The notes beneath the pieces are model-generated. The model was not told where the DNA came from. It searched no databases and saw only the letters and a program-made list of their open reading frames with translations. Of a stretch of 64,000 nucleotides of DNA, positions 1 through 64,000 are shown piece by piece (positions within the stretch are counted from its first letter, which is position 1; each line of letters starts with the position of its first letter). The stretch spans positions 288,001 through 352,000 of the forward strand of contig JANNXA010000051.1 in assembly GCA_031409275.1 (NCBI GenBank), in the 5' to 3' direction. The DNA comes from Planctomycetota bacterium (GTDB lineage: Bacteria > Planctomycetota > B15-G4 > SIAN01). The position numbers and the translations under genes are program-made.

Positions 1-624
1 GCCGACCGGCAAGAGCGCTGCTTCGACGAAGGAGTCGCCCACCACGGCGACGTCCGCGCGCTCGAAAGCACGTTCGTTGCGGTAACCGCGGGCGTCGTAG
101 CGCAGGTCGTAGGGATAGTCGCGATCGGGCCGAGCGCCGAGCCACACCACGCAGTCGCCATACGTCGTGCCGGTGACTCGCCCGCCCGGCGGCCGGGTGT
201 AGATCAGCTCGGCATCGTCCCGATTCCACGGATTGCGGGTCCGCTTCAGGCGCAAGAAGAGGTCATCCCCCGGACGCGGCACCGTGATGCGCCAGTCGTG
301 GTCACCGACCAGCACGGGCAGCTCGAGCAGCGCCAGCACCAACAACGGCGGTACCGCCACGAGTGCGGCGCGCCCGACCATTCGCCGCCCCGACCCGCCG
401 ACGCCCCACGCGGAAGCGAGCGCGATCCCGAAGAAGAGCGCCGCCAGTTCGAGCAGCACCAGCACGTCGTCGACCGAGCCGAGCAGGCGCGTGCGTCCGA
501 GTCGGCGCAGCACCCACCACACGGTCGCCAGCAACGCGAGCACCACCACGGCGGCCACCACGCGGCGCGAACGCGACGCGGTCGAGCAGCACCCGCTGGG
601 GTTGTTGCTTGCGCTGGCCGACAT
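1..624 (-). CDS. Partial (3'-truncated at window edge) membrane-anchored SGNH/GDSL-hydrolase-like protein, AlgX/AlgJ-like
   Basis: Not in ORF track. Manual translation from ATG at 624 is open to base 1: hydrophobic N-terminal segments, then ...YDLRYDARGYRNERAFERADVAVVGDSFVEAA, matching the SGNH block I 'GDSF' and the preceding D-x-x-G-x-R-N. Confidence 0.7.
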   Translation of the reverse strand, partial: MSASASNNPSGCCSTASRSRRVVAAVVVLALLATVWWVLRRLGRTRLLGSVDDVLVLLELAALFFGIALASAWGVGGSGRRMVGRAALVAVPPLLVLALLELPVLVGDHDWRITVPRPGDDLFLRLKRTRNPWNRDDAELIYTRPPGGRVTGTTYGDCVVWLGARPDRDYPYDLRYDARGYRNERAFERADVAVVGDSFVEAALLPVG

Positions 625-762
625 CGAGATCGGGACCCTTTCCGGGGGGAAGGCGGCGCAGCCTACTAGCGGACCGCGGCCAGCACCATGCTCGCGGCGG
701 CGCGACGGAACTCCTTTCCAGCCGCCGGCGGCGCCGCGCAGTCGATAAGTTCGGCCCCCGCC

Positions 763-2616
763 ATGACCCAAGCGCCGTCGCCACCCCTGCGTCTCGTTGC
801 CGCCACCGTCGTTCGGCGTGGTGCGCAGGTCGGCGCCGCGCTCGGCGCTTCCGCGACCCTGCTCCATGCGCTGCTTGGAGCGCGCCGCGACGGCTACCTC
901 CACCGCGATCTGCTGAATCTCGCCTGGCATGCGATGTCGCGCCGACTCGCGAGCGGCCGCCTCGAGGTCGCGACCCTCACGCTCGCGTTGATGGGCGCCC
1001 TCGTCGCGCTCGCCACCGCGCGCATCGCCTCGCGGCCGCTGCGCCTCGTCGTGCGAGCGCTGCTACTCGGCGGCGCCGCCGCGCTCGCCGTCACCGGCCA
1101 GTGGATCGCTCCCGACGAGGTGACGCCGGCGTCGGGCCGAAGCGCCCTGCTGCTGCTTGGCGCGCTCGCCGTCGGGTTTGCGGCCTTCGCCGTGCTCCTC
1201 GGGATCGCGGTGGCGCGCCTGGAACGGAGCCGCGGTTTTGCGCTGGTGCTTCTGCCGTGGATCACCGGCTTCGCCCTGGCTCGCTTCGACCTCGAAACGG
1301 TCGGGCCGCCGGCGGGGGCGCCGCCGAGCGTCGTGCTCCTCTCGCTCGACACGCTGCGCGCGGATCGCCTCGGCTGCTACGGCCATCCGCGCGACACGAC
1401 GCCCGAGCTCGACGCCTTCGCCGCCACGGCGGTGCGCTTCGCCGACGTCGCCGCGCCGTTCCCGTTCACGCTGAGCTCGCACGCCACGATGCTGACCGGA
1501 CTCGACCCTGCCGCGCACGGCGCCACGCTGCAGGGCCAGCGCGTCGATCAGCGCCAACCGCTGTTTCGCGAGGTTCCGACCCTCGCCGAGGCATTCCGTG
1601 CGGCGGGCTACGTGACCATCGGCGTGGTCGACACCTGCCTGTGGATGCAGCCCGGCTACGGACTCGAACGCGGCTTCGACCTGTGGCGCAACGTGCCGGG
1701 TGGCGCCGATCGCAAGCGCGCCGAGGTGGCGACCCTGCTGCGCGATCTGCGCGGAAGGAAGGCGTTCTTCTTCATCCACTGCTTCGACGCGCACTCCGAC
1801 AACCGCCGACTGCCCTACGACCGCGCGCAAGCCGATGCCGGCCGCTACAGCGGCGGCTATCGCGGCGCCTTCGATGGCCGCGACCCGGCCAACCCATCGG
1901 TCGCCGCCTCGAAGCTGCTGCGCCAATGGAACGACATCAACGCGCCGCTCGAGCCCGACCTCGTGCGCCACGTCTCCGACCTCTACGACGAAGGCGTCCG
2001 CAGCCTCGATCGCGAGACGGGACGACTGCTCGAGGTGCTGCGCGCGGCGGGACTCTTCGACGCTGGCGCCATCGCCATCACCTCCGACCATGGCGAGGAG
2101 TTCCGCGAACACGGCCGCTTCATGCACGACACGCAGCTCTTCCAGGAGAGCGTCCACGTGCCGCTCCTGTTGCGCCTGCCGCAAGGATCGTCAGGAGGAC
2201 GCGTCGTTGCGACGCCGGCAGCGCTGCTCGACGTGGCGCCAACGCTCGCCGCGATCGCTGGCGTCGAGCTGCCGCCGGTGCAGGGCCGCTCGCTCCTCGC
2301 CGCGATCGACGCTCCCGACGACGAACTCGTGGCGCTCTACTTCGGAGCCGAGCCCGACGAAGAGGCCGTCCGCCTCGGCCGCTTCAAGCTGCTGAAGCAG
2401 GGTGATGCGCTCGCGCTCTACGACCTCGCCGACGATCCGCTCGAAGCGCGCGATGTCGCCGAGGCTCACCCCGAGATCGTGCAGGCGCTCACCCGCCGCC
2501 TCGACGAGCGCCGCGCGCAGAACCAGCAGCTCGCGGCGCCGCGCTCGCGCGACGGCTCGCACGTGCCCTCCGCGACGCAGGTCCGCGACATGGGGGCGAT
2601 CGGCTACGGGCAGTAG
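763..2616 (+). CDS. Membrane-anchored sulfatase-fold (alkaline phosphatase superfamily) hydrolase/transferase
   Basis: N-terminal TM segments; LLSLDTLRAD, FTLSSHATMLTG, TSDHGEEF, VHVPL, LYDLADDP, C-terminal AIGY. Start 763 chosen over 688 (uncertain). Confidence 0.85.
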   Translation: MTQAPSPPLRLVAATVVRRGAQVGAALGASATLLHALLGARRDGYLHRDLLNLAWHAMSRRLASGRLEVATLTLALMGALVALATARIASRPLRLVVRALLLGGAAALAVTGQWIAPDEVTPASGRSALLLLGALAVGFAAFAVLLGIAVARLERSRGFALVLLPWITGFALARFDLETVGPPAGAPPSVVLLSLDTLRADRLGCYGHPRDTTPELDAFAATAVRFADVAAPFPFTLSSHATMLTGLDPAAHGATLQGQRVDQRQPLFREVPTLAEAFRAAGYVTIGVVDTCLWMQPGYGLERGFDLWRNVPGGADRKRAEVATLLRDLRGRKAFFFIHCFDAHSDNRRLPYDRAQADAGRYSGGYRGAFDGRDPANPSVAASKLLRQWNDINAPLEPDLVRHVSDLYDEGVRSLDRETGRLLEVLRAAGLFDAGAIAITSDHGEEFREHGRFMHDTQLFQESVHVPLLLRLPQGSSGGRVVATPAALLDVAPTLAAIAGVELPPVQGRSLLAAIDAPDDELVALYFGAEPDEEAVRLGRFKLLKQGDALALYDLADDPLEARDVAEAHPEIVQALTRRLDERRAQNQQLAAPRSRDGSHVPSATQVRDMGAIGYGQ

Positions 2617-2781
2617 CGATCGACGTCGATCCGCTGCGCCGTGAACCGCGCGCTCGGATCACCCGCCCCCGCGGAAGCGAAAAATTTCCGGTCGCCGGCT
2701 CATGCCTCCTCCCTTCCGCGCCCGATGAGCTGCAAGTCGAGCCGCAACCCGGCAATTGATTCCCGCTCGAGAGCGTTGCTG

Positions 2782-3876
2782 ATGGTCGTCGCACTACTCC
2801 GATGGGTCGTCCAGGATCAGGGCCTCTCGCGCGTCGAGAGGCTCCAACTCGTGCGTCGCGAAGTGACGGCGGAACTCGGCAAGGCGGCGAACGGCCCCGA
2901 CCTGCTCTGGTGGGTCGGCGGATTGGCGGCCGCGGCGCTCGTCCTGCTGCCGCTCGTCTATTGGATCCGGCGCACGATTCACCTCTACCGCTGGATGGAA
3001 GCCCTGAGGCAGCTTGGCCTCGATGACGACGAGGTGCAGCTCTTCGCGCAGATCGCACGCCGTGCACCGCTCGCGCTGCTGAGGCAGCCGAAGCTCGCGC
3101 CGCATCTCTTCGACAAAGTCGCGCACAAGCTGCTCAAGCGGATCGCCTCCGACTCGAAACGCGACGTGACCATGCTCCGCATCCTCGCGCTTCGCCATCG
3201 GCTGCCGTTCCGAGACGCTCCCGCACTCGGCACGGTCGAGGCGGGAATGCGCGTGCATGCTCGCGCATCCACTCCCGCGGACGCGCCGAGCGTCCGCGCC
3301 GACGTCGTCACGTCGGAGGGGAACGTGCTCAAGCTCTCCCTGATCGAAGAGGAAACCGGGCCGCCGCTGATCCCGGGGATGCAGGTCGTCGTGCGCGCGC
3401 TCCTCCTCGGGCACACCTGCGAGACCACCGCCAACGTCCGCCATCGGCTCGACGGCACGCGACCGCGCTTGCAGGTCGACTGCCTGGCGCCGTTCCGCAA
3501 GGCACGCCTCGCCCTGCTCGATCGCATCGTCAGCGTCCCCGCCAAGCTCAATCTGGTCGAGCGACTCCCGTCGCGAACCTACGAGAACACGGCGCCGATC
3601 GCCGAAGCCCTGGTGACGCGCGAGACGACGGTCGGCGTCAACGTCACGGTGAGGCACGCGCGCCTGACGTTCGGCGAGGGCGTGCAGCTCGTCGCCGGCC
3701 CGCTGTCCGGCGAGTACGTCGCGTTCGACGAGGTGGCGACCTCGCGCGATCAGTCGCGGTACTTCCTGATGCGCGTGTCGTCCGCCCGTCGCGATGCGGC
3801 GATCGCCGCCGGCGCCGGGAAGGCCCGGCCGGCGTCGGGCCGAGCGCGCGGGCGCGGCAGCGCGTTGACACCATGA
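2782..3876 (+). CDS. Hypothetical single-TM protein, possible YcgR/PilZN-like flagellar brake
   Basis: Long ORF with one TM helix (LLWWVGGLAAAALVLLPLVYWI) and beta-rich C-terminal half, directly upstream of flbD-motAB. Start uncertain (2641-2782). Confidence 0.5.
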   Translation: MVVALLRWVVQDQGLSRVERLQLVRREVTAELGKAANGPDLLWWVGGLAAAALVLLPLVYWIRRTIHLYRWMEALRQLGLDDDEVQLFAQIARRAPLALLRQPKLAPHLFDKVAHKLLKRIASDSKRDVTMLRILALRHRLPFRDAPALGTVEAGMRVHARASTPADAPSVRADVVTSEGNVLKLSLIEEETGPPLIPGMQVVVRALLLGHTCETTANVRHRLDGTRPRLQVDCLAPFRKARLALLDRIVSVPAKLNLVERLPSRTYENTAPIAEALVTRETTVGVNVTVRHARLTFGEGVQLVAGPLSGEYVAFDEVATSRDQSRYFLMRVSSARRDAAIAAGAGKARPASGRARGRGSALTP

Positions 3877-4099
3877 TTCACGCGGTCCGACGGAACTGAC
3901 CATCCCGGCCGACGCCTGATCGGCTTCGACCTCGTCGATCCCGAGAGTGCGGCGCTTTCAGCGCTGCAACCTCGAATCCCTCGGCTCCGCACGCGCGCAC
4001 GTCCGGGCCGCCCGTTCAAGCGATCGCGCGCCAGCGGTCGAAAGAGAAGCGGTGTCGTCGTCGCACCTGAGCCGGCATTCAGCAGAGAAGGGGCCAACG

Positions 4100-4303
4100 A
4101 TGATCGCAGTGACGCGCATGGACGGCACGCCGTTCGTTCTGAATGCCGATCGCATCGAGAGCGTGGAGCAGGTGCCCGAGACGATGCTGCGCCTGACCAA
4201 CGATCGCCCGCTCATGGTGCGCGAATCCATGGAGGAAGTCGTGCGCGCCTTCAAGGCGTACAAGCGCGAGATCGCGAATCCCGCGTTCAAGGAAGTGACA
4301 TGA
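4100..4303 (+). CDS. flbD: Flagellar FlbD family protein
   Basis: MIAVTRMDGTPFVLNADRIESVEQVPETMLRLTND...VRESMEEVV matches the FlbD pattern; stop overlaps motA start (ATGA). Confidence 0.9.
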   Translation: MIAVTRMDGTPFVLNADRIESVEQVPETMLRLTNDRPLMVRESMEEVVRAFKAYKREIANPAFKEVT

Positions 4304-5091
4304 TCATCAACATCCTCGGCGTCGTCGTGGCCTTCGGCATGATCCTCCTCGGCAACCACCTCGAGGGCGGCCACCTGAGTTCGCTGATCCAGCCGACCGC
4401 GGCGATCATCGTGCTGGGCGGAACGATCGGTGCAACCATGGTCGCCCACACGGGGCACGAGTTCGCGACCGCGTTGAAGGACCTGAAGAAGGTGTTCCTC
4501 GGCAAGGAACCGAACTACACCGGGTTGATCCAGCAGCTCGTGAAGTTCGGCGTCGTCGCCCGCCGCGAGGGGCTGCTCTCCATCGACAACATGCTTCGCG
4601 ACGTGACCAATCCGTTCATGGCGGAGAACCTGCGCCGTCTGATCGACGGCTACGAGGCGGCCGCGCTGCGCAACATCATGGAAGAGCGCATGGGGCGGAT
4701 CGAGGAGTCCAAGGCGGGCTGCGCGAAGGTCTGGGAGACCATGGGTGGCTTCTGCCCTACGGTCGGGATCCTCGGCGCCGTGCTCGGGTTGATCCACGTC
4801 ATGTCGAACCTCGATGATCCGAGCGCGCTCGGACCTGGCATCGCGACCGCATTCGTCGCGACGATCTACGGCGTCGGGGCGGCCAACCTCGTCATGCTGC
4901 CGATCGGCGGCAAGCTGAAGAAGATCTACCACCACGAGATGCTGGAGATGGAGCTCATCCTCGCCGGCATCCTCGCGGTCCAGGCTGGCGACAATCCGCG
5001 GCGCGTCGAGGATCAGCTCCAGAACATCCTCGGCGAACATGGACACGCCGCACCCGCCGCCGCCGGCGAAGAGTCCAAGGCCGCTGCCTGA
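4300..5091 (+). CDS. motA: Flagellar stator protein MotA
   Basis: GGHLSSLIQPTAAIIVLGGTIGA, ARREGLL, PTVGILGAVLGLI, GIATAFVATIYGV. Confidence 0.95.
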   Translation: MIINILGVVVAFGMILLGNHLEGGHLSSLIQPTAAIIVLGGTIGATMVAHTGHEFATALKDLKKVFLGKEPNYTGLIQQLVKFGVVARREGLLSIDNMLRDVTNPFMAENLRRLIDGYEAAALRNIMEERMGRIEESKAGCAKVWETMGGFCPTVGILGAVLGLIHVMSNLDDPSALGPGIATAFVATIYGVGAANLVMLPIGGKLKKIYHHEMLEMELILAGILAVQAGDNPRRVEDQLQNILGEHGHAAPAAAGEESKAAA

Positions 5092-5840
5092 TGGCCCGCA
5101 AGAAGAAGCACGAGGAGCACGAGAACGCCGAACGTTGGCTGGTCTCGTACGCCGACTTCATCACGCTGTTGTTCGCGTTCTTCACGGTGCTCTACGCGAT
5201 GGGGCAAAACGAGAAGGGCAAGATGCAACAGGCGATGCAGAGCATTCGCGCGTCCTTCCTGAGCGGCGGCGGCCTCTTCTCCGACGACGGCAATACCTTC
5301 CTTCCCAACCTCCGTCCGGGCGCAGAGGGCGCGAACGAAGGCGCGAACAGCACCGATGCGGCGCTCGACAAGATCGCCGCGAGCCTCGCCGAGACTCGCA
5401 GCGGCGCCGCCGACGCCAACCAGGGTGGCGCCCCGTTCGAGGTCACCCGCGCCGAGGGCGGCCTGCTGGTCCGCCTCAACGACGAGGTCAGCTTCAAGCC
5501 GGGCCGCGGCGAGCTCAACGCCGAGGCGAAGAAGACGCTCGAGCAGCTCGGGACCAAGGTTCGCGACCTCGGCGTCCCGGTCGAGGTGACCGGGTACGCC
5601 GCGCGCGACGCCTACACCTCCGACCCCAAGGCATGGAACCTCGCGCTGCAGCGCGCGGTGAGCGTCGCCTCGTTCATGGCGAGCACCGTCCCGTTCTTCC
5701 CGGAAGGCTTGAAAGTCGGCGCGAAGACCGAGCCGGCGATCGGGCGCGGCGCTTCGCAGTCGAGCCACCGTCGCGTGGAGATCTTCCTCAAGGTCTCCGA
5801 TCAGGACGTCACCCGGCTCGTCTCCTCGATCGGCGGCTAG
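5091..5840 (+). CDS. motB: Flagellar stator protein MotB (divergent OmpA-like domain)
   Basis: ERWLVSYADFITLLFAFF with the conserved Asp; C-terminal RAVSV...RRVEI; overlaps motA stop. Confidence 0.93.
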   Translation: MARKKKHEEHENAERWLVSYADFITLLFAFFTVLYAMGQNEKGKMQQAMQSIRASFLSGGGLFSDDGNTFLPNLRPGAEGANEGANSTDAALDKIAASLAETRSGAADANQGGAPFEVTRAEGGLLVRLNDEVSFKPGRGELNAEAKKTLEQLGTKVRDLGVPVEVTGYAARDAYTSDPKAWNLALQRAVSVASFMASTVPFFPEGLKVGAKTEPAIGRGASQSSHRRVEIFLKVSDQDVTRLVSSIGG

Positions 5841-5890
5841 CGCGAGGCTCGACCGAGTCGCGCCAGGCCGCAGCCGTCGCGTTCGAACCC

Positions 5891-7774
5891 TCACCCCCCG
5901 CCCGCGTAGCCGATCCCCGCAAGCTCCGGGTTGGCGCTCAGGTCGCGTGCATCGATCGCGTTCGGGTGCGGCGTCATGCCGGCGAACGCCTCGCGCAACG
6001 CCGTCTCGAAGGCGGCCACGACGTCGGGTTGCGCCACGGCGAGGTCGTTCTCTTCGCGCGGATCGGCGATCCAATCGAACAGCTGCGCGGCGCGCCTCTC
6101 GTGCCCCACGTAGTGCCAGCGGCCGCGCACGAGCGAGCGCATCGCTCCGTCGTAGCACGGACGGCGGCGGTATTCGGGCCACGGATGGCGCGCAAGTTCG
6201 CCGACCACCAGCGGCAGCGAGTCGGGATCGCCCGCCTCGCCACCGCGGAGCCACGGCGTCAATGACGCTTCCGGGAAGGCCGCGCTCGGCAGACCGGCCA
6301 GATCGAGCAGCGTCGTGGTCACCGAGGCGAGGCTCACCGGAGTCGATACGACCGCCCCCGCCTCGACCACGCCGGGCGCGCGCACGACCAGCGGCACGTG
6401 GAGCGTCTCGCGATGGAGCGAGCCGCGGTGCAGTCGCGCGCCGCGCTCGCCGAACGATTCGCCATGGTCGCTGGTGACGACGATCACGGCGCGTTCCAGA
6501 CGGCCGCGCCGCGCGAGCTCCTCGGCAAGGCGTGACAGCTCGAGGTCCATCGCCAGCACGCACTCGTCGTAGCGACGCGCCTCCTCGGCGATCTGCGCAT
6601 CGTTCCACGGACGATCCTCACCCGCCGCCAGCGGCGGCATCGGGGCCGGCGCGACGCCATCGCCGCGGAAGCGACCGCGCGTCGATGGCGGCGGCTCGTA
6701 CGGATCGTGCGCGTCGAACAGGTTCAACATCGCGAAGAAGGGGCGCTGCGGATCGCCATCGATCCAATCGAGGCAGGCGTCGACGACGGCGGCGGCCGGC
6801 TTGCGCAGCAGGTGGTTGCGCGTGCGCGTGCCCATCCGTTCGAGCGTCTCGCGGCCCGCCAGCGTCGCGGCGAGGCGCGCCGTCCACGACCAGCCGAAGT
6901 CGGAGAAGACCTCGAAGCCGCGCCCGAACCCGAATCCCGTGTGGAAGAAACAGAGGTTGGCCGAGAAGGCACCGGTCCGGTAGCCGTGCTCGGCGAAGCT
7001 CTCCGGCAGCAGCGGCAGCGACCCATCGAGCGGTCCAAGCAGCGCGCCATGCTCGAACGGCAGGCGCCCCGTCAGCAGCGACGCATGCGCCGGCAAGGTC
7101 CAGCTCGAGGTCGAGAAGCAGGCGTCGAAGCGCGTCGCTTCGGCGACGAGGCGCTCGAGCCACGGCGTCGTCGGACGTAAATATCCGTACGCCGAGAGGT
7201 GATCGGCGCGCACCGTGTCCAGCACCACCAGCACGACGTCGCGCGGCGCGCTCGGTGGCGGCGACTTCGGCGCGTGGCGCGAGCGAGCGCCCCCCCATTC
7301 GACCACCCCCATCAGCAACAAGCCGACCGCGATCAGCAGCGGCAGCATGAGGCGCGCCGCGCGGACGAGCCGCTCGCCCCGACGGCGCAGCAGCGCAAAG
7401 GCCGCCGCGCCCACCGCCAGTGCAACGCCAGTGGCGATCAGCCGCGACCATTCGTGCGTCAGGCGGCACCAGTCCCAAGCCAGCAGCGCGATGGCAGCCG
7501 CGGCGCACGGCACGACCCGCTCGCGGACGCGCACGAGGCGCAACAGCAGGTGCAGCAACCACGCCACCAGCCCGAAGAGGAGCCCGTCGACCAGCGGCGC
7601 GACCCACAAGATCTCGCGTCCGCACGAATAGGTGATCGGCCACTGCGAGCGGCGCGCCGCCTGCGCGGCGAGCAGGCCCGCCGCCTCGCCCATGCCGGCC
7701 AGCAGCCCGACCGTGGTGCCGACTCGCCAGGAATCGAACGCGCGCTCGCCCGCACATTTCAGCGTCGTCGCCAT
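5891..7774 (-). CDS. Membrane-anchored sulfatase-fold hydrolase/transferase
   Basis: Several N-terminal TMs; VLDTVRADH, SWTLPAHASLLTG, FDAHDPY, TSDHGE, GIGY C-terminus. Confidence 0.88.
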   Translation of the reverse strand: MATTLKCAGERAFDSWRVGTTVGLLAGMGEAAGLLAAQAARRSQWPITYSCGREILWVAPLVDGLLFGLVAWLLHLLLRLVRVRERVVPCAAAAIALLAWDWCRLTHEWSRLIATGVALAVGAAAFALLRRRGERLVRAARLMLPLLIAVGLLLMGVVEWGGARSRHAPKSPPPSAPRDVVLVVLDTVRADHLSAYGYLRPTTPWLERLVAEATRFDACFSTSSWTLPAHASLLTGRLPFEHGALLGPLDGSLPLLPESFAEHGYRTGAFSANLCFFHTGFGFGRGFEVFSDFGWSWTARLAATLAGRETLERMGTRTRNHLLRKPAAAVVDACLDWIDGDPQRPFFAMLNLFDAHDPYEPPPSTRGRFRGDGVAPAPMPPLAAGEDRPWNDAQIAEEARRYDECVLAMDLELSRLAEELARRGRLERAVIVVTSDHGESFGERGARLHRGSLHRETLHVPLVVRAPGVVEAGAVVSTPVSLASVTTTLLDLAGLPSAAFPEASLTPWLRGGEAGDPDSLPLVVGELARHPWPEYRRRPCYDGAMRSLVRGRWHYVGHERRAAQLFDWIADPREENDLAVAQPDVVAAFETALREAFAGMTPHPNAIDARDLSANPELAGIGYAGGG

Positions 7775-7776
7775 CG

Positions 7777-9732
7777 TCAGCGCTTCCCGTTCACGTAGCC
7801 AAGCGCCTTCAACGCCTCGAGGTCGGCTTCCGGCGCATCGGGATCCTGCGGCGGCGCGAACGGCGGTCCGTGGTAGGCGGGCAGCCGCGCCAGCGCTTCA
7901 TCGAGCGAACGGGAGAGCGCCGCGCACCACTCCGGCTCCGTCGCCGCGAGGTCGACCTGCTCGGTCGGGTCCGCGCGCGGATCGAACAACGCGTCGATGC
8001 GCACGCCTTGCAGCGTGCGGCGCACCAGCTTGCGCTGGCCATCGTCGATCGAGCGCAGCACGGCGGTCAGGTCGACCACGTCGCGATTGAAGCCGCGCGC
8101 ATGCGAGAGCATCTCGAGGTGGCCGAGGTAGGGATCGCCGAAGCCCAGCACCGCGTCGCGCGCGACGAAGCGACCCGGCAGGAGGCTCGCGCCGTCGCTC
8201 TCCTCGCAGAGCGGGCCGTCGGGCTGCGGTCGCGCCACCTCGAGGAAGGTCGGCGCCAGATCGACGAGCTGGCAGCTGCCCGTGACGCGAGTGCCGGCCG
8301 GGATCGTCGGCGGATGACGAATCGCGAGCGGGACGTGCAGCAGCGCGTCGTTCACGGCGAAGACGTGGTCGAAACGGCCGCCGTCGCCGAGGTTCTCGCC
8401 GTGATCGGCGGTGATGGCGACCAAGGTGCGCTCGCGGCCGAGGTGGCGATCGATCGATCCGAGCAGCTGCCCCAACTGCTCGTCCTGGTACTGGGTCGCC
8501 GCCGCGTAGAGCAGGCGCAGCGACTCCTGCAGCGGCCCGGCGAACGGCTTGCCCGCCATCTGCATCGGGCCGTAGTAGCGCCGCGACACGTCGGTCGCGG
8601 TCAGGAGCCGTGAACGCGTCCCCGCCTGCTCGAGACGCTGCAGCAGCGGCGGCAGGAAGCGCCAGTGCGTCTCCATCAGGTTGAGGAAGAGGAAGAGCGG
8701 GCGCTCCGAATCGCGCTCGTACGCGAGGAAGCGCTCGACGCGCGCGACGGCGTCGCTGGCACCGTGGTCGCAGAAGCGCGCCGGCCAGCCGAGCAGTTCG
8801 AAGAGCGGCTGCAACGCGAGGCTGCGCGCGTCGCTGCCGAGCGGCTGCGCGACTTCGAAGCCCTGCAGGAGCTGCGTCTCGAACAGGTACTCGTTGGCGA
8901 CGAAGGCGGCGCACTGGTAGTCGGCGCGATCGCGCAGCGCCTCGGCCAGCGTCGTGAAGCCGGCATCGAGCCAGCGATGGTGCTCGAAGCTGCAGCCGTG
9001 GCTCGGCGGAAAGAGGCCGGTGAAGAGCGACGCGTGCGCCGGCACCGTCCACGGCGCCGGCGAATAGCAGCGTTCGTAGAGGGCGCCCGCGCGCGCGAAC
9101 TCATCGAAATGGGGCGTCAGGCGGCCTTCATGGCCATAGGCGCCAAGGAAGTCGGAACGCTGCGTGTCGAGCACGATCAAGACCTGGTCCGGGCGGCCGC
9201 CATCGCGTGGCGCGACGCTCGCCGCCGCCACCGAATCGGCGCGGCGCAGGAGCGGTGGCGCCGCCAGCAACACGATCAGCGACGCCAGCGCGAAACGCCG
9301 ACGCCGCCGCCACGGCAGCGCCGCCGCGAAGGTCTCGCGGCGCCAGGAGGGGAGCGCGGTGGCGGTGACGGCCACGAGCGCCGCCCCCACCAGCGGCAGC
9401 GGCCAGGCGCCGAACTCGCGCAACACGAGCAGCGACGCCACCGTCGCCACCCACGCCAGCAGCAGCGCCGATCGCCCGCGCCGCAGCCACGGCGCCAGAA
9501 GGAGAATCGCCACGACCAGCACGGGGAGCGTGGCGAGCGTCGCGACGCCTGCGAAGAGCGCGTAGAGGCCGACTGCCGTGAGCTGCTTGTCGAGCGTGCT
9601 CGCGCGCGCATGCAGCAGCACATCGACGACACCGACCGCGACGCCTCCGAGCAGGGCCACGAGCAGGAGTCGACCGAGCAGCGCGACGAAGTTGCAGCGC
9701 GCGGGGGCGGTGTTCAGCGGCGCTTCGCTCAC
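7777..9732 (-). CDS. Membrane-anchored sulfatase-fold hydrolase/transferase
   Basis: N-terminal TMs; VLDTQRSD, PWTVPAHASLFTG, TADHGE, LHVPL, LKALGY. Confidence 0.88.
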   Translation of the reverse strand: MSEAPLNTAPARCNFVALLGRLLLVALLGGVAVGVVDVLLHARASTLDKQLTAVGLYALFAGVATLATLPVLVVAILLLAPWLRRGRSALLLAWVATVASLLVLREFGAWPLPLVGAALVAVTATALPSWRRETFAAALPWRRRRRFALASLIVLLAAPPLLRRADSVAAASVAPRDGGRPDQVLIVLDTQRSDFLGAYGHEGRLTPHFDEFARAGALYERCYSPAPWTVPAHASLFTGLFPPSHGCSFEHHRWLDAGFTTLAEALRDRADYQCAAFVANEYLFETQLLQGFEVAQPLGSDARSLALQPLFELLGWPARFCDHGASDAVARVERFLAYERDSERPLFLFLNLMETHWRFLPPLLQRLEQAGTRSRLLTATDVSRRYYGPMQMAGKPFAGPLQESLRLLYAAATQYQDEQLGQLLGSIDRHLGRERTLVAITADHGENLGDGGRFDHVFAVNDALLHVPLAIRHPPTIPAGTRVTGSCQLVDLAPTFLEVARPQPDGPLCEESDGASLLPGRFVARDAVLGFGDPYLGHLEMLSHARGFNRDVVDLTAVLRSIDDGQRKLVRRTLQGVRIDALFDPRADPTEQVDLAATEPEWCAALSRSLDEALARLPAYHGPPFAPPQDPDAPEADLEALKALGYVNGKR

Positions 9733-11468
9733 GGCGACGATCTCCAGAGGAACGCGCGAATCGCGCCCGCCTCGAACACCGGCTTACCGTAGCGCGCGAC
9801 CAACGTCGCCTCGCGCGTCGCATCGACCTCATCGGCCACCAGGAAGAGCGGCCGCGAGAACGCCGCGAGAGCGCTCTCCTCTTCGATCGGGATCGGCCCG
9901 CCGGCGAGCAGCGCGCGCGTCAGTGCCGCCCGATGCGGCGCCTCGGGGTTCGCGGCGACGAGGTAATGGGTCGCGTAGTCCGTGAAGAGGGCGCGTCCGG
10001 TCAGCGCGGGCAGCTCGGAGGTGTTGCCCGTGGCCATCCGTCCCCGCAGGCCGGCATCACGCACCACCACCGCGTCGCGCGGCGTGCCGTCGCGGACCCA
10101 GCGCAGGAGCTGCGCCTCGGCGTCGCCCTCGCGCGTCCCGTCGCCTTCGCGCTCGAGACGCCCGTCGATGAGCACGAGAGGCAAGGGTGCGCGGCCGCGG
10201 TAGCTCCACAGCACGATCGCGAGCGTCGGTGCGAACGCCGCGAAGAGCAGCAGGGCGCGGCGACGCGTCTGGCGCGGCACCGCGAGCGCATCCATCACGC
10301 CGCGCGGCCGCGGCAGCACGAAGCCAGCCGCCGGGACGCTGAGCAGGACGCACGCCGCGTGGAAGAAGTTGTCCTCGTTGCCGACCGGCAGCGCCAGGCA
10401 ACCCGTGGCCAGCAGCAGCGGCAGCGAAGCGAGCAGGAGCGCGTTCATCAGCGTCCGCGGCGCACCGCCCGCGCGCTTGGCGCCAAACCACGCCGCCACG
10501 AAGAGGAGCCCGCCCGAAGCCGCCATTCCCAGCAGGCGCGTCGTCTGCAGGCGCAGCGCGCCACCGGCATCGCCGCGCCCGAACAGGTGGAGCCACCAGG
10601 GCGAGCTCGCCAGGCAACCGGCGACGAGCGCCATGCCAAGCGCCAGCGCTCGCCGCAGCGGAAACCAGCAGTTCGGCTGCCGCCGCTCTTGCCATGCCGC
10701 TCCGAACAGTCCAAACGCCAGCGCCGCGCCACCGGCGAGGCCGGTGATCGGGCTGAAGAGCGTGCACAACGCCGAAGCGGAGGCGACGCCGGCGAGCGCC
10801 AGCCGGCCGGGCCGCAACGCCGCGAGCACCACCATCAGCACGCACGCCAGCAGCGCTGCGAGCGCGGCCGGACGCGCGGTCAGGTTCACGAAGTAGCTCG
10901 CCAACGGGCCGAGCGTCGCGAAGGGATCGCCGATCCTCATCGCGCCAAGCGCGGGGTGGCACAGCCCCCACAAGTAGTCGCCATCGGCGCAAAATCCCGC
11001 CTTCGTGAAGAGAGCGGCACCGTGCTTCCACCAGCGTGCCAGCAGCACCAGCGGCCCGAACGGATGGGCACCGGCAAAGAGCAGGAAGGAGAGCGCGACG
11101 CCGGCAAGTTCGCTGCGCAACAGCACGCGACCGAGCGCGCCGCCGATCAACACGACCGCCGCCGCCGCCACCAGCGCGATCCACTCGAACGCATCGATCA
11201 GCGGTGCGCCGGTGAGCGACGCCGCGTCGAGCGCTACTTCATGGAAGAAGTAGTAGTAGGGCAGCGGCGTTCCCGCGAAGAGCGGGTTCTCGGGTGGATC
11301 GGGCCAGAGCGTCGGCTCGGTCGCCCGATTCGCGCAGCTCTGCGCGATCGCGACGTGCAGCAGTCCGTGGGCCGAGAGGCGCGTGCGCATGCTGTCGTGG
11401 CGCACCCAGGCGAACAGCACGACCCAGGCAAATGCCAGCAACAGGGTGCGCAGCAGGCCGCGAGTCAT
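9729..11468 (-). CDS. Polytopic membrane protein, GT-C-like glycosyltransferase candidate
   Basis: Start MTRGLLRT at 11468 overlaps the upstream stop; >10 hydrophobic segments; PENPLFAGTPLPYYYFFH loop; extracytoplasmic C-terminal domain (WVRDGTPRDAVV...PALTGR). Confidence 0.65.
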   Translation of the reverse strand: MTRGLLRTLLLAFAWVVLFAWVRHDSMRTRLSAHGLLHVAIAQSCANRATEPTLWPDPPENPLFAGTPLPYYYFFHEVALDAASLTGAPLIDAFEWIALVAAAAVVLIGGALGRVLLRSELAGVALSFLLFAGAHPFGPLVLLARWWKHGAALFTKAGFCADGDYLWGLCHPALGAMRIGDPFATLGPLASYFVNLTARPAALAALLACVLMVVLAALRPGRLALAGVASASALCTLFSPITGLAGGAALAFGLFGAAWQERRQPNCWFPLRRALALGMALVAGCLASSPWWLHLFGRGDAGGALRLQTTRLLGMAASGGLLFVAAWFGAKRAGGAPRTLMNALLLASLPLLLATGCLALPVGNEDNFFHAACVLLSVPAAGFVLPRPRGVMDALAVPRQTRRRALLLFAAFAPTLAIVLWSYRGRAPLPLVLIDGRLEREGDGTREGDAEAQLLRWVRDGTPRDAVVVRDAGLRGRMATGNTSELPALTGRALFTDYATHYLVAANPEAPHRAALTRALLAGGPIPIEEESALAAFSRPLFLVADEVDATREATLVARYGKPVFEAGAIRAFLWRSSP

Positions 11469-12757
11469 CGCGCGGCCCCGGACCGATCGCCGGCGGGCGC
11501 ATCGAGACGCGCGACGAGCTCGCGGCGACCGCCTGCTTCCGCAGCGCGACGCACGACGTCGAGGTAGCGCGGGAGCACCGCCGATTCGCTCCAGTGGTCG
11601 ACGTAGGCGCGCCAGCCGTTTTGGCCGTAGCGAGCGCGCAACGCCGCGTCGCCCTGGAGACGCGCGAGCGCCGCGACGAGCTCCTCCGACGTGGTGAAGA
11701 GCTCGCCGGCCTGCGCCTTCTCGACGATCTCGGGGAACGGCCCGAGGCGCCGCGCGACCACCGGAATGCCCTGCTGGAACGCCTCGATGAGGATGATGCC
11801 GAAGGTCTCGTAGCAGACGCTCGGCACCACCAACGCGACCGCGTTGCGATACCAGCGCGACAGCTCCTCGAAGGCGACGCGGCCAAGGAAGCGGACGCGC
11901 TCGCATCCTTGCGCGAGTTCCTTCAAGACCGCGGCATGTTCGCCATCGCCCGCGATCACCAGGTCCGCCTCGGTGATCCGATCGCGAAACAGCGGGATCA
12001 CGTCGTCGAGGCCCTTGATGCGCTCGAGGCGCCCCACGAAGAGGAAGTAGGGGCGCGCGTGCGGCGAGGGCCCGGGCGCCGGTGGCGGCCCGATCGCGCC
12101 TGGCGGCGGATCGGGAAGGAAGTAGTTCACGACCTCCATCTCGCGCGGGAAGCCGAACTCGGCGTGCTTCGCGCGGCTGAACTGGCTCATGGCGATGAAG
12201 GCGTCGACGTGGTGCAGCTCGCGCTCGAGGTAGCCGGTCGATCGCCACAGCTGCGGCGGACGGCGATACGACAGCACGCACTTCAAGCACTCGCGCCCGG
12301 TGCAGAGCTCCTTGCCGTGGCGCCACAGCACGTGCGACGGGCAGACCAGCCAGTGCTCGTGCGCCATGTAGAGCTTGAGCGCGTCGCCGTACTTGAGCAG
12401 CCCCGGCCCGCCCACCAGCGAGAGGTTGTGGAAGTTGATCACGTCGAAGCGGCCTTCGCGCAGCAGTCGAGCGATGCGCCGGCCATGCACCACCGGCCGC
12501 CCGAACTGCTGCGTGAGCAGGTTGCTGGCGAGGCCGAAGCGCGACCGCAGCGACACCACTTCCAATCCGGGCGGATGCACCTTCGGGGCCGGCTCGCGAC
12601 CAGGCGCGAGGTTTCGCCACGCGTCTTCGTCGTGGATGACGGTGACGTGGTGGCCGCGTCGCAGCAGCCCATGGCAGAGGCGCTCGATGCCGATGCCGTC
12701 GCCGCCGAAGTTGAACGGCGGAAAGAACGTGGTGACCATCGCGAAGCGCAGGCTCAC
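11465..12757 (-). CDS. Glycosyltransferase family 4 (GT-B)
   Basis: GTG start overlapping upstream stop; FFPPFNFGGDG, FVGRLERIKG, ETFGIILIEA (E-x7-E). Confidence 0.92.
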   Translation of the reverse strand: MSLRFAMVTTFFPPFNFGGDGIGIERLCHGLLRRGHHVTVIHDEDAWRNLAPGREPAPKVHPPGLEVVSLRSRFGLASNLLTQQFGRPVVHGRRIARLLREGRFDVINFHNLSLVGGPGLLKYGDALKLYMAHEHWLVCPSHVLWRHGKELCTGRECLKCVLSYRRPPQLWRSTGYLERELHHVDAFIAMSQFSRAKHAEFGFPREMEVVNYFLPDPPPGAIGPPPAPGPSPHARPYFLFVGRLERIKGLDDVIPLFRDRITEADLVIAGDGEHAAVLKELAQGCERVRFLGRVAFEELSRWYRNAVALVVPSVCYETFGIILIEAFQQGIPVVARRLGPFPEIVEKAQAGELFTTSEELVAALARLQGDAALRARYGQNGWRAYVDHWSESAVLPRYLDVVRRAAEAGGRRELVARLDAPAGDRSGAAR

Positions 12758-14313
12758 GCGCGCTCCTCCGCGCCGCGCGCCAGGTCGCGCCAGGACCACG
12801 CGACCACCATCGCCGTGAGCGCGAGCAGCAGCGGCGCCACGAGCGGCGCCCATCCCGGCCCACCCGATGGCTGTGTCTGCCGCCACACCGTGAACCAGGG
12901 GAGCTGCGGGCCGCGCTCGAAGAGCGCGCTCCAGGAACGGGCCACGGTCGACTCGGCGAAGAGGTGCGGCTCGGTCGGCGGCGTGAAGCGCGCCATCGCC
13001 AGCACCAGCGAGTGCAGCGCGAAGGGGGCGACGAGCCACGCGACGCGTCGTGCCGGCCAGCGCACGAACGGCGGCACGGCCAGCAGCGCCAGCAGCGGCG
13101 CCAACGGCGCGAGGCAGCGAAAACCGGTGTTCCACTGCAGTCGCGCGAACTGGTTGGCGGCGCTGAACAACAGGAACGCGAGCGCGAAGAGCAGCACGAA
13201 GGCGCGCTCGCCGCGGGTCAGGAACGCGGGCGTCGCGGCGTTCGCAGCGGCCGACGGCGCCGCTTGCGACGCACGCCACGGCAGCAGCGCGAGCAGCAGC
13301 AGCGGCGCGAACGCGAACAGCCCGTAGCTCGGATCGAAGAGATTCTTCCAGAGGAGGTCGGGCGTCGGCCAGGAGAAGCCGTGGTAGCCGGCGACGCTGA
13401 AGTGGGCGTCCGGCATCCAGTGCTGCGCCGGCTTGAAGGGATCGCCGAACTGCCACCACTGGGTGAAGAAGAGCAGCAGCAGAGGCGGCAGCGCGCCGAG
13501 CGCGAAGGGCAGCGCTCGGCGCCACGCCGCGCGCAGGCCGCCTTCGCGCAGCGCCTCGATCAGCAGCGCGAGCCCGAACGCGGCGACGACCACGGTCCCC
13601 GAGTAGTCGAACAGCAGCGTGCCCGCCGCGCAGGCGCCGGCCGCCGCGAGGCGCCACGAGCCGCGCACGCCGGCGCCGGCCGCTTCGGCCGCGAAGGGTC
13701 GCAGCAGCACGAACGCCGCGAAGGTGAGCAGCGCCTCGAGCTGGTTGTGGTTCAGCAACGCGCTGCGAAACAGCAGCGGGGTGGCGAGCGGGAAGAGCAG
13801 GGCCAACAGCGCCGCGCGTCGAGCCGCGACCCCGCGTCGCAGCAGCTCGCCGTGGAAGAGCAGCGCGAGGAGCGCCGCCGCTGGCGCCATGACGAAGAGC
13901 GCCGTCAGCGCCGCGGCCGCACCGAGCCGCAGGTGGAGCCCGCGCCGACGCACCTCCGCCATGAAGGCGGCGCGGCGCTGATAGGCGCTGTCGAACTGAA
14001 CCGGCTCGTCCTTGGCGGCCGCCGCCTGCCGCTTGCCGATCGCCTCGAGCCAGTCGAGCAGCGGGCTCGCCAGCCACAGGACGGGCGCCGCCAGCAGCGA
14101 GGCGCCGACCTGGTTGTTCGCGTACCAGTGGCCGTCGGAATGGAGGAACAGGTCGGGATGGAGCCCCGCCCACTCATCGCACGCGAGCGTTCCGCGCTGC
14201 GCCAACGCGAAGGCCGGGTAGTGCTCGCGCACCAGGTTCGTCGCGAACAGCAGCGCCGCGACGACGCTGACCGTGGCGAACAGGCGCGCACGCACGAAAC
14301 GCAGCGGCCGCAT
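12754..14313 (-). CDS. Polytopic membrane protein, GT-C-like glycosyltransferase candidate
   Basis: Start MRPLRFV at 14313; many TM segments; DLF...GHWYAN loop, FGDPF, LFDPSYGLFAFAPLL. Confidence 0.65.
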   Translation of the reverse strand: MRPLRFVRARLFATVSVVAALLFATNLVREHYPAFALAQRGTLACDEWAGLHPDLFLHSDGHWYANNQVGASLLAAPVLWLASPLLDWLEAIGKRQAAAAKDEPVQFDSAYQRRAAFMAEVRRRGLHLRLGAAAALTALFVMAPAAALLALLFHGELLRRGVAARRAALLALLFPLATPLLFRSALLNHNQLEALLTFAAFVLLRPFAAEAAGAGVRGSWRLAAAGACAAGTLLFDYSGTVVVAAFGLALLIEALREGGLRAAWRRALPFALGALPPLLLLFFTQWWQFGDPFKPAQHWMPDAHFSVAGYHGFSWPTPDLLWKNLFDPSYGLFAFAPLLLLALLPWRASQAAPSAAANAATPAFLTRGERAFVLLFALAFLLFSAANQFARLQWNTGFRCLAPLAPLLALLAVPPFVRWPARRVAWLVAPFALHSLVLAMARFTPPTEPHLFAESTVARSWSALFERGPQLPWFTVWRQTQPSGGPGWAPLVAPLLLALTAMVVAWSWRDLARGAEERA

Positions 14314-14348
14314 CGTCGTGCGCCCCTCCCTCCAGCGCCGCGTGGCGC

Positions 14349-15842
14349 CTACGGCTTGACCGCGCCGCCGGTCGCCGCCGGACGCACCAGCTCGCCGTCC
14401 GCCAGCCCCGCATCGACCATCCCCTTCTCGTGGTACTCGAGGTCGGTGTTGATGTCGAGGACGGCGGCCTTGGTCACCTCGCCGTTGATCATCTGCGCGG
14501 TGACGAGCCCCATCTCGATCGAATGGTCGGCGTTGTTGTAGCGGAAGGTGCCGCCGCGCCCGACGATCGCGACGCGTTCGAGCGCCTCGATGTAGTCGCG
14601 CATGCGCTTCAGCTTCTCCAAGTAGCCGAGCGAATAGACCGGATAGGCGTTGGCGGCGCGCTCGGTGAAGCCGCCGAGGATCTGCTCGGGCTTCACGAAG
14701 CCGAGGCGGCAGAGGTCGCGCTTGCCCCAGTCGACCATCTCCTGCTCGGACTTCTTCCAGACGTCGTCTTCCTTGGTGCAGAAGTACTCGAGCACGACCG
14801 ACGTCTTGCCCTTCGGCGCCATGTCGGGCGACCAGTTGCGCGGCTCGTGCAGGCGCGCGAAGCCCAGCCCCTCGTCGTGGCAGTAGATCCAGGTGTCCTT
14901 GGTCATCTGCGGCTGGTCGATCATCAGGTTGACCGTGATGACCGAGCGGAACTCGAGGCTCTTCGCGGCGTCGAGCACCGCCTGCGGCGGCTTGGGGTCG
15001 AGCGCGTAGGTCAGCAACGAGGTGAGTGGCACCGTGGAGACGACGTAGTCGCCGACCACCGTCTCGCTCTTGCCGTCCTTGTCGTAGGTCACCACGACGC
15101 GCTTGGGATCGCTGACGTCGACCTTCTTCACGAAGGCGGAGTTGACCACACGGTTGCCGGCCTTCTCGATCACCCGCCGCATCGTCTCGGGGATCTCCTG
15201 ATAGCCCCAGCGCGGGTAGACGAAGGTCTCGATCAGCGTCTTCGCCTTCTTGTCCTTGGGCTTGAGCAGCGCGTTGGTGAGCGCCGTCCAGATCGACAGG
15301 CCCTTGCTGCGCTGCGACACCCAATCCGACGACATCTGCGAGCAGGGACGGCCCCAGACCTTCTCGCTGTAGCGGCGGAAGAACATGTCGAACAGGCGGC
15401 GCCCGAACTGCGAGACGAAGGCGTCTTCCATCGTCTCGATGCGACGCTTCTTCAGCGTGGTCGAAAGGGTGTTCATGCCGTAGTCGACGACGCAGAGGAA
15501 CGACGTCCAGAGGCCGGCGGTCTGCAGCACGTTCTTGATCGAGATCGGGTAGTCGAAGTACTTGCCGTTGAAGAGGATCCGGCTGATGCGCTCGACTTCG
15601 ACGAGCTGGCCATCCATCAGGCGCAGGAACCAGTCGTGGAGCGACTTGTTCTTGGTGAACCAGCGGTGGCCGCCGAAGTCGAAGCGGAAGTCGCCGCGCA
15701 CCAGCGTGCGGGAGAGGCCGCCGACGAAGCTCTCCTTCTCCAGCACGGTCACCTTGTAGCCGTACTCGGTGAGCTTGTGGGCGCACGAGAGCCCGCCCGG
15801 TCCGGCTCCCAGCACGATGACGTGTCGATTGCGGTCAGCCAT
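14349..15842 (-). CDS. FAD-dependent oxidoreductase (protoporphyrinogen oxidase/UDP-galactopyranose mutase-like fold)
   Basis: VLGAGPGGL Rossmann motif, EK...VGGLSRT, DFGGHRWF, AYPVY, GRGGTFRYNNADHS. Confidence 0.88.
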   Translation of the reverse strand: MADRNRHVIVLGAGPGGLSCAHKLTEYGYKVTVLEKESFVGGLSRTLVRGDFRFDFGGHRWFTKNKSLHDWFLRLMDGQLVEVERISRILFNGKYFDYPISIKNVLQTAGLWTSFLCVVDYGMNTLSTTLKKRRIETMEDAFVSQFGRRLFDMFFRRYSEKVWGRPCSQMSSDWVSQRSKGLSIWTALTNALLKPKDKKAKTLIETFVYPRWGYQEIPETMRRVIEKAGNRVVNSAFVKKVDVSDPKRVVVTYDKDGKSETVVGDYVVSTVPLTSLLTYALDPKPPQAVLDAAKSLEFRSVITVNLMIDQPQMTKDTWIYCHDEGLGFARLHEPRNWSPDMAPKGKTSVVLEYFCTKEDDVWKKSEQEMVDWGKRDLCRLGFVKPEQILGGFTERAANAYPVYSLGYLEKLKRMRDYIEALERVAIVGRGGTFRYNNADHSIEMGLVTAQMINGEVTKAAVLDINTDLEYHEKGMVDAGLADGELVRPAATGGAVKP

Positions 15843-15848
15843 GGCTGC

Positions 15849-16193
15849 TCAAAGACCCCCGGCGGGGCCGCTCACCGGACGAGCGACCCAGTTGTAGACG
15901 CGCGAGACGAGGTAACCGGCGACGAAGCCAAGAGCCGCCCCGTAGGGCAGCGAGAGGAGCAGTCCGCCCCACGTGACGTCGTAACCGGGAAGGAAGTGGC
16001 CGAGCAGACGCAGGTGCTTGCCGACCTGCGGGCCGCCACGCAGCAACAGGATGAGCGTCGCGAGGAAGAGGCAGGAGGCGGACAGCCCCGCCAGCGTCGC
16101 GCCCAGCACGCGCGCATTCAGTCGGGTGAGCACCTCGTCGAGGAGGCGCTCCGACTCGACCTGTTCGAAGATGGTGTCGATCGGCGGTTTCAA
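15849..16193 (-). CDS. Small membrane protein of unknown function (paralog of 16286-16681)
   Basis: TTG start; two hydrophobic stretches flanking GGPQVGKHLRLLGHFLPGY. Confidence 0.7.
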   Translation of the reverse strand: MKPPIDTIFEQVESERLLDEVLTRLNARVLGATLAGLSASCLFLATLILLLRGGPQVGKHLRLLGHFLPGYDVTWGGLLLSLPYGAALGFVAGYLVSRVYNWVARPVSGPAGGL

Positions 16194-16285
16194 GGTTGGC
16201 CTTGCAGCTCCGATTCCAATCGCAGCGAGCGGTCGCTGCTGCCCTGCGCTCCCCGTCGTCGTTCCGGGTCGCGCAACCGTTGTCG

Positions 16286-16681
16286 TCAGATCTCATCCAG
16301 CAGGTGACGTCGCCGCCAGCGATCGCCGCCCGAGCGCAGCAGCACCAGCACGAACCTCAGCGCGAGGTTGCGGAAGGCGGCGATCGCGTAGCCGGCCAGG
16401 AAGCCGGCAGCGAAGCCGTACATCCCGCCGACGGCGGCGCCCGCCGCGTCGACGCGGTAGCCCGGGAAGTAGCTGGCCAGCACCTTCAGGTTCTCGCCAA
16501 CGAACTTCCCGCCCTGCAACCACAGCACCAACGTCGCGGCCGCGACCGCCAACCCCACCGTCACTCCGACCCCGCAGCCGAGCGCGAGCGCGTGGAGGCG
16601 CGTGAAGGCGCGGCGGATGGCCTGCTTGCGCCGCTCCGCCAACTCCTCGACTCGCGTCGCCAACTGCTCGACATCGGCCAT
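16286..16681 (-). CDS. Small membrane protein of unknown function (paralog of 15849-16193)
   Basis: ATG at 16681 preceded by GGAGG; GGKFVGENLKVLASYFPGY aligns with the neighbour. Confidence 0.75.
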   Translation of the reverse strand: MADVEQLATRVEELAERRKQAIRRAFTRLHALALGCGVGVTVGLAVAAATLVLWLQGGKFVGENLKVLASYFPGYRVDAAGAAVGGMYGFAAGFLAGYAIAAFRNLALRFVLVLLRSGGDRWRRRHLLDEI

Positions 16682-16973
16682 CGCGAGCGCGCCTCCGCCC
16701 ATCCGTGCACCGCCTTGCTCGATCCATGAAAGCGCCGACATCGTACCCGCCCTCGCGCCCGCGCCCGGCGCTACGGATCGACCGCGGCAGCCGCGGAGCC
16801 TTCGCAGCGCCGCAAGCCGCGGCCTCGATCGGACGAAGTTGCCGACCGCGGCATCCCGATCACCTCCGCTCAAGGGCGCGCGGCGGGACGTCGAAAGCAG
16901 CTCTTGCCCGCGGGTTTCGCGATCGGCGCTATCTTGCGCGCCGTCCACCCCCCCACCCCTGGATTCAACTCTC

Positions 16974-18170
16974 GTGAGCCTCCCGTCCCGCATCGCTCGT
17001 CATTGGAAGCTCGTTCGGCGCGCGGCGCAGGAGCAGCCCGAGGCGACCCCTCCCTTCCTGATCCTCTTCATCAACAGCATCTGCAACCTCGCGTGCGACC
17101 ACTGCTTCTACTGGAAGGAGCTCAACAGTCGCGACGACTTGAGCAAGGACGAGATCTTCGCGCTGGCCAGGAGCCTCGGGCCGATCGAGAACCTGAACCT
17201 CTCCGGCGGCGAGCCTTTCCTGCGCAAGGAGTTCGCCGAGATCTGCGACTTCTTCGTGCGCAACAACGGCGTCCAGCGCATCTACTGCCCGACCAACGGC
17301 TACTACGCCGACAAGACCATCGCGGCGCTGACCCAGCTGTTCGAGAACCAGGATCTCAAGCTCTTCGCGGCCGAGCTCTCGCTCGACGGCATGCCGCCCT
17401 ACCACAACTGGTTCCGGCGCGATCGTCGCAGCTTCGAGAAGGCGATGGAGACCTACGAGGCTCTCGCCGAGCTGAAGAAGAAGGAGCCCCGCCTCGAGAT
17501 CCATTCGATCTCGACCGTCACGGGCGAGAACCTCGACGAGATCAAGCGCCTCACGACCTACCTCTTCGAGCGCTGCCCGGCGATGACGCACCACAACCTC
17601 GCGATGATCCGCGGGGAGCGCAAGCGTCCGACGCTGATGGGCGTCGAACTGAAGGGCTACCAGGAGCTCGTCGCCTACTCGCGCCGCCTTTGGAGCGCGC
17701 GCGAGGAGGGGCGCCACGGCAGCGTGGTCGACCCGATGCTGCACTGGGCCAAGGTCAAGACCGCGGAAGTCCAATCGCAGTTCGTCCCGTGCAAGGCGGG
17801 GATCCTCTCAGGCGTCGTCTACGCCAACGGCGACGTGTCGTTGTGCGAGCAGCACCCGCCCATCGGCAACATCCGCAAGCAGAGTTTCCCCGAGATCTGG
17901 AACGGCCCGGTGGCGCGCAAGCTGCGCGAGTCGATCGCCTGCAAGGAGTGCTTCTGCACCAACGAAGTCTTCTTGTGGCCGAGCGTCGCGTTCCAGCCGG
18001 TCCCGCTGGCGAAGGCCTTCATCGGCTCGCGCGCATGGCACTACCCGACGGCGCTCGAACCGCATGAGCGCGCCGCCGTGGGCGACCCGTACGACCGCAG
18101 CAAGCTGCCGGCGGAGGCGCTCGCCTACCTCGACGACCCGAAAGGACGCCGCCTCCCGGTCGCGCCGTGA
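16974..18170 (+). CDS. Radical SAM protein with C-terminal SPASM/twitch domain
   Basis: CNLACDHC (CxxxCxxC), SGGEPF, SLDG; C-terminal CKAG...ANGDVSLC...IGNI...EIW...CKECFC. GTG start at 16974 inferred. Confidence 0.92.
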   Translation: MSLPSRIARHWKLVRRAAQEQPEATPPFLILFINSICNLACDHCFYWKELNSRDDLSKDEIFALARSLGPIENLNLSGGEPFLRKEFAEICDFFVRNNGVQRIYCPTNGYYADKTIAALTQLFENQDLKLFAAELSLDGMPPYHNWFRRDRRSFEKAMETYEALAELKKKEPRLEIHSISTVTGENLDEIKRLTTYLFERCPAMTHHNLAMIRGERKRPTLMGVELKGYQELVAYSRRLWSAREEGRHGSVVDPMLHWAKVKTAEVQSQFVPCKAGILSGVVYANGDVSLCEQHPPIGNIRKQSFPEIWNGPVARKLRESIACKECFCTNEVFLWPSVAFQPVPLAKAFIGSRAWHYPTALEPHERAAVGDPYDRSKLPAEALAYLDDPKGRRLPVAP

Positions 18171-18183
18171 TCGACGCCGCGGC

Positions 18184-20241
18184 TCACTTGCCGCGGCTCT
18201 TTGCCATCGATTCGAGCGCGCGGGTCAGCTGCACGCGACGCGCGCTCGCGTCGGCCCACTCCGGCGAATTGCTCGGCAGCACGACGACGAGCCGCGCCAG
18301 CAACGCCTCCGCCTCGCGCAGCAGCGGCTCGGCCGCCGCCGCGTCCTTGCGCTGCAGCAATCGCTCGGCACGCATCGTCAGGAGCCGTGAGAGGAACGCC
18401 AGCGCGTCGGGATGGTCGGGATCGAAGCCGAGCGCCTGGCGCAACGCGGCCTCGGCATGCTCGCCTTCCCTGCGCTCGACTTCGACGTGGGGCTTGGCCG
18501 CCGCGGCCCCGCCTTCCTTGCGCGCGTCCATGGCGCGAGCGTGCGCCGCTTCCGCCGCGAGCTGCGCGCACTGGGCCCTTCCAAACCACGAGCGCACGAG
18601 CCGAGGATCGATCGCGAGCGCGGCATCGAAGGCGGCCGCGGCCTCGACGTAGCGCATCGGCGCGCCGGCCACCAGCATCAGCCCGATCTGCTCGTGCAGC
18701 GGCGCGCTCGACGGATCCTCGGCGACCGCCGCCTGCAATGCCGCAAGCGTCGCCTCGAGCCCCTGCTGCGCGGCGGCCGAGATCGCGGCGTTCATCCGTT
18801 CGTAGGCCGCGATCTTCCGGTACGGATCAGGCAGCTGCGACCAGTCGTCGGGCAGCGCGGCGCCGCTGCCATCGCCAGCCGCGTAGCCCAACGCCTCGAG
18901 TCGACGCCGATCGGCCTCCGACAAGGTCGCGGTCGCCCCGCGCGCCAACGGGCTCACCGCCGCGAGATGCGCCTGCAGCCGACGCGCCAGCGCGGTCGCG
19001 CGCGGCTCGCCTGGCGTGAAGAGGTTCTTCGACTCGGACGGATCGGAAAGGCGGTCGTAGAGCTCTTCCTGCGCGGAACGCAGGTACTTGAGCGATCCGA
19101 GCGTGCAGCCGAACTGCGGCGCCCAACCGAAGTTGAGCCACGCGAACATCGACTCGAGCATCAGCGCGCGCTCGGGCGGCGCGAGCTGAGGATCGGCGAT
19201 CCACGGCAGCAGGTCGAGACCGTCGAAGGAGTCGGTCGTCGCGTCGATCCCCAGCACCGTCAACAGCGTCGGCACCACATCGACGATCGACGTCGGCACC
19301 GTCACCTGCCGCGCCGGCAGCGACGGATGGCGCAGGATCATCGGCACACGCACCGTGGCATCGAACAGGAAGAAGCCATGCGCCTGCTCGAGTCCGTCGC
19401 CGAGCCCCTCGCCATGGTCCGCCACCACCAGCACCACGAGTTCATCCATCAGCCGGCGCGCGGCGAGCTCGCGGAAGAGGCGGCCGAGCTCCGCGTCGAG
19501 ATCGAAGATCTCCGCCTCGTAGAGAGCGCGCGCCACCTGCTGCGGATCGCGCGCCTGGTCGGCATCGATCTGCGGCTTCGACTTCGGGGTGTAGGGCGTA
19601 TGCGGGTCGTAGAAGTGCGCCCACACGAAGAACGGCTTGCGCGTGCCGTCGGGCGGGCCGCCTCCGGGCGCGAGTTCGGAGACATCTTCGAGCACCCGAT
19701 CGACGATGGCGGCGGCCGGCAGCTCCTCCTCCTTCGCGGGGGCACCGGGTCGCGAGACCCCCCGAGGCGGCGCGCGGTAGCGATCGAACCCCTGCGCCAG
19801 GCCGAAGATCGGATCGAGGACGAAGGCGGCGACGTCGGCGCGCGTCGCGTAGCCGGAGTCGCGCAGGATCTCGGCGAGCGTCCGCGCCGCCTCCGGCAGC
19901 TTGAAGCCGGAGTTGTAGCGCACGCCGTGCGCCGTGGGATAGAGGCCGGTGAAGAGCGACGCGTGCGCTGGCAGGGTCACCGGCACCGTCGTCACCGCAT
20001 CCTCGAAGACGACCGAACGCGCGGCGAGGTAATCGAGATTCAGCGTGCGCGAGGGGTCGCGACCGTAGGCGCCGAGATGGTCGCGGCGGGTCGTGTCGAG
20101 CGTGATCACCATCACGTCGCGGCGCACCTTGCCCGCCGCAGCGGCTGGCGCGGCCGGGACCTGGAACGCGCGCGCCGGCGACCCGCCGGCCAGCAGGGCC
20201 ATCAGCGCCAACGCCCACCCTGACATCGTCCGGCTCGTCAT
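18184..20241 (-). CDS. Exported sulfatase-fold protein with C-terminal TPR-like repeats
   Basis: Signal peptide (ARA-FQ); TLDTTRRDH, PVTLPAHASLFTG, YDPHTPY, ADHGE, LEALGY, then helical TPR-like repeats. Alternative GTG start at 20268. Confidence 0.88.
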   Translation of the reverse strand: MTSRTMSGWALALMALLAGGSPARAFQVPAAPAAAAGKVRRDVMVITLDTTRRDHLGAYGRDPSRTLNLDYLAARSVVFEDAVTTVPVTLPAHASLFTGLYPTAHGVRYNSGFKLPEAARTLAEILRDSGYATRADVAAFVLDPIFGLAQGFDRYRAPPRGVSRPGAPAKEEELPAAAIVDRVLEDVSELAPGGGPPDGTRKPFFVWAHFYDPHTPYTPKSKPQIDADQARDPQQVARALYEAEIFDLDAELGRLFRELAARRLMDELVVLVVADHGEGLGDGLEQAHGFFLFDATVRVPMILRHPSLPARQVTVPTSIVDVVPTLLTVLGIDATTDSFDGLDLLPWIADPQLAPPERALMLESMFAWLNFGWAPQFGCTLGSLKYLRSAQEELYDRLSDPSESKNLFTPGEPRATALARRLQAHLAAVSPLARGATATLSEADRRRLEALGYAAGDGSGAALPDDWSQLPDPYRKIAAYERMNAAISAAAQQGLEATLAALQAAVAEDPSSAPLHEQIGLMLVAGAPMRYVEAAAAFDAALAIDPRLVRSWFGRAQCAQLAAEAAHARAMDARKEGGAAAAKPHVEVERREGEHAEAALRQALGFDPDHPDALAFLSRLLTMRAERLLQRKDAAAAEPLLREAEALLARLVVVLPSNSPEWADASARRVQLTRALESMAKSRGK

Positions 20242-20371
20242 CGATTGCGGCTCCCGCGTCCTCGGCACGGCGACACCGTAGCACGCGTGCCCGCAGCGCG
20301 GGAGTCGACGTCGATCGCGAAAGCGATGCGCGTCCGCGGCGGCCTGCGCCAGACGCGGTAGGCTGCGCCCC

Positions 20372-21289
20372 ATGTCGCTTCCCACCGTCAGTGTCGTGAT
20401 CGCCTCCGGAGCAGGAGGCGACTTCCTGTGGCGCTTGCTCGATTCCCTGCGCGAACCGGCACAAGCCGAGCAGGCGCAGGTGCTGGTCGCGGACCGCATC
20501 GGCGGCGCCGTTCGCGAGCGGCTCGAGCGCGACTATCGCTGGCTCACCGTCGTGCCGGTGGCCGCCGGTGCCGACGGCCGCAAGCCGAGCGTTCCGCAGT
20601 TGCGCGCCACCGCGGCGGCGCAGGCGCGCGGCGACCTCGTGGTGGTCCTCGAAGAGCACTGCCGGCCGCCAGCCCATTGGCTGCGCTCGATCCGCGAGTC
20701 GTTCCAGCCCGGCGATGCGGCGATCGGCGGACCGATCCTCGATGACGCGGCCCATCCGCCCGGCTACGTCCGTTGCGATTGGGTCGTGCTGTTCAGCGAG
20801 TACCACAACTACCTGCAGCCGTGGCCCGACGCCGAGCGCGCGCTGCTGAACGGCGCCAACTGCGCCTACCGCCGCGATCTCCTGGCGAAGCACGCGGCGG
20901 CGCTCACCACCGGCTACTGGGAGATGGTGCTCCACCCGAAGCTCGCCGCCGACGGGAAGATGCGCGGGCTGCAGCGACTCGGCGTCCACACGATGGGGCC
21001 GTTCCGCTACCGCTACTACCTGCACCAGCGCTACCTGCTGGCGCGCGTCTGGGGTGCGATGCAGCGCGAAACGGCGCCGGCGGCGAAGCGCTGGTTCTAT
21101 CTGCTCGCGGCGCCGCTCTTCCCGTTCCTGCTCCTGGCGCGCATCACGGCGCGCGTGCTGAAGAGCCCGTACCTCGGCCAGTACCTGCTGACGCTGCCGA
21201 TGCTGCTGCCGGTCGCATTCACCTACGTGCTCGGCGAATGGAGCGGCTACGCCTTCGGCTTCGGCGACTCGCTCGAGGAGGTCGAATAG
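20372..21289 (+). CDS. Glycosyltransferase family 2-like protein
   Basis: PTVSVVIAS, ARGDLVVVLEEH, GANCAYRRD; hydrophobic C-terminal helices. Confidence 0.8.
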   Translation: MSLPTVSVVIASGAGGDFLWRLLDSLREPAQAEQAQVLVADRIGGAVRERLERDYRWLTVVPVAAGADGRKPSVPQLRATAAAQARGDLVVVLEEHCRPPAHWLRSIRESFQPGDAAIGGPILDDAAHPPGYVRCDWVVLFSEYHNYLQPWPDAERALLNGANCAYRRDLLAKHAAALTTGYWEMVLHPKLAADGKMRGLQRLGVHTMGPFRYRYYLHQRYLLARVWGAMQRETAPAAKRWFYLLAAPLFPFLLLARITARVLKSPYLGQYLLTLPMLLPVAFTYVLGEWSGYAFGFGDSLEEVE

Positions 21290-21291
21290 AG

Positions 21292-22212
21292 GTGGCCACC
21301 CCCGAACTCTCCGTCGTCGTCGGCCTCATCTCCGGCAAGCTCGCCGACCTTGAACGCTGCCTCACGGCGCTCGCCGCGCAACAAGGCGCGCCGCCCTTCG
21401 AGATCCTCGTCCCGTACGACGAGCCGTGCCGCGATGCGCTGACGTTGCAGTCGAAGTTTCCTGACGTGCGATTCCTGCCGCTCGACGGCGTCGACACGCG
21501 CGCCGCGCGCGCCGGCGGCAGCCGCGAGCACCACGACACGCTGCGCACGCTCGGCATGCGGGCGGCGCGAGGGCGCTTCGTCCTCCTCACCGAAGACCAC
21601 GCCCACGCGCAACCGGGCTGGTGCGCGGGACTGCTGAAGGGACTCGCCGACCACCCGAAAGCGGGCTGCATCGGCGGCGCCGTCGAATGCGGCGGCGCCG
21701 GCCTGCTCGCCTTCGCGGTCTACCTGTGCGACTTCGGCCGTTACATGAACCCGCTCGCCGATGGCCCCGCCTGGTACGTGAGCGACAGCAATGTCTGCTA
21801 TCGGCGGGGCGTCCTCGACGAGGTCGCCGAGGCGTGGCGCGGCGACTACCACGAGACGATCGTGCACGGCGCCATCGCCGCGAAGGGCCATGAGCTGCGC
21901 CTCACGCCGCGCGTCGTGGTCTGGCAGACGCGCTCGGGCCTCACGCTCGGCGAGGCGCTCCGCGAGCGCTACGTCTGGGGCCGCTCGTTCGCGGGCAGCC
22001 GCGTCGCCGGCGCCGGAATGGGGCCGCGCCTCGTCCGCGCCGCCCTGACGCCGCTGCTGCCGTTCGTGCTCACCGCGCGGCTCGTGAACGGAGTGCTGCA
22101 GAAGAAGCGCGCCATCGGTCGCATGATCGCCGCGCTGCCGCTCCTGTTCCTGCTGTCGACGGTCTGGTCGCTCGGCGAACTCGTCGGCTACCTCACAGGA
22201 CGACCCCGATGA
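21292..22212 (+). CDS. Glycosyltransferase family 2-like protein
   Basis: GTG start 2 nt after upstream stop; PELSVVV, ARGRFVLLTEDH, SNVCYRR; paralogous to the preceding gene. Confidence 0.8.
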   Translation: MATPELSVVVGLISGKLADLERCLTALAAQQGAPPFEILVPYDEPCRDALTLQSKFPDVRFLPLDGVDTRAARAGGSREHHDTLRTLGMRAARGRFVLLTEDHAHAQPGWCAGLLKGLADHPKAGCIGGAVECGGAGLLAFAVYLCDFGRYMNPLADGPAWYVSDSNVCYRRGVLDEVAEAWRGDYHETIVHGAIAAKGHELRLTPRVVVWQTRSGLTLGEALRERYVWGRSFAGSRVAGAGMGPRLVRAALTPLLPFVLTARLVNGVLQKKRAIGRMIAALPLLFLLSTVWSLGELVGYLTGRPR

Positions 22213-24254
22213 GAAGTGCGCTGCCGATTGCGCTCTTTGCCACCGTCGTGGCCGCCACGCTCGCCGCTCGCGCCGCGCCGCGCGGCGCGCAGGCGACGCC
22301 CCCCGAACCGGCGAGCGCTGCGCCAAGCAAGATGCCGCGCAAGCCCGACGTGCTGCTGATCACGCTCGACACCACGCGGCGCGACTACCTCGGCTGCTAC
22401 GGCAGGAGCCCGTCGCCGACGCCGGTGCTCGACGAGTTCGCGCGCAGTGCGGTGATCTTCGACGATGCGCTGACCGTCGCGCCGCTGACCTTGCCGGCGC
22501 ACGCCTCGCTGATGACCGGCCTCCACCCCTTCTCGCACGGCATCCACGACAACTCGCTCTACCGCCTTCCGGAGGCCGCGCACACGCTCGCCGAGATCCT
22601 CCACGAAGCGGGCTACGCCACCGGCGCCGCGATCGCATCGTTCGTCCTCGACCCCGTCTTCGGCCTCGCGCAGGGATTCGACCGCTACCAGGCGCCGCCG
22701 CGCGGCGTGTCGAGCAGCCGCTCGCTCCACTTCACCGAGCTGCCGGCTTCGACGCAGATCGATCGCGCGCTCGCGGACCTTTCGCAGCTCGGTCGTCCTG
22801 GCGAGCGACCGCCGTTCTTCTACTGGCTGCACCTGTTCGACGTGCACGCCCCCTACACCCCCAAGCAAGCGCCGCAGTTCACCTCCGCGCAGGCGCTCGA
22901 GCGCAAGGGCGCCTTGAAGGTGCTCTACGAAGCGGAGCTGCACGAGATGGACCACGAGCTCGCCCGCTTCTTCGGGGCGTGGCAGCACAACGGCGGCTTC
23001 GAGAACAGCATCGTCGTCGTCTGCGCCGACCACGGCGAAGGGCTCTCCGACGGCCCCGAAGAGACGCACGGCTACTTCGTCCACGACTCGACCATGCGCG
23101 TGCCGCTGATCTGGCGCGAGCCGGGACTCGCGCCGGCGCGCGTCGCGACGCCGGTGTCGCTGGTCGACGTCGCCCCCACGCTGCTGGCGCGAGCCGGCAT
23201 CGATGCGAGCGCCGAGAGCTTCGACGGCCTCGACCTGTCGCCCTGGCTCGTGCAGCCGGAGCAGCCCGCGCCCGACCGCGTGCTGCCCTTCGAGAGCTGG
23301 TACGTCTGGCTCAACTTCGGCTTCGCGCCGTTCGAGGGCGCCACCAACGGCGCGCTCAAGTACGTCCGTTCCGCGCGCGAGCAGCTGCACGACCGCGTCG
23401 CCGACCCCCTCGAGCAGAACGACCTGTTCAGCCCCGACGACGCGCGCGCCATCGGCCTGCGCCGCCGCCTCGCCGCCGCGCAGGCCGCGGCACAACCGCT
23501 GTCGCGAGCGAATCCGGCGCTTTCGGAAGCCGATCGCGCCGCGCTGGCCGCGCTGGGCTACGCGCAAGGCGGAACGACCGCCGAGCTGCCGAGCGTCGAC
23601 TGGTCCACTCTGCCGGATGCCTACACGAAGCAGGCCGCCATCACCGGCTTCGACGCGCTGAGCGGAGCGCTGGAGCGCTCCGACTGGAACGGCGCGTTGG
23701 CGTTGCTGAGAGAGCTCGTCGCCCGCGAGCCCACCAGCGCGATCTTCCACGAGCAGCTCGGAATGATGCTGATCAACCTCGGCCCGCAGAACGCGGACGA
23801 TGCGATCCAGCAGCTGCAGCGCGCGATCGAGCTCGACCCGCGCCGCTCCCGCGTCTGGTTCGCGCTGGCGCGCGCCTTCGAGGCGAAGGCGACGGCGGCG
23901 CGCGTTCGGAAGGACGACGCCCGCCAACGCTCTCGCGGTCGCGAAGCCAAGCAGGCGGGCGAGGAAGAGCGCGCGTACCTCGCAAAGAGCCAGCACGCCG
24001 CCCGTGAATCCCTGCGACTCGAGCCGAACTACCCCGACGCGCTGCTTTTCCTCGGTCGCATGATGATGCTGGATGCCGAGAAAGCGTGGGCCGCTGGCGA
24101 TCGAGCCACCGCGCGCCCCCTCTACGCCGAAGTCGCGGCGCTCTCCGATCGCTTCTTCGTCTCGGTCGGCGGCGAAGGACCCGACACCGTGCCCGCCGCC
24201 GCCGTGCGCGATCACGCCCGGAAGCGGCTCGCCGAGATCGACGCCCGCCGCTGA
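22209..24254 (+). CDS. Exported sulfatase-fold protein with C-terminal TPR-like repeats
   Basis: Signal peptide; TLDTTRRDY, PLTLPAHASLMTG, ADHGE, LAALGY, TPR-like AIELDP...WFALA. Confidence 0.88.
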   Translation: MRSALPIALFATVVAATLAARAAPRGAQATPPEPASAAPSKMPRKPDVLLITLDTTRRDYLGCYGRSPSPTPVLDEFARSAVIFDDALTVAPLTLPAHASLMTGLHPFSHGIHDNSLYRLPEAAHTLAEILHEAGYATGAAIASFVLDPVFGLAQGFDRYQAPPRGVSSSRSLHFTELPASTQIDRALADLSQLGRPGERPPFFYWLHLFDVHAPYTPKQAPQFTSAQALERKGALKVLYEAELHEMDHELARFFGAWQHNGGFENSIVVVCADHGEGLSDGPEETHGYFVHDSTMRVPLIWREPGLAPARVATPVSLVDVAPTLLARAGIDASAESFDGLDLSPWLVQPEQPAPDRVLPFESWYVWLNFGFAPFEGATNGALKYVRSAREQLHDRVADPLEQNDLFSPDDARAIGLRRRLAAAQAAAQPLSRANPALSEADRAALAALGYAQGGTTAELPSVDWSTLPDAYTKQAAITGFDALSGALERSDWNGALALLRELVAREPTSAIFHEQLGMMLINLGPQNADDAIQQLQRAIELDPRRSRVWFALARAFEAKATAARVRKDDARQRSRGREAKQAGEEERAYLAKSQHAARESLRLEPNYPDALLFLGRMMMLDAEKAWAAGDRATARPLYAEVAALSDRFFVSVGGEGPDTVPAAAVRDHARKRLAEIDARR

Positions 24255-24298
24255 CCGCGCGCCCCGCTTTTCGCCGCGTGCTGCGCCCCGCGCAGCCA

Positions 24299-24362
24299 CG
24301 CGCCCCACCACCTCGCCGCTTGCGCCGCGCGCCGCTCCTGCGGCCGCGCGCCCCACCACCTC
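24299..24362. repeat. Two copies of a 16-nt direct repeat CGCGCCCCACCACCTC (48-nt period)
   Basis: Identical 16-mers at 24299-24314 and 24347-24362 between convergent genes. Confidence 0.6.
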
Positions 24363-24420
24363 ACCCCCGGTTGAGCCGCGAGCGCGCGTCAGCGCCGCTC
24401 GTCGGCTCCAACGCGCGAGA

Positions 24421-24497
24421 GGCGAGCTGCGCACCGCGCAGTCTCGCCGGCGCGGGCGTTCTGCTGCGGCGGCTGCGCCGCCGTCAGCAGCAACGCC
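24421..24497. terminator. Two tandem GC-rich hairpins between convergent operons (probable terminator or RNA stabiliser)
   Basis: GGCGAG-CTGCGC acc GCGCAG-t-CTCGCC (24421-24448); GGCGTT-CTGCTG-CGGCGGC tgc GCCGCCG-t-CAGCAG-c-AACGCC (24455-24497). No U-tract. Confidence 0.5.
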
Positions 24498-25763
24498 CTA
24501 TTCGTGCCGCAGCGCCTCCACCGGATCCATGGTCGCCGCGCGCCATGCCGGGTAGAGCCCGAACACGATCCCCACCACCACCGAGATCACGAACGAGAGC
24601 ACGTAGCTCTCCTGCGTCGGCATCGGGTGGAGCTTCGGATTGATGGTCGGCACGAGGACGCAGATCACCCAACCGAGCGACATGCCCAGCACGCCGCCGC
24701 CGCCCGCGAGCACGACGGTCTCGACCAGGAACTGGGCGACGATGTGCTTGCGTTTGGCGCCAAGCGCGCGCCGGATGCCGATCTCGCGGGTGCGCTCGGT
24801 GACGGTGGCGAGCATCACGTTGGTGATGCCGATGCCGCCGATCAGCAGCGAGATGCCGGCGATCGCGCCGAGCACGCGGTTGAAATCCTTCTTGGTCTCC
24901 TCCGCGTCGCGAAGCAGCGACAGCGGCACCACGACCTCGTAGTCGGCCTTCGTCTTGTGCGACGCGGCCAGCATCTCCTTCAGGACCGCGGCGGTCGCCT
25001 CGACCTTCTTCACGTCGGTGACGCGCACCTGCAGCTGATGGAGCTCGACCTGCTCCATGTCGCGGCTTCCCGACGAGACCTTGACGATGATCTCGCCCCA
25101 ATACTGGCGGACGGTCGTCAGCGGCGCGTAGACGTCGCGCGAGAGGTCCTCGATGGTGCCCTGGTCGTCGCCCGTCAATGCGGTGCGCGGCAGCATCACG
25201 CCGACGACGCGGAATGCCTGCGTGCCGAGCTTGATCAGCTTTCCAAGCGGTTCATCGAGCGGGAACAGTTCGCGCGCGACGGTCGCGCCGAGCACGCAGA
25301 CCGGCGTGCGCGCCTGGAGGTCGACCTCCGTCACGAAGCGGCCTGACTCGAGCTTGAAGTCGTTGGTCTCGCCGAACCACGGCACCGTCCCGACGACCCG
25401 CGAGTCGGCGCGACGGTCGGCGTAGCGCGCGTCCTGGTAGATCGCGCGGACTGGAACGACGATCTGCGCGTTGGGCAGCGTCTGCTTCATCCGCTCGGCG
25501 TCCTGGTAGGTCAGTCCGTAGACCGACAGGCGCGAGCGCTCGGCTCCAGCGGAGTTGCTCTCCGGCGGCTTCAAGCTGCGCACCAGGATGTTGTTCGATC
25601 CGAGCGCCTGGATGCGCATCTGCACGTCGTGCGAAAGCCCTTCGCCGATGGCGAGCATGGCGATGACCGACGCGACGCCGAACAGCACGCCGAGGCTCGT
25701 CAGCAGCGAACGCAACCCGTGGCGGGCGACGCCGCGCAGACCGAGATGGAAGGTGCGCCACAT
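24498..25763 (-). CDS. MacB/FtsX-like ABC transporter permease
   Basis: RSLLTSLGVLFGVASVIAM, GGIGITNVMLATVTERTREIGIRRALGA, YPAWRAATMDPVEALRHE. Confidence 0.95.
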   Translation of the reverse strand: MWRTFHLGLRGVARHGLRSLLTSLGVLFGVASVIAMLAIGEGLSHDVQMRIQALGSNNILVRSLKPPESNSAGAERSRLSVYGLTYQDAERMKQTLPNAQIVVPVRAIYQDARYADRRADSRVVGTVPWFGETNDFKLESGRFVTEVDLQARTPVCVLGATVARELFPLDEPLGKLIKLGTQAFRVVGVMLPRTALTGDDQGTIEDLSRDVYAPLTTVRQYWGEIIVKVSSGSRDMEQVELHQLQVRVTDVKKVEATAAVLKEMLAASHKTKADYEVVVPLSLLRDAEETKKDFNRVLGAIAGISLLIGGIGITNVMLATVTERTREIGIRRALGAKRKHIVAQFLVETVVLAGGGGVLGMSLGWVICVLVPTINPKLHPMPTQESYVLSFVISVVVGIVFGLYPAWRAATMDPVEALRHE

Positions 25764-25771
25764 CGCGGTGA

Positions 25772-26524
<753 letters not shown>

Positions 26525-26564
26525 GGTCAGCTGCGCTTCCGCTGCTGGCTGGCGACGAGGCGGC

Positions 26565-28397
26565 TCAAGTGCCCCCCTGCGCCTTCTCGCCGGCGCCGCC
26601 GCGTCCGCCTGCCGGCGGACCGCCCGCGCCACCGCCGAACTGCTTCATCCGCTCGTCCCACGCGGCCTTCTGCTCCGGCGTCATCTTGTCGAGCATCTCC
26701 TGCATCGCCTTCTTGCGCTCCTCCTCGCTCATGCCGCGCAGCTTGGAAAAGTCGAACGCGGGCGCGGCGCCGGCGGCCGGAGCCGCGGCTGCGGCGCCAT
26801 CGCCTTCGGGACGCGCTCCCTTGGTCGGGATGGCGCCCGCCTGCTTGCGCAGATCCTCGACCGACGCGGCCGCTGCGACCTTCGCGGCCGCGGGGAAATC
26901 AGGCTGCGGCGCGCCTGGCGGCACCGAGAGGAAGACTCGCTCGCCCGGCGCCAGCCCATCGGCGATGGCGACGCGCGCGTCGTTGTGCATGCCGATCTTC
27001 ACCTCGCGCACCAGCGGCTTTCCGGTGGCGTCGGAGATGTAGACGTAGTAGCGCTCGCCGCGCCGGTAGACCGCGTGGATGGGCAGGGCGATGGTGTCCT
27101 GAAGCTCGTCGACGACGATCTCGGCGCTCGCGCTCATGCCCGGACGCAGCCCGGTGGTCGCGCCGCCGATGGTGATCTCGCAGCGGTAGACCTTGAGGTC
27201 GGGATTGAGCCACTGGTTGGCGGAGTCGGGCAGCGGCGCGATGAAGGTCACGCGCCCGACGAAGGACTGCGCGCCGGCATCGATGGTCACGAGCGCCGGC
27301 TGGTCCACCTTCACCTTGTCGACCGCCGACTCGTGGACGCTGACCGAGACGATCATCTCGGTGGTGTCGGGGAGGCTGATCAGCAGCTGGTTCTCGCGAA
27401 CGGCCGCGCCTTCCTCGACGCGGTCGCGATCGCTGCGGCCACCGCCCATGCCGCCGCCCTGGTTGACCGGATAGACGACGAGCCCGGCGGATGGCGCACG
27501 AATGGTCGTGTTGACCAACTGCGACTCGAGCAGCGCCAGCTTGTTCTGCTCGAGCTCGAAGGTCGCCTTCTTCGATTCGTAGTCGGCGACCTTCTGCGCG
27601 AAGTCAGCCTCGCAGCGCAGCTTCACGCGCTCGAGCTCGGCGCTCTTCTGCAGCACGTCGCTCTCGAGCACCTGCATCTGCCGCGGCCGCTCGAAGTCGG
27701 CGAGGATCCGCTGCTGCAGCTCCGACATCGACTTCTTCACGGTGGCGCGTTCGGCCGCGAGGCGATCGCTCTGCAGCTCGGTCTCGGCCGCGAAGTCGAG
27801 CGCCACGAGCTCGGCGGTGTCGTCGGCCTTCTGATTGGCCGCCTTCTCCTCCGACTCGGCGAGCTTCTTGTCGGAGGCGGCCTGCTTCTCCTTCAGCGGG
27901 AAGTCGCCGTCGATGTACTTGCGCTTGTCGGTCTCCGCCAACGCGAGGTCGACGGTCGCCTTCTGCGTGTCGCTGGCGTTCTTGCTCTCCTGGATCTCGC
28001 GCGCCTTCTCGGCCTGGATGAAGGCGGCCTTCGCATTCTGGAACTTGATCTTCTGAGCGGTGAGTTCGTCTTCGAGGTTGCTGGCGTCGAGCTTGACGAG
28101 GATGTCTCCCTCGTTGACGCGCACGCCCTCGTCGACGAGTTCGAGGATCGTCGCGCCCCCCTTCACCTTGCAGTAGATGTCGACCGACTTCGACGCCTTG
28201 AGCTGCCCGGACTCGACCACCGAGACGCGCAGCTTCTCGCGCGCGACCGTCGCGCTGAGCGCGAGCTCGGTGTCGACCTTGTCATCGCGCCGCCCCCACC
28301 AAAGGAAGCCGCCGACGGCGAGCCCCGCGACGACGACGAGCAGCCAGAGGATCGCCGCGCCACGGCGGCTGCGGTCGAGAGCAAGTCGATGGTCCAT
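26565..28397 (-). CDS. Efflux periplasmic adaptor (MacA/HlyD-like) with long coiled coil
   Basis: N-terminal TM, lipoyl-like halves (VDEGVRVNEGDILVKLD; TIRAPSAGLVVY), LRPGMSASAEI, GLAPGERV. Confidence 0.9.
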   Translation of the reverse strand: MDHRLALDRSRRGAAILWLLVVVAGLAVGGFLWWGRRDDKVDTELALSATVAREKLRVSVVESGQLKASKSVDIYCKVKGGATILELVDEGVRVNEGDILVKLDASNLEDELTAQKIKFQNAKAAFIQAEKAREIQESKNASDTQKATVDLALAETDKRKYIDGDFPLKEKQAASDKKLAESEEKAANQKADDTAELVALDFAAETELQSDRLAAERATVKKSMSELQQRILADFERPRQMQVLESDVLQKSAELERVKLRCEADFAQKVADYESKKATFELEQNKLALLESQLVNTTIRAPSAGLVVYPVNQGGGMGGGRSDRDRVEEGAAVRENQLLISLPDTTEMIVSVSVHESAVDKVKVDQPALVTIDAGAQSFVGRVTFIAPLPDSANQWLNPDLKVYRCEITIGGATTGLRPGMSASAEIVVDELQDTIALPIHAVYRRGERYYVYISDATGKPLVREVKIGMHNDARVAIADGLAPGERVFLSVPPGAPQPDFPAAAKVAAAASVEDLRKQAGAIPTKGARPEGDGAAAAAPAAGAAPAFDFSKLRGMSEEERKKAMQEMLDKMTPEQKAAWDERMKQFGGGAGGPPAGGRGGAGEKAQGGT

Positions 28398-28451
28398 GTC
28401 AGCACTCCTTCGTCACGACCGCCGCGGCGGCCTCGAACTGCGTCCGTTCGG

Positions 28452-30389
28452 TCAACGTCCCTCGCCTGGCTCGGCGCTCGCGTCCGTGCCTGCATCCAGC
28501 CCTGCGTCCGGCCCTGAATCCGTGCCTGCATCCGTGCCCGCCGGCGGCTCGACCGCCGCGTCGGCGACCGGCGGCAGATCGTGCAGCGTGATGCCGCTTT
28601 CGTCGAGCTCGAGCAGCCCCATGTCGCGCCAGAGTTCGAGACGCGCGACTTCGTAGTCGACGAGCGCCTGCGTCAGCTGGTTCCTCGCGCGGTTCAAGGC
28701 ATCGGTCGCATCGAGCGCGTCACGGATCTGGATGCGACCCATGCGGAGCGTCAGCGCGGTCGATTGCACGCGCCGCTGGGCGACGGCGACCGACTCGACC
28801 GCGATGCGATGCGTCTCCCGCAGCTGCGCGAGCCGGCGCAGGCCGTTGCGCACGTCCTGCTGCAGCGAGTCCGCGCTCAACGTGACCGTGCGCGACTGCA
28901 CCTCGCGATCCAGCAGCGCGCGGCGGTAGGCGTTGCGCTCGGCGAGCTTGTCGACCGGGAGGTCGAGCGTGAGGCCGGCGCGCCAGGTCGCGTCGCCCGC
29001 CTGGGTATCGAACACGGTGTCGCGATCGGTCGGCACCGTGACGCCCGCCGACAGGTCGAGCGCGGCGCGCAGGTCGTCGGCGGCCACGTGGATGCGCCGG
29101 TCGGCGTCCTCGAGCTGTTCGACCGTGTTCAGGTGATCGAGGCGGTTGTCGAGCGCGACGGCGATCGCGCGCGTCTCGCTGAAGCGGATGGCGGGAAGTC
29201 CGGCCTCGCGCAGCCGCTCGAACTCGTCCGGCATCAGCCCCAGGTCGGCCTCGAGCGGCAACCCGAGCGTCAACTTGAAGGCGTCGATCGAGTCCTGGTA
29301 GCTGCGCTGCGCGACGATCCAGGAGTTGCGCGCGCTGAGCTCGCTCTGCACGGCCTGGTCGAGCTGGATCTGGCTGCGCCGGCCGCGCTCGGCGAGCGCC
29401 TCGGACTGCTCGCGGGAATCGATGAACTGCAGGTAGCTGCGCCGCGCGTTCTCGATCTGGTCGACCGATTGGAGCAGCCGGTAGTACTCGCTCGCCACGC
29501 GGACGGCGAACTCCTGGCGGAAGCGCTCGAACGCGCGCAGCGCGTAGACGGCGTCGCGCTCCGACTGCACCAGCGGCTCCTGCGCGATCTGCTTGCCGGC
29601 CCCCTGCAGCAACGGCTGGCTGAACGCGAGGTCGAAGAACGAGCTGGTCGAGTGGTTGGTCCCGTTGGTGAACTCGACGCCGGTGAAGCGGCGCAGCAGG
29701 TCATTGCTGAAGCGGAAGACCAGCAAGCCGCCGGAGGCGAGCTGCTGCGTGAGCGAGAACTCGGTGGCGAGCGTGCCATCGCGCTGGCGCTTGCTGCCGC
29801 CTGGCGCGCTGGTCCAGTCGTACGAGGAGGTGACGCCGAAGCGCGCCTCGAAGAGGTAGCGCTGGAACGTCACGTCGAGCGCGGCGAGGTAGACCTGCTC
29901 CTTCTGGCGCTGGAAGTCGCGGCTGTTCTCCGACGCGATCGCAAGGGCGTCCGTCAGCGAAAGCACCTTGCGCGGAAGCAACGGCGGGTCGGTGACCGAG
30001 AAAGCGACCATGTCGCTGGCGTGGCGCTGCTCCACCTGCTCGATGCGGACGGCGAGTTTCGCTCGCACGGCCTCCGTCGCATCGCTCGCTTCGCCGCTGC
30101 TGGCCGGCGCCGGCACCGGCGGAGGCATCACCTCACGCAGCTGGCGCTCCCGCTGCTCGTCCCGATGGGTGGCGAGTTCGGCCAACAACTGCTGGCGCAG
30201 GATGTCCTGCGCCTGCTCGACCGTAAAGCCCGACGCCTTGCCGAACAGGCGCTCTTCCTTGGCCTTGACGATGGCGTCGACTTCGAGGTCCGCCTCGCGC
30301 TGGTACTGCTCGGCACTGCACGCCGCGAGCGAGAGGCCGGCCATGGTCAGCCAACGCAACGAACGGAAGGAGAGCGCGGGACGCGTCAT
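28452..30389 (-). CDS. TolC-family outer-membrane efflux lipoprotein
   Basis: Lipobox LAAC; LSLTDALAIASENS, FSQPLLQGAG, GLTLDLPVD; heads the efflux operon. Start approximate. Confidence 0.88.
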   Translation of the reverse strand: MTRPALSFRSLRWLTMAGLSLAACSAEQYQREADLEVDAIVKAKEERLFGKASGFTVEQAQDILRQQLLAELATHRDEQRERQLREVMPPPVPAPASSGEASDATEAVRAKLAVRIEQVEQRHASDMVAFSVTDPPLLPRKVLSLTDALAIASENSRDFQRQKEQVYLAALDVTFQRYLFEARFGVTSSYDWTSAPGGSKRQRDGTLATEFSLTQQLASGGLLVFRFSNDLLRRFTGVEFTNGTNHSTSSFFDLAFSQPLLQGAGKQIAQEPLVQSERDAVYALRAFERFRQEFAVRVASEYYRLLQSVDQIENARRSYLQFIDSREQSEALAERGRRSQIQLDQAVQSELSARNSWIVAQRSYQDSIDAFKLTLGLPLEADLGLMPDEFERLREAGLPAIRFSETRAIAVALDNRLDHLNTVEQLEDADRRIHVAADDLRAALDLSAGVTVPTDRDTVFDTQAGDATWRAGLTLDLPVDKLAERNAYRRALLDREVQSRTVTLSADSLQQDVRNGLRRLAQLRETHRIAVESVAVAQRRVQSTALTLRMGRIQIRDALDATDALNRARNQLTQALVDYEVARLELWRDMGLLELDESGITLHDLPPVADAAVEPPAGTDAGTDSGPDAGLDAGTDASAEPGEGR

Positions 30390-30518
30390 TCGCACAGCCT
30401 GAGGGGGCGAGGGGGTGCAGGATTCAAGCGCGACCGTACGAGAGCCGCACGGCGCAGTTCGTGTCATTTGAACGTCATCTCGAGCGCGGACCGAAGTCAC
30501 GACCACGCCGCGCCGAAG

Positions 30519-30755
30519 TCAAGGGCGCGCGTTCGCGACCAACGCGAGGATCTCGCCCGGCTCGGGGAAGCGCTTCGTGGCGAGCTTCGAGTAGATCAGC
30601 TTGCCGTCGAGCGACACCTCGAAGCAGCCACCGTCGCTCGGAACGAGCCGCAGTTCGGAGATCTTGCGTTTGTGCGCGTTGAGGAGCTCAGCCGTCAGAC
30701 CGACGGCACGCGGCTCGTAGTTTCAGGCGGTGCAGTAGCGGATCTGCAGCAGCAT
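30519..30755 (-). CDS. SelW/SelT/SelH (Rdx) family selenoprotein with CxxU motif
   Basis: Not in ORF track. MLLQIRYCTA-U(TGA 30725-30723)-NYEPRAVGLTAELL...LVPSDGGCFEVSLDGKLIYSKLATKRFPEPGEI; GGAG RBS upstream. Confidence 0.92.
30684..30716 (-). promoter_or_regulatory. Bacterial SECIS element
   Basis: GCCGUC-GGUCU-GACGGC hairpin starting 15 nt after the in-frame UGA, with an outer GAGC/GCUC stem; loop resembles the GGUCU of the E. coli fdhF SECIS. Confidence 0.85.
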
Positions 30756-30863
30756 CGGAGCTCCAGGACGAGAGGGCGCCGGAAGGCGCGGGGCGCCTAT
30801 TCATCCCGACGCGATGCCAAGAGGCAAGCTCCGAAATCGGCGGCCTTGGCGCAGAATGGCGCG

Positions 30864-31847
30864 ATGCTCCGCGCCTTCGCCTGCCGCGTCGCCGAATCTT
30901 CCCCACCGACCGACGCGGTCGAGCGGGCGCTGCGCGACTATTCACCGGCGCAGCAGGCGTCCCTCGGCGGTGTCGCCATGGGACTCGGCCTGCTGCTCTG
31001 CTTCGCGGCGATGCGGCGCGCGCAAGGCTGGGTGGCGCGCCCGCCACCACCGCCATCGCCGCCGTCGATGGCGCAGCTGCCGGCGCATTGGCCGCCCGTT
31101 ACGCGCGCGATTGCCGGCATCGCGGTGCGCCTGGGATTCGGGCCGCCCCGCTCCTTCACGCCGGCGTTCCTGCCGCTTTGCTTCCTGGTCTGGTTTGCCG
31201 CGACGCTGCTCGGCGCCTCGCTCACGCGCGACGCGGCGAGCAGCGGTGGCGCCGGACTCACGCCCGAACGGCTCCACGCCGCCGGCTTGACGTTCCTGCT
31301 GGTCGCGGGGGTGATGATCGGATTCGTGGCGCTCTGGACGCGCCTCTTCGGCGACGGACTCGCCGATGTCGGATTGCGCCGCGCGGGGTTGCCTGGCGCG
31401 CTGGCGTTCGCGCTGCTGCTCTTCGTCTGCTTCGTGCCCGTGCAGCTTGGCGCCGTCGCGCTCGAGAGCGGCGTGCGCGGGATGCTCGACCTGCCCGCGG
31501 AGGGGCAGGCCGCGGTCGCCACGTTCGCACGGTTCCCGGAGCTGCGCCGCGACCTCGTGGTGCTGGCCGGGATCACGCTCGCGGCTCCGCTGCACGAGGA
31601 GCTGCTCTTCCGCGGCGTCTTGTGGCGCTACCTCGCGCGCCTCTTCCCGCCGGCGGCGGCGTTGGTGCTGAACGGCGTGCTGTTCGCGTCGCTGCACGAT
31701 GGCGGCCGCTTCGCCGTCTTCGTGCTGGGCGTGGCGCTGGCCTGGCTGATGCAACGCACCGGCCACCTCGCCGCGCCGCTCCTGTTCCACATGGTGCACA
31801 ATGGCGTGACGCTCGCGGTCATTGCCGCGTCGGCCGGACACGGATGA
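30864..31847 (+). CDS. CPBP family intramembrane metalloprotease (Abi/CAAX)
   Basis: APLHEELLFRG, LFASLH, FHMVHN; multiple TMs. Only the C-terminal part of the 1088-aa track ORF is considered real. Confidence 0.88.
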   Translation: MLRAFACRVAESSPPTDAVERALRDYSPAQQASLGGVAMGLGLLLCFAAMRRAQGWVARPPPPPSPPSMAQLPAHWPPVTRAIAGIAVRLGFGPPRSFTPAFLPLCFLVWFAATLLGASLTRDAASSGGAGLTPERLHAAGLTFLLVAGVMIGFVALWTRLFGDGLADVGLRRAGLPGALAFALLLFVCFVPVQLGAVALESGVRGMLDLPAEGQAAVATFARFPELRRDLVVLAGITLAAPLHEELLFRGVLWRYLARLFPPAAALVLNGVLFASLHDGGRFAVFVLGVALAWLMQRTGHLAAPLLFHMVHNGVTLAVIAASAGHG

Positions 31848-32365
31848 CGATCGACACGAGCACGGGGAAGACGACGATGGACTTCAAGCTCGAGAAGCGC
31901 GGCGACTACTACGTGGCGAACAATGCCGCGCTGATCCACCAGGTGACGATCGGCAAGGACTCGAGCATCTGGTACGGCTGCGTAGTGCGGGGCGACGTCG
32001 CTTCGATCACCATCGGCGCGCGCACCAACCTTCAGGACCTCACCATGGTCCATCCCGAACACGACGAGCCGGTCGTGATCGGCGACGACGTCACCGTCGG
32101 CCACCGGGCCATCCTCCACATGCGCACGCTCGGCTCGGGGACGCTGATCGGGATGGGCGCGATCCTGCTGGCTCACAGCCACATCGGCAAGCAGTGCATC
32201 ATCGGAGCTGGCGCCCTGATCCCCGAAGGGCGCACGATCCCCGATCGCAGCGTCGTCATCGGCATGCCGGGCAAGATCGTGCGTCAGGTCAGCGACGAGG
32301 AGGCGGCCCATCTCGTGAAGCACGCCGCCGGCTACATCGAGACCGCGCGCCTGAACCTGCGCTGA
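31844..32365 (+). CDS. Gamma-class carbonic anhydrase family protein
   Basis: SIWYGCVVRGD, TNLQD..MVH, TVGHRAILH hexapeptide repeats, GMPGKIVR. Alternative start 31877. Confidence 0.93.
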   Translation: MTIDTSTGKTTMDFKLEKRGDYYVANNAALIHQVTIGKDSSIWYGCVVRGDVASITIGARTNLQDLTMVHPEHDEPVVIGDDVTVGHRAILHMRTLGSGTLIGMGAILLAHSHIGKQCIIGAGALIPEGRTIPDRSVVIGMPGKIVRQVSDEEAAHLVKHAAGYIETARLNLR

Positions 32366-32372
32366 CGCCACC

Positions 32373-33236
32373 ATGCAGGCGTCGCGCGTCGTCCTCCTCA
32401 CCTTCGCACTGAACGCCGCGCTGTGCGTGGCGCACTTCGCCGTCTACTTCGCCACCGGCAGCCAGCTGGTGCTGGCGCAAGGCGCCGACTCGCTGATGGA
32501 CCTCGCCGTCGGCGTCGTGCTGCTGGTGAGCGTGCGCGTGGCCATGCAGCCGCGCGACGAGGATCACCCGTTCGGCCATCAACGCGCCGAGCCGATCGGT
32601 GCGCTGGTGACCGCCGTCCTCGCCTTCGTGCTGGCCATCGAGGTCGCGCGCTCGGCGATCGGCCACCTGCTCGACGGCGAGCCGCCGCGACTCGACGCGG
32701 CCGTCGGCGGCGTCCTCTCCGCCAAGCTGCTGGTCAAGGTCGCGTGGCTCGCGATCGTGCTGCGCCGCCGCCACGACGGCGACGGGCAGGCGGTTTCGGC
32801 GACGCGGCTCGACACGCTGAACGACGTGTTGACCTGCAGTTCGTCGCTGGTCGGCTTCGGGCTCGCGCGCGTCGGCTACCCATCGTTCGACAGCTGGCTC
32901 GCGCTGCCGGTCGCGGCCTACATCGCGAAGGCGGGCGTCAGCCTCGCGCGCGAAAGCCTGCGCTACCTGATGGGCGAGGCGCCCTCCGCCGAAGTGCTCG
33001 AGCGGTTGCGAGCCGCCGCCGCCGCGATTCCGGGCGTGCTGGGCATCCCCAAGTTGCGCGCCCACTTCGTCGGCCAGACGCTCCACGTCGAGGCCACCGT
33101 CCTGATCCCCGCCGGAGCGAGCGCCGTGCAAGGCCACGACCTCGCGCTCGACGTGCAGGCCGCGCTCGAACGCGACCCGCTCGTCGGCGAGGTCTTCGTG
33201 CACCTCGACACCGGCGAAGGAAAAGACGGGAGCTGA
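32373..33236 (+). CDS. Cation diffusion facilitator (CDF) transporter
   Basis: ADSLMD, PRDEDHPFGHQRAE, DTLND; C-terminal VFVHLD dimerisation domain. Confidence 0.93.
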   Translation: MQASRVVLLTFALNAALCVAHFAVYFATGSQLVLAQGADSLMDLAVGVVLLVSVRVAMQPRDEDHPFGHQRAEPIGALVTAVLAFVLAIEVARSAIGHLLDGEPPRLDAAVGGVLSAKLLVKVAWLAIVLRRRHDGDGQAVSATRLDTLNDVLTCSSSLVGFGLARVGYPSFDSWLALPVAAYIAKAGVSLARESLRYLMGEAPSAEVLERLRAAAAAIPGVLGIPKLRAHFVGQTLHVEATVLIPAGASAVQGHDLALDVQAALERDPLVGEVFVHLDTGEGKDGS

Positions 33237-33258
33237 CGCGGGCCGGCGCGCCGGAGGC

Positions 33259-34194
33259 TTACTGCTTGCGCTCCGGCGGCCCTTCGAGCAGCTGCAGCAG
33301 ATCGCTTTCGGTGGTCAGCACCAGCGAGGTCTCGCCACCGGCAAGGGACTTCTGCAGCGTCTCGAGCGATTTGGTGAAGGCGTAGAGATCGGGGTTCTTC
33401 TGGTAGGCGTCGGAGTAGGTGCGCGCGGCCGCGGCATCGGCCGTACCGCGCAGCACTTCGGCGTCGCGGTACGCCTCCGACAGGAGGCGCTTCTGGTCGC
33501 GCTCGAGTTCGCCGAGGATCCGGGCGCGCTCGCCCTGCCCTTCGGATCGGAACTGCTCCGCGATGCGCTGCCGCTCCGAGATCATGCGGCGGTAGACATC
33601 CTTCAGCACCAGGTCGACGAAGTTGACCCGAGTGATGCGCACGTCGAGCAGCGCGATGCCGAGCGGGGAGAGTCGCAGCGCCGCCTCGCGGGTGATGCGC
33701 GCCATCAGTTCCGGCCGGCCGACGGTCGGCTTGGCCGGCGCCTCGTCATCGATCGACTCGATGTCGGCGGCCATGTCGCGCTGCGTCGCGCGCACGGCGT
33801 CGATCAGCGACTGCGAGCTGATGGTGTCCTTCACCACGCCATCGATGATGTTGTCGAGCCGTGTCTGTGCGTTGCGCGCGTCGCCCACCGACTGCAGGAA
33901 CAGCAGCGGATCGGAGATCCGCCAGCGCGCCATGGTGTCGACGAAGATGAACTTCTTCTCGCGCGTCGAGATCTCGCGCGGCTCGCCGTGCCAACGCAGC
34001 ACGCGCTTCTCGAGCCGCCGCACGTCCTGCAGGAACGGCTTCTTCCAATGGAGTCCCGCCTCGGTGACGGGCGCGCCGACCGGACGGCCGAACTCGGTGA
34101 TGATCACCTGCTCGGACTCGCTGACGGTGTAGACCGAGCCGCTCGCCAGCACCGCGCCGACGATCAGCAACAGCAGCAGGAGGCCGCGCATCAT
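33259..34194 (-). CDS. hflC: FtsH modulator HflC
   Basis: FGRPV...AGLHWKKPF, WRISDP, RMISERQRIAEQFRSEG, AFTKSLE. Confidence 0.93.
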   Translation of the reverse strand: MMRGLLLLLLIVGAVLASGSVYTVSESEQVIITEFGRPVGAPVTEAGLHWKKPFLQDVRRLEKRVLRWHGEPREISTREKKFIFVDTMARWRISDPLLFLQSVGDARNAQTRLDNIIDGVVKDTISSQSLIDAVRATQRDMAADIESIDDEAPAKPTVGRPELMARITREAALRLSPLGIALLDVRITRVNFVDLVLKDVYRRMISERQRIAEQFRSEGQGERARILGELERDQKRLLSEAYRDAEVLRGTADAAAARTYSDAYQKNPDLYAFTKSLETLQKSLAGGETSLVLTTESDLLQLLEGPPERKQ

Positions 34195-35201
34195 CGGGAG
34201 CCCTCCGGCTTCGGCATCGCGTCGAGCGAGAGGAGCGGCAGCACGCCCTTCAGGTCGCGATCGACGATCACCTTGCGTGACAGCTTCGGCAGCAGATCGC
34301 CCATCGCTTCCAGCCAGAGGCGTTGCCGCATCAGGTCGGGCGCATTGTCATGCTCGGTGGCCAGCGCGAGGAAGCGCTGCACTTCGCCGGTTGCGCGATT
34401 GACGCGCTCGGAGGCGTAGCCCTCCGCCTCCTGTCGCAGCCGCGCCGCTTCACCCAAGGCGAGCGGCATCTTGCGGTTGTACTCCTGGCGCGCCTCGTTG
34501 ATGGTGCGCTGCTTCTCCTGCTCGGCCTGGTTCACGTCGTTGAACGACGCGCGCACCGATTCGGGCGGGTCGACGTTCTGCAGCTGCACCGTGTCGATCT
34601 CGAGCCCCATCTCGTACTGGTCGACCAGTTTCTGCAGCTCCTCGTGCGCCTCGGTGTTCACTTCGCGCCGACCCGCGGTCAGCACTTCGAGCACGCTGTG
34701 GTCGCCGACCACGAGGCTCATCACCGCCTGCGCGAGGTCGCGCAGCGTCTTCTCCGGATCGGCGACGTGGAACAGGAACTTCACCGGATCGTTGATCCGG
34801 TACTGCACGATCCATTCGACTTCGGCGGCGTTCAGGTCGCCGGTCAGCATCAGGCTCTCGTCGCCGAAACGGGCGTCGGAATAGCGCGTCCGCTCGCCGA
34901 GTTCGGCGCCGCGAGTGAACTCGGCGGTCCGGAAGCCGAACTCCATCTTGTGCACGTGCTTGGTCGCAACCTCGTTCGCCACCTCGATGCCGAACGGCAG
35001 CTTCCAGTGCAGGCCCGGCTCGACGGTTCGGTCGTAACGACCGAATCGCGTGACGACGCCCACCGCGGCCGGCTCGACCTGGAACCACGAGGTCAACGCC
35101 AGCGTCAGCAGCGCGCCGCCGCCGAGGATCAACACGAACCCCGCCAACGGCGGCAAACGCAACCGCCCCTCACGATCGCGCAACACTCGGATCTGGGCCA
35201 A
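34191..35201 (-). CDS. hflK: FtsH modulator HflK
   Basis: GVVTRFGRY, PGLHWKLPF, MLTGDLN, VQYRINDP, PPESVRASFNDV; TTG start; overlaps hflC. Confidence 0.93.
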   Translation of the reverse strand: MAQIRVLRDREGRLRLPPLAGFVLILGGGALLTLALTSWFQVEPAAVGVVTRFGRYDRTVEPGLHWKLPFGIEVANEVATKHVHKMEFGFRTAEFTRGAELGERTRYSDARFGDESLMLTGDLNAAEVEWIVQYRINDPVKFLFHVADPEKTLRDLAQAVMSLVVGDHSVLEVLTAGRREVNTEAHEELQKLVDQYEMGLEIDTVQLQNVDPPESVRASFNDVNQAEQEKQRTINEARQEYNRKMPLALGEAARLRQEAEGYASERVNRATGEVQRFLALATEHDNAPDLMRQRLWLEAMGDLLPKLSRKVIVDRDLKGVLPLLSLDAMPKPEGSR

Positions 35202-35228
35202 AGGAAGCTCCTGACGCGCCCCTCAGCA

Positions 35229-35383
35229 GCCCGTCGGTGAAGTCGCCGCGAGTCCGGCGCATGGATTTCGAGTCGGAGCGAGGAGGAGGTTCGACGCCAA
35301 CTCCAGGGGAGTTGTCGAGAAGCTCCGACGAAGTTCCGACTGGAAAGACACCACCCGACGACACGGAGAATTCGCCGACCGGC
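35229..35383. ncRNA. Candidate structured RNA: long imperfect rod-like hairpin (6S-RNA-like architecture)
   Basis: Nested complementarity: 35229-35248 with ~35364-35383; 35272-35279 (GTCGGAGC) with 35322-35329 (GCTCCGAC); apical TCGAC..CAACTCC with GGAGTTGTCGA. Confidence 0.4.
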
Positions 35384-35385
35384 AG

Positions 35386-38040
35386 TCAGCGCGAGAAAAA
35401 CGAGAGAGCGTTGTACAGCACGCGGATGGGTCCGCGGAACCCCAGGCGAAACGTCGGGCTCTCGCTGAAGAGCAGCACGCGACCGCGGCCGACCTGCGCC
35501 TCGACCAGCCAGAATCGTCCGCCGAGCTCCTCCACCACCTCGTCGCCGGCGAAGCCGGAGACACGGCCGCGCGGCACGAAGCGGCCCACCTTGATCCCGC
35601 CGCCGTGCAGCTCGAAACCCTGCGTGCCGGTCGCCAGCTGCGGGATCCGCTCGGGCAACCCGAACGCCAGCGGATGGTCGAGGTCGAGTTCGACTTCGAA
35701 GAAGGCGCCCGGCATGTTGGCGAGCGTCGCGTCGCGATCGCGCTGCGCCGATTTCTGCCAGCTCGGCTTGTCGTCCTTGGCGTCGGCCTCCTTCTCTGGC
35801 TTGGCGGTCACCTCGGTGAGCCCCGAGCGCTCCTTGGTGAACCAGAACGAGGCGCTGCCGAGCGCGATGACGGTGCCGCCGCCGCGCAGGAAGGCCGCGA
35901 TCGGCTCCTTCGCGTCGTCGAGGCCGCGCACGCCATCGGGCGCGACGATCACGTTCCAGTCCGAAAGGCGTGCCTGCGCCAGCGCCGCCGGTTGAATGCA
36001 CGAGAACGGGACCTGGAGTTCACGCTCCAGCAGCCAGCGCACCTCGCCGAACCCCGCGCCATTCGACGCCAACAGCACGATGCGTGGAGGCTTCAGCACC
36101 ACCGCCTGCTCGCTGCCAAGGTCGGGACCTTGCTCGGTGAATCCGCTGGCGAGCGGCTCGAAGGTCACCCCGTAACGTGCGCCGAGCTCGCTCAACTGCG
36201 CGACGAGCGCCTGCCGTTCGACGGTCGCGGCGCGTGGCGGCGCCGCGATCACCACCGAGCCGGGCGGAAACGGCCGCGTCGCGTTCGAGAAGCCGCGCGG
36301 CAGGAAGCGGGTGCGAACTCCGGCGCCCAGCAGTTCCAGCAAGGCGGCCGGCGCGGCCGCGTCTTCCCACGGCAGCACGAACGCCACCGCTTGATCGGCG
36401 CCGTCACTCAAGACTCCGCCACGGCGTGCGAGCGGCATGCCGAGCCCGGCCACCGGCGTCGACTCGCTGGCCAGGCGCGTGCGGCCGACCTCGGCGTTCT
36501 GCTCGAGCCAGCACGCCGGCACGCCGAACGCATAGGGCAGCGACCAGGCGGAGATGTCATAGAACGTCGTGCGCTCGACGCCGGCGCGCGGTTCCAGCAG
36601 CGCCTTCGCCAGCCGCTTCTGCGGCTGCTGCATCGAGACGAGCAACGTCCCCTCGGGCAGCACGCGCTCCGCCGCATCGACGCCATCGAAGCCGTGCACG
36701 CCGCGCGCGACGAACGCCGCGCCGGCGACATCGACCTCGATGCCGTGGCGCAGCAGTAGGTTGGCGAGCGCCGCGCGCGTGGTGCGGTCGGCGTTGGGCA
36801 GCAGCGCGACCTCCCGCATCGGACCGGCGCGCCCCTCCGCAAGCGCTTCGACGTGGAAGCTGCGCCAGTGCGCCAGCAACTCGCGGCGACCGGCGCGCGC
36901 CGTCTCGACCGTGGCGAGCGAGGCGGTGAAGTGGTGGGCGATGCGATCGAAGAGCGTGAGCAGCGTGCCGTCGCTGCGCCGCCACGCGAGGCCGCCCGCC
37001 GAGTGGCCCGCCTGCTCGTAGGTCATCCCGATCGCGCCGCGCAGCGACGGGAAGCTGTCGCCATAGCCCGGATAGAGCAGGTCGAACTGCTCGCCCGTGT
37101 AGTAGCTCCAGCCAAACGAGTCGAACGCCGCCGCGTTGCCGCGCCCGAAGCGTTCGCCCCACTCGATCGTGGTCTCGGGCAGGTTCAGGTTGCGCGGCAG
37201 GTCGGCCGGGAAGAAGAAGTAGCTCGAGTCGGGGTACATCTCGTGGAAGTCGACATGGACCTGCGGCGGCAGACGCTGCAGCCATGCCAGTCGCGCGCGC
37301 GTCTCGTCCTGCGTCGCGAAGGCCCAGTCGCGATTGAGGTCGAAGTAGTAGTGGTTCACGCGGCCGCCCGGAGCCGGCTCATCGTGCTCGCGCGCAGCGG
37401 GCTCCGGATCCGGCACCGCGCCGACCACCGACTGGAACCAGTGCGCGTAGCGGTCGCGCCCATCGGGATTCAGGCACGGGTCGATCACGACCAGCAACTG
37501 CTCGCGCGTTCGCTGCGCCGCTTCGTCGTCGGCCGCCGCCAGATGCCACAGCGTCGCCAGCGCCGCTTCGGTCCCCGACGGCTCGTTGCCATGGACGTTG
37601 TAGGAGAGCCAGACGATCGCGACTTGATCCGCCATCTTGCGGTTCGCGATCGACTCGTCGGCGAGCGATCGCCCGTCGGCCAGACCCGCGAGCCCCGCCG
37701 CGATCTCCGACTTGCGCGCCAGGTTGCGCGGGTCGCTCACGAGCGCCAGCAGCAGCGGCCGCCCTTCTGGCGTCTTGCCGTACTCGACGAGTTCGACCCG
37801 ATCGCTCGCGGCGTCGATCGCCGCGACCGCGCGGACGACGTCGCGATGCTCGCTGAACCGGCTGCCGTAGCCGTAGCCGAGCAGCGTCTCAGGCTTCGGG
37901 ACGTCGCTGCGGTAGCGCGCCGCGGGCTCGAAGGTGAAGCCGTCGCCACGCGGGGTGGACGCCGTCTGAAACGGCATCGCGAGCGCGGCCGCGACGGGGA
38001 TCGAGCGGGTCAACCAGAGCACGACAGACGTCAGGACCAT
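35386..38040 (-). CDS. M14 zinc carboxypeptidase family protein, exported
   Basis: YGKTPEGRPL, VHGNE, NPDGRDR, DLNRD, VDFHEM. Confidence 0.92.
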   Translation of the reverse strand: MVLTSVVLWLTRSIPVAAALAMPFQTASTPRGDGFTFEPAARYRSDVPKPETLLGYGYGSRFSEHRDVVRAVAAIDAASDRVELVEYGKTPEGRPLLLALVSDPRNLARKSEIAAGLAGLADGRSLADESIANRKMADQVAIVWLSYNVHGNEPSGTEAALATLWHLAAADDEAAQRTREQLLVVIDPCLNPDGRDRYAHWFQSVVGAVPDPEPAAREHDEPAPGGRVNHYYFDLNRDWAFATQDETRARLAWLQRLPPQVHVDFHEMYPDSSYFFFPADLPRNLNLPETTIEWGERFGRGNAAAFDSFGWSYYTGEQFDLLYPGYGDSFPSLRGAIGMTYEQAGHSAGGLAWRRSDGTLLTLFDRIAHHFTASLATVETARAGRRELLAHWRSFHVEALAEGRAGPMREVALLPNADRTTRAALANLLLRHGIEVDVAGAAFVARGVHGFDGVDAAERVLPEGTLLVSMQQPQKRLAKALLEPRAGVERTTFYDISAWSLPYAFGVPACWLEQNAEVGRTRLASESTPVAGLGMPLARRGGVLSDGADQAVAFVLPWEDAAAPAALLELLGAGVRTRFLPRGFSNATRPFPPGSVVIAAPPRAATVERQALVAQLSELGARYGVTFEPLASGFTEQGPDLGSEQAVVLKPPRIVLLASNGAGFGEVRWLLERELQVPFSCIQPAALAQARLSDWNVIVAPDGVRGLDDAKEPIAAFLRGGGTVIALGSASFWFTKERSGLTEVTAKPEKEADAKDDKPSWQKSAQRDRDATLANMPGAFFEVELDLDHPLAFGLPERIPQLATGTQGFELHGGGIKVGRFVPRGRVSGFAGDEVVEELGGRFWLVEAQVGRGRVLLFSESPTFRLGFRGPIRVLYNALSFFSR

Positions 38041-38162
38041 GCGACACCTCGACGCACCGGGGAACGGGGCGGCGCAACTTACCCAGGCGCCGACCGCGGT
38101 CACCCGCTTGGCCGGAGGTCGACTCAGGCGGCACGGCGACGCCGGCCGATAGAGCGATCCTC

Positions 38163-39020
38163 ATGGCTCGCTTCCAAGAACATCGCCGCCACGCCGCCGC
38201 CCCTTTCGCCGACCTCGCACCGCTCGTCAGCGGCCTAGCGCATCCCGGCGACCCGAGCGAACACGAGCCGACGCCCGCACGCGCCGTCGAGATGGTGAAG
38301 GAGCCGTGGCGGATCTTCCGCATCCTCTCGGAGTTCGTGGACGGCATCGACGCGATGCGCGACGTCAAGCCGGCGGTGTCGATCTTCGGCAGCGCACGCA
38401 CGAAGCGGAACGACCGCTGGTATGGCGCGGCGCGGCGCATGGGACGCGAACTCGCGCGACGCGGCTTCTCGATCGTGACGGGCGGCGGCCCTGGAATCAT
38501 GGAAGCGGCCAATCGCGGCGCGCAGGAAGGCGGCGGCCGCTCGATCGGCCTCAACATCCACCTGCAGAACGAGCAGGCGCCCAATCGCTACCAGGACCTC
38601 GAACTCCACTTCCGCTACTTCTTCGTGCGCAAGTTCCACTTCGTGAAGCACTCCTCCGCGTTCGTCAATTTTCCCGGCGGCTTCGGGACGATGGACGAGC
38701 TGTTCGAGGCGCTCACGCTGATCCAGACCGACAAGGTCCGCGCGATGCCCGTCGTGCTGATCGGCAAGGAGTACTGGCGCGGGTTGCTCCATTGGCTGCG
38801 CGGCACGATGGCGCGCGAGCGCAACATCCACCTCACCGACCTCGACCTCTTCCACGTCACGGATGACCTCGACGAAGCGGCCGAGCTCGTCGAGCGCTCC
38901 GTGCGCGCGCAGCTGCCGCTCGTCGAAGCGCTGCAGCAGGTGCGCAGCGAAGCGCGACTCCACCGCAGCCGCAAGCCGGCGCGGCGACCGAAGCGATCGC
39001 CGGCCACCGCGCGCTCGTAG
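38163..39020 (+). CDS. LOG family nucleotide monophosphate phosphoribohydrolase (TIGR00730-like)
   Basis: FGSAR, TGGGPGIMEAANRGA, FFVRK, PGGFGTMDE. Confidence 0.93.
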   Translation: MARFQEHRRHAAAPFADLAPLVSGLAHPGDPSEHEPTPARAVEMVKEPWRIFRILSEFVDGIDAMRDVKPAVSIFGSARTKRNDRWYGAARRMGRELARRGFSIVTGGGPGIMEAANRGAQEGGGRSIGLNIHLQNEQAPNRYQDLELHFRYFFVRKFHFVKHSSAFVNFPGGFGTMDELFEALTLIQTDKVRAMPVVLIGKEYWRGLLHWLRGTMARERNIHLTDLDLFHVTDDLDEAAELVERSVRAQLPLVEALQQVRSEARLHRSRKPARRPKRSPATARS

Positions 39021-39077
39021 CTAGCATCCGCACGCATCGCGCCGGGCCGATGGCGTGAAGGGAGCGGGAGGGGTGGC

Positions 39078-41774
39078 GTGCGAGCGGAAGCGAAGGCGGC
39101 GATCGTCTGCCTGCTCGGCAGCCTGCTGTGGTTCCTGCCGTGGCTGCTGCCCGGCAAGGCGCTGCTCGGCGTCCATCCGGGACTGCTGCGCCCCTATCAA
39201 GAGGGGCTCGATGCGGCGACGATCGCCGAGCTGAAGGAAGTCTCCCACCCGCTCTACCTCGACAAGCTGCTGCAGCACGATCCGGAAGTCCGCTTCAGCA
39301 ACCAGGCCAGCGGTCCGGTGCCGAGCTGGAATCCATGGGTACTCGGCGGCGTGCCTCACATCGCGCAAGGGCTCGCGTCGCCGCTCTATCCGCCGTTGTG
39401 GCTGGCGCGCTTCATTCCGGCGCCACGCTGTTACGCGTGGATCGCCGCGTTGCAGATGGCGCTCGCCGGCTGGTTCACCTTTCGGATGCTGCTCGCGTTC
39501 GATGTCAGGACCGCGGGGGCGAGCGTCGGCGCCCTGCTCTTTGCGGCATCGGGCTGGATGTCGGTCCATCAGGAGTACTTCCAGCTCACGGCCGCAGCGA
39601 CCTGGCTGCCGCTCGCGATCGGCGGCGCCAAGCGACTGCTCGACCGCAAAGGGGGCGTCCTCTCCCTTTCCATCGCGATCGCCTGCTCGTTCCTCTCCGG
39701 CTTCCCGCAGATCGGCGTCTACACGCTGCTGGTGCCCGCGCTGCTGGCCGTCACGACCGCGGCGCTGCGACTGGCGCGACGACAGGAGCGGCTCGGCAAC
39801 ACCGCTGGCCACGCGATCCGATTCGGCGTGTCGGCCCTGCTCGGGCTCGCGCTGGCGTCCCCGCAGCTCCTCGCCACGGCCGAGTTCCTCCCCTACTCGA
39901 CGCGCCAGCCCTTCGACGCCACCCGCATCGACGAGCTGGCGCTGCCGCCGGCCGCGCTGCTCGGCGCCCTGCTGCCTGACGTGTTCACCCCGTCGTACAC
40001 GCAGGCGGATCAGGAAGCGGAGGTCGCTCGCGCCGCGCGCGAAGAGCGTTCGCCCTGGATGGACACGCTTTGGGCCCGCGCCCTGCTCGACTCGCTCCGA
40101 GGCGAGCGGATGGTGAATCGCTTCGAGATCACCTTTGCGCTCGGCCCGACCGCGCTGCTGCTGGCGTTGCTCGGGCTTTGGCGCGGGCGACGCGGCACGC
40201 GAGCGTTCTTCGCGCTGCTGCTGCTGGCCGGCCTGGCGCTGGCGCTGCGTTCGCCACTGCTGCACGCGTTGGCGCACGTGCCGGGACTCAACGTCGGCGA
40301 CCCCAAACGCGCGCTGTTGCTGGTCACGATGGCGCTCGTGGGCCTCGCCGCGCTTGGCAGCGAAGCGCTGTGGCACGAGCTTGAAACGCGCCGGCTCGCG
40401 CTGAGTCTGTTGCTGACGCAGGTGGCGCTGCTGCTGCTCGCGGCCGGCGCCACCGCGTTGATCCCGCTTGCGACCCTGCGCGACTTCGCGAGCGCACCGA
40501 TCGCACGCAGCGTCGGCGTGCCCACCGCGGTCATCGCCGAGGCGCTGCGCGATTCGATCCTCGGTGGACAGCGTGCCGCGCTCGGCCGCGAGTTGCTCGT
40601 CGCGGCGATCTGGTCGGCGCTGGCATGGTGCGTCCTGGTGTGGCTCCATCGCGAACTGGGGCGACGCGCGATCGATGACGGCGCCATCGCCGACGTGCGC
40701 CCCGCGACGGGGCGTGGCCAGCTGCGCTCGGCGCTGCCGGCCGGCGCCTGCCTCACGGCACTCGCGCTGCCACTCGCCTGGTTGTGGGCCGATACCACGA
40801 GCCCGATTCCGACCGCCGGCCTCGACGCGCGCCCGTCCGTGGTCGGCCATTTCCAGCAGCATCGTCCCCACGGTCGCCTGCTGCGCTTCGGACCGCATGG
40901 CGAGATGCCGCCGTGGCCGCCGAAGCTGCCGATGCTGACCGGCGTGCGCGACGCACAGGGCTACGTCGCCGCGTACTCGCGCTACTGGCGCGACCTGTTC
41001 GAGGCGATCGAGCCGGGTTGCACCTTGGCCGTTGCCGTGCTGCCGATCGAAGGGGCCGACGCACTCACGTTGCCGCTGATCGACCTGCTCGACATCGAGT
41101 ACGTGCTGGCGGCGCTGCCCGAATCGGCGAAGGTGCCGGGACTCGGGGGATTCGAGGTCGAGCCGCTCGACCCGCCGCCGCCGCCCGACGCCCCCGATCA
41201 GCTGACGCTGTGGCGCAACCTCGAGCCGTTCGGACGCGCGCGCATCCTCGACACCGTGTGCGTCGCGAAGAGCGACGCTGACGTCGTGGCCGCGCTGGCC
41301 GATCGCGGCTTTGCGCCGACGGAGCAGGCATGGATCGCCACCGCCGACGCCGCGCCGTTGCTGGCGGACCCGCAGTGGAGCCGCGCCGACAGCGGAAGCG
41401 ACGGCGTGCTCACCCTGCGTTTCGCTTCGAGCGGGAGCGAGGGTGAAAGCGCTGCGGGGCCCGCCGAGTCGCGCATCGAATGGCTGCACGAAACGGGCAA
41501 CGACCTGCGCCTGCGCGTCAATGGACGCGGCGGGCTGCTGGTGCAAAGCGACTGCTGGTACCCCGGCTGGACCGCGCGCGTCGATGGCCGCCCCGTCCCG
41601 CTGCTGCGCGTCGACCATGCGCTGCGGGGTTTCACCGTGCCGCCCGGTGAGCACGACGTGCAGATCCTCTACGTTCCGGGCCGGTTGCGGCTCGGCGTCT
41701 ACGCAGTGCCGGTCGCCGCGGTGCTCCTGATCCTGGCGGCTGCCACGCTCGGTCGCCGCCGCGTCCTCGTGTAG
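39078..41774 (+). CDS. YfhO-like polytopic membrane protein (GT-C fold candidate)
   Basis: PSWNPWVLGGVP...LYPP N-terminal motif; many TMs; C-terminal SDCWYPGWTARVDG...VPPGEH. Confidence 0.85.
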   Translation: MRAEAKAAIVCLLGSLLWFLPWLLPGKALLGVHPGLLRPYQEGLDAATIAELKEVSHPLYLDKLLQHDPEVRFSNQASGPVPSWNPWVLGGVPHIAQGLASPLYPPLWLARFIPAPRCYAWIAALQMALAGWFTFRMLLAFDVRTAGASVGALLFAASGWMSVHQEYFQLTAAATWLPLAIGGAKRLLDRKGGVLSLSIAIACSFLSGFPQIGVYTLLVPALLAVTTAALRLARRQERLGNTAGHAIRFGVSALLGLALASPQLLATAEFLPYSTRQPFDATRIDELALPPAALLGALLPDVFTPSYTQADQEAEVARAAREERSPWMDTLWARALLDSLRGERMVNRFEITFALGPTALLLALLGLWRGRRGTRAFFALLLLAGLALALRSPLLHALAHVPGLNVGDPKRALLLVTMALVGLAALGSEALWHELETRRLALSLLLTQVALLLLAAGATALIPLATLRDFASAPIARSVGVPTAVIAEALRDSILGGQRAALGRELLVAAIWSALAWCVLVWLHRELGRRAIDDGAIADVRPATGRGQLRSALPAGACLTALALPLAWLWADTTSPIPTAGLDARPSVVGHFQQHRPHGRLLRFGPHGEMPPWPPKLPMLTGVRDAQGYVAAYSRYWRDLFEAIEPGCTLAVAVLPIEGADALTLPLIDLLDIEYVLAALPESAKVPGLGGFEVEPLDPPPPPDAPDQLTLWRNLEPFGRARILDTVCVAKSDADVVAALADRGFAPTEQAWIATADAAPLLADPQWSRADSGSDGVLTLRFASSGSEGESAAGPAESRIEWLHETGNDLRLRVNGRGGLLVQSDCWYPGWTARVDGRPVPLLRVDHALRGFTVPPGEHDVQILYVPGRLRLGVYAVPVAAVLLILAAATLGRRRVLV

Positions 41775-41809
41775 CGGCACGCCTCGCGCGCGCCGCTATC
41801 GTCCGCTCG

Positions 41810-42940
41810 ATGGCGAACCCCTTCCGACTGCTCACGACCGACAAGTGCGGCGCGCGACGCGGCGAACTCCGATTCACGCGCGGCACGGTCTCGACTCCGA
41901 CCTTCATGCCGGTCGGCACCGCCGCCGCGGTGAAAGGGGTGACCGCGGCCCAGGTCGCCGAAACGAAGGCGGGCATCGTCCTCTCGAACACCTACCACCT
42001 CGCGCTGCAGCCAGGCTCCGACAAGATCGCCAAGCTCGGCGGGCTCCACGCCTTCATGGGCTGGAAAGGGCCGATGCTGACCGACAGCGGCGGCTTCCAG
42101 GTCTTCTCGCTGCCGAAGAAGTCGGTGAGCGAGGAGGGCGTCACCTTCGAGTTCGAGAAGGGCGGCGCGCCGATGAAGCTGTCGCCGGAACGCTCGATGG
42201 AGATCCAGGGCGAGCTCGGCAGCGACATCGCGATGGTCTTCGACGAATGCCTCGAATACCCGTGCAGCGAGGCGCGCGCCGCCGAGTCGATCGAGCGCAC
42301 CGCCCGCTGGGAGCGGCGCAGCCAGGCGGCGCATCGCAAGATCGCGCGCGAGGGGCAGCTCCTGTTCGGGATCGTGCAGGGGTCGACCTTCCCCCACCTC
42401 CGCAAGAAGAGCGCGCAGCAGATCACCGAGCTCGGCTTCGATGGCTACGCGATCGGAGGCGTCAGCGTCGGCGAAGGCATCGAGCTGCTGAAGAAGATCA
42501 CGGGCTGGACCGCGCCCTTCCTGCCGACCGACCAGGCGCGCTACTTGATGGGCGTCGGCTTGCCGGAGGACATCTTCGCGGCGGTCGAGCGCGGCATCGA
42601 CATGTTCGACTGCGTGATCCCGACCCGCTACGCGCGCGGCGGCACGCTCTTCACCGCGCGCGGCCGGATCCGCATCGAGCACCGCAAGTACCGGCGCGAC
42701 GGCTATCCGATCGACACCAGCTGCGACTGCTACACCTGCACCAGCGTGCCGCGCGCCTACCTGCACCATCTCTTCGAGATTCGCGAGCCGCTCGGCGAGA
42801 CGCTCGCGAGCATCCACAACCTGCGCTTCTATCAGCGGATGATGGAGCGGATCCGGGAGGCGATCGAGCTTTGCCGCTTTGCGGAGCTGCGCGACGAGTT
42901 CCTCGGAGCACTCGAGCAGACCGAACCCGCCGATCGCTGA
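41810..42940 (+). CDS. tgt: Queuine tRNA-ribosyltransferase
   Basis: TPTFMPVGT, NTYHL, TDSGGFQVFSL, GIVQG, DMFDCVIPTR, CDCYTC...HNL Zn site. Confidence 0.97.
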   Translation: MANPFRLLTTDKCGARRGELRFTRGTVSTPTFMPVGTAAAVKGVTAAQVAETKAGIVLSNTYHLALQPGSDKIAKLGGLHAFMGWKGPMLTDSGGFQVFSLPKKSVSEEGVTFEFEKGGAPMKLSPERSMEIQGELGSDIAMVFDECLEYPCSEARAAESIERTARWERRSQAAHRKIAREGQLLFGIVQGSTFPHLRKKSAQQITELGFDGYAIGGVSVGEGIELLKKITGWTAPFLPTDQARYLMGVGLPEDIFAAVERGIDMFDCVIPTRYARGGTLFTARGRIRIEHRKYRRDGYPIDTSCDCYTCTSVPRAYLHHLFEIREPLGETLASIHNLRFYQRMMERIREAIELCRFAELRDEFLGALEQTEPADR

Positions 42941-42974
42941 ACGGCGCGCGCTGATTTGGCGTGCGCTGGCCCAC

Positions 42975-43008
42975 GGCGCCCGCGGAGCAATCGTGCGCCG
43001 CGGGCACC
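42975..43008. terminator. GC hairpin between convergent tgt and bL37-like genes
   Basis: GGCGCCCGCGG...CCGCGGGCACC inverted repeat; no U-tract. Confidence 0.4.
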
Positions 43009-43018
43009 GGAGCGGAGG

Positions 43019-43123
43019 CTATCGGTAGCCCTTGAAGTGCGCGCGATTGCGCTTCTGGCGCCGCGGATTGCACGCGCGCTTGCCGTGGTTCGCCTTCTTC
43101 GTCCGCCGACGCGGCTTGGCCAT
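43019..43123 (-). CDS. bL37-like small ribosomal protein (34 aa)
   Basis: Not in ORF track. MAKPRRRTKKANHGKRACNPRRQKRNRAHFKGYR; KANHGKR motif; strong SD GAAGGAG 9 nt upstream. Confidence 0.85.
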   Translation of the reverse strand: MAKPRRRTKKANHGKRACNPRRQKRNRAHFKGYR

Positions 43124-43299
43124 GACACCGATCTCCTTCATCCATCCCGCGCGGCGCCGCGAGGGCGCGGCGAAGCGACAAGCCAACGGCTCGCCCAGGG
43201 GGCGGACCGATCATTGGAAAAACGGCGCGAGAGGCTAGCGACTGCCGACCCAAAGCGCAGCCCGTCGCCTTCCGCCTCGCCGCGAAGGAGAGGAGATCG

Positions 43300-43893
43300 T
43301 CAGCTGGCCGCGTCGCTCCACGCGCCGGAGGCGGCTCCAGGGGCCGTCTCTTGCTGCAGCTCTTCGAGCAGCCCGTGGAGGCGCCCCGCCTCGCTGCCGA
43401 CGACGTCGAGGAAGGCGGAACGGGTGCGCCGTCGCTCCAGGTCGAGGGCGCGGGCAAGCTCGCCGCCTCCGTGGGCCGGTTCGCCGGCGGCGCCCTGAGC
43501 GATCTCGCGGACCTGCGCCACCATGCGCCGCAACGCCCGCTCCGCCTCCTGGATGGCCGAGAGGTCGAAGACGAGGCGGGCCGTGCCGTTCACCCGACCG
43601 CCGGCGTCGCGCAGCGGCAGCATCGTCTGCAGGCAGGAGAGGATGGCGCCGTCCCGGCGGACGTACTTGAGGAGCGTGTCGCGGACCGTCGCGCCCGCGC
43701 TGACGTCGGAGAGATTCTGCGCGTCGACGGCGCGATGCTTCTCGTGCAGCAGTTCGGCGAGCGGCCGCCCGAGGATTTCGCGCTCGCGCCAGCCGAAGAG
43801 CGCCTGAGCGCCGCGACTCCAGCCGAGCAGACGGCCATCGAGCGCCGTGGTGATCAAAGCGTCCTGAGGACGCAGAGCAGCAGCGTCATCCAT
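43300..43893 (-). CDS. PAS-domain protein without a recognisable output domain
   Basis: DALITTALDGRLLGWSRGAQALFGW, RRDG, PLRDAGGRV, then coiled coil; AGGAG upstream of ATG 43893. Confidence 0.8.
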   Translation of the reverse strand: MDDAAALRPQDALITTALDGRLLGWSRGAQALFGWREREILGRPLAELLHEKHRAVDAQNLSDVSAGATVRDTLLKYVRRDGAILSCLQTMLPLRDAGGRVNGTARLVFDLSAIQEAERALRRMVAQVREIAQGAAGEPAHGGGELARALDLERRRTRSAFLDVVGSEAGRLHGLLEELQQETAPGAASGAWSDAAS

Positions 43894-44000
43894 CTTCTTG
43901 GGCTCCTGAACGCGTAGATCGGTCGGCGCGCGGGCGATGCTCAAGTCCCCGGCGGCTGCCCCCGACACACTTCCAGCTACTCGCTAAGGTCGCGCCCCCC

Positions 44001-45092
44001 ATGCTCCGCACGATCGCCCTCCTCGCCGTCCTGCACGCGGCGGCCGCGCCTCCCTCCGTCGCGCGCCACCACGACACCGACTCCTACGCCCACCTGAGCC
44101 TCGACGCCTCCGGCGCGGAGCTGCGCCTCGAGCTCGACACCGATTCGCTGATGGCCGAGGTCGAAGCGCTGCCGCCGCTGACCGAGGATTGGGAGGCGGC
44201 CGACGTCACCGCCGTGCTGCCGCGCATCGCCGAGTTCGTCGCCGATCACTGGCAGCTCGAACTCGACGGCGCGCCGGTCGCGTTGGCCGAGCACGGATTC
44301 GAGCTGCTGCGGACGTTCGATCCGATGCAGCGAGCCGAACGCAACGTGCGCGTCGTGTTGCGCCTCACCTTCACGCCGCCGCCGAGAAGCGCAGCAGCGA
44401 CGCTTCGCCAGACGCTGTTCGCGGGCCGCGAGCTCGACCATCGCCACACGCTCCTGCTCGCGGTGGGCGACGACGAGCCGATCGAATGGCGCGTCCGCAA
44501 CGGCACGCCCTTCCACTTCACCCTGCCCGACGTGGCGCCGGGCGCGCATCGGCGCGCGCTGCGCGACGCGTTGCATGGCGGCCTCTGGCACGCGACTCGT
44601 CAACCGTGGCTCGCCGCCTTCATGCTGGTGCTGCTGCTCGCGCCGCTCCCGCGTCGTGAGCGTGCGCGATCGATGGTGGCGGCTGCGGCCGCTGCCGCGC
44701 TGACCTGGTCCGCCACGCGCCTGGGCTGGATCGCACCGTCGCCATGGGCTGCGACCGCGGCTGCCGCGCTCGCCATCGCCTACGTCGCCGGCGAGAACTG
44801 CTTCGTCCGCGAACTCAAGTTGCGCACCGCCACCGCGGCGCTGTTCGGCGTGGTCGAGGGCATGGCGCTCGAAGCGCCGAGCCGCTCGCCCGCGACGGCC
44901 ACCTTCGCGACCGGCGCCGCGTGGTGCCTCGGCGCGCTGCTCGCGGCCAGCGCAATCGGCGCGATGGCGACGCTGCTGCTGCAGCCGCTGTGTCGCCGCT
45001 TTCCGTGGCTGCGCCCCATCACCGCAGGAGCGCTGGTCACCTTGGGCGCGATCGGCCTGTTCCTGGCCGTGCGCGGCCGACCAGGCGCCTGA
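44001..45092 (+). CDS. Exported domain fused to a divergent HupE/UreJ-like membrane domain
   Basis: Signal peptide, ARHHDTDS, then TM region with IAYVAGEN and LFGVVEGMA. Confidence 0.55.
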   Translation: MLRTIALLAVLHAAAAPPSVARHHDTDSYAHLSLDASGAELRLELDTDSLMAEVEALPPLTEDWEAADVTAVLPRIAEFVADHWQLELDGAPVALAEHGFELLRTFDPMQRAERNVRVVLRLTFTPPPRSAAATLRQTLFAGRELDHRHTLLLAVGDDEPIEWRVRNGTPFHFTLPDVAPGAHRRALRDALHGGLWHATRQPWLAAFMLVLLLAPLPRRERARSMVAAAAAAALTWSATRLGWIAPSPWAATAAAALAIAYVAGENCFVRELKLRTATAALFGVVEGMALEAPSRSPATATFATGAAWCLGALLAASAIGAMATLLLQPLCRRFPWLRPITAGALVTLGAIGLFLAVRGRPGA

Positions 45093-45102
45093 TCGCCGCG
45101 CG

Positions 45103-46521
45103 TCACTGGTAGCCGAGCTTGCGCAGTTGCGCGGCCATCTCGGGACTGACGTTGCCTCCCTGCGCCGCCGCCACGGCGGTCGCGCGCACCCATTCGTCGA
45201 ACGCCGCTTCGAGCGCGCGCGCGACATCGGCGTGGTCGGCGACGACGTCGTGCTGTTCGGCCGGGTCCGCTTCGAGGTTGAAGAGCTGGCGCGGAGTGCC
45301 TTCGCGAAGCACCAGCTTGAAGCGACCGGAGCGGATCACCGCCGCCTCCGGGTCACCGCCCGCCTTGCCTTCGAAGTGCGTGGGGAGCGTGGCGATCGCG
45401 TGGCGACTCCACTCGACCTCGGGCCCGGTTCCTGCCGCGGCCGCGATCAACGGCGTGCAATCGCGCCCCTCGACTTCGACGGGCAACAGCTCGCCGAGCG
45501 TCGCGAGCAGCGACGGCACCAGGTCGACGTGCTGCACGACCGGCTCGACGACGACTCCAGCCGGCACGCCGGGACCGCGCCAGAGCAGCGGCACGTGCAA
45601 CGTCGACTCGTCGATGACCGGCGCATGGAAGCCGAGCGTGCTCCCCTCGAGGCTCTCCCCGTGGTCAGCGACCACGACGACGAGCGCCTGCTCCCACGCG
45701 CCCGCCGCTTCCAGGGCGCTGCGGATCTCTCCGAACCGAGCGTCGGTGAAAGCGACCGCTGCGTCGTAGCGATCGCGGTAGCGCGCCGCGAACTCGGGCG
45801 GAGCGGTCACCTCGCCGGTCCGCAGTTTCTCCATCGAACGGAAATCGTCCTGCAACGGACCGTCGTAGCGATGGGTGACGAAGCGCTGGTACTCGTCGGG
45901 GAAGTCGTGCGGCCCGTGCGGGATGAAGAGGTGGGTCCAGGCGAAGCGGCGCCGGCCGCGGGTCGCGGCCAGGAACTGGCGCAGGGTCCGAACGATGCGC
46001 TCGGCGCGTCGCCCCTGGTCGAAGCCGTAACCGTCGAATCCCTGGACGAGGTTGATCTCGGCGAAGTTGAAGGCATTGAAGAACGCGCCGGTCGCGAAGC
46101 CGAGCCCCTGGAAGCGCTCGGCCAGCGTCAGCAACGAGTCGCTCGCCTTCATGAAGTTGCTGGTGACGCCGTGCAGTCGCGGCGACAGGCCGGTGAAGAG
46201 CGCGGCGTGGGCAGGCGCGGTGCACGGCATCGGTGCCATCGCGTTGGCGAAGCGTGCCCCTTCGCGAGCGAGCCGGTCGAGGTTCGGCGTGAGTCCGCGC
46301 GGGTTCCCGTAGCAGCCGAGCCGGTCGGCGCGCAGCGTGTCGAGCGTGACCAGGATGATGTCCTGCGGCGCATTCGCGACCGTTGTCGCCGCTGGCGTCG
46401 GAGCGGACGCCGGGTCGCGCCGCTCGACTTCGTCGCCGCAGCTCGAAAGCTCGACGCAAAGCAGCAGCGCGAGGAGTCGCGACGCAAGCGAAGTTCGGTT
46501 CAGGACACTAGATGAGCCCAT
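45103..46521 (-). CDS. Sulfatase-fold lipoprotein
   Basis: Lipobox-like LSSC; TLDTLRAD, PCTAPAHAALFTG, PHGPH, ADHGE, LRKLGY. Start uncertain. Confidence 0.85.
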   Translation of the reverse strand: MGSSSVLNRTSLASRLLALLLCVELSSCGDEVERRDPASAPTPAATTVANAPQDIILVTLDTLRADRLGCYGNPRGLTPNLDRLAREGARFANAMAPMPCTAPAHAALFTGLSPRLHGVTSNFMKASDSLLTLAERFQGLGFATGAFFNAFNFAEINLVQGFDGYGFDQGRRAERIVRTLRQFLAATRGRRRFAWTHLFIPHGPHDFPDEYQRFVTHRYDGPLQDDFRSMEKLRTGEVTAPPEFAARYRDRYDAAVAFTDARFGEIRSALEAAGAWEQALVVVVADHGESLEGSTLGFHAPVIDESTLHVPLLWRGPGVPAGVVVEPVVQHVDLVPSLLATLGELLPVEVEGRDCTPLIAAAAGTGPEVEWSRHAIATLPTHFEGKAGGDPEAAVIRSGRFKLVLREGTPRQLFNLEADPAEQHDVVADHADVARALEAAFDEWVRATAVAAAQGGNVSPEMAAQLRKLGYQ

Positions 46522-48136
46522 AGCGCTTGAGCCGGTTGTAGAAGGTGCGGCGCGGCAATCCGAGCAGTCGAGCGGCCTCGACCCGTTTCCCGTGCGCGAC
46601 TTCGAGCGCCTGCCGAATCGCCTCTTTCTCGAGCTCCTCGAGCGTTCTTCCACCCAACGTGAACTGGTTCTGCTTGGTCCCTTCGCCGAGGCTGCGCAAC
46701 ATCCGCGCGTCGATCGTGTCGTTCGACAGGACGGCGAGCTTCAACATCTCGTTGCGCAGTTCGCGGACATTGCCGGGCCACGCGTACTGCACCAGCGCCG
46801 CAAGCGCCTCCTCGGTGAGGCGCGGCACCGGACGCGCGGTCTCCTTGGTCGCCTCCTGGAGGAAGTGGTCGACCAGGGCCGGGATGTCGCCGCGACGCTC
46901 GCGCAACGGCGGTACGCGCACGCACATCACCTTCAAGCGGAAGTAGAGATCTTCGCGGAAGCTGCCGTCCTCGAGCTTCTTCGCCAGATCGGCGTTGGTC
47001 GCCGAGAGGATTCGCACGTCGACCTTGATCGCCTCACGGCCGCCGACCTTGCGGAACTCCCCTTCCTGCAGGACGCGCAGCAGCTTGCGCTGCATGGAGA
47101 GGTCCATGTCGCCGATCTCGTCGAGGAAGAGCGTGCCGCCGTCGGCTTCCTCGAACAGCCCCTTCTTGTCGCGATCGGCTCCCGTGAAGGCACCCTTCGT
47201 GTAGCCGAAGAGCTCGGCCTCGAGGAGGTTCTCGGCGATCGCGGCGCAGTTCTCGGCGACGAATGCCTTTTCGCGCCGGCGACCGAGGCGATGGATCGCG
47301 CGCGCGACGACCTCCTTGCCGACGCCGCTCTCGCCGAGGATCAGGACCGGGTAATCGGTCTCCACCACGACGTCGAGCAGTCGCAGCAGATCGAGCATCG
47401 CCGGCGAACGGCCGATCAGCTCCGGATAGTCGTGGCGCGGCGGCGTCGCATCGGGTCGCTGACTGAGCGCGTCGCGCATCGACTGCAGCTCGACCTCCTG
47501 GACGGCGACCTTCTCGGAGAGCTTGCCATTCAGCTGCTCGAGCTCGCGACGCGCGGCGGCGTTCTGCGCCAGCAAGCGGGCGTTGTCGACCGCGACCGCC
47601 GCCTGGTCGCCGAAGAGCTCCATCAACTGCTGGTGCTCGTCGTTGAAGGTGCCGCGCTGGAAGCGGTTGTCGAGGTAGAGGCAGCCGACCGTGGCGCCGC
47701 GCACGCGCAACGGGACCGCGAGGATCGAGACGAGGCGCATGCCGCTGATCGACTCGGAGGGACCGAGCGCAGGATCATCCAGAGCGCTCTCGATCCGCTG
47801 GGTGACGCCGCTGTCGACCACCTTGTGGATGACGGTCTTGCTGACCTTGCTGACCGCCGCGCGGACCTCCTCGCGATCGACGTTGCGCGAGGCGGCCACC
47901 GCCGGCTCGCCAGCCCCGACCGTGCAGAGGATCAGGAAGGCGCGCTCGGCGCCGGTCAGCTCGATCGCGGCGTCGAGGATTTTGGCGTAGAGGCGCCCCG
48001 CATCGAGCTCGGCCGCCAGCGCTCGGTTGATCTCGAGGAGCCGGCGAACCTGCCCGGCGGCCGCCACCGCCCCATCGCCGCCGCCCAGCCCGAACCAGGC
48101 GGCCAAACCGCGACGTGGTTCCTCACGGCCGCTCAT
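46508..48136 (-). CDS. GAF-domain sigma-54-dependent transcriptional activator
   Basis: GAF (SILAVPL..GCLYLD), GESGVGKE, ELFGYTKGAFTGA, FLDEIG, WPGNVRELRN, Fis-type HTH. Confidence 0.95.
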   Translation of the reverse strand: MSGREEPRRGLAAWFGLGGGDGAVAAAGQVRRLLEINRALAAELDAGRLYAKILDAAIELTGAERAFLILCTVGAGEPAVAASRNVDREEVRAAVSKVSKTVIHKVVDSGVTQRIESALDDPALGPSESISGMRLVSILAVPLRVRGATVGCLYLDNRFQRGTFNDEHQQLMELFGDQAAVAVDNARLLAQNAAARRELEQLNGKLSEKVAVQEVELQSMRDALSQRPDATPPRHDYPELIGRSPAMLDLLRLLDVVVETDYPVLILGESGVGKEVVARAIHRLGRRREKAFVAENCAAIAENLLEAELFGYTKGAFTGADRDKKGLFEEADGGTLFLDEIGDMDLSMQRKLLRVLQEGEFRKVGGREAIKVDVRILSATNADLAKKLEDGSFREDLYFRLKVMCVRVPPLRERRGDIPALVDHFLQEATKETARPVPRLTEEALAALVQYAWPGNVRELRNEMLKLAVLSNDTIDARMLRSLGEGTKQNQFTLGGRTLEELEKEAIRQALEVAHGKRVEAARLLGLPRRTFYNRLKRYGLI

Positions 48137-48313
48137 GCGCGAGCTCCAGAACCATCGCGCCACCAGCCGATCTTCCTGACCGCCATCGAGGTTGCTCTAA
48201 TCGCGCGGCCTTCGGAACCCGTGGACCTCCCCATCAGGTTCGTCACGCTCCCGCTCGCGGGGGGCCGTGATCGCGCCGGATGATACGCCACGCCAACGTG
48301 AGCCTGACCGACG

Positions 48314-48808
48314 ATGCCGCACTTCATCCATGACGTCTGCGTCGGCTGCACCCTGTGCGCGAAGAACTGTCCCACCGGCGCGATCTACGGAGAGAGCAAG
48401 AAGCTCTTCGTCATCCAGCCCGAGCTCTGCATCGACTGCTCCATCTGCGCGAACGTTTGCCCGGTGGCGTGCATCACCGACCAGCTCGGCAACACGCCTC
48501 CCAAGCAGAAGGTCCCGGAGAAGCCGAAGGCGCTGATCATCGAGTCGGGCTGCACCGGCTGCGAAGCGTGCATGCAGGTCTGCCCGGTCGAGGCGATCTA
48601 CAAGCCGACCGCGGAGAGCGATCCCGACCTCGTCCAAGACACGTTCGGCGTCTTCTCGCTCTGCCGCGTCGACCCGGTCAAGTGCATCGGCTGCGAGCTC
48701 TGCTACAAGGTCTGCCCTTGGGACACGATCGAGATGGCCGCCAGCGACAAGGCCACCACCACCGCGTACAAGGAAGGTGGCTACGTCTCGCGTCAGGTGA
48801 CCAGCTGA
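48314..48808 (+). CDS. Polyferredoxin, four [4Fe-4S] motifs
   Basis: CVGCTLCAKNCP, CIDCSICANVCP, CTGCEACMQVCP, CIGCELCYKVCP. Confidence 0.93.
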   Translation: MPHFIHDVCVGCTLCAKNCPTGAIYGESKKLFVIQPELCIDCSICANVCPVACITDQLGNTPPKQKVPEKPKALIIESGCTGCEACMQVCPVEAIYKPTAESDPDLVQDTFGVFSLCRVDPVKCIGCELCYKVCPWDTIEMAASDKATTTAYKEGGYVSRQVTS

Positions 48809-48812
48809 TCGA

Positions 48813-50060
48813 CTAGCAGAGGCGCGTCGGCGCTTCGAAGAGTTCCGTCGCCAGCAGGTCCGCCATCGTCTCGCGCCGCCGCACCAGTCGCGCGCGGCCA
48901 CCGTCGATCAGCACCTCCGCGCCGCGCGGGCGCGAGTTGTACTGGCTCGACATCGACGTTCCGTACGCCCCGGCCGAGCCGATCGCCAGCAGATCACCCG
49001 GTTGCGGCAGCGGGAGCTGACGATCCTTGGCCAGGAAGTCGCCGCTTTCGCAGACCGGCCCGACCACGTCCACGTTCGCGAGCGGTCGCGACGCCGCGTC
49101 GGCCGCGACCATCGCCACCGGATGCCACGCGCCGTAGAGCGCCGGCCGCATGAGGTCGTTCATCGCCGCGTCGACGATGACGAAGAGGCGATCGGGCGAC
49201 TCCTTCACGCCGATCACGCGCGTCAGCAACGATCCAGCCTCGGCGACCAGGAAGCGCCCCGGTTCGAGGAGCAGATCGACCCGGAGCGGCTCGAGGAACG
49301 GGCGCACCGCCGCGGCGACGGCGACGATCGCGGGCGGCGTCGCGTCGTAGCGCGCGGCGAATCCGCCGCCGAAGTTGAGCAGCTCGACCGCGAAACCGGC
49401 GGCTCGCGTCGCGGCGATGCGCTCCGCGACGATGGCGGCGGCGGCGGCGAAGCGGCTCGGGTCGGTGATCTGCGAGCCGATGTGGACATGGAAGCCGCGG
49501 AATCGCAGCGCCATCGTTCGCCGGTGGCGCTGCAGCGCCGCCAACGCCGTCTCGAACGGCATCCCGAACTTGTTGCGCCGGGTGCCGGTGGTCACGTACT
49601 CGTGCGTGCCGGCTTCGACGTCGGGATTCAGCCGCAGCGCGAACGGCGCGACCACGTTGCGCGCGAGCGCGAGCGCGGCGAGGCGGTCGAGTTCCGCGGC
49701 CGACTCGACGTCGAAGAGGCCGATGCCGAGGTCGAGCGCCGCGGCCAGTTCGGCGTCGCTCTTCCCGGCGCCAGCGAAGCCGATGCGTCGCGGATCGACC
49801 CCGACGCGCCGGCAGCGTTCGAGCTCACCCGCGGACACGACGTCGAAGCCCGCCCCTTCCGCTGCCAGCAGCGCCAGCAGCGCGAGGCCGGAGTTCGCCT
49901 TGACCGAGTAGTGGACTTCGTGCAGCAGGCCCGCGAAGGCGGCGCGCAGCTCGGCAAGGCGAGCGCGCACCACGTCACCGTCCATCACCCACAACGGAGT
50001 CCCGTGCTCGCGCGCGAGGAGCTCGAAGTCGCGCGCCCGCGGGTCGGGCGCGCCGCTCAC
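48813..50060 (-). CDS. lysA: Diaminopimelate decarboxylase
   Basis: YSVKAN (PLP Lys), KFG, HIGSQI, EPGR, GPVCESGD, GAYG..MSSQYNSRP. Confidence 0.96.
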   Translation of the reverse strand: MSGAPDPRARDFELLAREHGTPLWVMDGDVVRARLAELRAAFAGLLHEVHYSVKANSGLALLALLAAEGAGFDVVSAGELERCRRVGVDPRRIGFAGAGKSDAELAAALDLGIGLFDVESAAELDRLAALALARNVVAPFALRLNPDVEAGTHEYVTTGTRRNKFGMPFETALAALQRHRRTMALRFRGFHVHIGSQITDPSRFAAAAAIVAERIAATRAAGFAVELLNFGGGFAARYDATPPAIVAVAAAVRPFLEPLRVDLLLEPGRFLVAEAGSLLTRVIGVKESPDRLFVIVDAAMNDLMRPALYGAWHPVAMVAADAASRPLANVDVVGPVCESGDFLAKDRQLPLPQPGDLLAIGSAGAYGTSMSSQYNSRPRGAEVLIDGGRARLVRRRETMADLLATELFEAPTRLC

Positions 50061-50818
50061 GTCTCGACCGCCAGCTTTCGATGGAGTCGCAGCAGGAGGC
50101 GGCTGTGCAGCTGGCAGACGCGCGACTCGGAGACACCGAGGCGTCGGCCGATCTTGCGCATGGTCAGCCCTTCGCCATAGCGCATGCGCACGAGGTCGCG
50201 CTCGACGTCGGAAAGCGTGTCGTCGATCAGCCGCAGCAGGTCATTGCGCTGCGCCGCCTCGTGCGGCGCGCCCTGCTCGTCGACGAGGTCGTCGCCGAGG
50301 AGCTGCGGCTCGTCCCCATCCGAATCGTCGCCGGTCGCGAGGTCGAGCGAGAGGACGTTGCGGGTCGCGGCCACGGCCATGATCCGCTCGATCGCCTGCG
50401 GGGCCATCGATAGCCGCTGCGAAAGCTCGTGATGCGTCGGCTCGCGGCCGAGTTCCTGACGCAGCCGCGTCCGCGCGCCGACCACTGCGCGCGCCCGCTC
50501 GCGAGCGTCGCGGGACAGGCGGTCGTTGCTGCGCAGTTCGTCGAGCATCGCGCCGCGGATGCGCACGCGGCAGAAGGTGCCGAACTTCACGTTGCGCGCC
50601 GGATCGAACCCTTCGATCGCCTGCAGCAGGCCGAAGACGCCGACCGAGATGAGGTCGTCCGGATCGACGCTCCGTGGCACGCGCGCGACGACCTCTTCGG
50701 CGAGGATGCGGACGAGCGGCAGGTACGACTCCGCCAATTCGTTGCGCAGGCGGCGCCGGCGCGTGTCGAGGAATCGCTTCCAGAGCGACTCGCGCAGCGA
50801 TTCGTTGGCGCGGATCAC
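50057..50818 (-). CDS. fliA: FliA/WhiG family sigma-28 factor
   Basis: YLPLV, DDLISVGVFGLLQAIEGFDP, RIRGAMLDELR, LGREPT, GVSESRVCQLH. Confidence 0.88.
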   Translation of the reverse strand: MIRANESLRESLWKRFLDTRRRRLRNELAESYLPLVRILAEEVVARVPRSVDPDDLISVGVFGLLQAIEGFDPARNVKFGTFCRVRIRGAMLDELRSNDRLSRDARERARAVVGARTRLRQELGREPTHHELSQRLSMAPQAIERIMAVAATRNVLSLDLATGDDSDGDEPQLLGDDLVDEQGAPHEAAQRNDLLRLIDDTLSDVERDLVRMRYGEGLTMRKIGRRLGVSESRVCQLHSRLLLRLHRKLAVET

Positions 50819-51072
50819 CGCTCGCCTCCACGCTTCGCGGCGTCGATCAGGAGTTCCTTGATCTCGAGCAGCGTCTTCGAATCGCGCAGCGACTTGATGC
50901 GATCGAGGCGCTCGAAGGTCGCCTCGTCGTAGAGGCGGTGACCGGTCGGCGTCCGGCGGGCCGGCTCGATCAATCCGAGCATCGTGTAGTTGTGCAGCGT
51001 CTGGCGCGACAGCCCGCTGCGCTCGATGAGCTCGCCGATCTTGTAGAGCTTGCGGCGCTCGGATTCGGCCAT
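50815..51072 (-). CDS. Small MerR-type HTH protein without effector domain (85 aa)
   Basis: LYKIGELIERSGLSRQTLHNYTMLGLIEPARRTPTGHRLY; stop overlaps fliA GTG. Confidence 0.9.
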   Translation of the reverse strand: MAESERRKLYKIGELIERSGLSRQTLHNYTMLGLIEPARRTPTGHRLYDEATFERLDRIKSLRDSKTLLEIKELLIDAAKRGGER

Positions 51073-51167
51073 CACGCGAGATCCACGGTCACCGTCTGGC
51101 TTCGGCAAGGCACACGCCCACCATCCATGGGGTCGGCGCAAGACTGTAGCGCCACCGGCTGCGTAAG

Positions 51168-51188
51168 TTGCACTTTGTACTTTGCATT
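51168..51188. promoter_or_regulatory. Three tandem heptamers TTGYAYT in an AT-rich island, putative operator
   Basis: TTGCACT-TTGTACT-TTGCATT, ~100 nt upstream of the merR-like gene. Confidence 0.5.
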
Positions 51189-51242
51189 TTATGAATCGTT
51201 CGAGTTCAGAACTGTGCCGCCAACCTCTCGATGCGCCGCCGA

Positions 51243-53048
51243 TCACTGACCGGCAGGCGCGGCGACGTACCCCTCGACGCGACGATCGGCGACGGCATGC
51301 ACGCGCCCGGTCGCGCCATCGCGCTCGATCGAGTGGGCGTCGCCCTGCCACGATTGCTTGGGCACCTCCACCACGTGGCCGAGCGCCGCCAGCGCTGCGG
51401 CGACCTCCGCATCGAGCGCCGCCTCGTGACGCAACGCGTCGGGGAACCAAGCGTGATGCTGGCGCGGCCGCGCGACCGCAACCGCGAGCGGTGTCCCGAG
51501 TTCGAGCACATCGAAGACGATCTGCGTCACGGTGCTGATGATCGTCCGCCCGCCGGGACTGCCGGTGACGAGGATCACCTGTCCGTCGCGGCGCACGATG
51601 CATGGCGTCATCGACGACAGCGGCCGACGTCCGCCGCGCACCAGGTTCGGCTCGGTGCCGATCTGCCCTTCGCGCGTCGTGCGACCTCGCAGCGGATTGA
51701 AATCCTGCAGCTCGTTGTTGAGCAGGAATCCGGTCCCGGGGGCGATCAGCTTGCTGCCGAAGCGCTCCTCGAGCGTGTAGGTGTTGGCCACCGCATTGCC
51801 GGCCGCATCGACGATGCTGAAGTGGGTCGTCGACGAGCCGCCCGCCGGCGGCGGGTTCGCTTCCGTGAGCGGCGGCCCGAAGTTGCTGCTGTGACTCGCC
51901 TGCTTCGGATCGATGGACGCGCGCAGAGGGGCGAGGTGCGCCTCGTCGAGGAGCATGGCCACCGGGATGGGCGTGGCTTCCGGATCGCCGAGGAAACGGG
52001 CGCGATCGGCGAACGCGCGGCGCGACGCCTCGGCGAAGAGATGGCGCGCGCGTGGCGTGAAGTCGCCTTCGCTGCGCAATTCGAACGGCTCGAGGAGGTG
52101 GAGGATCTGCGTCAGCGCGATGCCGCCCGAAGAGGGCGGCGGCATCAGCAACAGCTCGCAGCCGCGGTAGCGGGTGACGAGCGCCTCGCGAACGATCGGG
52201 CGGTACGCCGCCAGATCACGCGCGTCGAGCAGCGCACCGGCCCGTTCCATCTCGGCGGCGATCAAGGCCGCGATCGGGCCCTCGTAGAACGCGGTCGCGC
52301 CGCCCTGCGCGATCCAGCGCAGCGAGTTCGCAAGGTCGGCCTGCACGAGCGTTTCGCCCGCCTCGTACGGCGTCCCATCGGCGTGGAGGAATTGCGCTGC
52401 GCTCGCGGGGAAGGCGGCGAGGTCATGCGCGTACTCGGCGAGGCCGGCCGCCAGCGCCGGTTGCACCGCGATTCCATCGGCAGCGAGCCGAAGCGCCGGT
52501 TCGACCAGTTCCGCGAAGGGCAGCGTTCCGAAGCGGCGATGCGCCTCGGCGAGCCCGGCGACGGTCCCCGGCACCCCCACCGCCGAGTGGCCGAATTCGC
52601 GACGCGCGGCGTCGACGACTCCATCCGCGTCGAGGAACAGACGCTCGTCCGCGCGACGCGGCGCCACCTCGCGGTAGTCGATCGCCGCGCTGCGGCCATC
52701 CGCCAGGGCGACCATCATGAAGCCGCCACCTCCGAGATTGCCCGCCTCGGGGTAGGTGACGGCCAGCGCAAAGGCGACCGCAACGGCGGCGTCGATCGCG
52801 TTGCCACCGCGCGCGAGGACCGATGCCCCCACCTCGGCCGCGCGCCGCTCGACGCAGGCGACGGCACCTCGATCCGAAGTCAGCTCGGTGCCACCGACCA
52901 GTCGATCGGATGCGCGCGCAGCGGCGACCGCTGGCGCTTCCTGGGCCGGAAGCGTCGACGTTGCAGCGAGGAGAGCTGCGAGCCGCAACGCGCTCGAACG
53001 GACGAATGGCGTCCGCAGCGGTCGTCGCACCAGGGAGGTCGCCCACAT
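51243..53048 (-). CDS. ggt: Gamma-glutamyltransferase
   Basis: GGNAIDAAVA, GNLGGGGFM, IDYRE, PPPSSGG, TTHFS, PLSSMTP, GSPGG. Confidence 0.96.
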   Translation of the reverse strand: MWATSLVRRPLRTPFVRSSALRLAALLAATSTLPAQEAPAVAAARASDRLVGGTELTSDRGAVACVERRAAEVGASVLARGGNAIDAAVAVAFALAVTYPEAGNLGGGGFMMVALADGRSAAIDYREVAPRRADERLFLDADGVVDAARREFGHSAVGVPGTVAGLAEAHRRFGTLPFAELVEPALRLAADGIAVQPALAAGLAEYAHDLAAFPASAAQFLHADGTPYEAGETLVQADLANSLRWIAQGGATAFYEGPIAALIAAEMERAGALLDARDLAAYRPIVREALVTRYRGCELLLMPPPSSGGIALTQILHLLEPFELRSEGDFTPRARHLFAEASRRAFADRARFLGDPEATPIPVAMLLDEAHLAPLRASIDPKQASHSSNFGPPLTEANPPPAGGSSTTHFSIVDAAGNAVANTYTLEERFGSKLIAPGTGFLLNNELQDFNPLRGRTTREGQIGTEPNLVRGGRRPLSSMTPCIVRRDGQVILVTGSPGGRTIISTVTQIVFDVLELGTPLAVAVARPRQHHAWFPDALRHEAALDAEVAAALAALGHVVEVPKQSWQGDAHSIERDGATGRVHAVADRRVEGYVAAPAGQ

Positions 53049-53094
53049 GATGCGCGGCGATGGTAGCGCTGCGCGTCAAAACGACGAATCGGCT

Positions 53095-54954
53095 TCAGCG
53101 ACCGCGCATCGCTCGCAGTCGCGCCGCCGCGGCGAGCAGCGGGTTGTCGGGTGGCGCCGCGGCGGAGGCGGTCACCAAGGCGGGCTCCTCTGCCGGACGC
53201 GGCGCGCTCTCGATCGCGACCTTCGGCATGGGTGGCAACGCTTCACCGCGCTGCATCGCTCGCAGCCGCGCCGCCGCCGCGAGCAGCGGTGACACGGGCG
53301 GTGCCGCTTCGACCGCGGGCGCGCTTTCGGCGGCAGTCGATGAGGGAGAGGTGGTGGCCGTCGTCGGAGCCAGCGGCTCCGACGCTGGCGCGAATTGCAC
53401 CTCAGGCTCGCGCGCGGGCTCGTCCACCAACTCCGCGGCCGGCTCGGAGGAGCCTTCTTGCGCCGCGGCTTCGGGAGCGGCCGCTTCCGCCTCGAAACCG
53501 AGGTGCTCCGTCATCACGGTCGCGAATGCGTTGGAGACGAGCGTGAAGTCGGCGCTGTCGTCGACCTCGTCGATCAGCCGCTTCTTCGGCGCGGTCGGTT
53601 CGACCGTACCTGGCTCCGACGCCTCGACCGGGTCGGACGAGTTCGCGGTCGGCGCCACGGCATGGTCGGCGACCGGCCCGGCGTCCGCGACGAAGGTCAG
53701 CGGATAGGGCACGCGGTTCACCCAGGAGGTGACCTTCGGATCGAGCATCGACAGCTGCGCTTCGCACAGGACGCGCACTTCGGTCAGGCTCGGCGCACGG
53801 AACAGTCGCTTGCCGGAGCGCATCATCGGCACGAGGAGCGGCGCCGAACCGGACGGCGGGGCCTGCGTGTCGGGCTGGATCGTGTCGCCTTTGAACTGGC
53901 CCGATTCGCGGCGGCGCCAGACGGCTCGCATGCCCGCGCCCCCATCCCGGCGACCGACCGCGCGCAGCCCGTTGCGGGAGGTGCGCTCGACCAGTTCGAC
54001 CAGGAGATCCTCGTGGAAGAGATGGCGCCCCGCGAGCAGCGCGGTGCCCGCGACGAAACCGTCGATCGGTGCGCCTCCGTTGGCGAGCGCGCCGACGCGC
54101 AGTTCGTCGCACACGCCTCCCGCCAGCAACCGCGTGGCGGCGAAGCCCATCTCATCGAGGCGCGCGCGCAGCGAGCGCAACTCGTCATCGAGCAGTCCCG
54201 ACTTCCCGGCATCGACCACCAGCGCGCGGGGCGCTTCCGCCAAGGCCGCGAGCGCGGCGCCTGGATTGCGGCGCGCCTTTCCATCGATGATCACGCCGCA
54301 ATGCGCGATCCCTCGCAACGCGCCGCTCATCTCGACGAGCGCAGTGAACGGGATCAACGGCAGCGCCGGCAGCGCGTAGGCCGCGGCCGCGAACGGATGC
54401 GTCGTGCCGATGGCGCCGCCCACCTGCGCGGCCCGCGCGATCAACAGCGCTTCATCGCGCGTGACCTGTTCGCCGGCCGCTTCGTAGATCGGCTTGCCTT
54501 TCGCCGCGAGGCGCAACCGCGCCACCTGCGTCGCGATCGCGGTCTGGGTACGCACGATTCCGGCCAACGCCCCGACGACGGCCGCCATCTCGGCGGCGGG
54601 AGCGCGCACGCGCAACAGCGGCTCGCCGGCGAAGACGACCGTCCCTTCCGGTACGGCCTCGACGTCGCCGTGGAAGCGCATGGCGCCGACGCGAGCCAGC
54701 GCGTCCGCATCGAGGCTCGGATCGATCCGTTGCGGCCCCGGCTCGGCATGCAGCAGCGCGAGGTCCGTGGCGGCCTGCGCAAGATCTTCGAGCAGCGACA
54801 ATGCCTGCTCGAGTCCCGCGGCGATCAGGAACGGCTGGCGCGCACCTTCGGCCGTCAGCGCGATCTCGTAGGTCCAGGTCTCGGCGTCCGCCTTCTCGGC
54901 GAGGCGGCTCGAGAGGAGGAGTTCCGGGAAGCCGAAGGAGTACGACGACGACAA
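53095..54954 (-). CDS. Divergent nicotinate phosphoribosyltransferase-like protein with acidic C-terminal extension
   Basis: AAGLEQAL, FHGDVEAVPEGTVVFAGEPLLRVRAP, QTAIAT, PIDGF..GT, PLLVPMMRSGK; catalytic motifs appear lost. TTG start uncertain. Confidence 0.7.
   Translation of the reverse strand: MSSSYSFGFPELLLSSRLAEKADAETWTYEIALTAEGARQPFLIAAGLEQALSLLEDLAQAATDLALLHAEPGPQRIDPSLDADALARVGAMRFHGDVEAVPEGTVVFAGEPLLRVRAPAAEMAAVVGALAGIVRTQTAIATQVARLRLAAKGKPIYEAAGEQVTRDEALLIARAAQVGGAIGTTHPFAAAAYALPALPLIPFTALVEMSGALRGIAHCGVIIDGKARRNPGAALAALAEAPRALVVDAGKSGLLDDELRSLRARLDEMGFAATRLLAGGVCDELRVGALANGGAPIDGFVAGTALLAGRHLFHEDLLVELVERTSRNGLRAVGRRDGGAGMRAVWRRRESGQFKGDTIQPDTQAPPSGSAPLLVPMMRSGKRLFRAPSLTEVRVLCEAQLSMLDPKVTSWVNRVPYPLTFVADAGPVADHAVAPTANSSDPVEASEPGTVEPTAPKKRLIDEVDDSADFTLVSNAFATVMTEHLGFEAEAAAPEAAAQEGSSEPAAELVDEPAREPEVQFAPASEPLAPTTATTSPSSTAAESAPAVEAAPPVSPLLAAAARLRAMQRGEALPPMPKVAIESAPRPAEEPALVTASAAAPPDNPLLAAAARLRAMRGR
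53106..53289. repeat. 37-nt direct repeat (35/37 identical) encoding PLLAAAARLRAM twice
   Basis: Copies at 53106-53142 and 53253-53289. Confidence 0.8.
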
Positions 54955-55023
54955 GGCGACGCTCCGCGCGACGCCGGCGAAACCCGTTGGCCCCGCCGCA
55001 CGCCAGCGCTGGTCATCGACCAG

Positions 55024-55554
55024 TCATGCGTCGCGACCGCGGTGCGAGCGCGGCGATCGGAAGAGATCTCGCGTGATTCCGGCCGCGCGCAGCGACTTGC
55101 GTTCGGCGGCACGCATCTTCTTCTGATCGGCGGGCGCGTGGTCGTCGAAGCCGAGCAGGTGCAGCACCCCGTGAACCACGTAGAGCAGCAGCTCGTCCTG
55201 CGGTCGCACCCCCCGCTCCTTCGCCTCGCGCGCGGCGGTGTCCGCCGACGCGACCACCTCGCCCAGCAGCCCGCCGGCCGCACCGTGCAGCGGGAACGAG
55301 AGCACGTCGGTCGCCGAATCGAGTCCCATGTGGTCGAGATGGAGCCGGCGAATCGCGCGATCGCCGACCAGCGCGATCGAGAGCGCTCCGGCGCGCCGCG
55401 GTTTGAGCGCCAGCGCGGCCGCGACCGCGCGCTCGATCGCGCGCGGCGGCAGGCGAACGCGGCGCTGCCGATCGTTGACCTCCAGCGGCGGTGCGGCGGC
55501 GGGTTCCCGCGCAGGATCAGAACGGCGAACGCGGCGGGCGACCATTCGCTTCAT
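55024..55554 (-). CDS. ybeY: rRNA maturation factor YbeY
   Basis: ATDVLSFP, LGEVV, VHGVLHLLGFDDH. Start uncertain (55554 or 55581). Confidence 0.93.
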   Translation of the reverse strand: MKRMVARRVRRSDPAREPAAAPPLEVNDRQRRVRLPPRAIERAVAAALALKPRRAGALSIALVGDRAIRRLHLDHMGLDSATDVLSFPLHGAAGGLLGEVVASADTAAREAKERGVRPQDELLLYVVHGVLHLLGFDDHAPADQKKMRAAERKSLRAAGITRDLFRSPRSHRGRDA

Positions 55555-55564
55555 CGATCGCCGC

Positions 55565-57133
55565 TCAGGCGCCGCCGCCATGCGTCCGCGGCGGTGCGCT
55601 CACCGCGTCCGGAGCGCGGCCCGACTCGATCTCGGGCACCAGTTCGACTTCGGCGAGCGGTACCGCGAGGCGGCCGGTCGGATCGCGCGGATAGGCCGGA
55701 CGCCGATGGTGGATGCCGCCCAGCACCAGCACGAACGCCTCCTTGATGCGCGTCAGCTCGCGCATGGTGAGCATGCACTCGTCGAGCTGGTGGTCGTCCA
55801 TCTTCATGCGCGTGATGTCATCGACGAGCTGCTCGAGACGCGCCGCGGTGACGTCCTGGAGCGTTCGCGACGCCGCTTCGACCGAATCGGCGACCATGAC
55901 GATCGCCGTCTCCTTCGTCTGCGGTCGCGGCCCTGCGTAGCGATAGCTGTCCTTCGGCACCTCCTCCTCGGAGCGCTGCTTGACCGCCATTCGCCAGAAG
56001 TACTCGACGGCGGTGGTGCCGTGGTGCTCCTCGATGAAGGACTGGATCGGGCGCGGGATGCCGTGCAGCTGCGCGAGCTCGATCCCGTCCTTCGGATGCG
56101 CGGTGATGATCAGCTTGCTCATGTCGGGGCTGAGCCGACCGTGCAGCGAACGCGCATCGGTCGAGTTCTCGGAGAAGTACTCCGACTTGTTCATCTTGCC
56201 GATGTCGTGGAAGTAGGCGCCGACGCGGCACAGGAGCCCGTTGGCGCCGATTGCCTCGGCCGCCGCTTCGGCGAGCGTGCCGACCAGGAACGAGTGGTGG
56301 TGCGTGCCGGGCGCCTCGACCTGCAGTCGACGCAGCACCGGCTGCTCGTTCTGGTTGCTGTACTCGAGCAGGGTCAGGTCGGAGAGGCGATCGAGCAGCT
56401 TCTCGAACAGCGGCATCAGGCCCAGCACCAGGAAGCCGCTGGCCAATCCGTGCGCCAACGCCAGCAGCAATCGACGCAACAGCAGCGCGTCCGCCGGCTG
56501 CTCGTCGCGCACAAGCGCGGCGGCGGCCAACACGAGGAGCTGCGTCACGCCGACGATCGCCCCGATGCCGATCAGGCGCGAGGGACGCCGGACGCGGAAC
56601 GAATAGAGCGCCCCCGACAGCGAGCCGGCCGACAGCATCAGCAGTGCCGGCAGGAGTTCGTGCGCGCCCCAAGCGACCAGCGTCACCAGGCCGAGCGCCA
56701 GCGCCGCGAAGGCGACCGCAAAACGCGGGGTGAGCAGCAACGCCAGGATCACGGTGATGGTCGGCAGCGGCAGCCACAGCAGCGAGGGCTGTCCGGTGGC
56801 GCGATGCGTGCGAGCCATCAACAGCAGCAGCAGGAGCAACGCCGAAAGGGCGACGACCCGCCGCAGGCTGCTGACCGCCTCCGCCTCGAACTTGAGGAAG
56901 TAGCGGCAGGCGAGGAAGACGACGCCGCCGAGCACGACCGCGAGGCCGGCCAAACGCGCGATGTCGGCGCCCGGGTCGAGGGTCGTCGCCATCGCGCACA
57001 GCGTGAAGAGCGCCATCGTCAGCGCGCGTTCCGCCGGACGATGGGCGAAGTTCGGCTCCTTCCCGGCGCGCGGCAGCGGACGCACGAGCTCGGGCGCGAC
57101 TCGGCGCGGCTGGCGTCGGAAGATCCCGCTCAT
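55565..57133 (-). CDS. 7TM-HD (HDIG) phosphohydrolase, PgpH-like
   Basis: TM region then EAPGTHHHS, YFHDIGK, HHGT, YAGPRPQTKE, ADSVEAA. Confidence 0.92.
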   Translation of the reverse strand: MSGIFRRQPRRVAPELVRPLPRAGKEPNFAHRPAERALTMALFTLCAMATTLDPGADIARLAGLAVVLGGVVFLACRYFLKFEAEAVSSLRRVVALSALLLLLLLMARTHRATGQPSLLWLPLPTITVILALLLTPRFAVAFAALALGLVTLVAWGAHELLPALLMLSAGSLSGALYSFRVRRPSRLIGIGAIVGVTQLLVLAAAALVRDEQPADALLLRRLLLALAHGLASGFLVLGLMPLFEKLLDRLSDLTLLEYSNQNEQPVLRRLQVEAPGTHHHSFLVGTLAEAAAEAIGANGLLCRVGAYFHDIGKMNKSEYFSENSTDARSLHGRLSPDMSKLIITAHPKDGIELAQLHGIPRPIQSFIEEHHGTTAVEYFWRMAVKQRSEEEVPKDSYRYAGPRPQTKETAIVMVADSVEAASRTLQDVTAARLEQLVDDITRMKMDDHQLDECMLTMRELTRIKEAFVLVLGGIHHRRPAYPRDPTGRLAVPLAEVELVPEIESGRAPDAVSAPPRTHGGGA

Positions 57134-58131
57134 CCCGTGGAGCCATCCCGCCGCGGAGCACCCGGGCCAGCGCGCTCGTAGGCGTCGACGATGCGCTGCA
57201 CGACCGGATGGCGGACGATGTCGCCGCGCGCCATGCGGACGATGCCGATCCCGTCGACGCCTTCGAGGATGCGCGTCGCCTCGATCAGCCCGCTCTGGTG
57301 GCCCGGCGGGAGATCGATCTGCGTCACGTCGCCGGTCACCACGATCCGGGAGTGGAGCCCCATGCGAGTGAGGAACATCTGCATCTGCTTGGGAGTCGTG
57401 TTCTGCGCCTCATCGAGGATGACGAAGGCGCTCTCGAGCGTGCGGCCGCGCATGTAGGCGAGCGGCGCGATCTCGATCACGTCGTGGTCGATGTAGCGGC
57501 GCACCTGCGGCGCGTCGAGCAGCGCGAAGAGCGCGTCGTAGAGCGGACGCAGGTAGGGATTGACCTTCGCTTCGATGTCCCCCGGCAGGAAGCCGAGCCG
57601 CTCGCCCGCCTCGACGGCGGGACGACACAACACGAGCTTGCGGAAGTTGCCGCGCTTCAGCTCGGCGACGGCGTGCGCGGCGGCGAGGAAGGTCTTGCCG
57701 GTGCCGGCCGGGCCGATGGCGAAGGTGATCGCGTTCTGCTGCATCGCCGCGATGTAGACGTCCTGGCCCTTGGTGCGCCCGTGGACGCCGCTCGGCAGCG
57801 GCCCGCCCCCGCCGCCGCCAACGCCTTGCATCCCGCCGTCACCATTGCGCTCGGGTGCAGCCTCGCGTTCGGTCACGGCGCCCGCTTCGTCGAGGACGCG
57901 GCGCATCCCCTCCTCGGTCAGCTGACCGTCGCGGCGCCAGATGCCAATGGCGCGCTTGATCGCGTGCGTCGCATCCTCGACCGCGCCCGCATCACCGACG
58001 AGCTTCAGCCCCTCGCTGCGCACGACGAGGTCGATGCCGAAACGTTGTCGCAGCCGCCGCAGGTGACGATCGCTGGGACCGAACAGGGCGCGAAGCAGAG
58101 CCTCGTCGCCGATCGGGATCACCTGCTCCAT
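57130..58131 (-). CDS. phoH: PhoH-like ATPase
   Basis: GPAGTGKT, RPAVEAGERLGFLPG, APLAYMRGRTL, LDEAQN, GDVTQIDL. Confidence 0.95.
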   Translation of the reverse strand: MEQVIPIGDEALLRALFGPSDRHLRRLRQRFGIDLVVRSEGLKLVGDAGAVEDATHAIKRAIGIWRRDGQLTEEGMRRVLDEAGAVTEREAAPERNGDGGMQGVGGGGGGPLPSGVHGRTKGQDVYIAAMQQNAITFAIGPAGTGKTFLAAAHAVAELKRGNFRKLVLCRPAVEAGERLGFLPGDIEAKVNPYLRPLYDALFALLDAPQVRRYIDHDVIEIAPLAYMRGRTLESAFVILDEAQNTTPKQMQMFLTRMGLHSRIVVTGDVTQIDLPPGHQSGLIEATRILEGVDGIGIVRMARGDIVRHPVVQRIVDAYERAGPGAPRRDGSTG

Positions 58132-58173
58132 GCGGCGCTGACCACCTCCTCGCCGCGAAAAGGCGGCAAGGGA

Positions 58174-58182
58174 ATGGTAGCA
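58174..58182 (-). promoter_or_regulatory. Putative extended -10 promoter (TGcTACCAT) for phoH-HDIG-ybeY
   Basis: TG-n-TAnnAT ~40 nt upstream of phoH, followed by SD GAGGAGG. Confidence 0.4.
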
Positions 58183-58233
58183 CGCGCGGAACGCGCCGCC
58201 GGTCGCGCGACCACTTCGGCAGCCTCAGCCGGG

Positions 58234-59082
58234 CTAGCCGTCCAGCAATCGCAGGAGCGCGTAGCCCGCCGGGACCGACAGGAACAGCGAATCGACGAGG
58301 TCGAGCGCCCCGCCGAACTCCGGCAGCAGTCGCCCCGAATCCTTCACCCCGGCCGCGCGCTTCCACATCGACTCGAACAGATCACCGACGTGGCCGGCGA
58401 CGAAGAGGACCAGACCGACCGCAAGCCGCTCCCCAAGCGAGAAGCGTCCCGGCGCGAACTGCCCGAGCAGCCAGACGGTGACCAGCAGCGAAGCGACGAT
58501 CCCGCCAAGCGCCCCTTCGATCGTCTTGCCGGGGGAGATGTGAGGGATCAGCTTGTGACGGCCGAGCGACTTCCCGACCAGGTAGGCCCCCATGTCCCCC
58601 GCTTTCGCACCGAGGACGAGAGCGAAGAGCGGGCCGCTGCCAAGTTCGTAGACGACATCGATCATCGTCGCCGACAGCTGCGTGAACAGCAGCACGAGAG
58701 CGACCCCGCCCGCGCGGCGAGCACCGCTCGCCACGTCGCGGTCGCGCAGAAGCACGATCGCGAGCGCGATGACGACGCCGACGAACAGCGCCGCGTTCCA
58801 CGCCTCGGCGCGCGCGAGCTGATGGAAGGCGATGTGGACTCGCCCGAGCAGCAGCAACGCCGCGCCGCCGATCAACGGAGCGCGCGGCAGCGGACAGCCG
58901 GCGCCGGTCAGCATCGTGACGAGCTCGCGCACCGACACCAGCGCGAAGAGGGTCGCCAGCAGCGGAGCCCACAGCGGCCGCGAGCCTGCCGCGACGCGGG
59001 AAGCGTCGAGCCACAGCCCGCCGCCGATCAAAGCGATCAGCAGCGCGCCGAACCCGAGTCGCTTCGCGAGGCGAGCGCTCAA
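58234..59082 (-). CDS. cdsA: Phosphatidate cytidylyltransferase
   Basis: DMGAYLVG, ISPGKTIEG, GDLFESMWKR..GVKDSG..LP.FGG.LD..DS; TTG start overlaps purA stop. Confidence 0.93.
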   Translation of the reverse strand: MSARLAKRLGFGALLIALIGGGLWLDASRVAAGSRPLWAPLLATLFALVSVRELVTMLTGAGCPLPRAPLIGGAALLLLGRVHIAFHQLARAEAWNAALFVGVVIALAIVLLRDRDVASGARRAGGVALVLLFTQLSATMIDVVYELGSGPLFALVLGAKAGDMGAYLVGKSLGRHKLIPHISPGKTIEGALGGIVASLLVTVWLLGQFAPGRFSLGERLAVGLVLFVAGHVGDLFESMWKRAAGVKDSGRLLPEFGGALDLVDSLFLSVPAGYALLRLLDG

Positions 59083-60353
59083 CGGAAGATCGTCTGGTCG
59101 CGCGCCGGGCCCACCGAGAGGATGGTGGCGCGCACCCGCAGGTAGTTCTCGACGAAATCGACGTACTCGCGCGCGGCGAGCGGCAGATCGGCGAAGCGCC
59201 GGATCCCGGTCAGCGGCTCGCTCCAGCCGGCGACCTTCTCGTAGCGCGGCTTCACTCGATCGAGCGGCGTCAGCCCGACCGGGAAGCGGTCGGTCAGCTG
59301 GCCGTCGATCTCGTACGCCGTGCACACCTGCAGCGACTCGTAGCCCGACAGCGTGTCGAGCTTGGTCAGCGCCAGTGAATCGACGCCGTTCACCTGCACC
59401 GCGAAGCGCGCGGCCACGCCGTCGAACCACCCGCATCGGCGCGGTCGACCGGTGGTGGCACCGTACTCCTCGCCCCGTTTGCGCAACGCCTCCGCCTCGG
59501 CGGGCGGCATCTCGGTCGGGAACGGCCCTTCGCCGACGCGAGTCGTGTACGCCTTCGCGACGGCGAGCACCTCGCCGACGCGTTTCGGCGGGATGCCCGT
59601 GCCCGCGGAGATGCCGAGCGCGGAGGAGTTGCTCGAGGTCACGAACGGATAGGTGCCGAAGTCGACGTCGAGCAGGATCCCCTGCGCGCCCTCGATGAAG
59701 ACGTACTGGCCGGCGTCGAGGCAGTCGCGCAACAGGTGGAAGGTGTCGGCGACATAGGGCTTCAGGCGGACGGCGTAAGCGCGGAACTCGGCGAGGATCG
59801 CATCGAAGTCGAGCGTCGGCGCGTGGTAGAGCGCTTCGAGGATGCGATTCTTCTCGATCACGTTGGCCCGCAGCCGCTCGGCGAAGCGCTTCTCGTCGAA
59901 GAGGTCGCCGACGCGCAAACCGGTGCGCGAGATCTTGTCGGCGTAGGCCGGCCCGATGCCGCGGCCGGTGGTGCCGATCTTGGTGCCGCCCTTCACTCCT
60001 TCCGAGGCGCGGTCGAGCGCCTTGTGATACGGGAAGACGAGGTGCGCGGCCGCCGAGACGAAGAGGCGGCCGTCGATGGCGATGCCGCGCTGAGAGAAAC
60101 CGTCGATCTCTTCGAGGAGTTGCCCCGCATCGAGGACGACGCCCGAGGCGATCACGTTGCGTTTGCCGGGGTGGAGGATGCCCGACGGCAGCAGATGGAA
60201 GACGAACTTCTCGGTCCCCACGACGACCGTGTGCCCGGCGTTTGCGCCGCCCTGGTAGCGCACGACGACATCGGCTCGCTCGGCGATCAGGTCGAGGATC
60301 TTCCCCTTGCCTTCATCGCCCCACTGGGCCCCGATCACGCTCAGAACGGGCAT
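59079..60353 (-). CDS. purA: Adenylosuccinate synthetase
   Basis: GAQWGDEGKGK, GGANAGHT, GTTGRGIGPAY, TTRVGEGPFPTE, GATTGRPRRCGW, TKLD. Confidence 0.98.
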   Translation of the reverse strand: MPVLSVIGAQWGDEGKGKILDLIAERADVVVRYQGGANAGHTVVVGTEKFVFHLLPSGILHPGKRNVIASGVVLDAGQLLEEIDGFSQRGIAIDGRLFVSAAAHLVFPYHKALDRASEGVKGGTKIGTTGRGIGPAYADKISRTGLRVGDLFDEKRFAERLRANVIEKNRILEALYHAPTLDFDAILAEFRAYAVRLKPYVADTFHLLRDCLDAGQYVFIEGAQGILLDVDFGTYPFVTSSNSSALGISAGTGIPPKRVGEVLAVAKAYTTRVGEGPFPTEMPPAEAEALRKRGEEYGATTGRPRRCGWFDGVAARFAVQVNGVDSLALTKLDTLSGYESLQVCTAYEIDGQLTDRFPVGLTPLDRVKPRYEKVAGWSEPLTGIRRFADLPLAAREYVDFVENYLRVRATILSVGPARDQTIFR

Positions 60354-60624
60354 CTTGCGTCTTCCCGGCAGAGGCTCGCGACGCCGCGACCGCGATGGGT
60401 CGGGCCGCCACGGGCCAAAAGGGCGGCGATGCTAGGAGCACATCCGCCGTTTTCCATCGGCGAGCCCGCGACCGCCGCGGGGCACGCCACTCGGTCCGGG
60501 CGCCGCCTGAACGCGAACCCTTTTCCATCTGCGGGCCCGAGGGGCCTCCGCATCCCTGCGACGATCAAGCCGCGTCGGCACGCGGTTCGATGGGAGCGGC
60601 AACTCCTTGGATCAAGGTGCTGCC

Positions 60625-61197
60625 ATGGCCGACGATCAACCTCTCCGTCCCGCGAAACCAGCTTTACGATCCACCGCGAAGCCGGTGGCGCCCGCCGCTC
60701 CGAAGCCAACCGCGACCGTCACATCGTCGAAGGCGGCCGCGAAGCCGGCGGCCAACGCGCCACCGGCATCCGCCGACGACGATGATCGTCGGAAGGCGAC
60801 GCGGCTGCGCTCGCGGATGCTCGCCGATGGATTGATCCAATCGAGCACTCAGACCGGCGCCGCGTTCCTCGGCTCCACCGTGAACCTCTCGCTCGGGGGC
60901 GCGCTCGTGCGCACCTATGAGACGCTCGAAGCGGGGATGAAGCTGGCCCTTCACTTCCGCCTGCCGGAAGGCGACCTCGCCGCGGTCGGCGTCGTCCAGC
61001 ACGTCGCGGTCGATCCGATCGGGTGCCGTCTCGCCGGCGTTCGTTTCGACCCGCTGCCCGATGCGAGCCTGACGCTCCTCTCCGCCCACCTCCACAGCGT
61101 GGAGCCCGCGGCGGAGAGCGGAGTCGGTGAGATGGCGAAACTCGGCAACGGGCTGCTGGCCGTTTCCGGCCGCATCCAGGGCGGAAGCGCCAAGTAA
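60625..61197 (+). CDS. PilZ-domain (c-di-GMP-binding) protein
   Basis: Ala/Pro-rich N-terminus; DRRKATR (RxxxR) and NLSLGG (D/NxSxxG), GVRF. Confidence 0.85.
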   Translation: MADDQPLRPAKPALRSTAKPVAPAAPKPTATVTSSKAAAKPAANAPPASADDDDRRKATRLRSRMLADGLIQSSTQTGAAFLGSTVNLSLGGALVRTYETLEAGMKLALHFRLPEGDLAAVGVVQHVAVDPIGCRLAGVRFDPLPDASLTLLSAHLHSVEPAAESGVGEMAKLGNGLLAVSGRIQGGSAK

Positions 61198-61205
61198 CGC
61201 CATCG

Positions 61206-61244
61206 GCCGAGGCAGCGCGCGCTCGAGCGGCGCGCGGCCTCGGC
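61206..61244. terminator. GC hairpin between convergent genes
   Basis: GCCGAGGC-a-GCGCGC...GCGCGC-g-GCCTCGGC inverted repeat. Confidence 0.45.
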
Positions 61245-61254
61245 GTCGAACGGC

Positions 61255-61581
61255 TCACGCGGAGAAGGACTTCCCGCAGCCGCAACCGCCGCTGGCGTTG
61301 GGGTTCTTCACCGTGAAGCCCGACTGGCCGGTCATGCTCTCGACCCAGTCGATCTGCACGCCATTCAGGTAGGGCATGCTCATCGGGTCGATGACCACCT
61401 CGAAGTCACGTAGCGGGGTGACTTCATCGCCCGGCTGCTTCTCGGAGAAGGTAAAGCCGTACTGGAACCCGGAGCAGCCGCCGCCCTGGACGAAGACGCG
61501 CAGCGCCTTGCCCTTGAGCTGCTGATCCTGCTCGATGAATCCCTTGACGGCCTTCTGTGCATTGTCGGAGAGGGTCACCAT
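61255..61581 (-). CDS. A-type Fe-S cluster carrier (HesB/IscA/ErpA family)
   Basis: LRVFVQGGGCSGFQY, NPNASGGCGCGKSF; GGAGG SD upstream. Confidence 0.95.
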   Translation of the reverse strand: MVTLSDNAQKAVKGFIEQDQQLKGKALRVFVQGGGCSGFQYGFTFSEKQPGDEVTPLRDFEVVIDPMSMPYLNGVQIDWVESMTGQSGFTVKNPNASGGCGCGKSFSA

Positions 61582-61664
61582 GAAGGGACCTCCGTCGGGT
61601 TGCGTCGCCGGTCGATCGAAGTCTGCCGTTCGACCTTGCGTCTGGTGGTTTGGATGGCGTCTTT

Positions 61665-63998
61665 CTAGGGACGCGCGGAGGAGCCTGCAAGCGGAGCGGC
61701 CTGGGGCACCGCTCCCGCCTCGGGCGCCCGATTGGCGAGCGGCTCCACCGGGGCGCACGTCCGCTGGATCGCGGTTCGGATCGAGTCGAGGGAAAACGGC
61801 TTGTTCAGCACCGAGTTGCCATCTTGCTGCGCGACGCGCACCACCTCGTTCGACAACGAATCGCCGGTGAGGAAGACCACGCGGCCGCGGTAGTCGGCGC
61901 GCCGCTCGACGAGCTGCTCGTAGAGCTCGGCGCCGCCCTGCCCGGGCATCCGCCAGTCGGAGAAGACGAGGTCGAAGTCCTCGCGCTCCACTTCGGCGAG
62001 CGCGTCGACGACGTTCGTGGCAGTGACCACCGTGTGGCCGTCGCTGCGCAGGAAGCTCTGCATCAGCTCGAGGATGATCGGCTCGTCATCGACGACCAGG
62101 ATCCGCGAGTGGGCGATCGGCAGCGCCTTGGTCGCCTCGGTGATGATCGCCGCGCTCCCGGCGGGCTGCGCGACGATCGGGAGGTCGAACCGGAAGGTCG
62201 TCCCCTCGCCGGGACGACTGGTTGCGGCGAGCGTGCCGCCATGCTCGCGCACGATGCCGTAGCTGAGGGAGAGCCCGAGCCCCGTCCCTTTGCCGACTCC
62301 CTTGGTCGTGAAGAACGGGTCGAAGATGCGGCGCAGCACGTGCTCCGGCATCCCGCAGCCGTTGTCCTCGACTTCGAGCACGAGCCGGCCGCTCTCGCAG
62401 CGCGATCGCAGCTTCACGACGCCGGGTCGTTTGGATTCGCCGATCGCGTGCTGCGCGTTGGTCAGCAGGTTGATCAGGACCTGCTGCAGCTGGAACGAGT
62501 CCATCATCGAGTCGGGCAACGCGGGATCGAGTTCGGTGTCGACGCGCACGTTCGCCAAGCGCATCTGGTAGCCGAGCAGGTCGACGGTCGACTGCACCAC
62601 TTCGTTCAAGTTGGCGCGCACGCGTTCGGCCTGGTGGCGGCGCGCGAACTTGAGCAGACCATCGATGATCCGCTTGCAGCGCTGCGCATGCGTGAAGATG
62701 TGGCGCACCTCCTCCTTCTGCTCTTCGGGGAGGTTCTCGCTCAAGAGGAGCTGCGCGAAGCCGAAGACGGCGGTGAGCGGGTTGTTGAGCTCGTGCGCGA
62801 CGCCCGACACGAGTTCCCCGATCGCGGAGAGCTTCTCGTTCTGCGCCACCTGCGTTTCGAGCCGCTTGAGCTCCGTCACGTCGCGGACCACGACCACGGT
62901 GCCGAGCAGCCGATCGTCGAGCGCGCGGATCGGCGACAACGCCAGCGTGACCACGCGCTCCTGGCCGTCGCGGCCGCGCAGCTTCGATTCGGCATCCCAG
63001 GGCATGAACTCGCGCAGCGCGCGCACGAACGACTCGCGGCCGGCCTCCTCGGCGAACGGCAGCACCTCGCCGTCGATCGGGGTCGGCCCGTCCTGCAGCG
63101 GGCCGAACATCGCCTCGGCGGAGCGATTGCGATGGCGCAGCTCGCCGCGCAGCCCGAGCGTCAGCACCGGATCGACGACGCTGTTCACCACGTCGTGGAG
63201 GAGGCTCGCGCGATCCTCCGACTCGGCATGCGCCGAGACGTCACGGATCTGCTGCAGGAGCTTCCCCGAGAAGCCGCGCGGGCCGAACAGCGGGAACGTC
63301 GTCACCTCGTAGCGCCGCGCGCCGCGTTCGTCGCGGACGAGCTCGAACCGCGGCTTGCGCTTGTTCCACGCCTGCGTGACCGTGCAAGCGGCGCACTCCT
63401 GGTGGCCGAGGTAGGCCTCGCAGCAGGTGCGGCCGAGGATCGTGTCGCCGAACGCCTGGATGGCGGCGCGATTGGCGGCGACCACGCGACGCCCCTCGCC
63501 GATCACCACCAGCGGATCGGGCATCGACTCGAAGAAGCTCTCGAGGTACTCCTCCGAGCTCTCCAACAGGTCGAAGACCTTGCGCCGCTCCATGCGGTCG
63601 ATCGCGAACAGCATCATCACGGTGCCGATCGTCTTCAGCATCAGTTCGGGAACGACGTCGGAGTGGAACAGGCCGAGCAGGCAGCCGCCGGCGCCGGCCA
63701 GCAGCAGCACCGAACCGAGCAGAAGGAGCGGGTGGTTCGAATCGAGCGTCCGCGCCCGGACTCGCTGTACCGCGAAGCTGATGATGCCGGCGACGGTGAT
63801 GATGTTCAGCGTCACCTCGGCGAGACGCGCGTGGTGCTGCGCGAAGAGGCTCTCGAACGCGAGCCCCGCGAGGAACATCAGCGGCAGCGAGATCGCGCTC
63901 CAGCCGTCGTGTTCAGGACGCAGCAGCGGCCGCAGTCGGCCCGGGTGGGCGCGCAGCTTCAGCGCGATCTCGTGGCCTTGTTCGGTGGTTCGCGCGCG
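61665..63998 (-). CDS. Partial (5'-truncated) membrane-bound PAS-PAS hybrid histidine kinase with receiver domain
   Basis: Frame open to the window edge; TMs, two PAS, GVAHELNNPL, NLLTNA, DNGCG, FFTTKGVGKGTGLGL, VVDDE...SDWRMP...KP. Confidence 0.95.
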   Translation of the reverse strand, partial: RARTTEQGHEIALKLRAHPGRLRPLLRPEHDGWSAISLPLMFLAGLAFESLFAQHHARLAEVTLNIITVAGIISFAVQRVRARTLDSNHPLLLLGSVLLLAGAGGCLLGLFHSDVVPELMLKTIGTVMMLFAIDRMERRKVFDLLESSEEYLESFFESMPDPLVVIGEGRRVVAANRAAIQAFGDTILGRTCCEAYLGHQECAACTVTQAWNKRKPRFELVRDERGARRYEVTTFPLFGPRGFSGKLLQQIRDVSAHAESEDRASLLHDVVNSVVDPVLTLGLRGELRHRNRSAEAMFGPLQDGPTPIDGEVLPFAEEAGRESFVRALREFMPWDAESKLRGRDGQERVVTLALSPIRALDDRLLGTVVVVRDVTELKRLETQVAQNEKLSAIGELVSGVAHELNNPLTAVFGFAQLLLSENLPEEQKEEVRHIFTHAQRCKRIIDGLLKFARRHQAERVRANLNEVVQSTVDLLGYQMRLANVRVDTELDPALPDSMMDSFQLQQVLINLLTNAQHAIGESKRPGVVKLRSRCESGRLVLEVEDNGCGMPEHVLRRIFDPFFTTKGVGKGTGLGLSLSYGIVREHGGTLAATSRPGEGTTFRFDLPIVAQPAGSAAIITEATKALPIAHSRILVVDDEPIILELMQSFLRSDGHTVVTATNVVDALAEVEREDFDLVFSDWRMPGQGGAELYEQLVERRADYRGRVVFLTGDSLSNEVVRVAQQDGNSVLNKPFSLDSIRTAIQRTCAPVEPLANRAPEAGAVPQAAPLAGSSARP

Positions 63999-64000
63999 GT

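Follow-up and report, generated by a model that had tools for sequence, protein, structure and literature searches.

The question raised by this locus is whether its closely packed membrane, glycosyltransferase, and sulfatase-fold genes form a single envelope glycosylation pathway. It was analysed within a 64,000-nucleotide stretch of DNA (the window). The reading we favor, with a probability of about 0.6, is that the genes belong to a conserved modular set, which would assemble unusual sugars on a polyprenyl-phosphate-type lipid and hand them over, beyond the inner membrane, to an acceptor in the envelope.

Organization of the locus

All genes listed in the initial annotation were present in the window. 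Its three 4-nt overlaps were verified in the letters (GTGA at 12754–12757, ATGA at 11465–11468, and GTGA at 9729–9732), and the remaining minus-strand gaps are 2, 6, 35, and 92 nt. A fourth 4-nt overlap joins GT2b and the second sulfatase-TPR gene, both on the plus strand. A genome of the same genus (loci L001/L002) keeps the gene order. The features are as follows.

688..2616, plus strand: additional membrane gene of sulfatase fold, not part of the finding; it abuts S1 in relatives
5891..7774, minus strand: S1, membrane-anchored sulfatase/alkaline-phosphatase-fold enzyme (PF00884 and PF01663 over cut-off; hydropathy)
7777..9732, minus strand: S2, second membrane-anchored Thr-type enzyme (domain search; tree)
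9729..11468, minus strand: GT-C2, polytopic membrane protein of GT-C fold, DUF2298-related (model and Foldseek)
11465..12757, minus strand: GT4 glycosyltransferase, core member (domain search; co-occurrence; conservation)
12754..14313, minus strand: GT-C1, membrane glycosyltransferase of GT-C fold (model, structure comparison, invariant columns)
14349..15842, minus strand: PRK07208-family flavoprotein, predicted NDP-sugar pyranose-furanose mutase (NF005548; UGM match)
15849..16193, minus strand: smA, two-helix small membrane protein of the short-tailed subtype, start codon TTG
16286..16681, minus strand: smB, paralogue of smA, long-tailed subtype
16974..18170, plus strand: radical SAM enzyme of a conserved family without a name, auxiliary domain short (twitch-like)
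18184..20241, minus strand: sulfatase-fold protein of Thr type, exported and TPR-containing, likely passenger
20372..21289, plus strand: GT2a, divergent GT2 carrying membrane helices at its C terminus (weak PF00535)
21292..22212, plus strand: GT2b, paralogue of GT2a
22209..24254, plus strand: second exported Thr-type sulfatase-TPR protein, likely passenger

Co-occurrence in other genomes

Co-occurrence was checked in other genomes, and the module families recur together. The small pair and the GT4 orthologue were found in an identical set of 20 of 301 Planctomycetota genomes from eight families, on different contigs in several of these carriers. Within the same 20 fell 10 of 10 genomes for the radical SAM, 13 of 13 for GT-C1, and 15 of 16 for GT2b, at a single E-value threshold per gene and with related genomes that are not independent; the radical SAM was not hit in half of the carriers. 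The flavoprotein family was present in 71 of the 301 genomes, including all 20 carriers, and is therefore not specific to the system.

A DNA pattern scan was run with the radical SAM, since wide alignments of the small proteins varied too much for this use. Radical SAM relatives were found in 80 loci at 50–66% identity, with the exception of one close relative; the family extends over about ten phyla, and the same neighbouring genes recur in changing order. Among the long loci, 47/50 held at least one module family and 24/50 at least five. GT2b adjoined the radical SAM in 35/79 loci, GT2a in 21/79, and GT-C2 in 2/80. Wzx-like genes occurred in 29/79 loci, and NDP-sugar genes were variable. A Ruegeria locus (L207) carried the radical SAM without the module, and a Pseudanabaena locus (L202) carried it together with GT2 pairs. 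Matches at 31–34% identity (family f4) were set aside, as all eight of their loci lacked window genes nearby. On plasmids there was no radical SAM match, and two weak GT2b matches were seen.

The window holds half of the modular system; the families it lacks are found on contig C49 and immediately beyond its left edge. C49 carries a polyprenyl-phosphate sugar synthase-like GT2, a flippase-like protein (PF03706), a deacetylase, a Wzx-like gene, and a GT-C, among others. Its DPM-like neighbour-family member scored 473 bits, and a family representative stayed below the named-model cut-offs. The absence of wzx noted earlier holds for the window; the Wzx-like gene is on C49. The statement that standard NDP-sugar genes are lacking is true by name only, because the flavoprotein is mutase-like; an NAD-dependent epimerase is also encoded outside the window, some 5 kb to its left.

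Sugar-modifying enzymes and cytoplasmic glycosyltransferases

The flavoprotein passed the curated cut-off of NF005548 (PRK07208; 471 bits against 389), a family currently labelled hypothetical protein. It matched T. cruzi UDP-galactopyranose mutase (UGM) over its full length (E 1.1e-25). From a published list of ten UGM active-site residues (PMC4192007), eight of the catalytic and diphosphate-binding residues were kept (equivalents of His62, Arg176, Tyr317, Arg327, Tyr395, Arg423, Tyr429, and Asn433), whereas Val63 was replaced by Arg and Asn201 by Ile. The UGM-type positions were invariant in 33/33 rows of at least 250 bits, some of which are duplicate loci. Against TIGR00031 the score was 52.5 bits, below the cut-off of 303.75, and the protein is often fused to a membrane domain, unlike UGM of T. 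cruzi and A. fumigatus or bacterial Glf. The protein had been described as an FAD oxidoreductase; it is a flavoenzyme, but the match and the residues argue for something more specific, a predicted NDP-sugar pyranose-furanose mutase.

The radical SAM enzyme resembles twitch enzymes (SkfB by sequence) in its CX3CX2C motif and short four-Cys auxiliary domain, with invariant cysteines C273, C291, C326, and C328. However, its best PDB match reached just E 9.3e-10, no NCBIfam model passed its cut-off, and no precursor peptide stood out among its recurrent neighbours. Sugar-acting examples of twitch radical SAM enzymes are BtrN, HygY, and SpeY. The GT4 belongs to an orthologous group of its own, in which four cysteines are conserved. 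GT2a and GT2b are 28% identical, and GT2b had no relative in the PDB.

Literature searches on PRK07208 and DUF5676 found no paper, and a motif search found nothing; those on twitch radical SAM enzymes and the envelope, on DUF2298, and on Planctomycetota with GT-C returned nothing relevant.

Small membrane pair

smA and smB are 34% identical and represent two fixed subtypes, which were found together in 26/26 loci examined. All 17 pair loci fetched were glycosylation loci, and the three single-copy loci were without glycosylation genes. In relatives the small domain is fused to the mutase, a GT2, a methyltransferase, or Wzy_C, the subtype joined to the mutase being the long-tailed one (smB). 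PF18926 (DUF5676) scored 11 bits against a cut-off of 27.6 and was weak in 24/64 small-family members. The small proteins had no relative in the PDB, none of the Pfam families listed for them linked them to PIG subunits, and Atlas features gave only hypothetical or DUF5676 clusters and generic radical SAM clusters. For the role of the pair we give a scaffold an even chance, a flippase a somewhat lower one, and any other function a small one.

GT-C proteins

The two polytopic proteins had been proposed to be GT-C-like, and model-based comparison, including Foldseek, supported a GT-C fold for both. The GT-C1 model (pLDDT 92) matched Pmt1 best (Z 19.6, rmsd 5.0, 386 aligned), followed by ALG12 and ArnT, and the homologue alignment showed an invariant Glu30 in the first loop. 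The GT-C2 model (pLDDT 86) has a C-terminal soluble domain. Its Foldseek matches were STT3, PglB, DPY19, and ArnT (best E 8.5e-7), with DPY19 giving Z 19.6 and rmsd 5.7 over 472 aligned residues; PF10060 was listed for 11/19 homologues. His34 and His38 are conserved in the GT-C2 first loop, but the start of this loop is without a conserved acidic residue, which counts against the transferase scheme.

Thr-type sulfatase-fold enzymes

The Thr-type motif had been assigned to the two membrane genes, where it was confirmed, but it is not limited to them: all four genes carry T-x-P-x-H, and the type I sulfatase motif C/S-x-P-x-R is absent from all four. The nucleophile position is Thr226 in S1 and Thr229 in S2, and the S1 catalytic domain is predicted from sequence to face outward. 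In the tree, S1 grouped with enzymes of distant loci (L188, L041, and L035; support 83–93), and S2 formed a clade with an enzyme of a differently ordered locus (L163; support 100). The two sulfatase-TPR proteins are 48% identical to each other. S1 and S2 are optional add-ons; sulfatase-fold genes adjoin just 7/80 radical SAM loci. The TPR enzymes, seen in close relatives only, are likely lineage-specific passengers. With about 54 reading frames of the Thr family in the source genome, such neighbours could be due to chance.

Proposed pathway and alternatives

From the observed gene content, folds, and co-occurrence we infer the following order of steps. The mutase-like flavoprotein would supply an NDP-furanose; oxidation or epimerisation of a sugar would fall to the radical SAM enzyme. 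The GT4, GT2a/GT2b, and the GT2s of C49 would load sugars onto the lipid, and the C49 deacetylase would remove an N-acetyl group. An smA/smB heterodimer may tether both the GT4 and the mutase to the membrane. The flippase-like and Wzx-like proteins of C49 would carry intermediates across it, and GT-C1, GT-C2, and the C49 GT-C would perform the transfer, most likely to a glycolipid or lipid-anchored glycan. Like LtaS/EptA, S1 and S2 would then attach phosphodiester-linked groups by way of an intermediate bound to Thr. A more far-reaching version is tentative: an undescribed, GPI-like envelope glycolipid pathway of about ten phyla, in which smA/smB would be a heterodimeric lipid-sugar flippase or scaffold of a new class, channelling furanose from the tethered mutase, with a new radical SAM sugar reaction.

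The locus could instead be an ordinary mosaic for a Wzx-exported polysaccharide of O-antigen or exopolysaccharide type, with the GT-Cs adding side branches only, which is their role in known three-component systems. The Wzx-like genes of C49 and the radical SAM loci, the Wzy_C fusion (P0147), and the variable NDP-sugar genes agree with this. However, serotype-type variation would not be expected to give the exact genome match of the pair and GT4 or the level of radical SAM identity seen between phyla, and the window showed no polymerase. We consider this reading unlikely. A protein acceptor, with GT-C2 or GT-C1 as oligosaccharyl- or mannosyltransferase on exported proteins, is rather improbable. 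DPY19, Pmt1/4, STT3, and PglB are among the top structural matches, and GT-C2 shares their C-terminal soluble domain, but the lipid- or glycan-acting ArnT, ALG12, and Aft score within a few Z units, and the fold does not fix the acceptor. Holin small proteins or a hopanoid head-group (HpnI/J/K-type) cassette were rejected as largely refuted. The holin_4 matches (NF037947) were weak (28 and 36 bits, cut-off 70) and the pair loci are glycosylation loci; GT2, deacetylase, and radical SAM recall Hpn cassettes, but no Hpn model (HpnH/I/J/K) passed its cut-off, HpnJ scores not exceeding 181 (cut-off 578) among neighbouring genes of other genomes.

For the Thr enzymes, phospho-transfer is plausible, and sulfate transfer has precedent. 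According to PMC11980604, sulfatase-fold VNG1056C (membrane) and VNG1057C are required for glycan sulfation. S1 and S2 might resemble Agl30/Agl31 of Halobacterium and transfer sulfate rather than phospho-groups. Their best PDB sequence matches are sulfatases, and cysN/cysC follow GT-C1 in L040–L042. Against this, the nucleophile position is Thr, the motif Arg is replaced by His, PF01663 is likewise over its cut-off, and the cys genes were found at just 3/80 GT-C1 loci. Sulfate transfer is a minority reading, and we retain phospho-transfer as the plausible role of S1 and S2.

Comparison with known systems

A named pathway had not been recognised in the locus, and in agreement, no named-pathway model passed for window genes or neighbours. 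By analogy, the system appears to work like lipid-carrier (three-component) glycosylation systems and matches no named one. Three-component extracytoplasmic systems include GtrA/GtrB/Gtr*, ArnC-D-E/F-T, and the Citrobacter pentofuranose system (PMC11127046). Shared elements are the lipid-sugar synthase-like GT2, flippase-like proteins, GT-C transferases, sugar-converting enzymes, and deacetylase; the GT4, GT2 pair, mutase, radical SAM, several GT-Cs, and Thr-type enzymes go beyond them. The proposed furanose source is an NDP mutase here, whereas it is PRPP in the three-component comparison.

A looser analogy is that with GPI-anchor and mycobacterial PIM/LAM synthesis, which would share a GT4 with small membrane partners, a deacetylase, a lipid-sugar donor, GT-C elongation, and alkaline-phosphatase-fold transferases; unlike in GPI synthesis, an anchor-transfer enzyme was not identified. 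S1 and S2 resemble LtaS/EptA/NPP and archaeal Agl30/Agl31 in having a membrane anchor and an alkaline-phosphatase-fold domain. A Thr nucleophile is typical of LtaS/EptA/NPP, but S1 and S2 were far under all NCBIfam cut-offs (EptA/LtaS/MCR models: best 43 bits against 500).

The proposed scheme joins several families without names, namely the PRK07208 flavoprotein, the small-membrane family (presently close to a 'holin' label), the conserved radical SAM, two GT-Cs, and Thr-type 'sulfatases', in one testable pathway. If true, it would assign PRK07208 a class of substrates, introduce a previously unrecognised family of membrane partners or flippases, and point to new radical chemistry on sugars. 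The carriers include Planctomycetota, Acidobacteriota, Gemmatimonadota, and Chloroflexota. Envelope glycans in these phyla are poorly described.

The small pair had no counterpart match to GtrA of the three-component systems (profile probability 0.1%, in a shallow comparison with a GtrA alignment of four rows). GtrA itself was present in one of five carriers and one of five non-carriers, with one copy elsewhere in the source genome.

Gene Content and Order of the Locus

The initial annotation had proposed, from sequence alone, an undescribed envelope glycoconjugate system; what it observed stands, and its interpretation stands in part and is extended here. Re-reading the sequence bore out the reading frames, the codon bias and all three 4-nt overlaps.

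Gene set of the locus (window coordinates; lengths from the true starts)
smB, minus strand: long-tailed small two-helix membrane protein, 131 aa
smA, minus strand: short-tailed paralogue of smB, 114 aa
Flavoprotein, minus strand: PRK07208 family, 497 aa
GT-C1, minus strand: polytopic protein, 519 aa
11465-12757, minus strand: GT4, 430 aa
9729-11468, minus strand: GT-C2, polytopic protein, 579 aa
S2, minus strand: membrane-anchored sulfatase-fold enzyme, 651 aa
S1, minus strand: membrane-anchored sulfatase-fold enzyme, 627 aa
Radical SAM protein, 398 aa
20372-22212: GT2 paralogues GT2a (305 aa) and GT2b (306 aa)
Two exported sulfatase-TPR proteins (TPR pair), completing the set

Gene order was conserved in a same-genus genome and partly in two further genomes. 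Homologues with an organism name indicate Planctomycetota. A 411-aa gene without known identity and flbD-motA-motB (2641-5840) separate the sulfatase-fold gene at 688-2616 from S1; this block looks like an insertion, since its flanking genes adjoin in L001, L013, L019, L046, and L048. The window also holds a MacB-type efflux operon (24498-30506), a YfhO-family membrane protein (39078-41774), and a sulfatase-fold gene (45103-46653).

Co-occurrence and Small Membrane Pair

Co-occurrence in other genomes was confirmed in one set of 301 Planctomycetota genomes, counting the matches that passed each gene's threshold. The small family was present in 29 genomes, 20 of which carried at least two copies, and the GT4 orthologue (E 1e-60) was found in exactly these 20. 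Radical SAM (10 genomes) and GT-C1 (13 genomes) fell entirely inside the 20, as did 15 of the 16 genomes with GT2b. The flavoprotein family was broader (71/301) and included all 20 pair carriers. These carriers belong to eight families and are patchy inside them (f4 1/8, f9 1/7); hypergeometric values overstate the association, because related genomes are not independent. The 17 pair loci retrieved were without exception glycosylation loci, and in 13 the stretch included a PRK07208-type gene; none of three single-copy loci was of this kind. In family f50 (L125, L126, L130) an LpxB-like gene and rpsB-tsf lie near the flavoprotein and pair, weakly hinting at lipid A as acceptor.

Each of the 26 loci examined carried a single long-tailed B copy together with one or more short-tailed A copies, and we infer a smA/smB heterodimer. 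In the small-protein tree the subtype labels clustered (3 changes for three groups vs 20.7 when shuffled; bootstrap unsettled), with neither subtype strictly one clade. The profile matched 1648 representatives at E 0.001, and tandem doubles were common. A Pfam scan of 33 of the best 150 showed fusions to a flavoprotein domain (4), GT2 (3), methyltransferase (1), and Wzy_C (1); mutase fusions also turned up in 3/17 of the pair loci and in 5/80 of the best radical SAM loci. A shallow profile test found no relation to GtrA. In L132 a transposase-like reading frame interrupts the pair.

Loci in Other Phyla

Of the best 80 radical SAM loci among the matches listed, 39 belonged to Acidobacteriota, 12 to Gemmatimonadota, 8 each to Planctomycetota and Proteobacteria, and 5 to Chloroflexota, with the rest in other groups. 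Across 79 of them (one close relative omitted; many loci short), neighbours were GT2b (35), Wzx-like (29), GT4 orthologue (26), a second GT4 (24), deacetylase (24), GT2a (21), small pair family (16), flavoprotein (15), GT-C1 (15), and GT-C2 (1); 3 of the 50 long loci had none of these. The window's order GT-C1, GT4, GT-C2, S2 recurred in 5/80 metagenome GT-C1 loci, all close relatives, and the remainder carried variable glycosylation genes. L163 has GT4, S2, GT2a/b, radical SAM, GT-C1, and GT-C2 in a different order. In L040-L042, GT-C1 is followed directly by the sulfate-activation genes cysN/cysC.

Predicted Functions

Structure comparison of confident predicted models (pLDDT 92 for GT-C1, 86 for GT-C2) agreed with the earlier suggestion that both polytopic proteins are GT-C-like. 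GT-C2 matched STT3, PglB, DPY19, and ArnT in Foldseek (29 rows with E of 0.001 or lower) and reached Z 19.6 against DPY19. For GT-C1, Foldseek gave no match at E 0.001, yet the highest-ranked rows past that cut-off were all GT-C, and a wide search gave Pmt1 at Z 19.6, with 20 GT-C-fold rows above unrelated ones. Glu30 is invariant in GT-C1; GT-C2 instead carries His34 and His38, both invariant, at the site that an acidic catalytic residue usually occupies in GT-C enzymes. A conserved C-x13-C-x4-C-x2-C insert in GT4 is a candidate binding site for a metal or Fe-S cluster. GT2a and GT2b, mostly found together, carry E-E-H and E-D-H, respectively, where DXD is usual.

The flavoprotein exceeded the cut-off for NF005548 (PRK07208, labelled hypothetical protein), and its closest solved relatives were UDP-galactopyranose mutases (residues 7-458 aligned). 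It keeps eight of the ten active-site residues listed in PMC4192007; the printed sequence alignment shows Arg in place of Val63 and Ile in place of Asn201. The eight are invariant in 33/33 rows (at least 250 bits; some rows are one locus fetched twice). Together, these matches make mutase-type chemistry likely.

All four sulfatase-fold proteins of the gene set have Thr and His in place of the type I sulfatase Cys/Ser and Arg, and PF01663 was above cut-off. The Thr-type label thus held for S1 and S2 but is not limited to them, as the TPR pair shares it. We take this Thr to match the NPP/LtaS/EptA nucleophile. About 54 sulfatase-fold reading frames occur genome-wide, mostly Thr-type where read, with no C-x-P-x-R among those read (11 unread, some misregistered). 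Sulfate remains a rival for the group added, because in PMC11980604 glycan sulfation in Halobacterium depends on proteins with this fold. S1 and S2 each contain several membrane helices near the N terminus, and their charged loops predict an outward-facing domain. In a FastTree tree of 89 rows with readable domain starts, S2 grouped with L163 (support 100), S1 with distant loci (83-93), and the TPR pair only with close relatives and one own paralogue.

From the observed folds and gene associations we infer all chemistry of the system, which would work like the three-component systems described in PMC11127046, differing in its extra enzymes and in that no flippase was recognised in the window. 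In keeping with the initial annotation, which knew no named pathway with this combination, none of the window proteins and 23 neighbour representatives exceeded the cut-off of an NCBIfam system model, apart from matches to PRK07208 and a generic flippase-like domain, and a search of paper listings, mostly of open papers, found no description.

Second Locus and Left Flank

No wzx or standard NDP-sugar genes had been recognised; this holds for the window, for NDP-sugar genes by name only given the mutase-like flavoprotein, and such parts exist elsewhere. Profiles of the missing neighbour families matched one stretch of another contig of this genome (G000:C49:21800-37600; L143 covers part), which is the second half of the system: GT-C (457 bits), DPM-like GT2 (473), PF03706 (324), second flavoprotein (730), GT4 (422), deacetylase (234), GT2 (337), and a Wzx-like gene (233, well below the scores of family members). 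Acyl-CoA dehydrogenase and carrier-protein-like genes follow. Left of the window, an NAD-dependent epimerase of the module's family scored 391 bits. This flank (G000:C51:280979-288930, L144) holds a PMT_2-type GT-C, the epimerase, another Thr-type enzyme, and more membrane genes, and L145 conserves its gene order.
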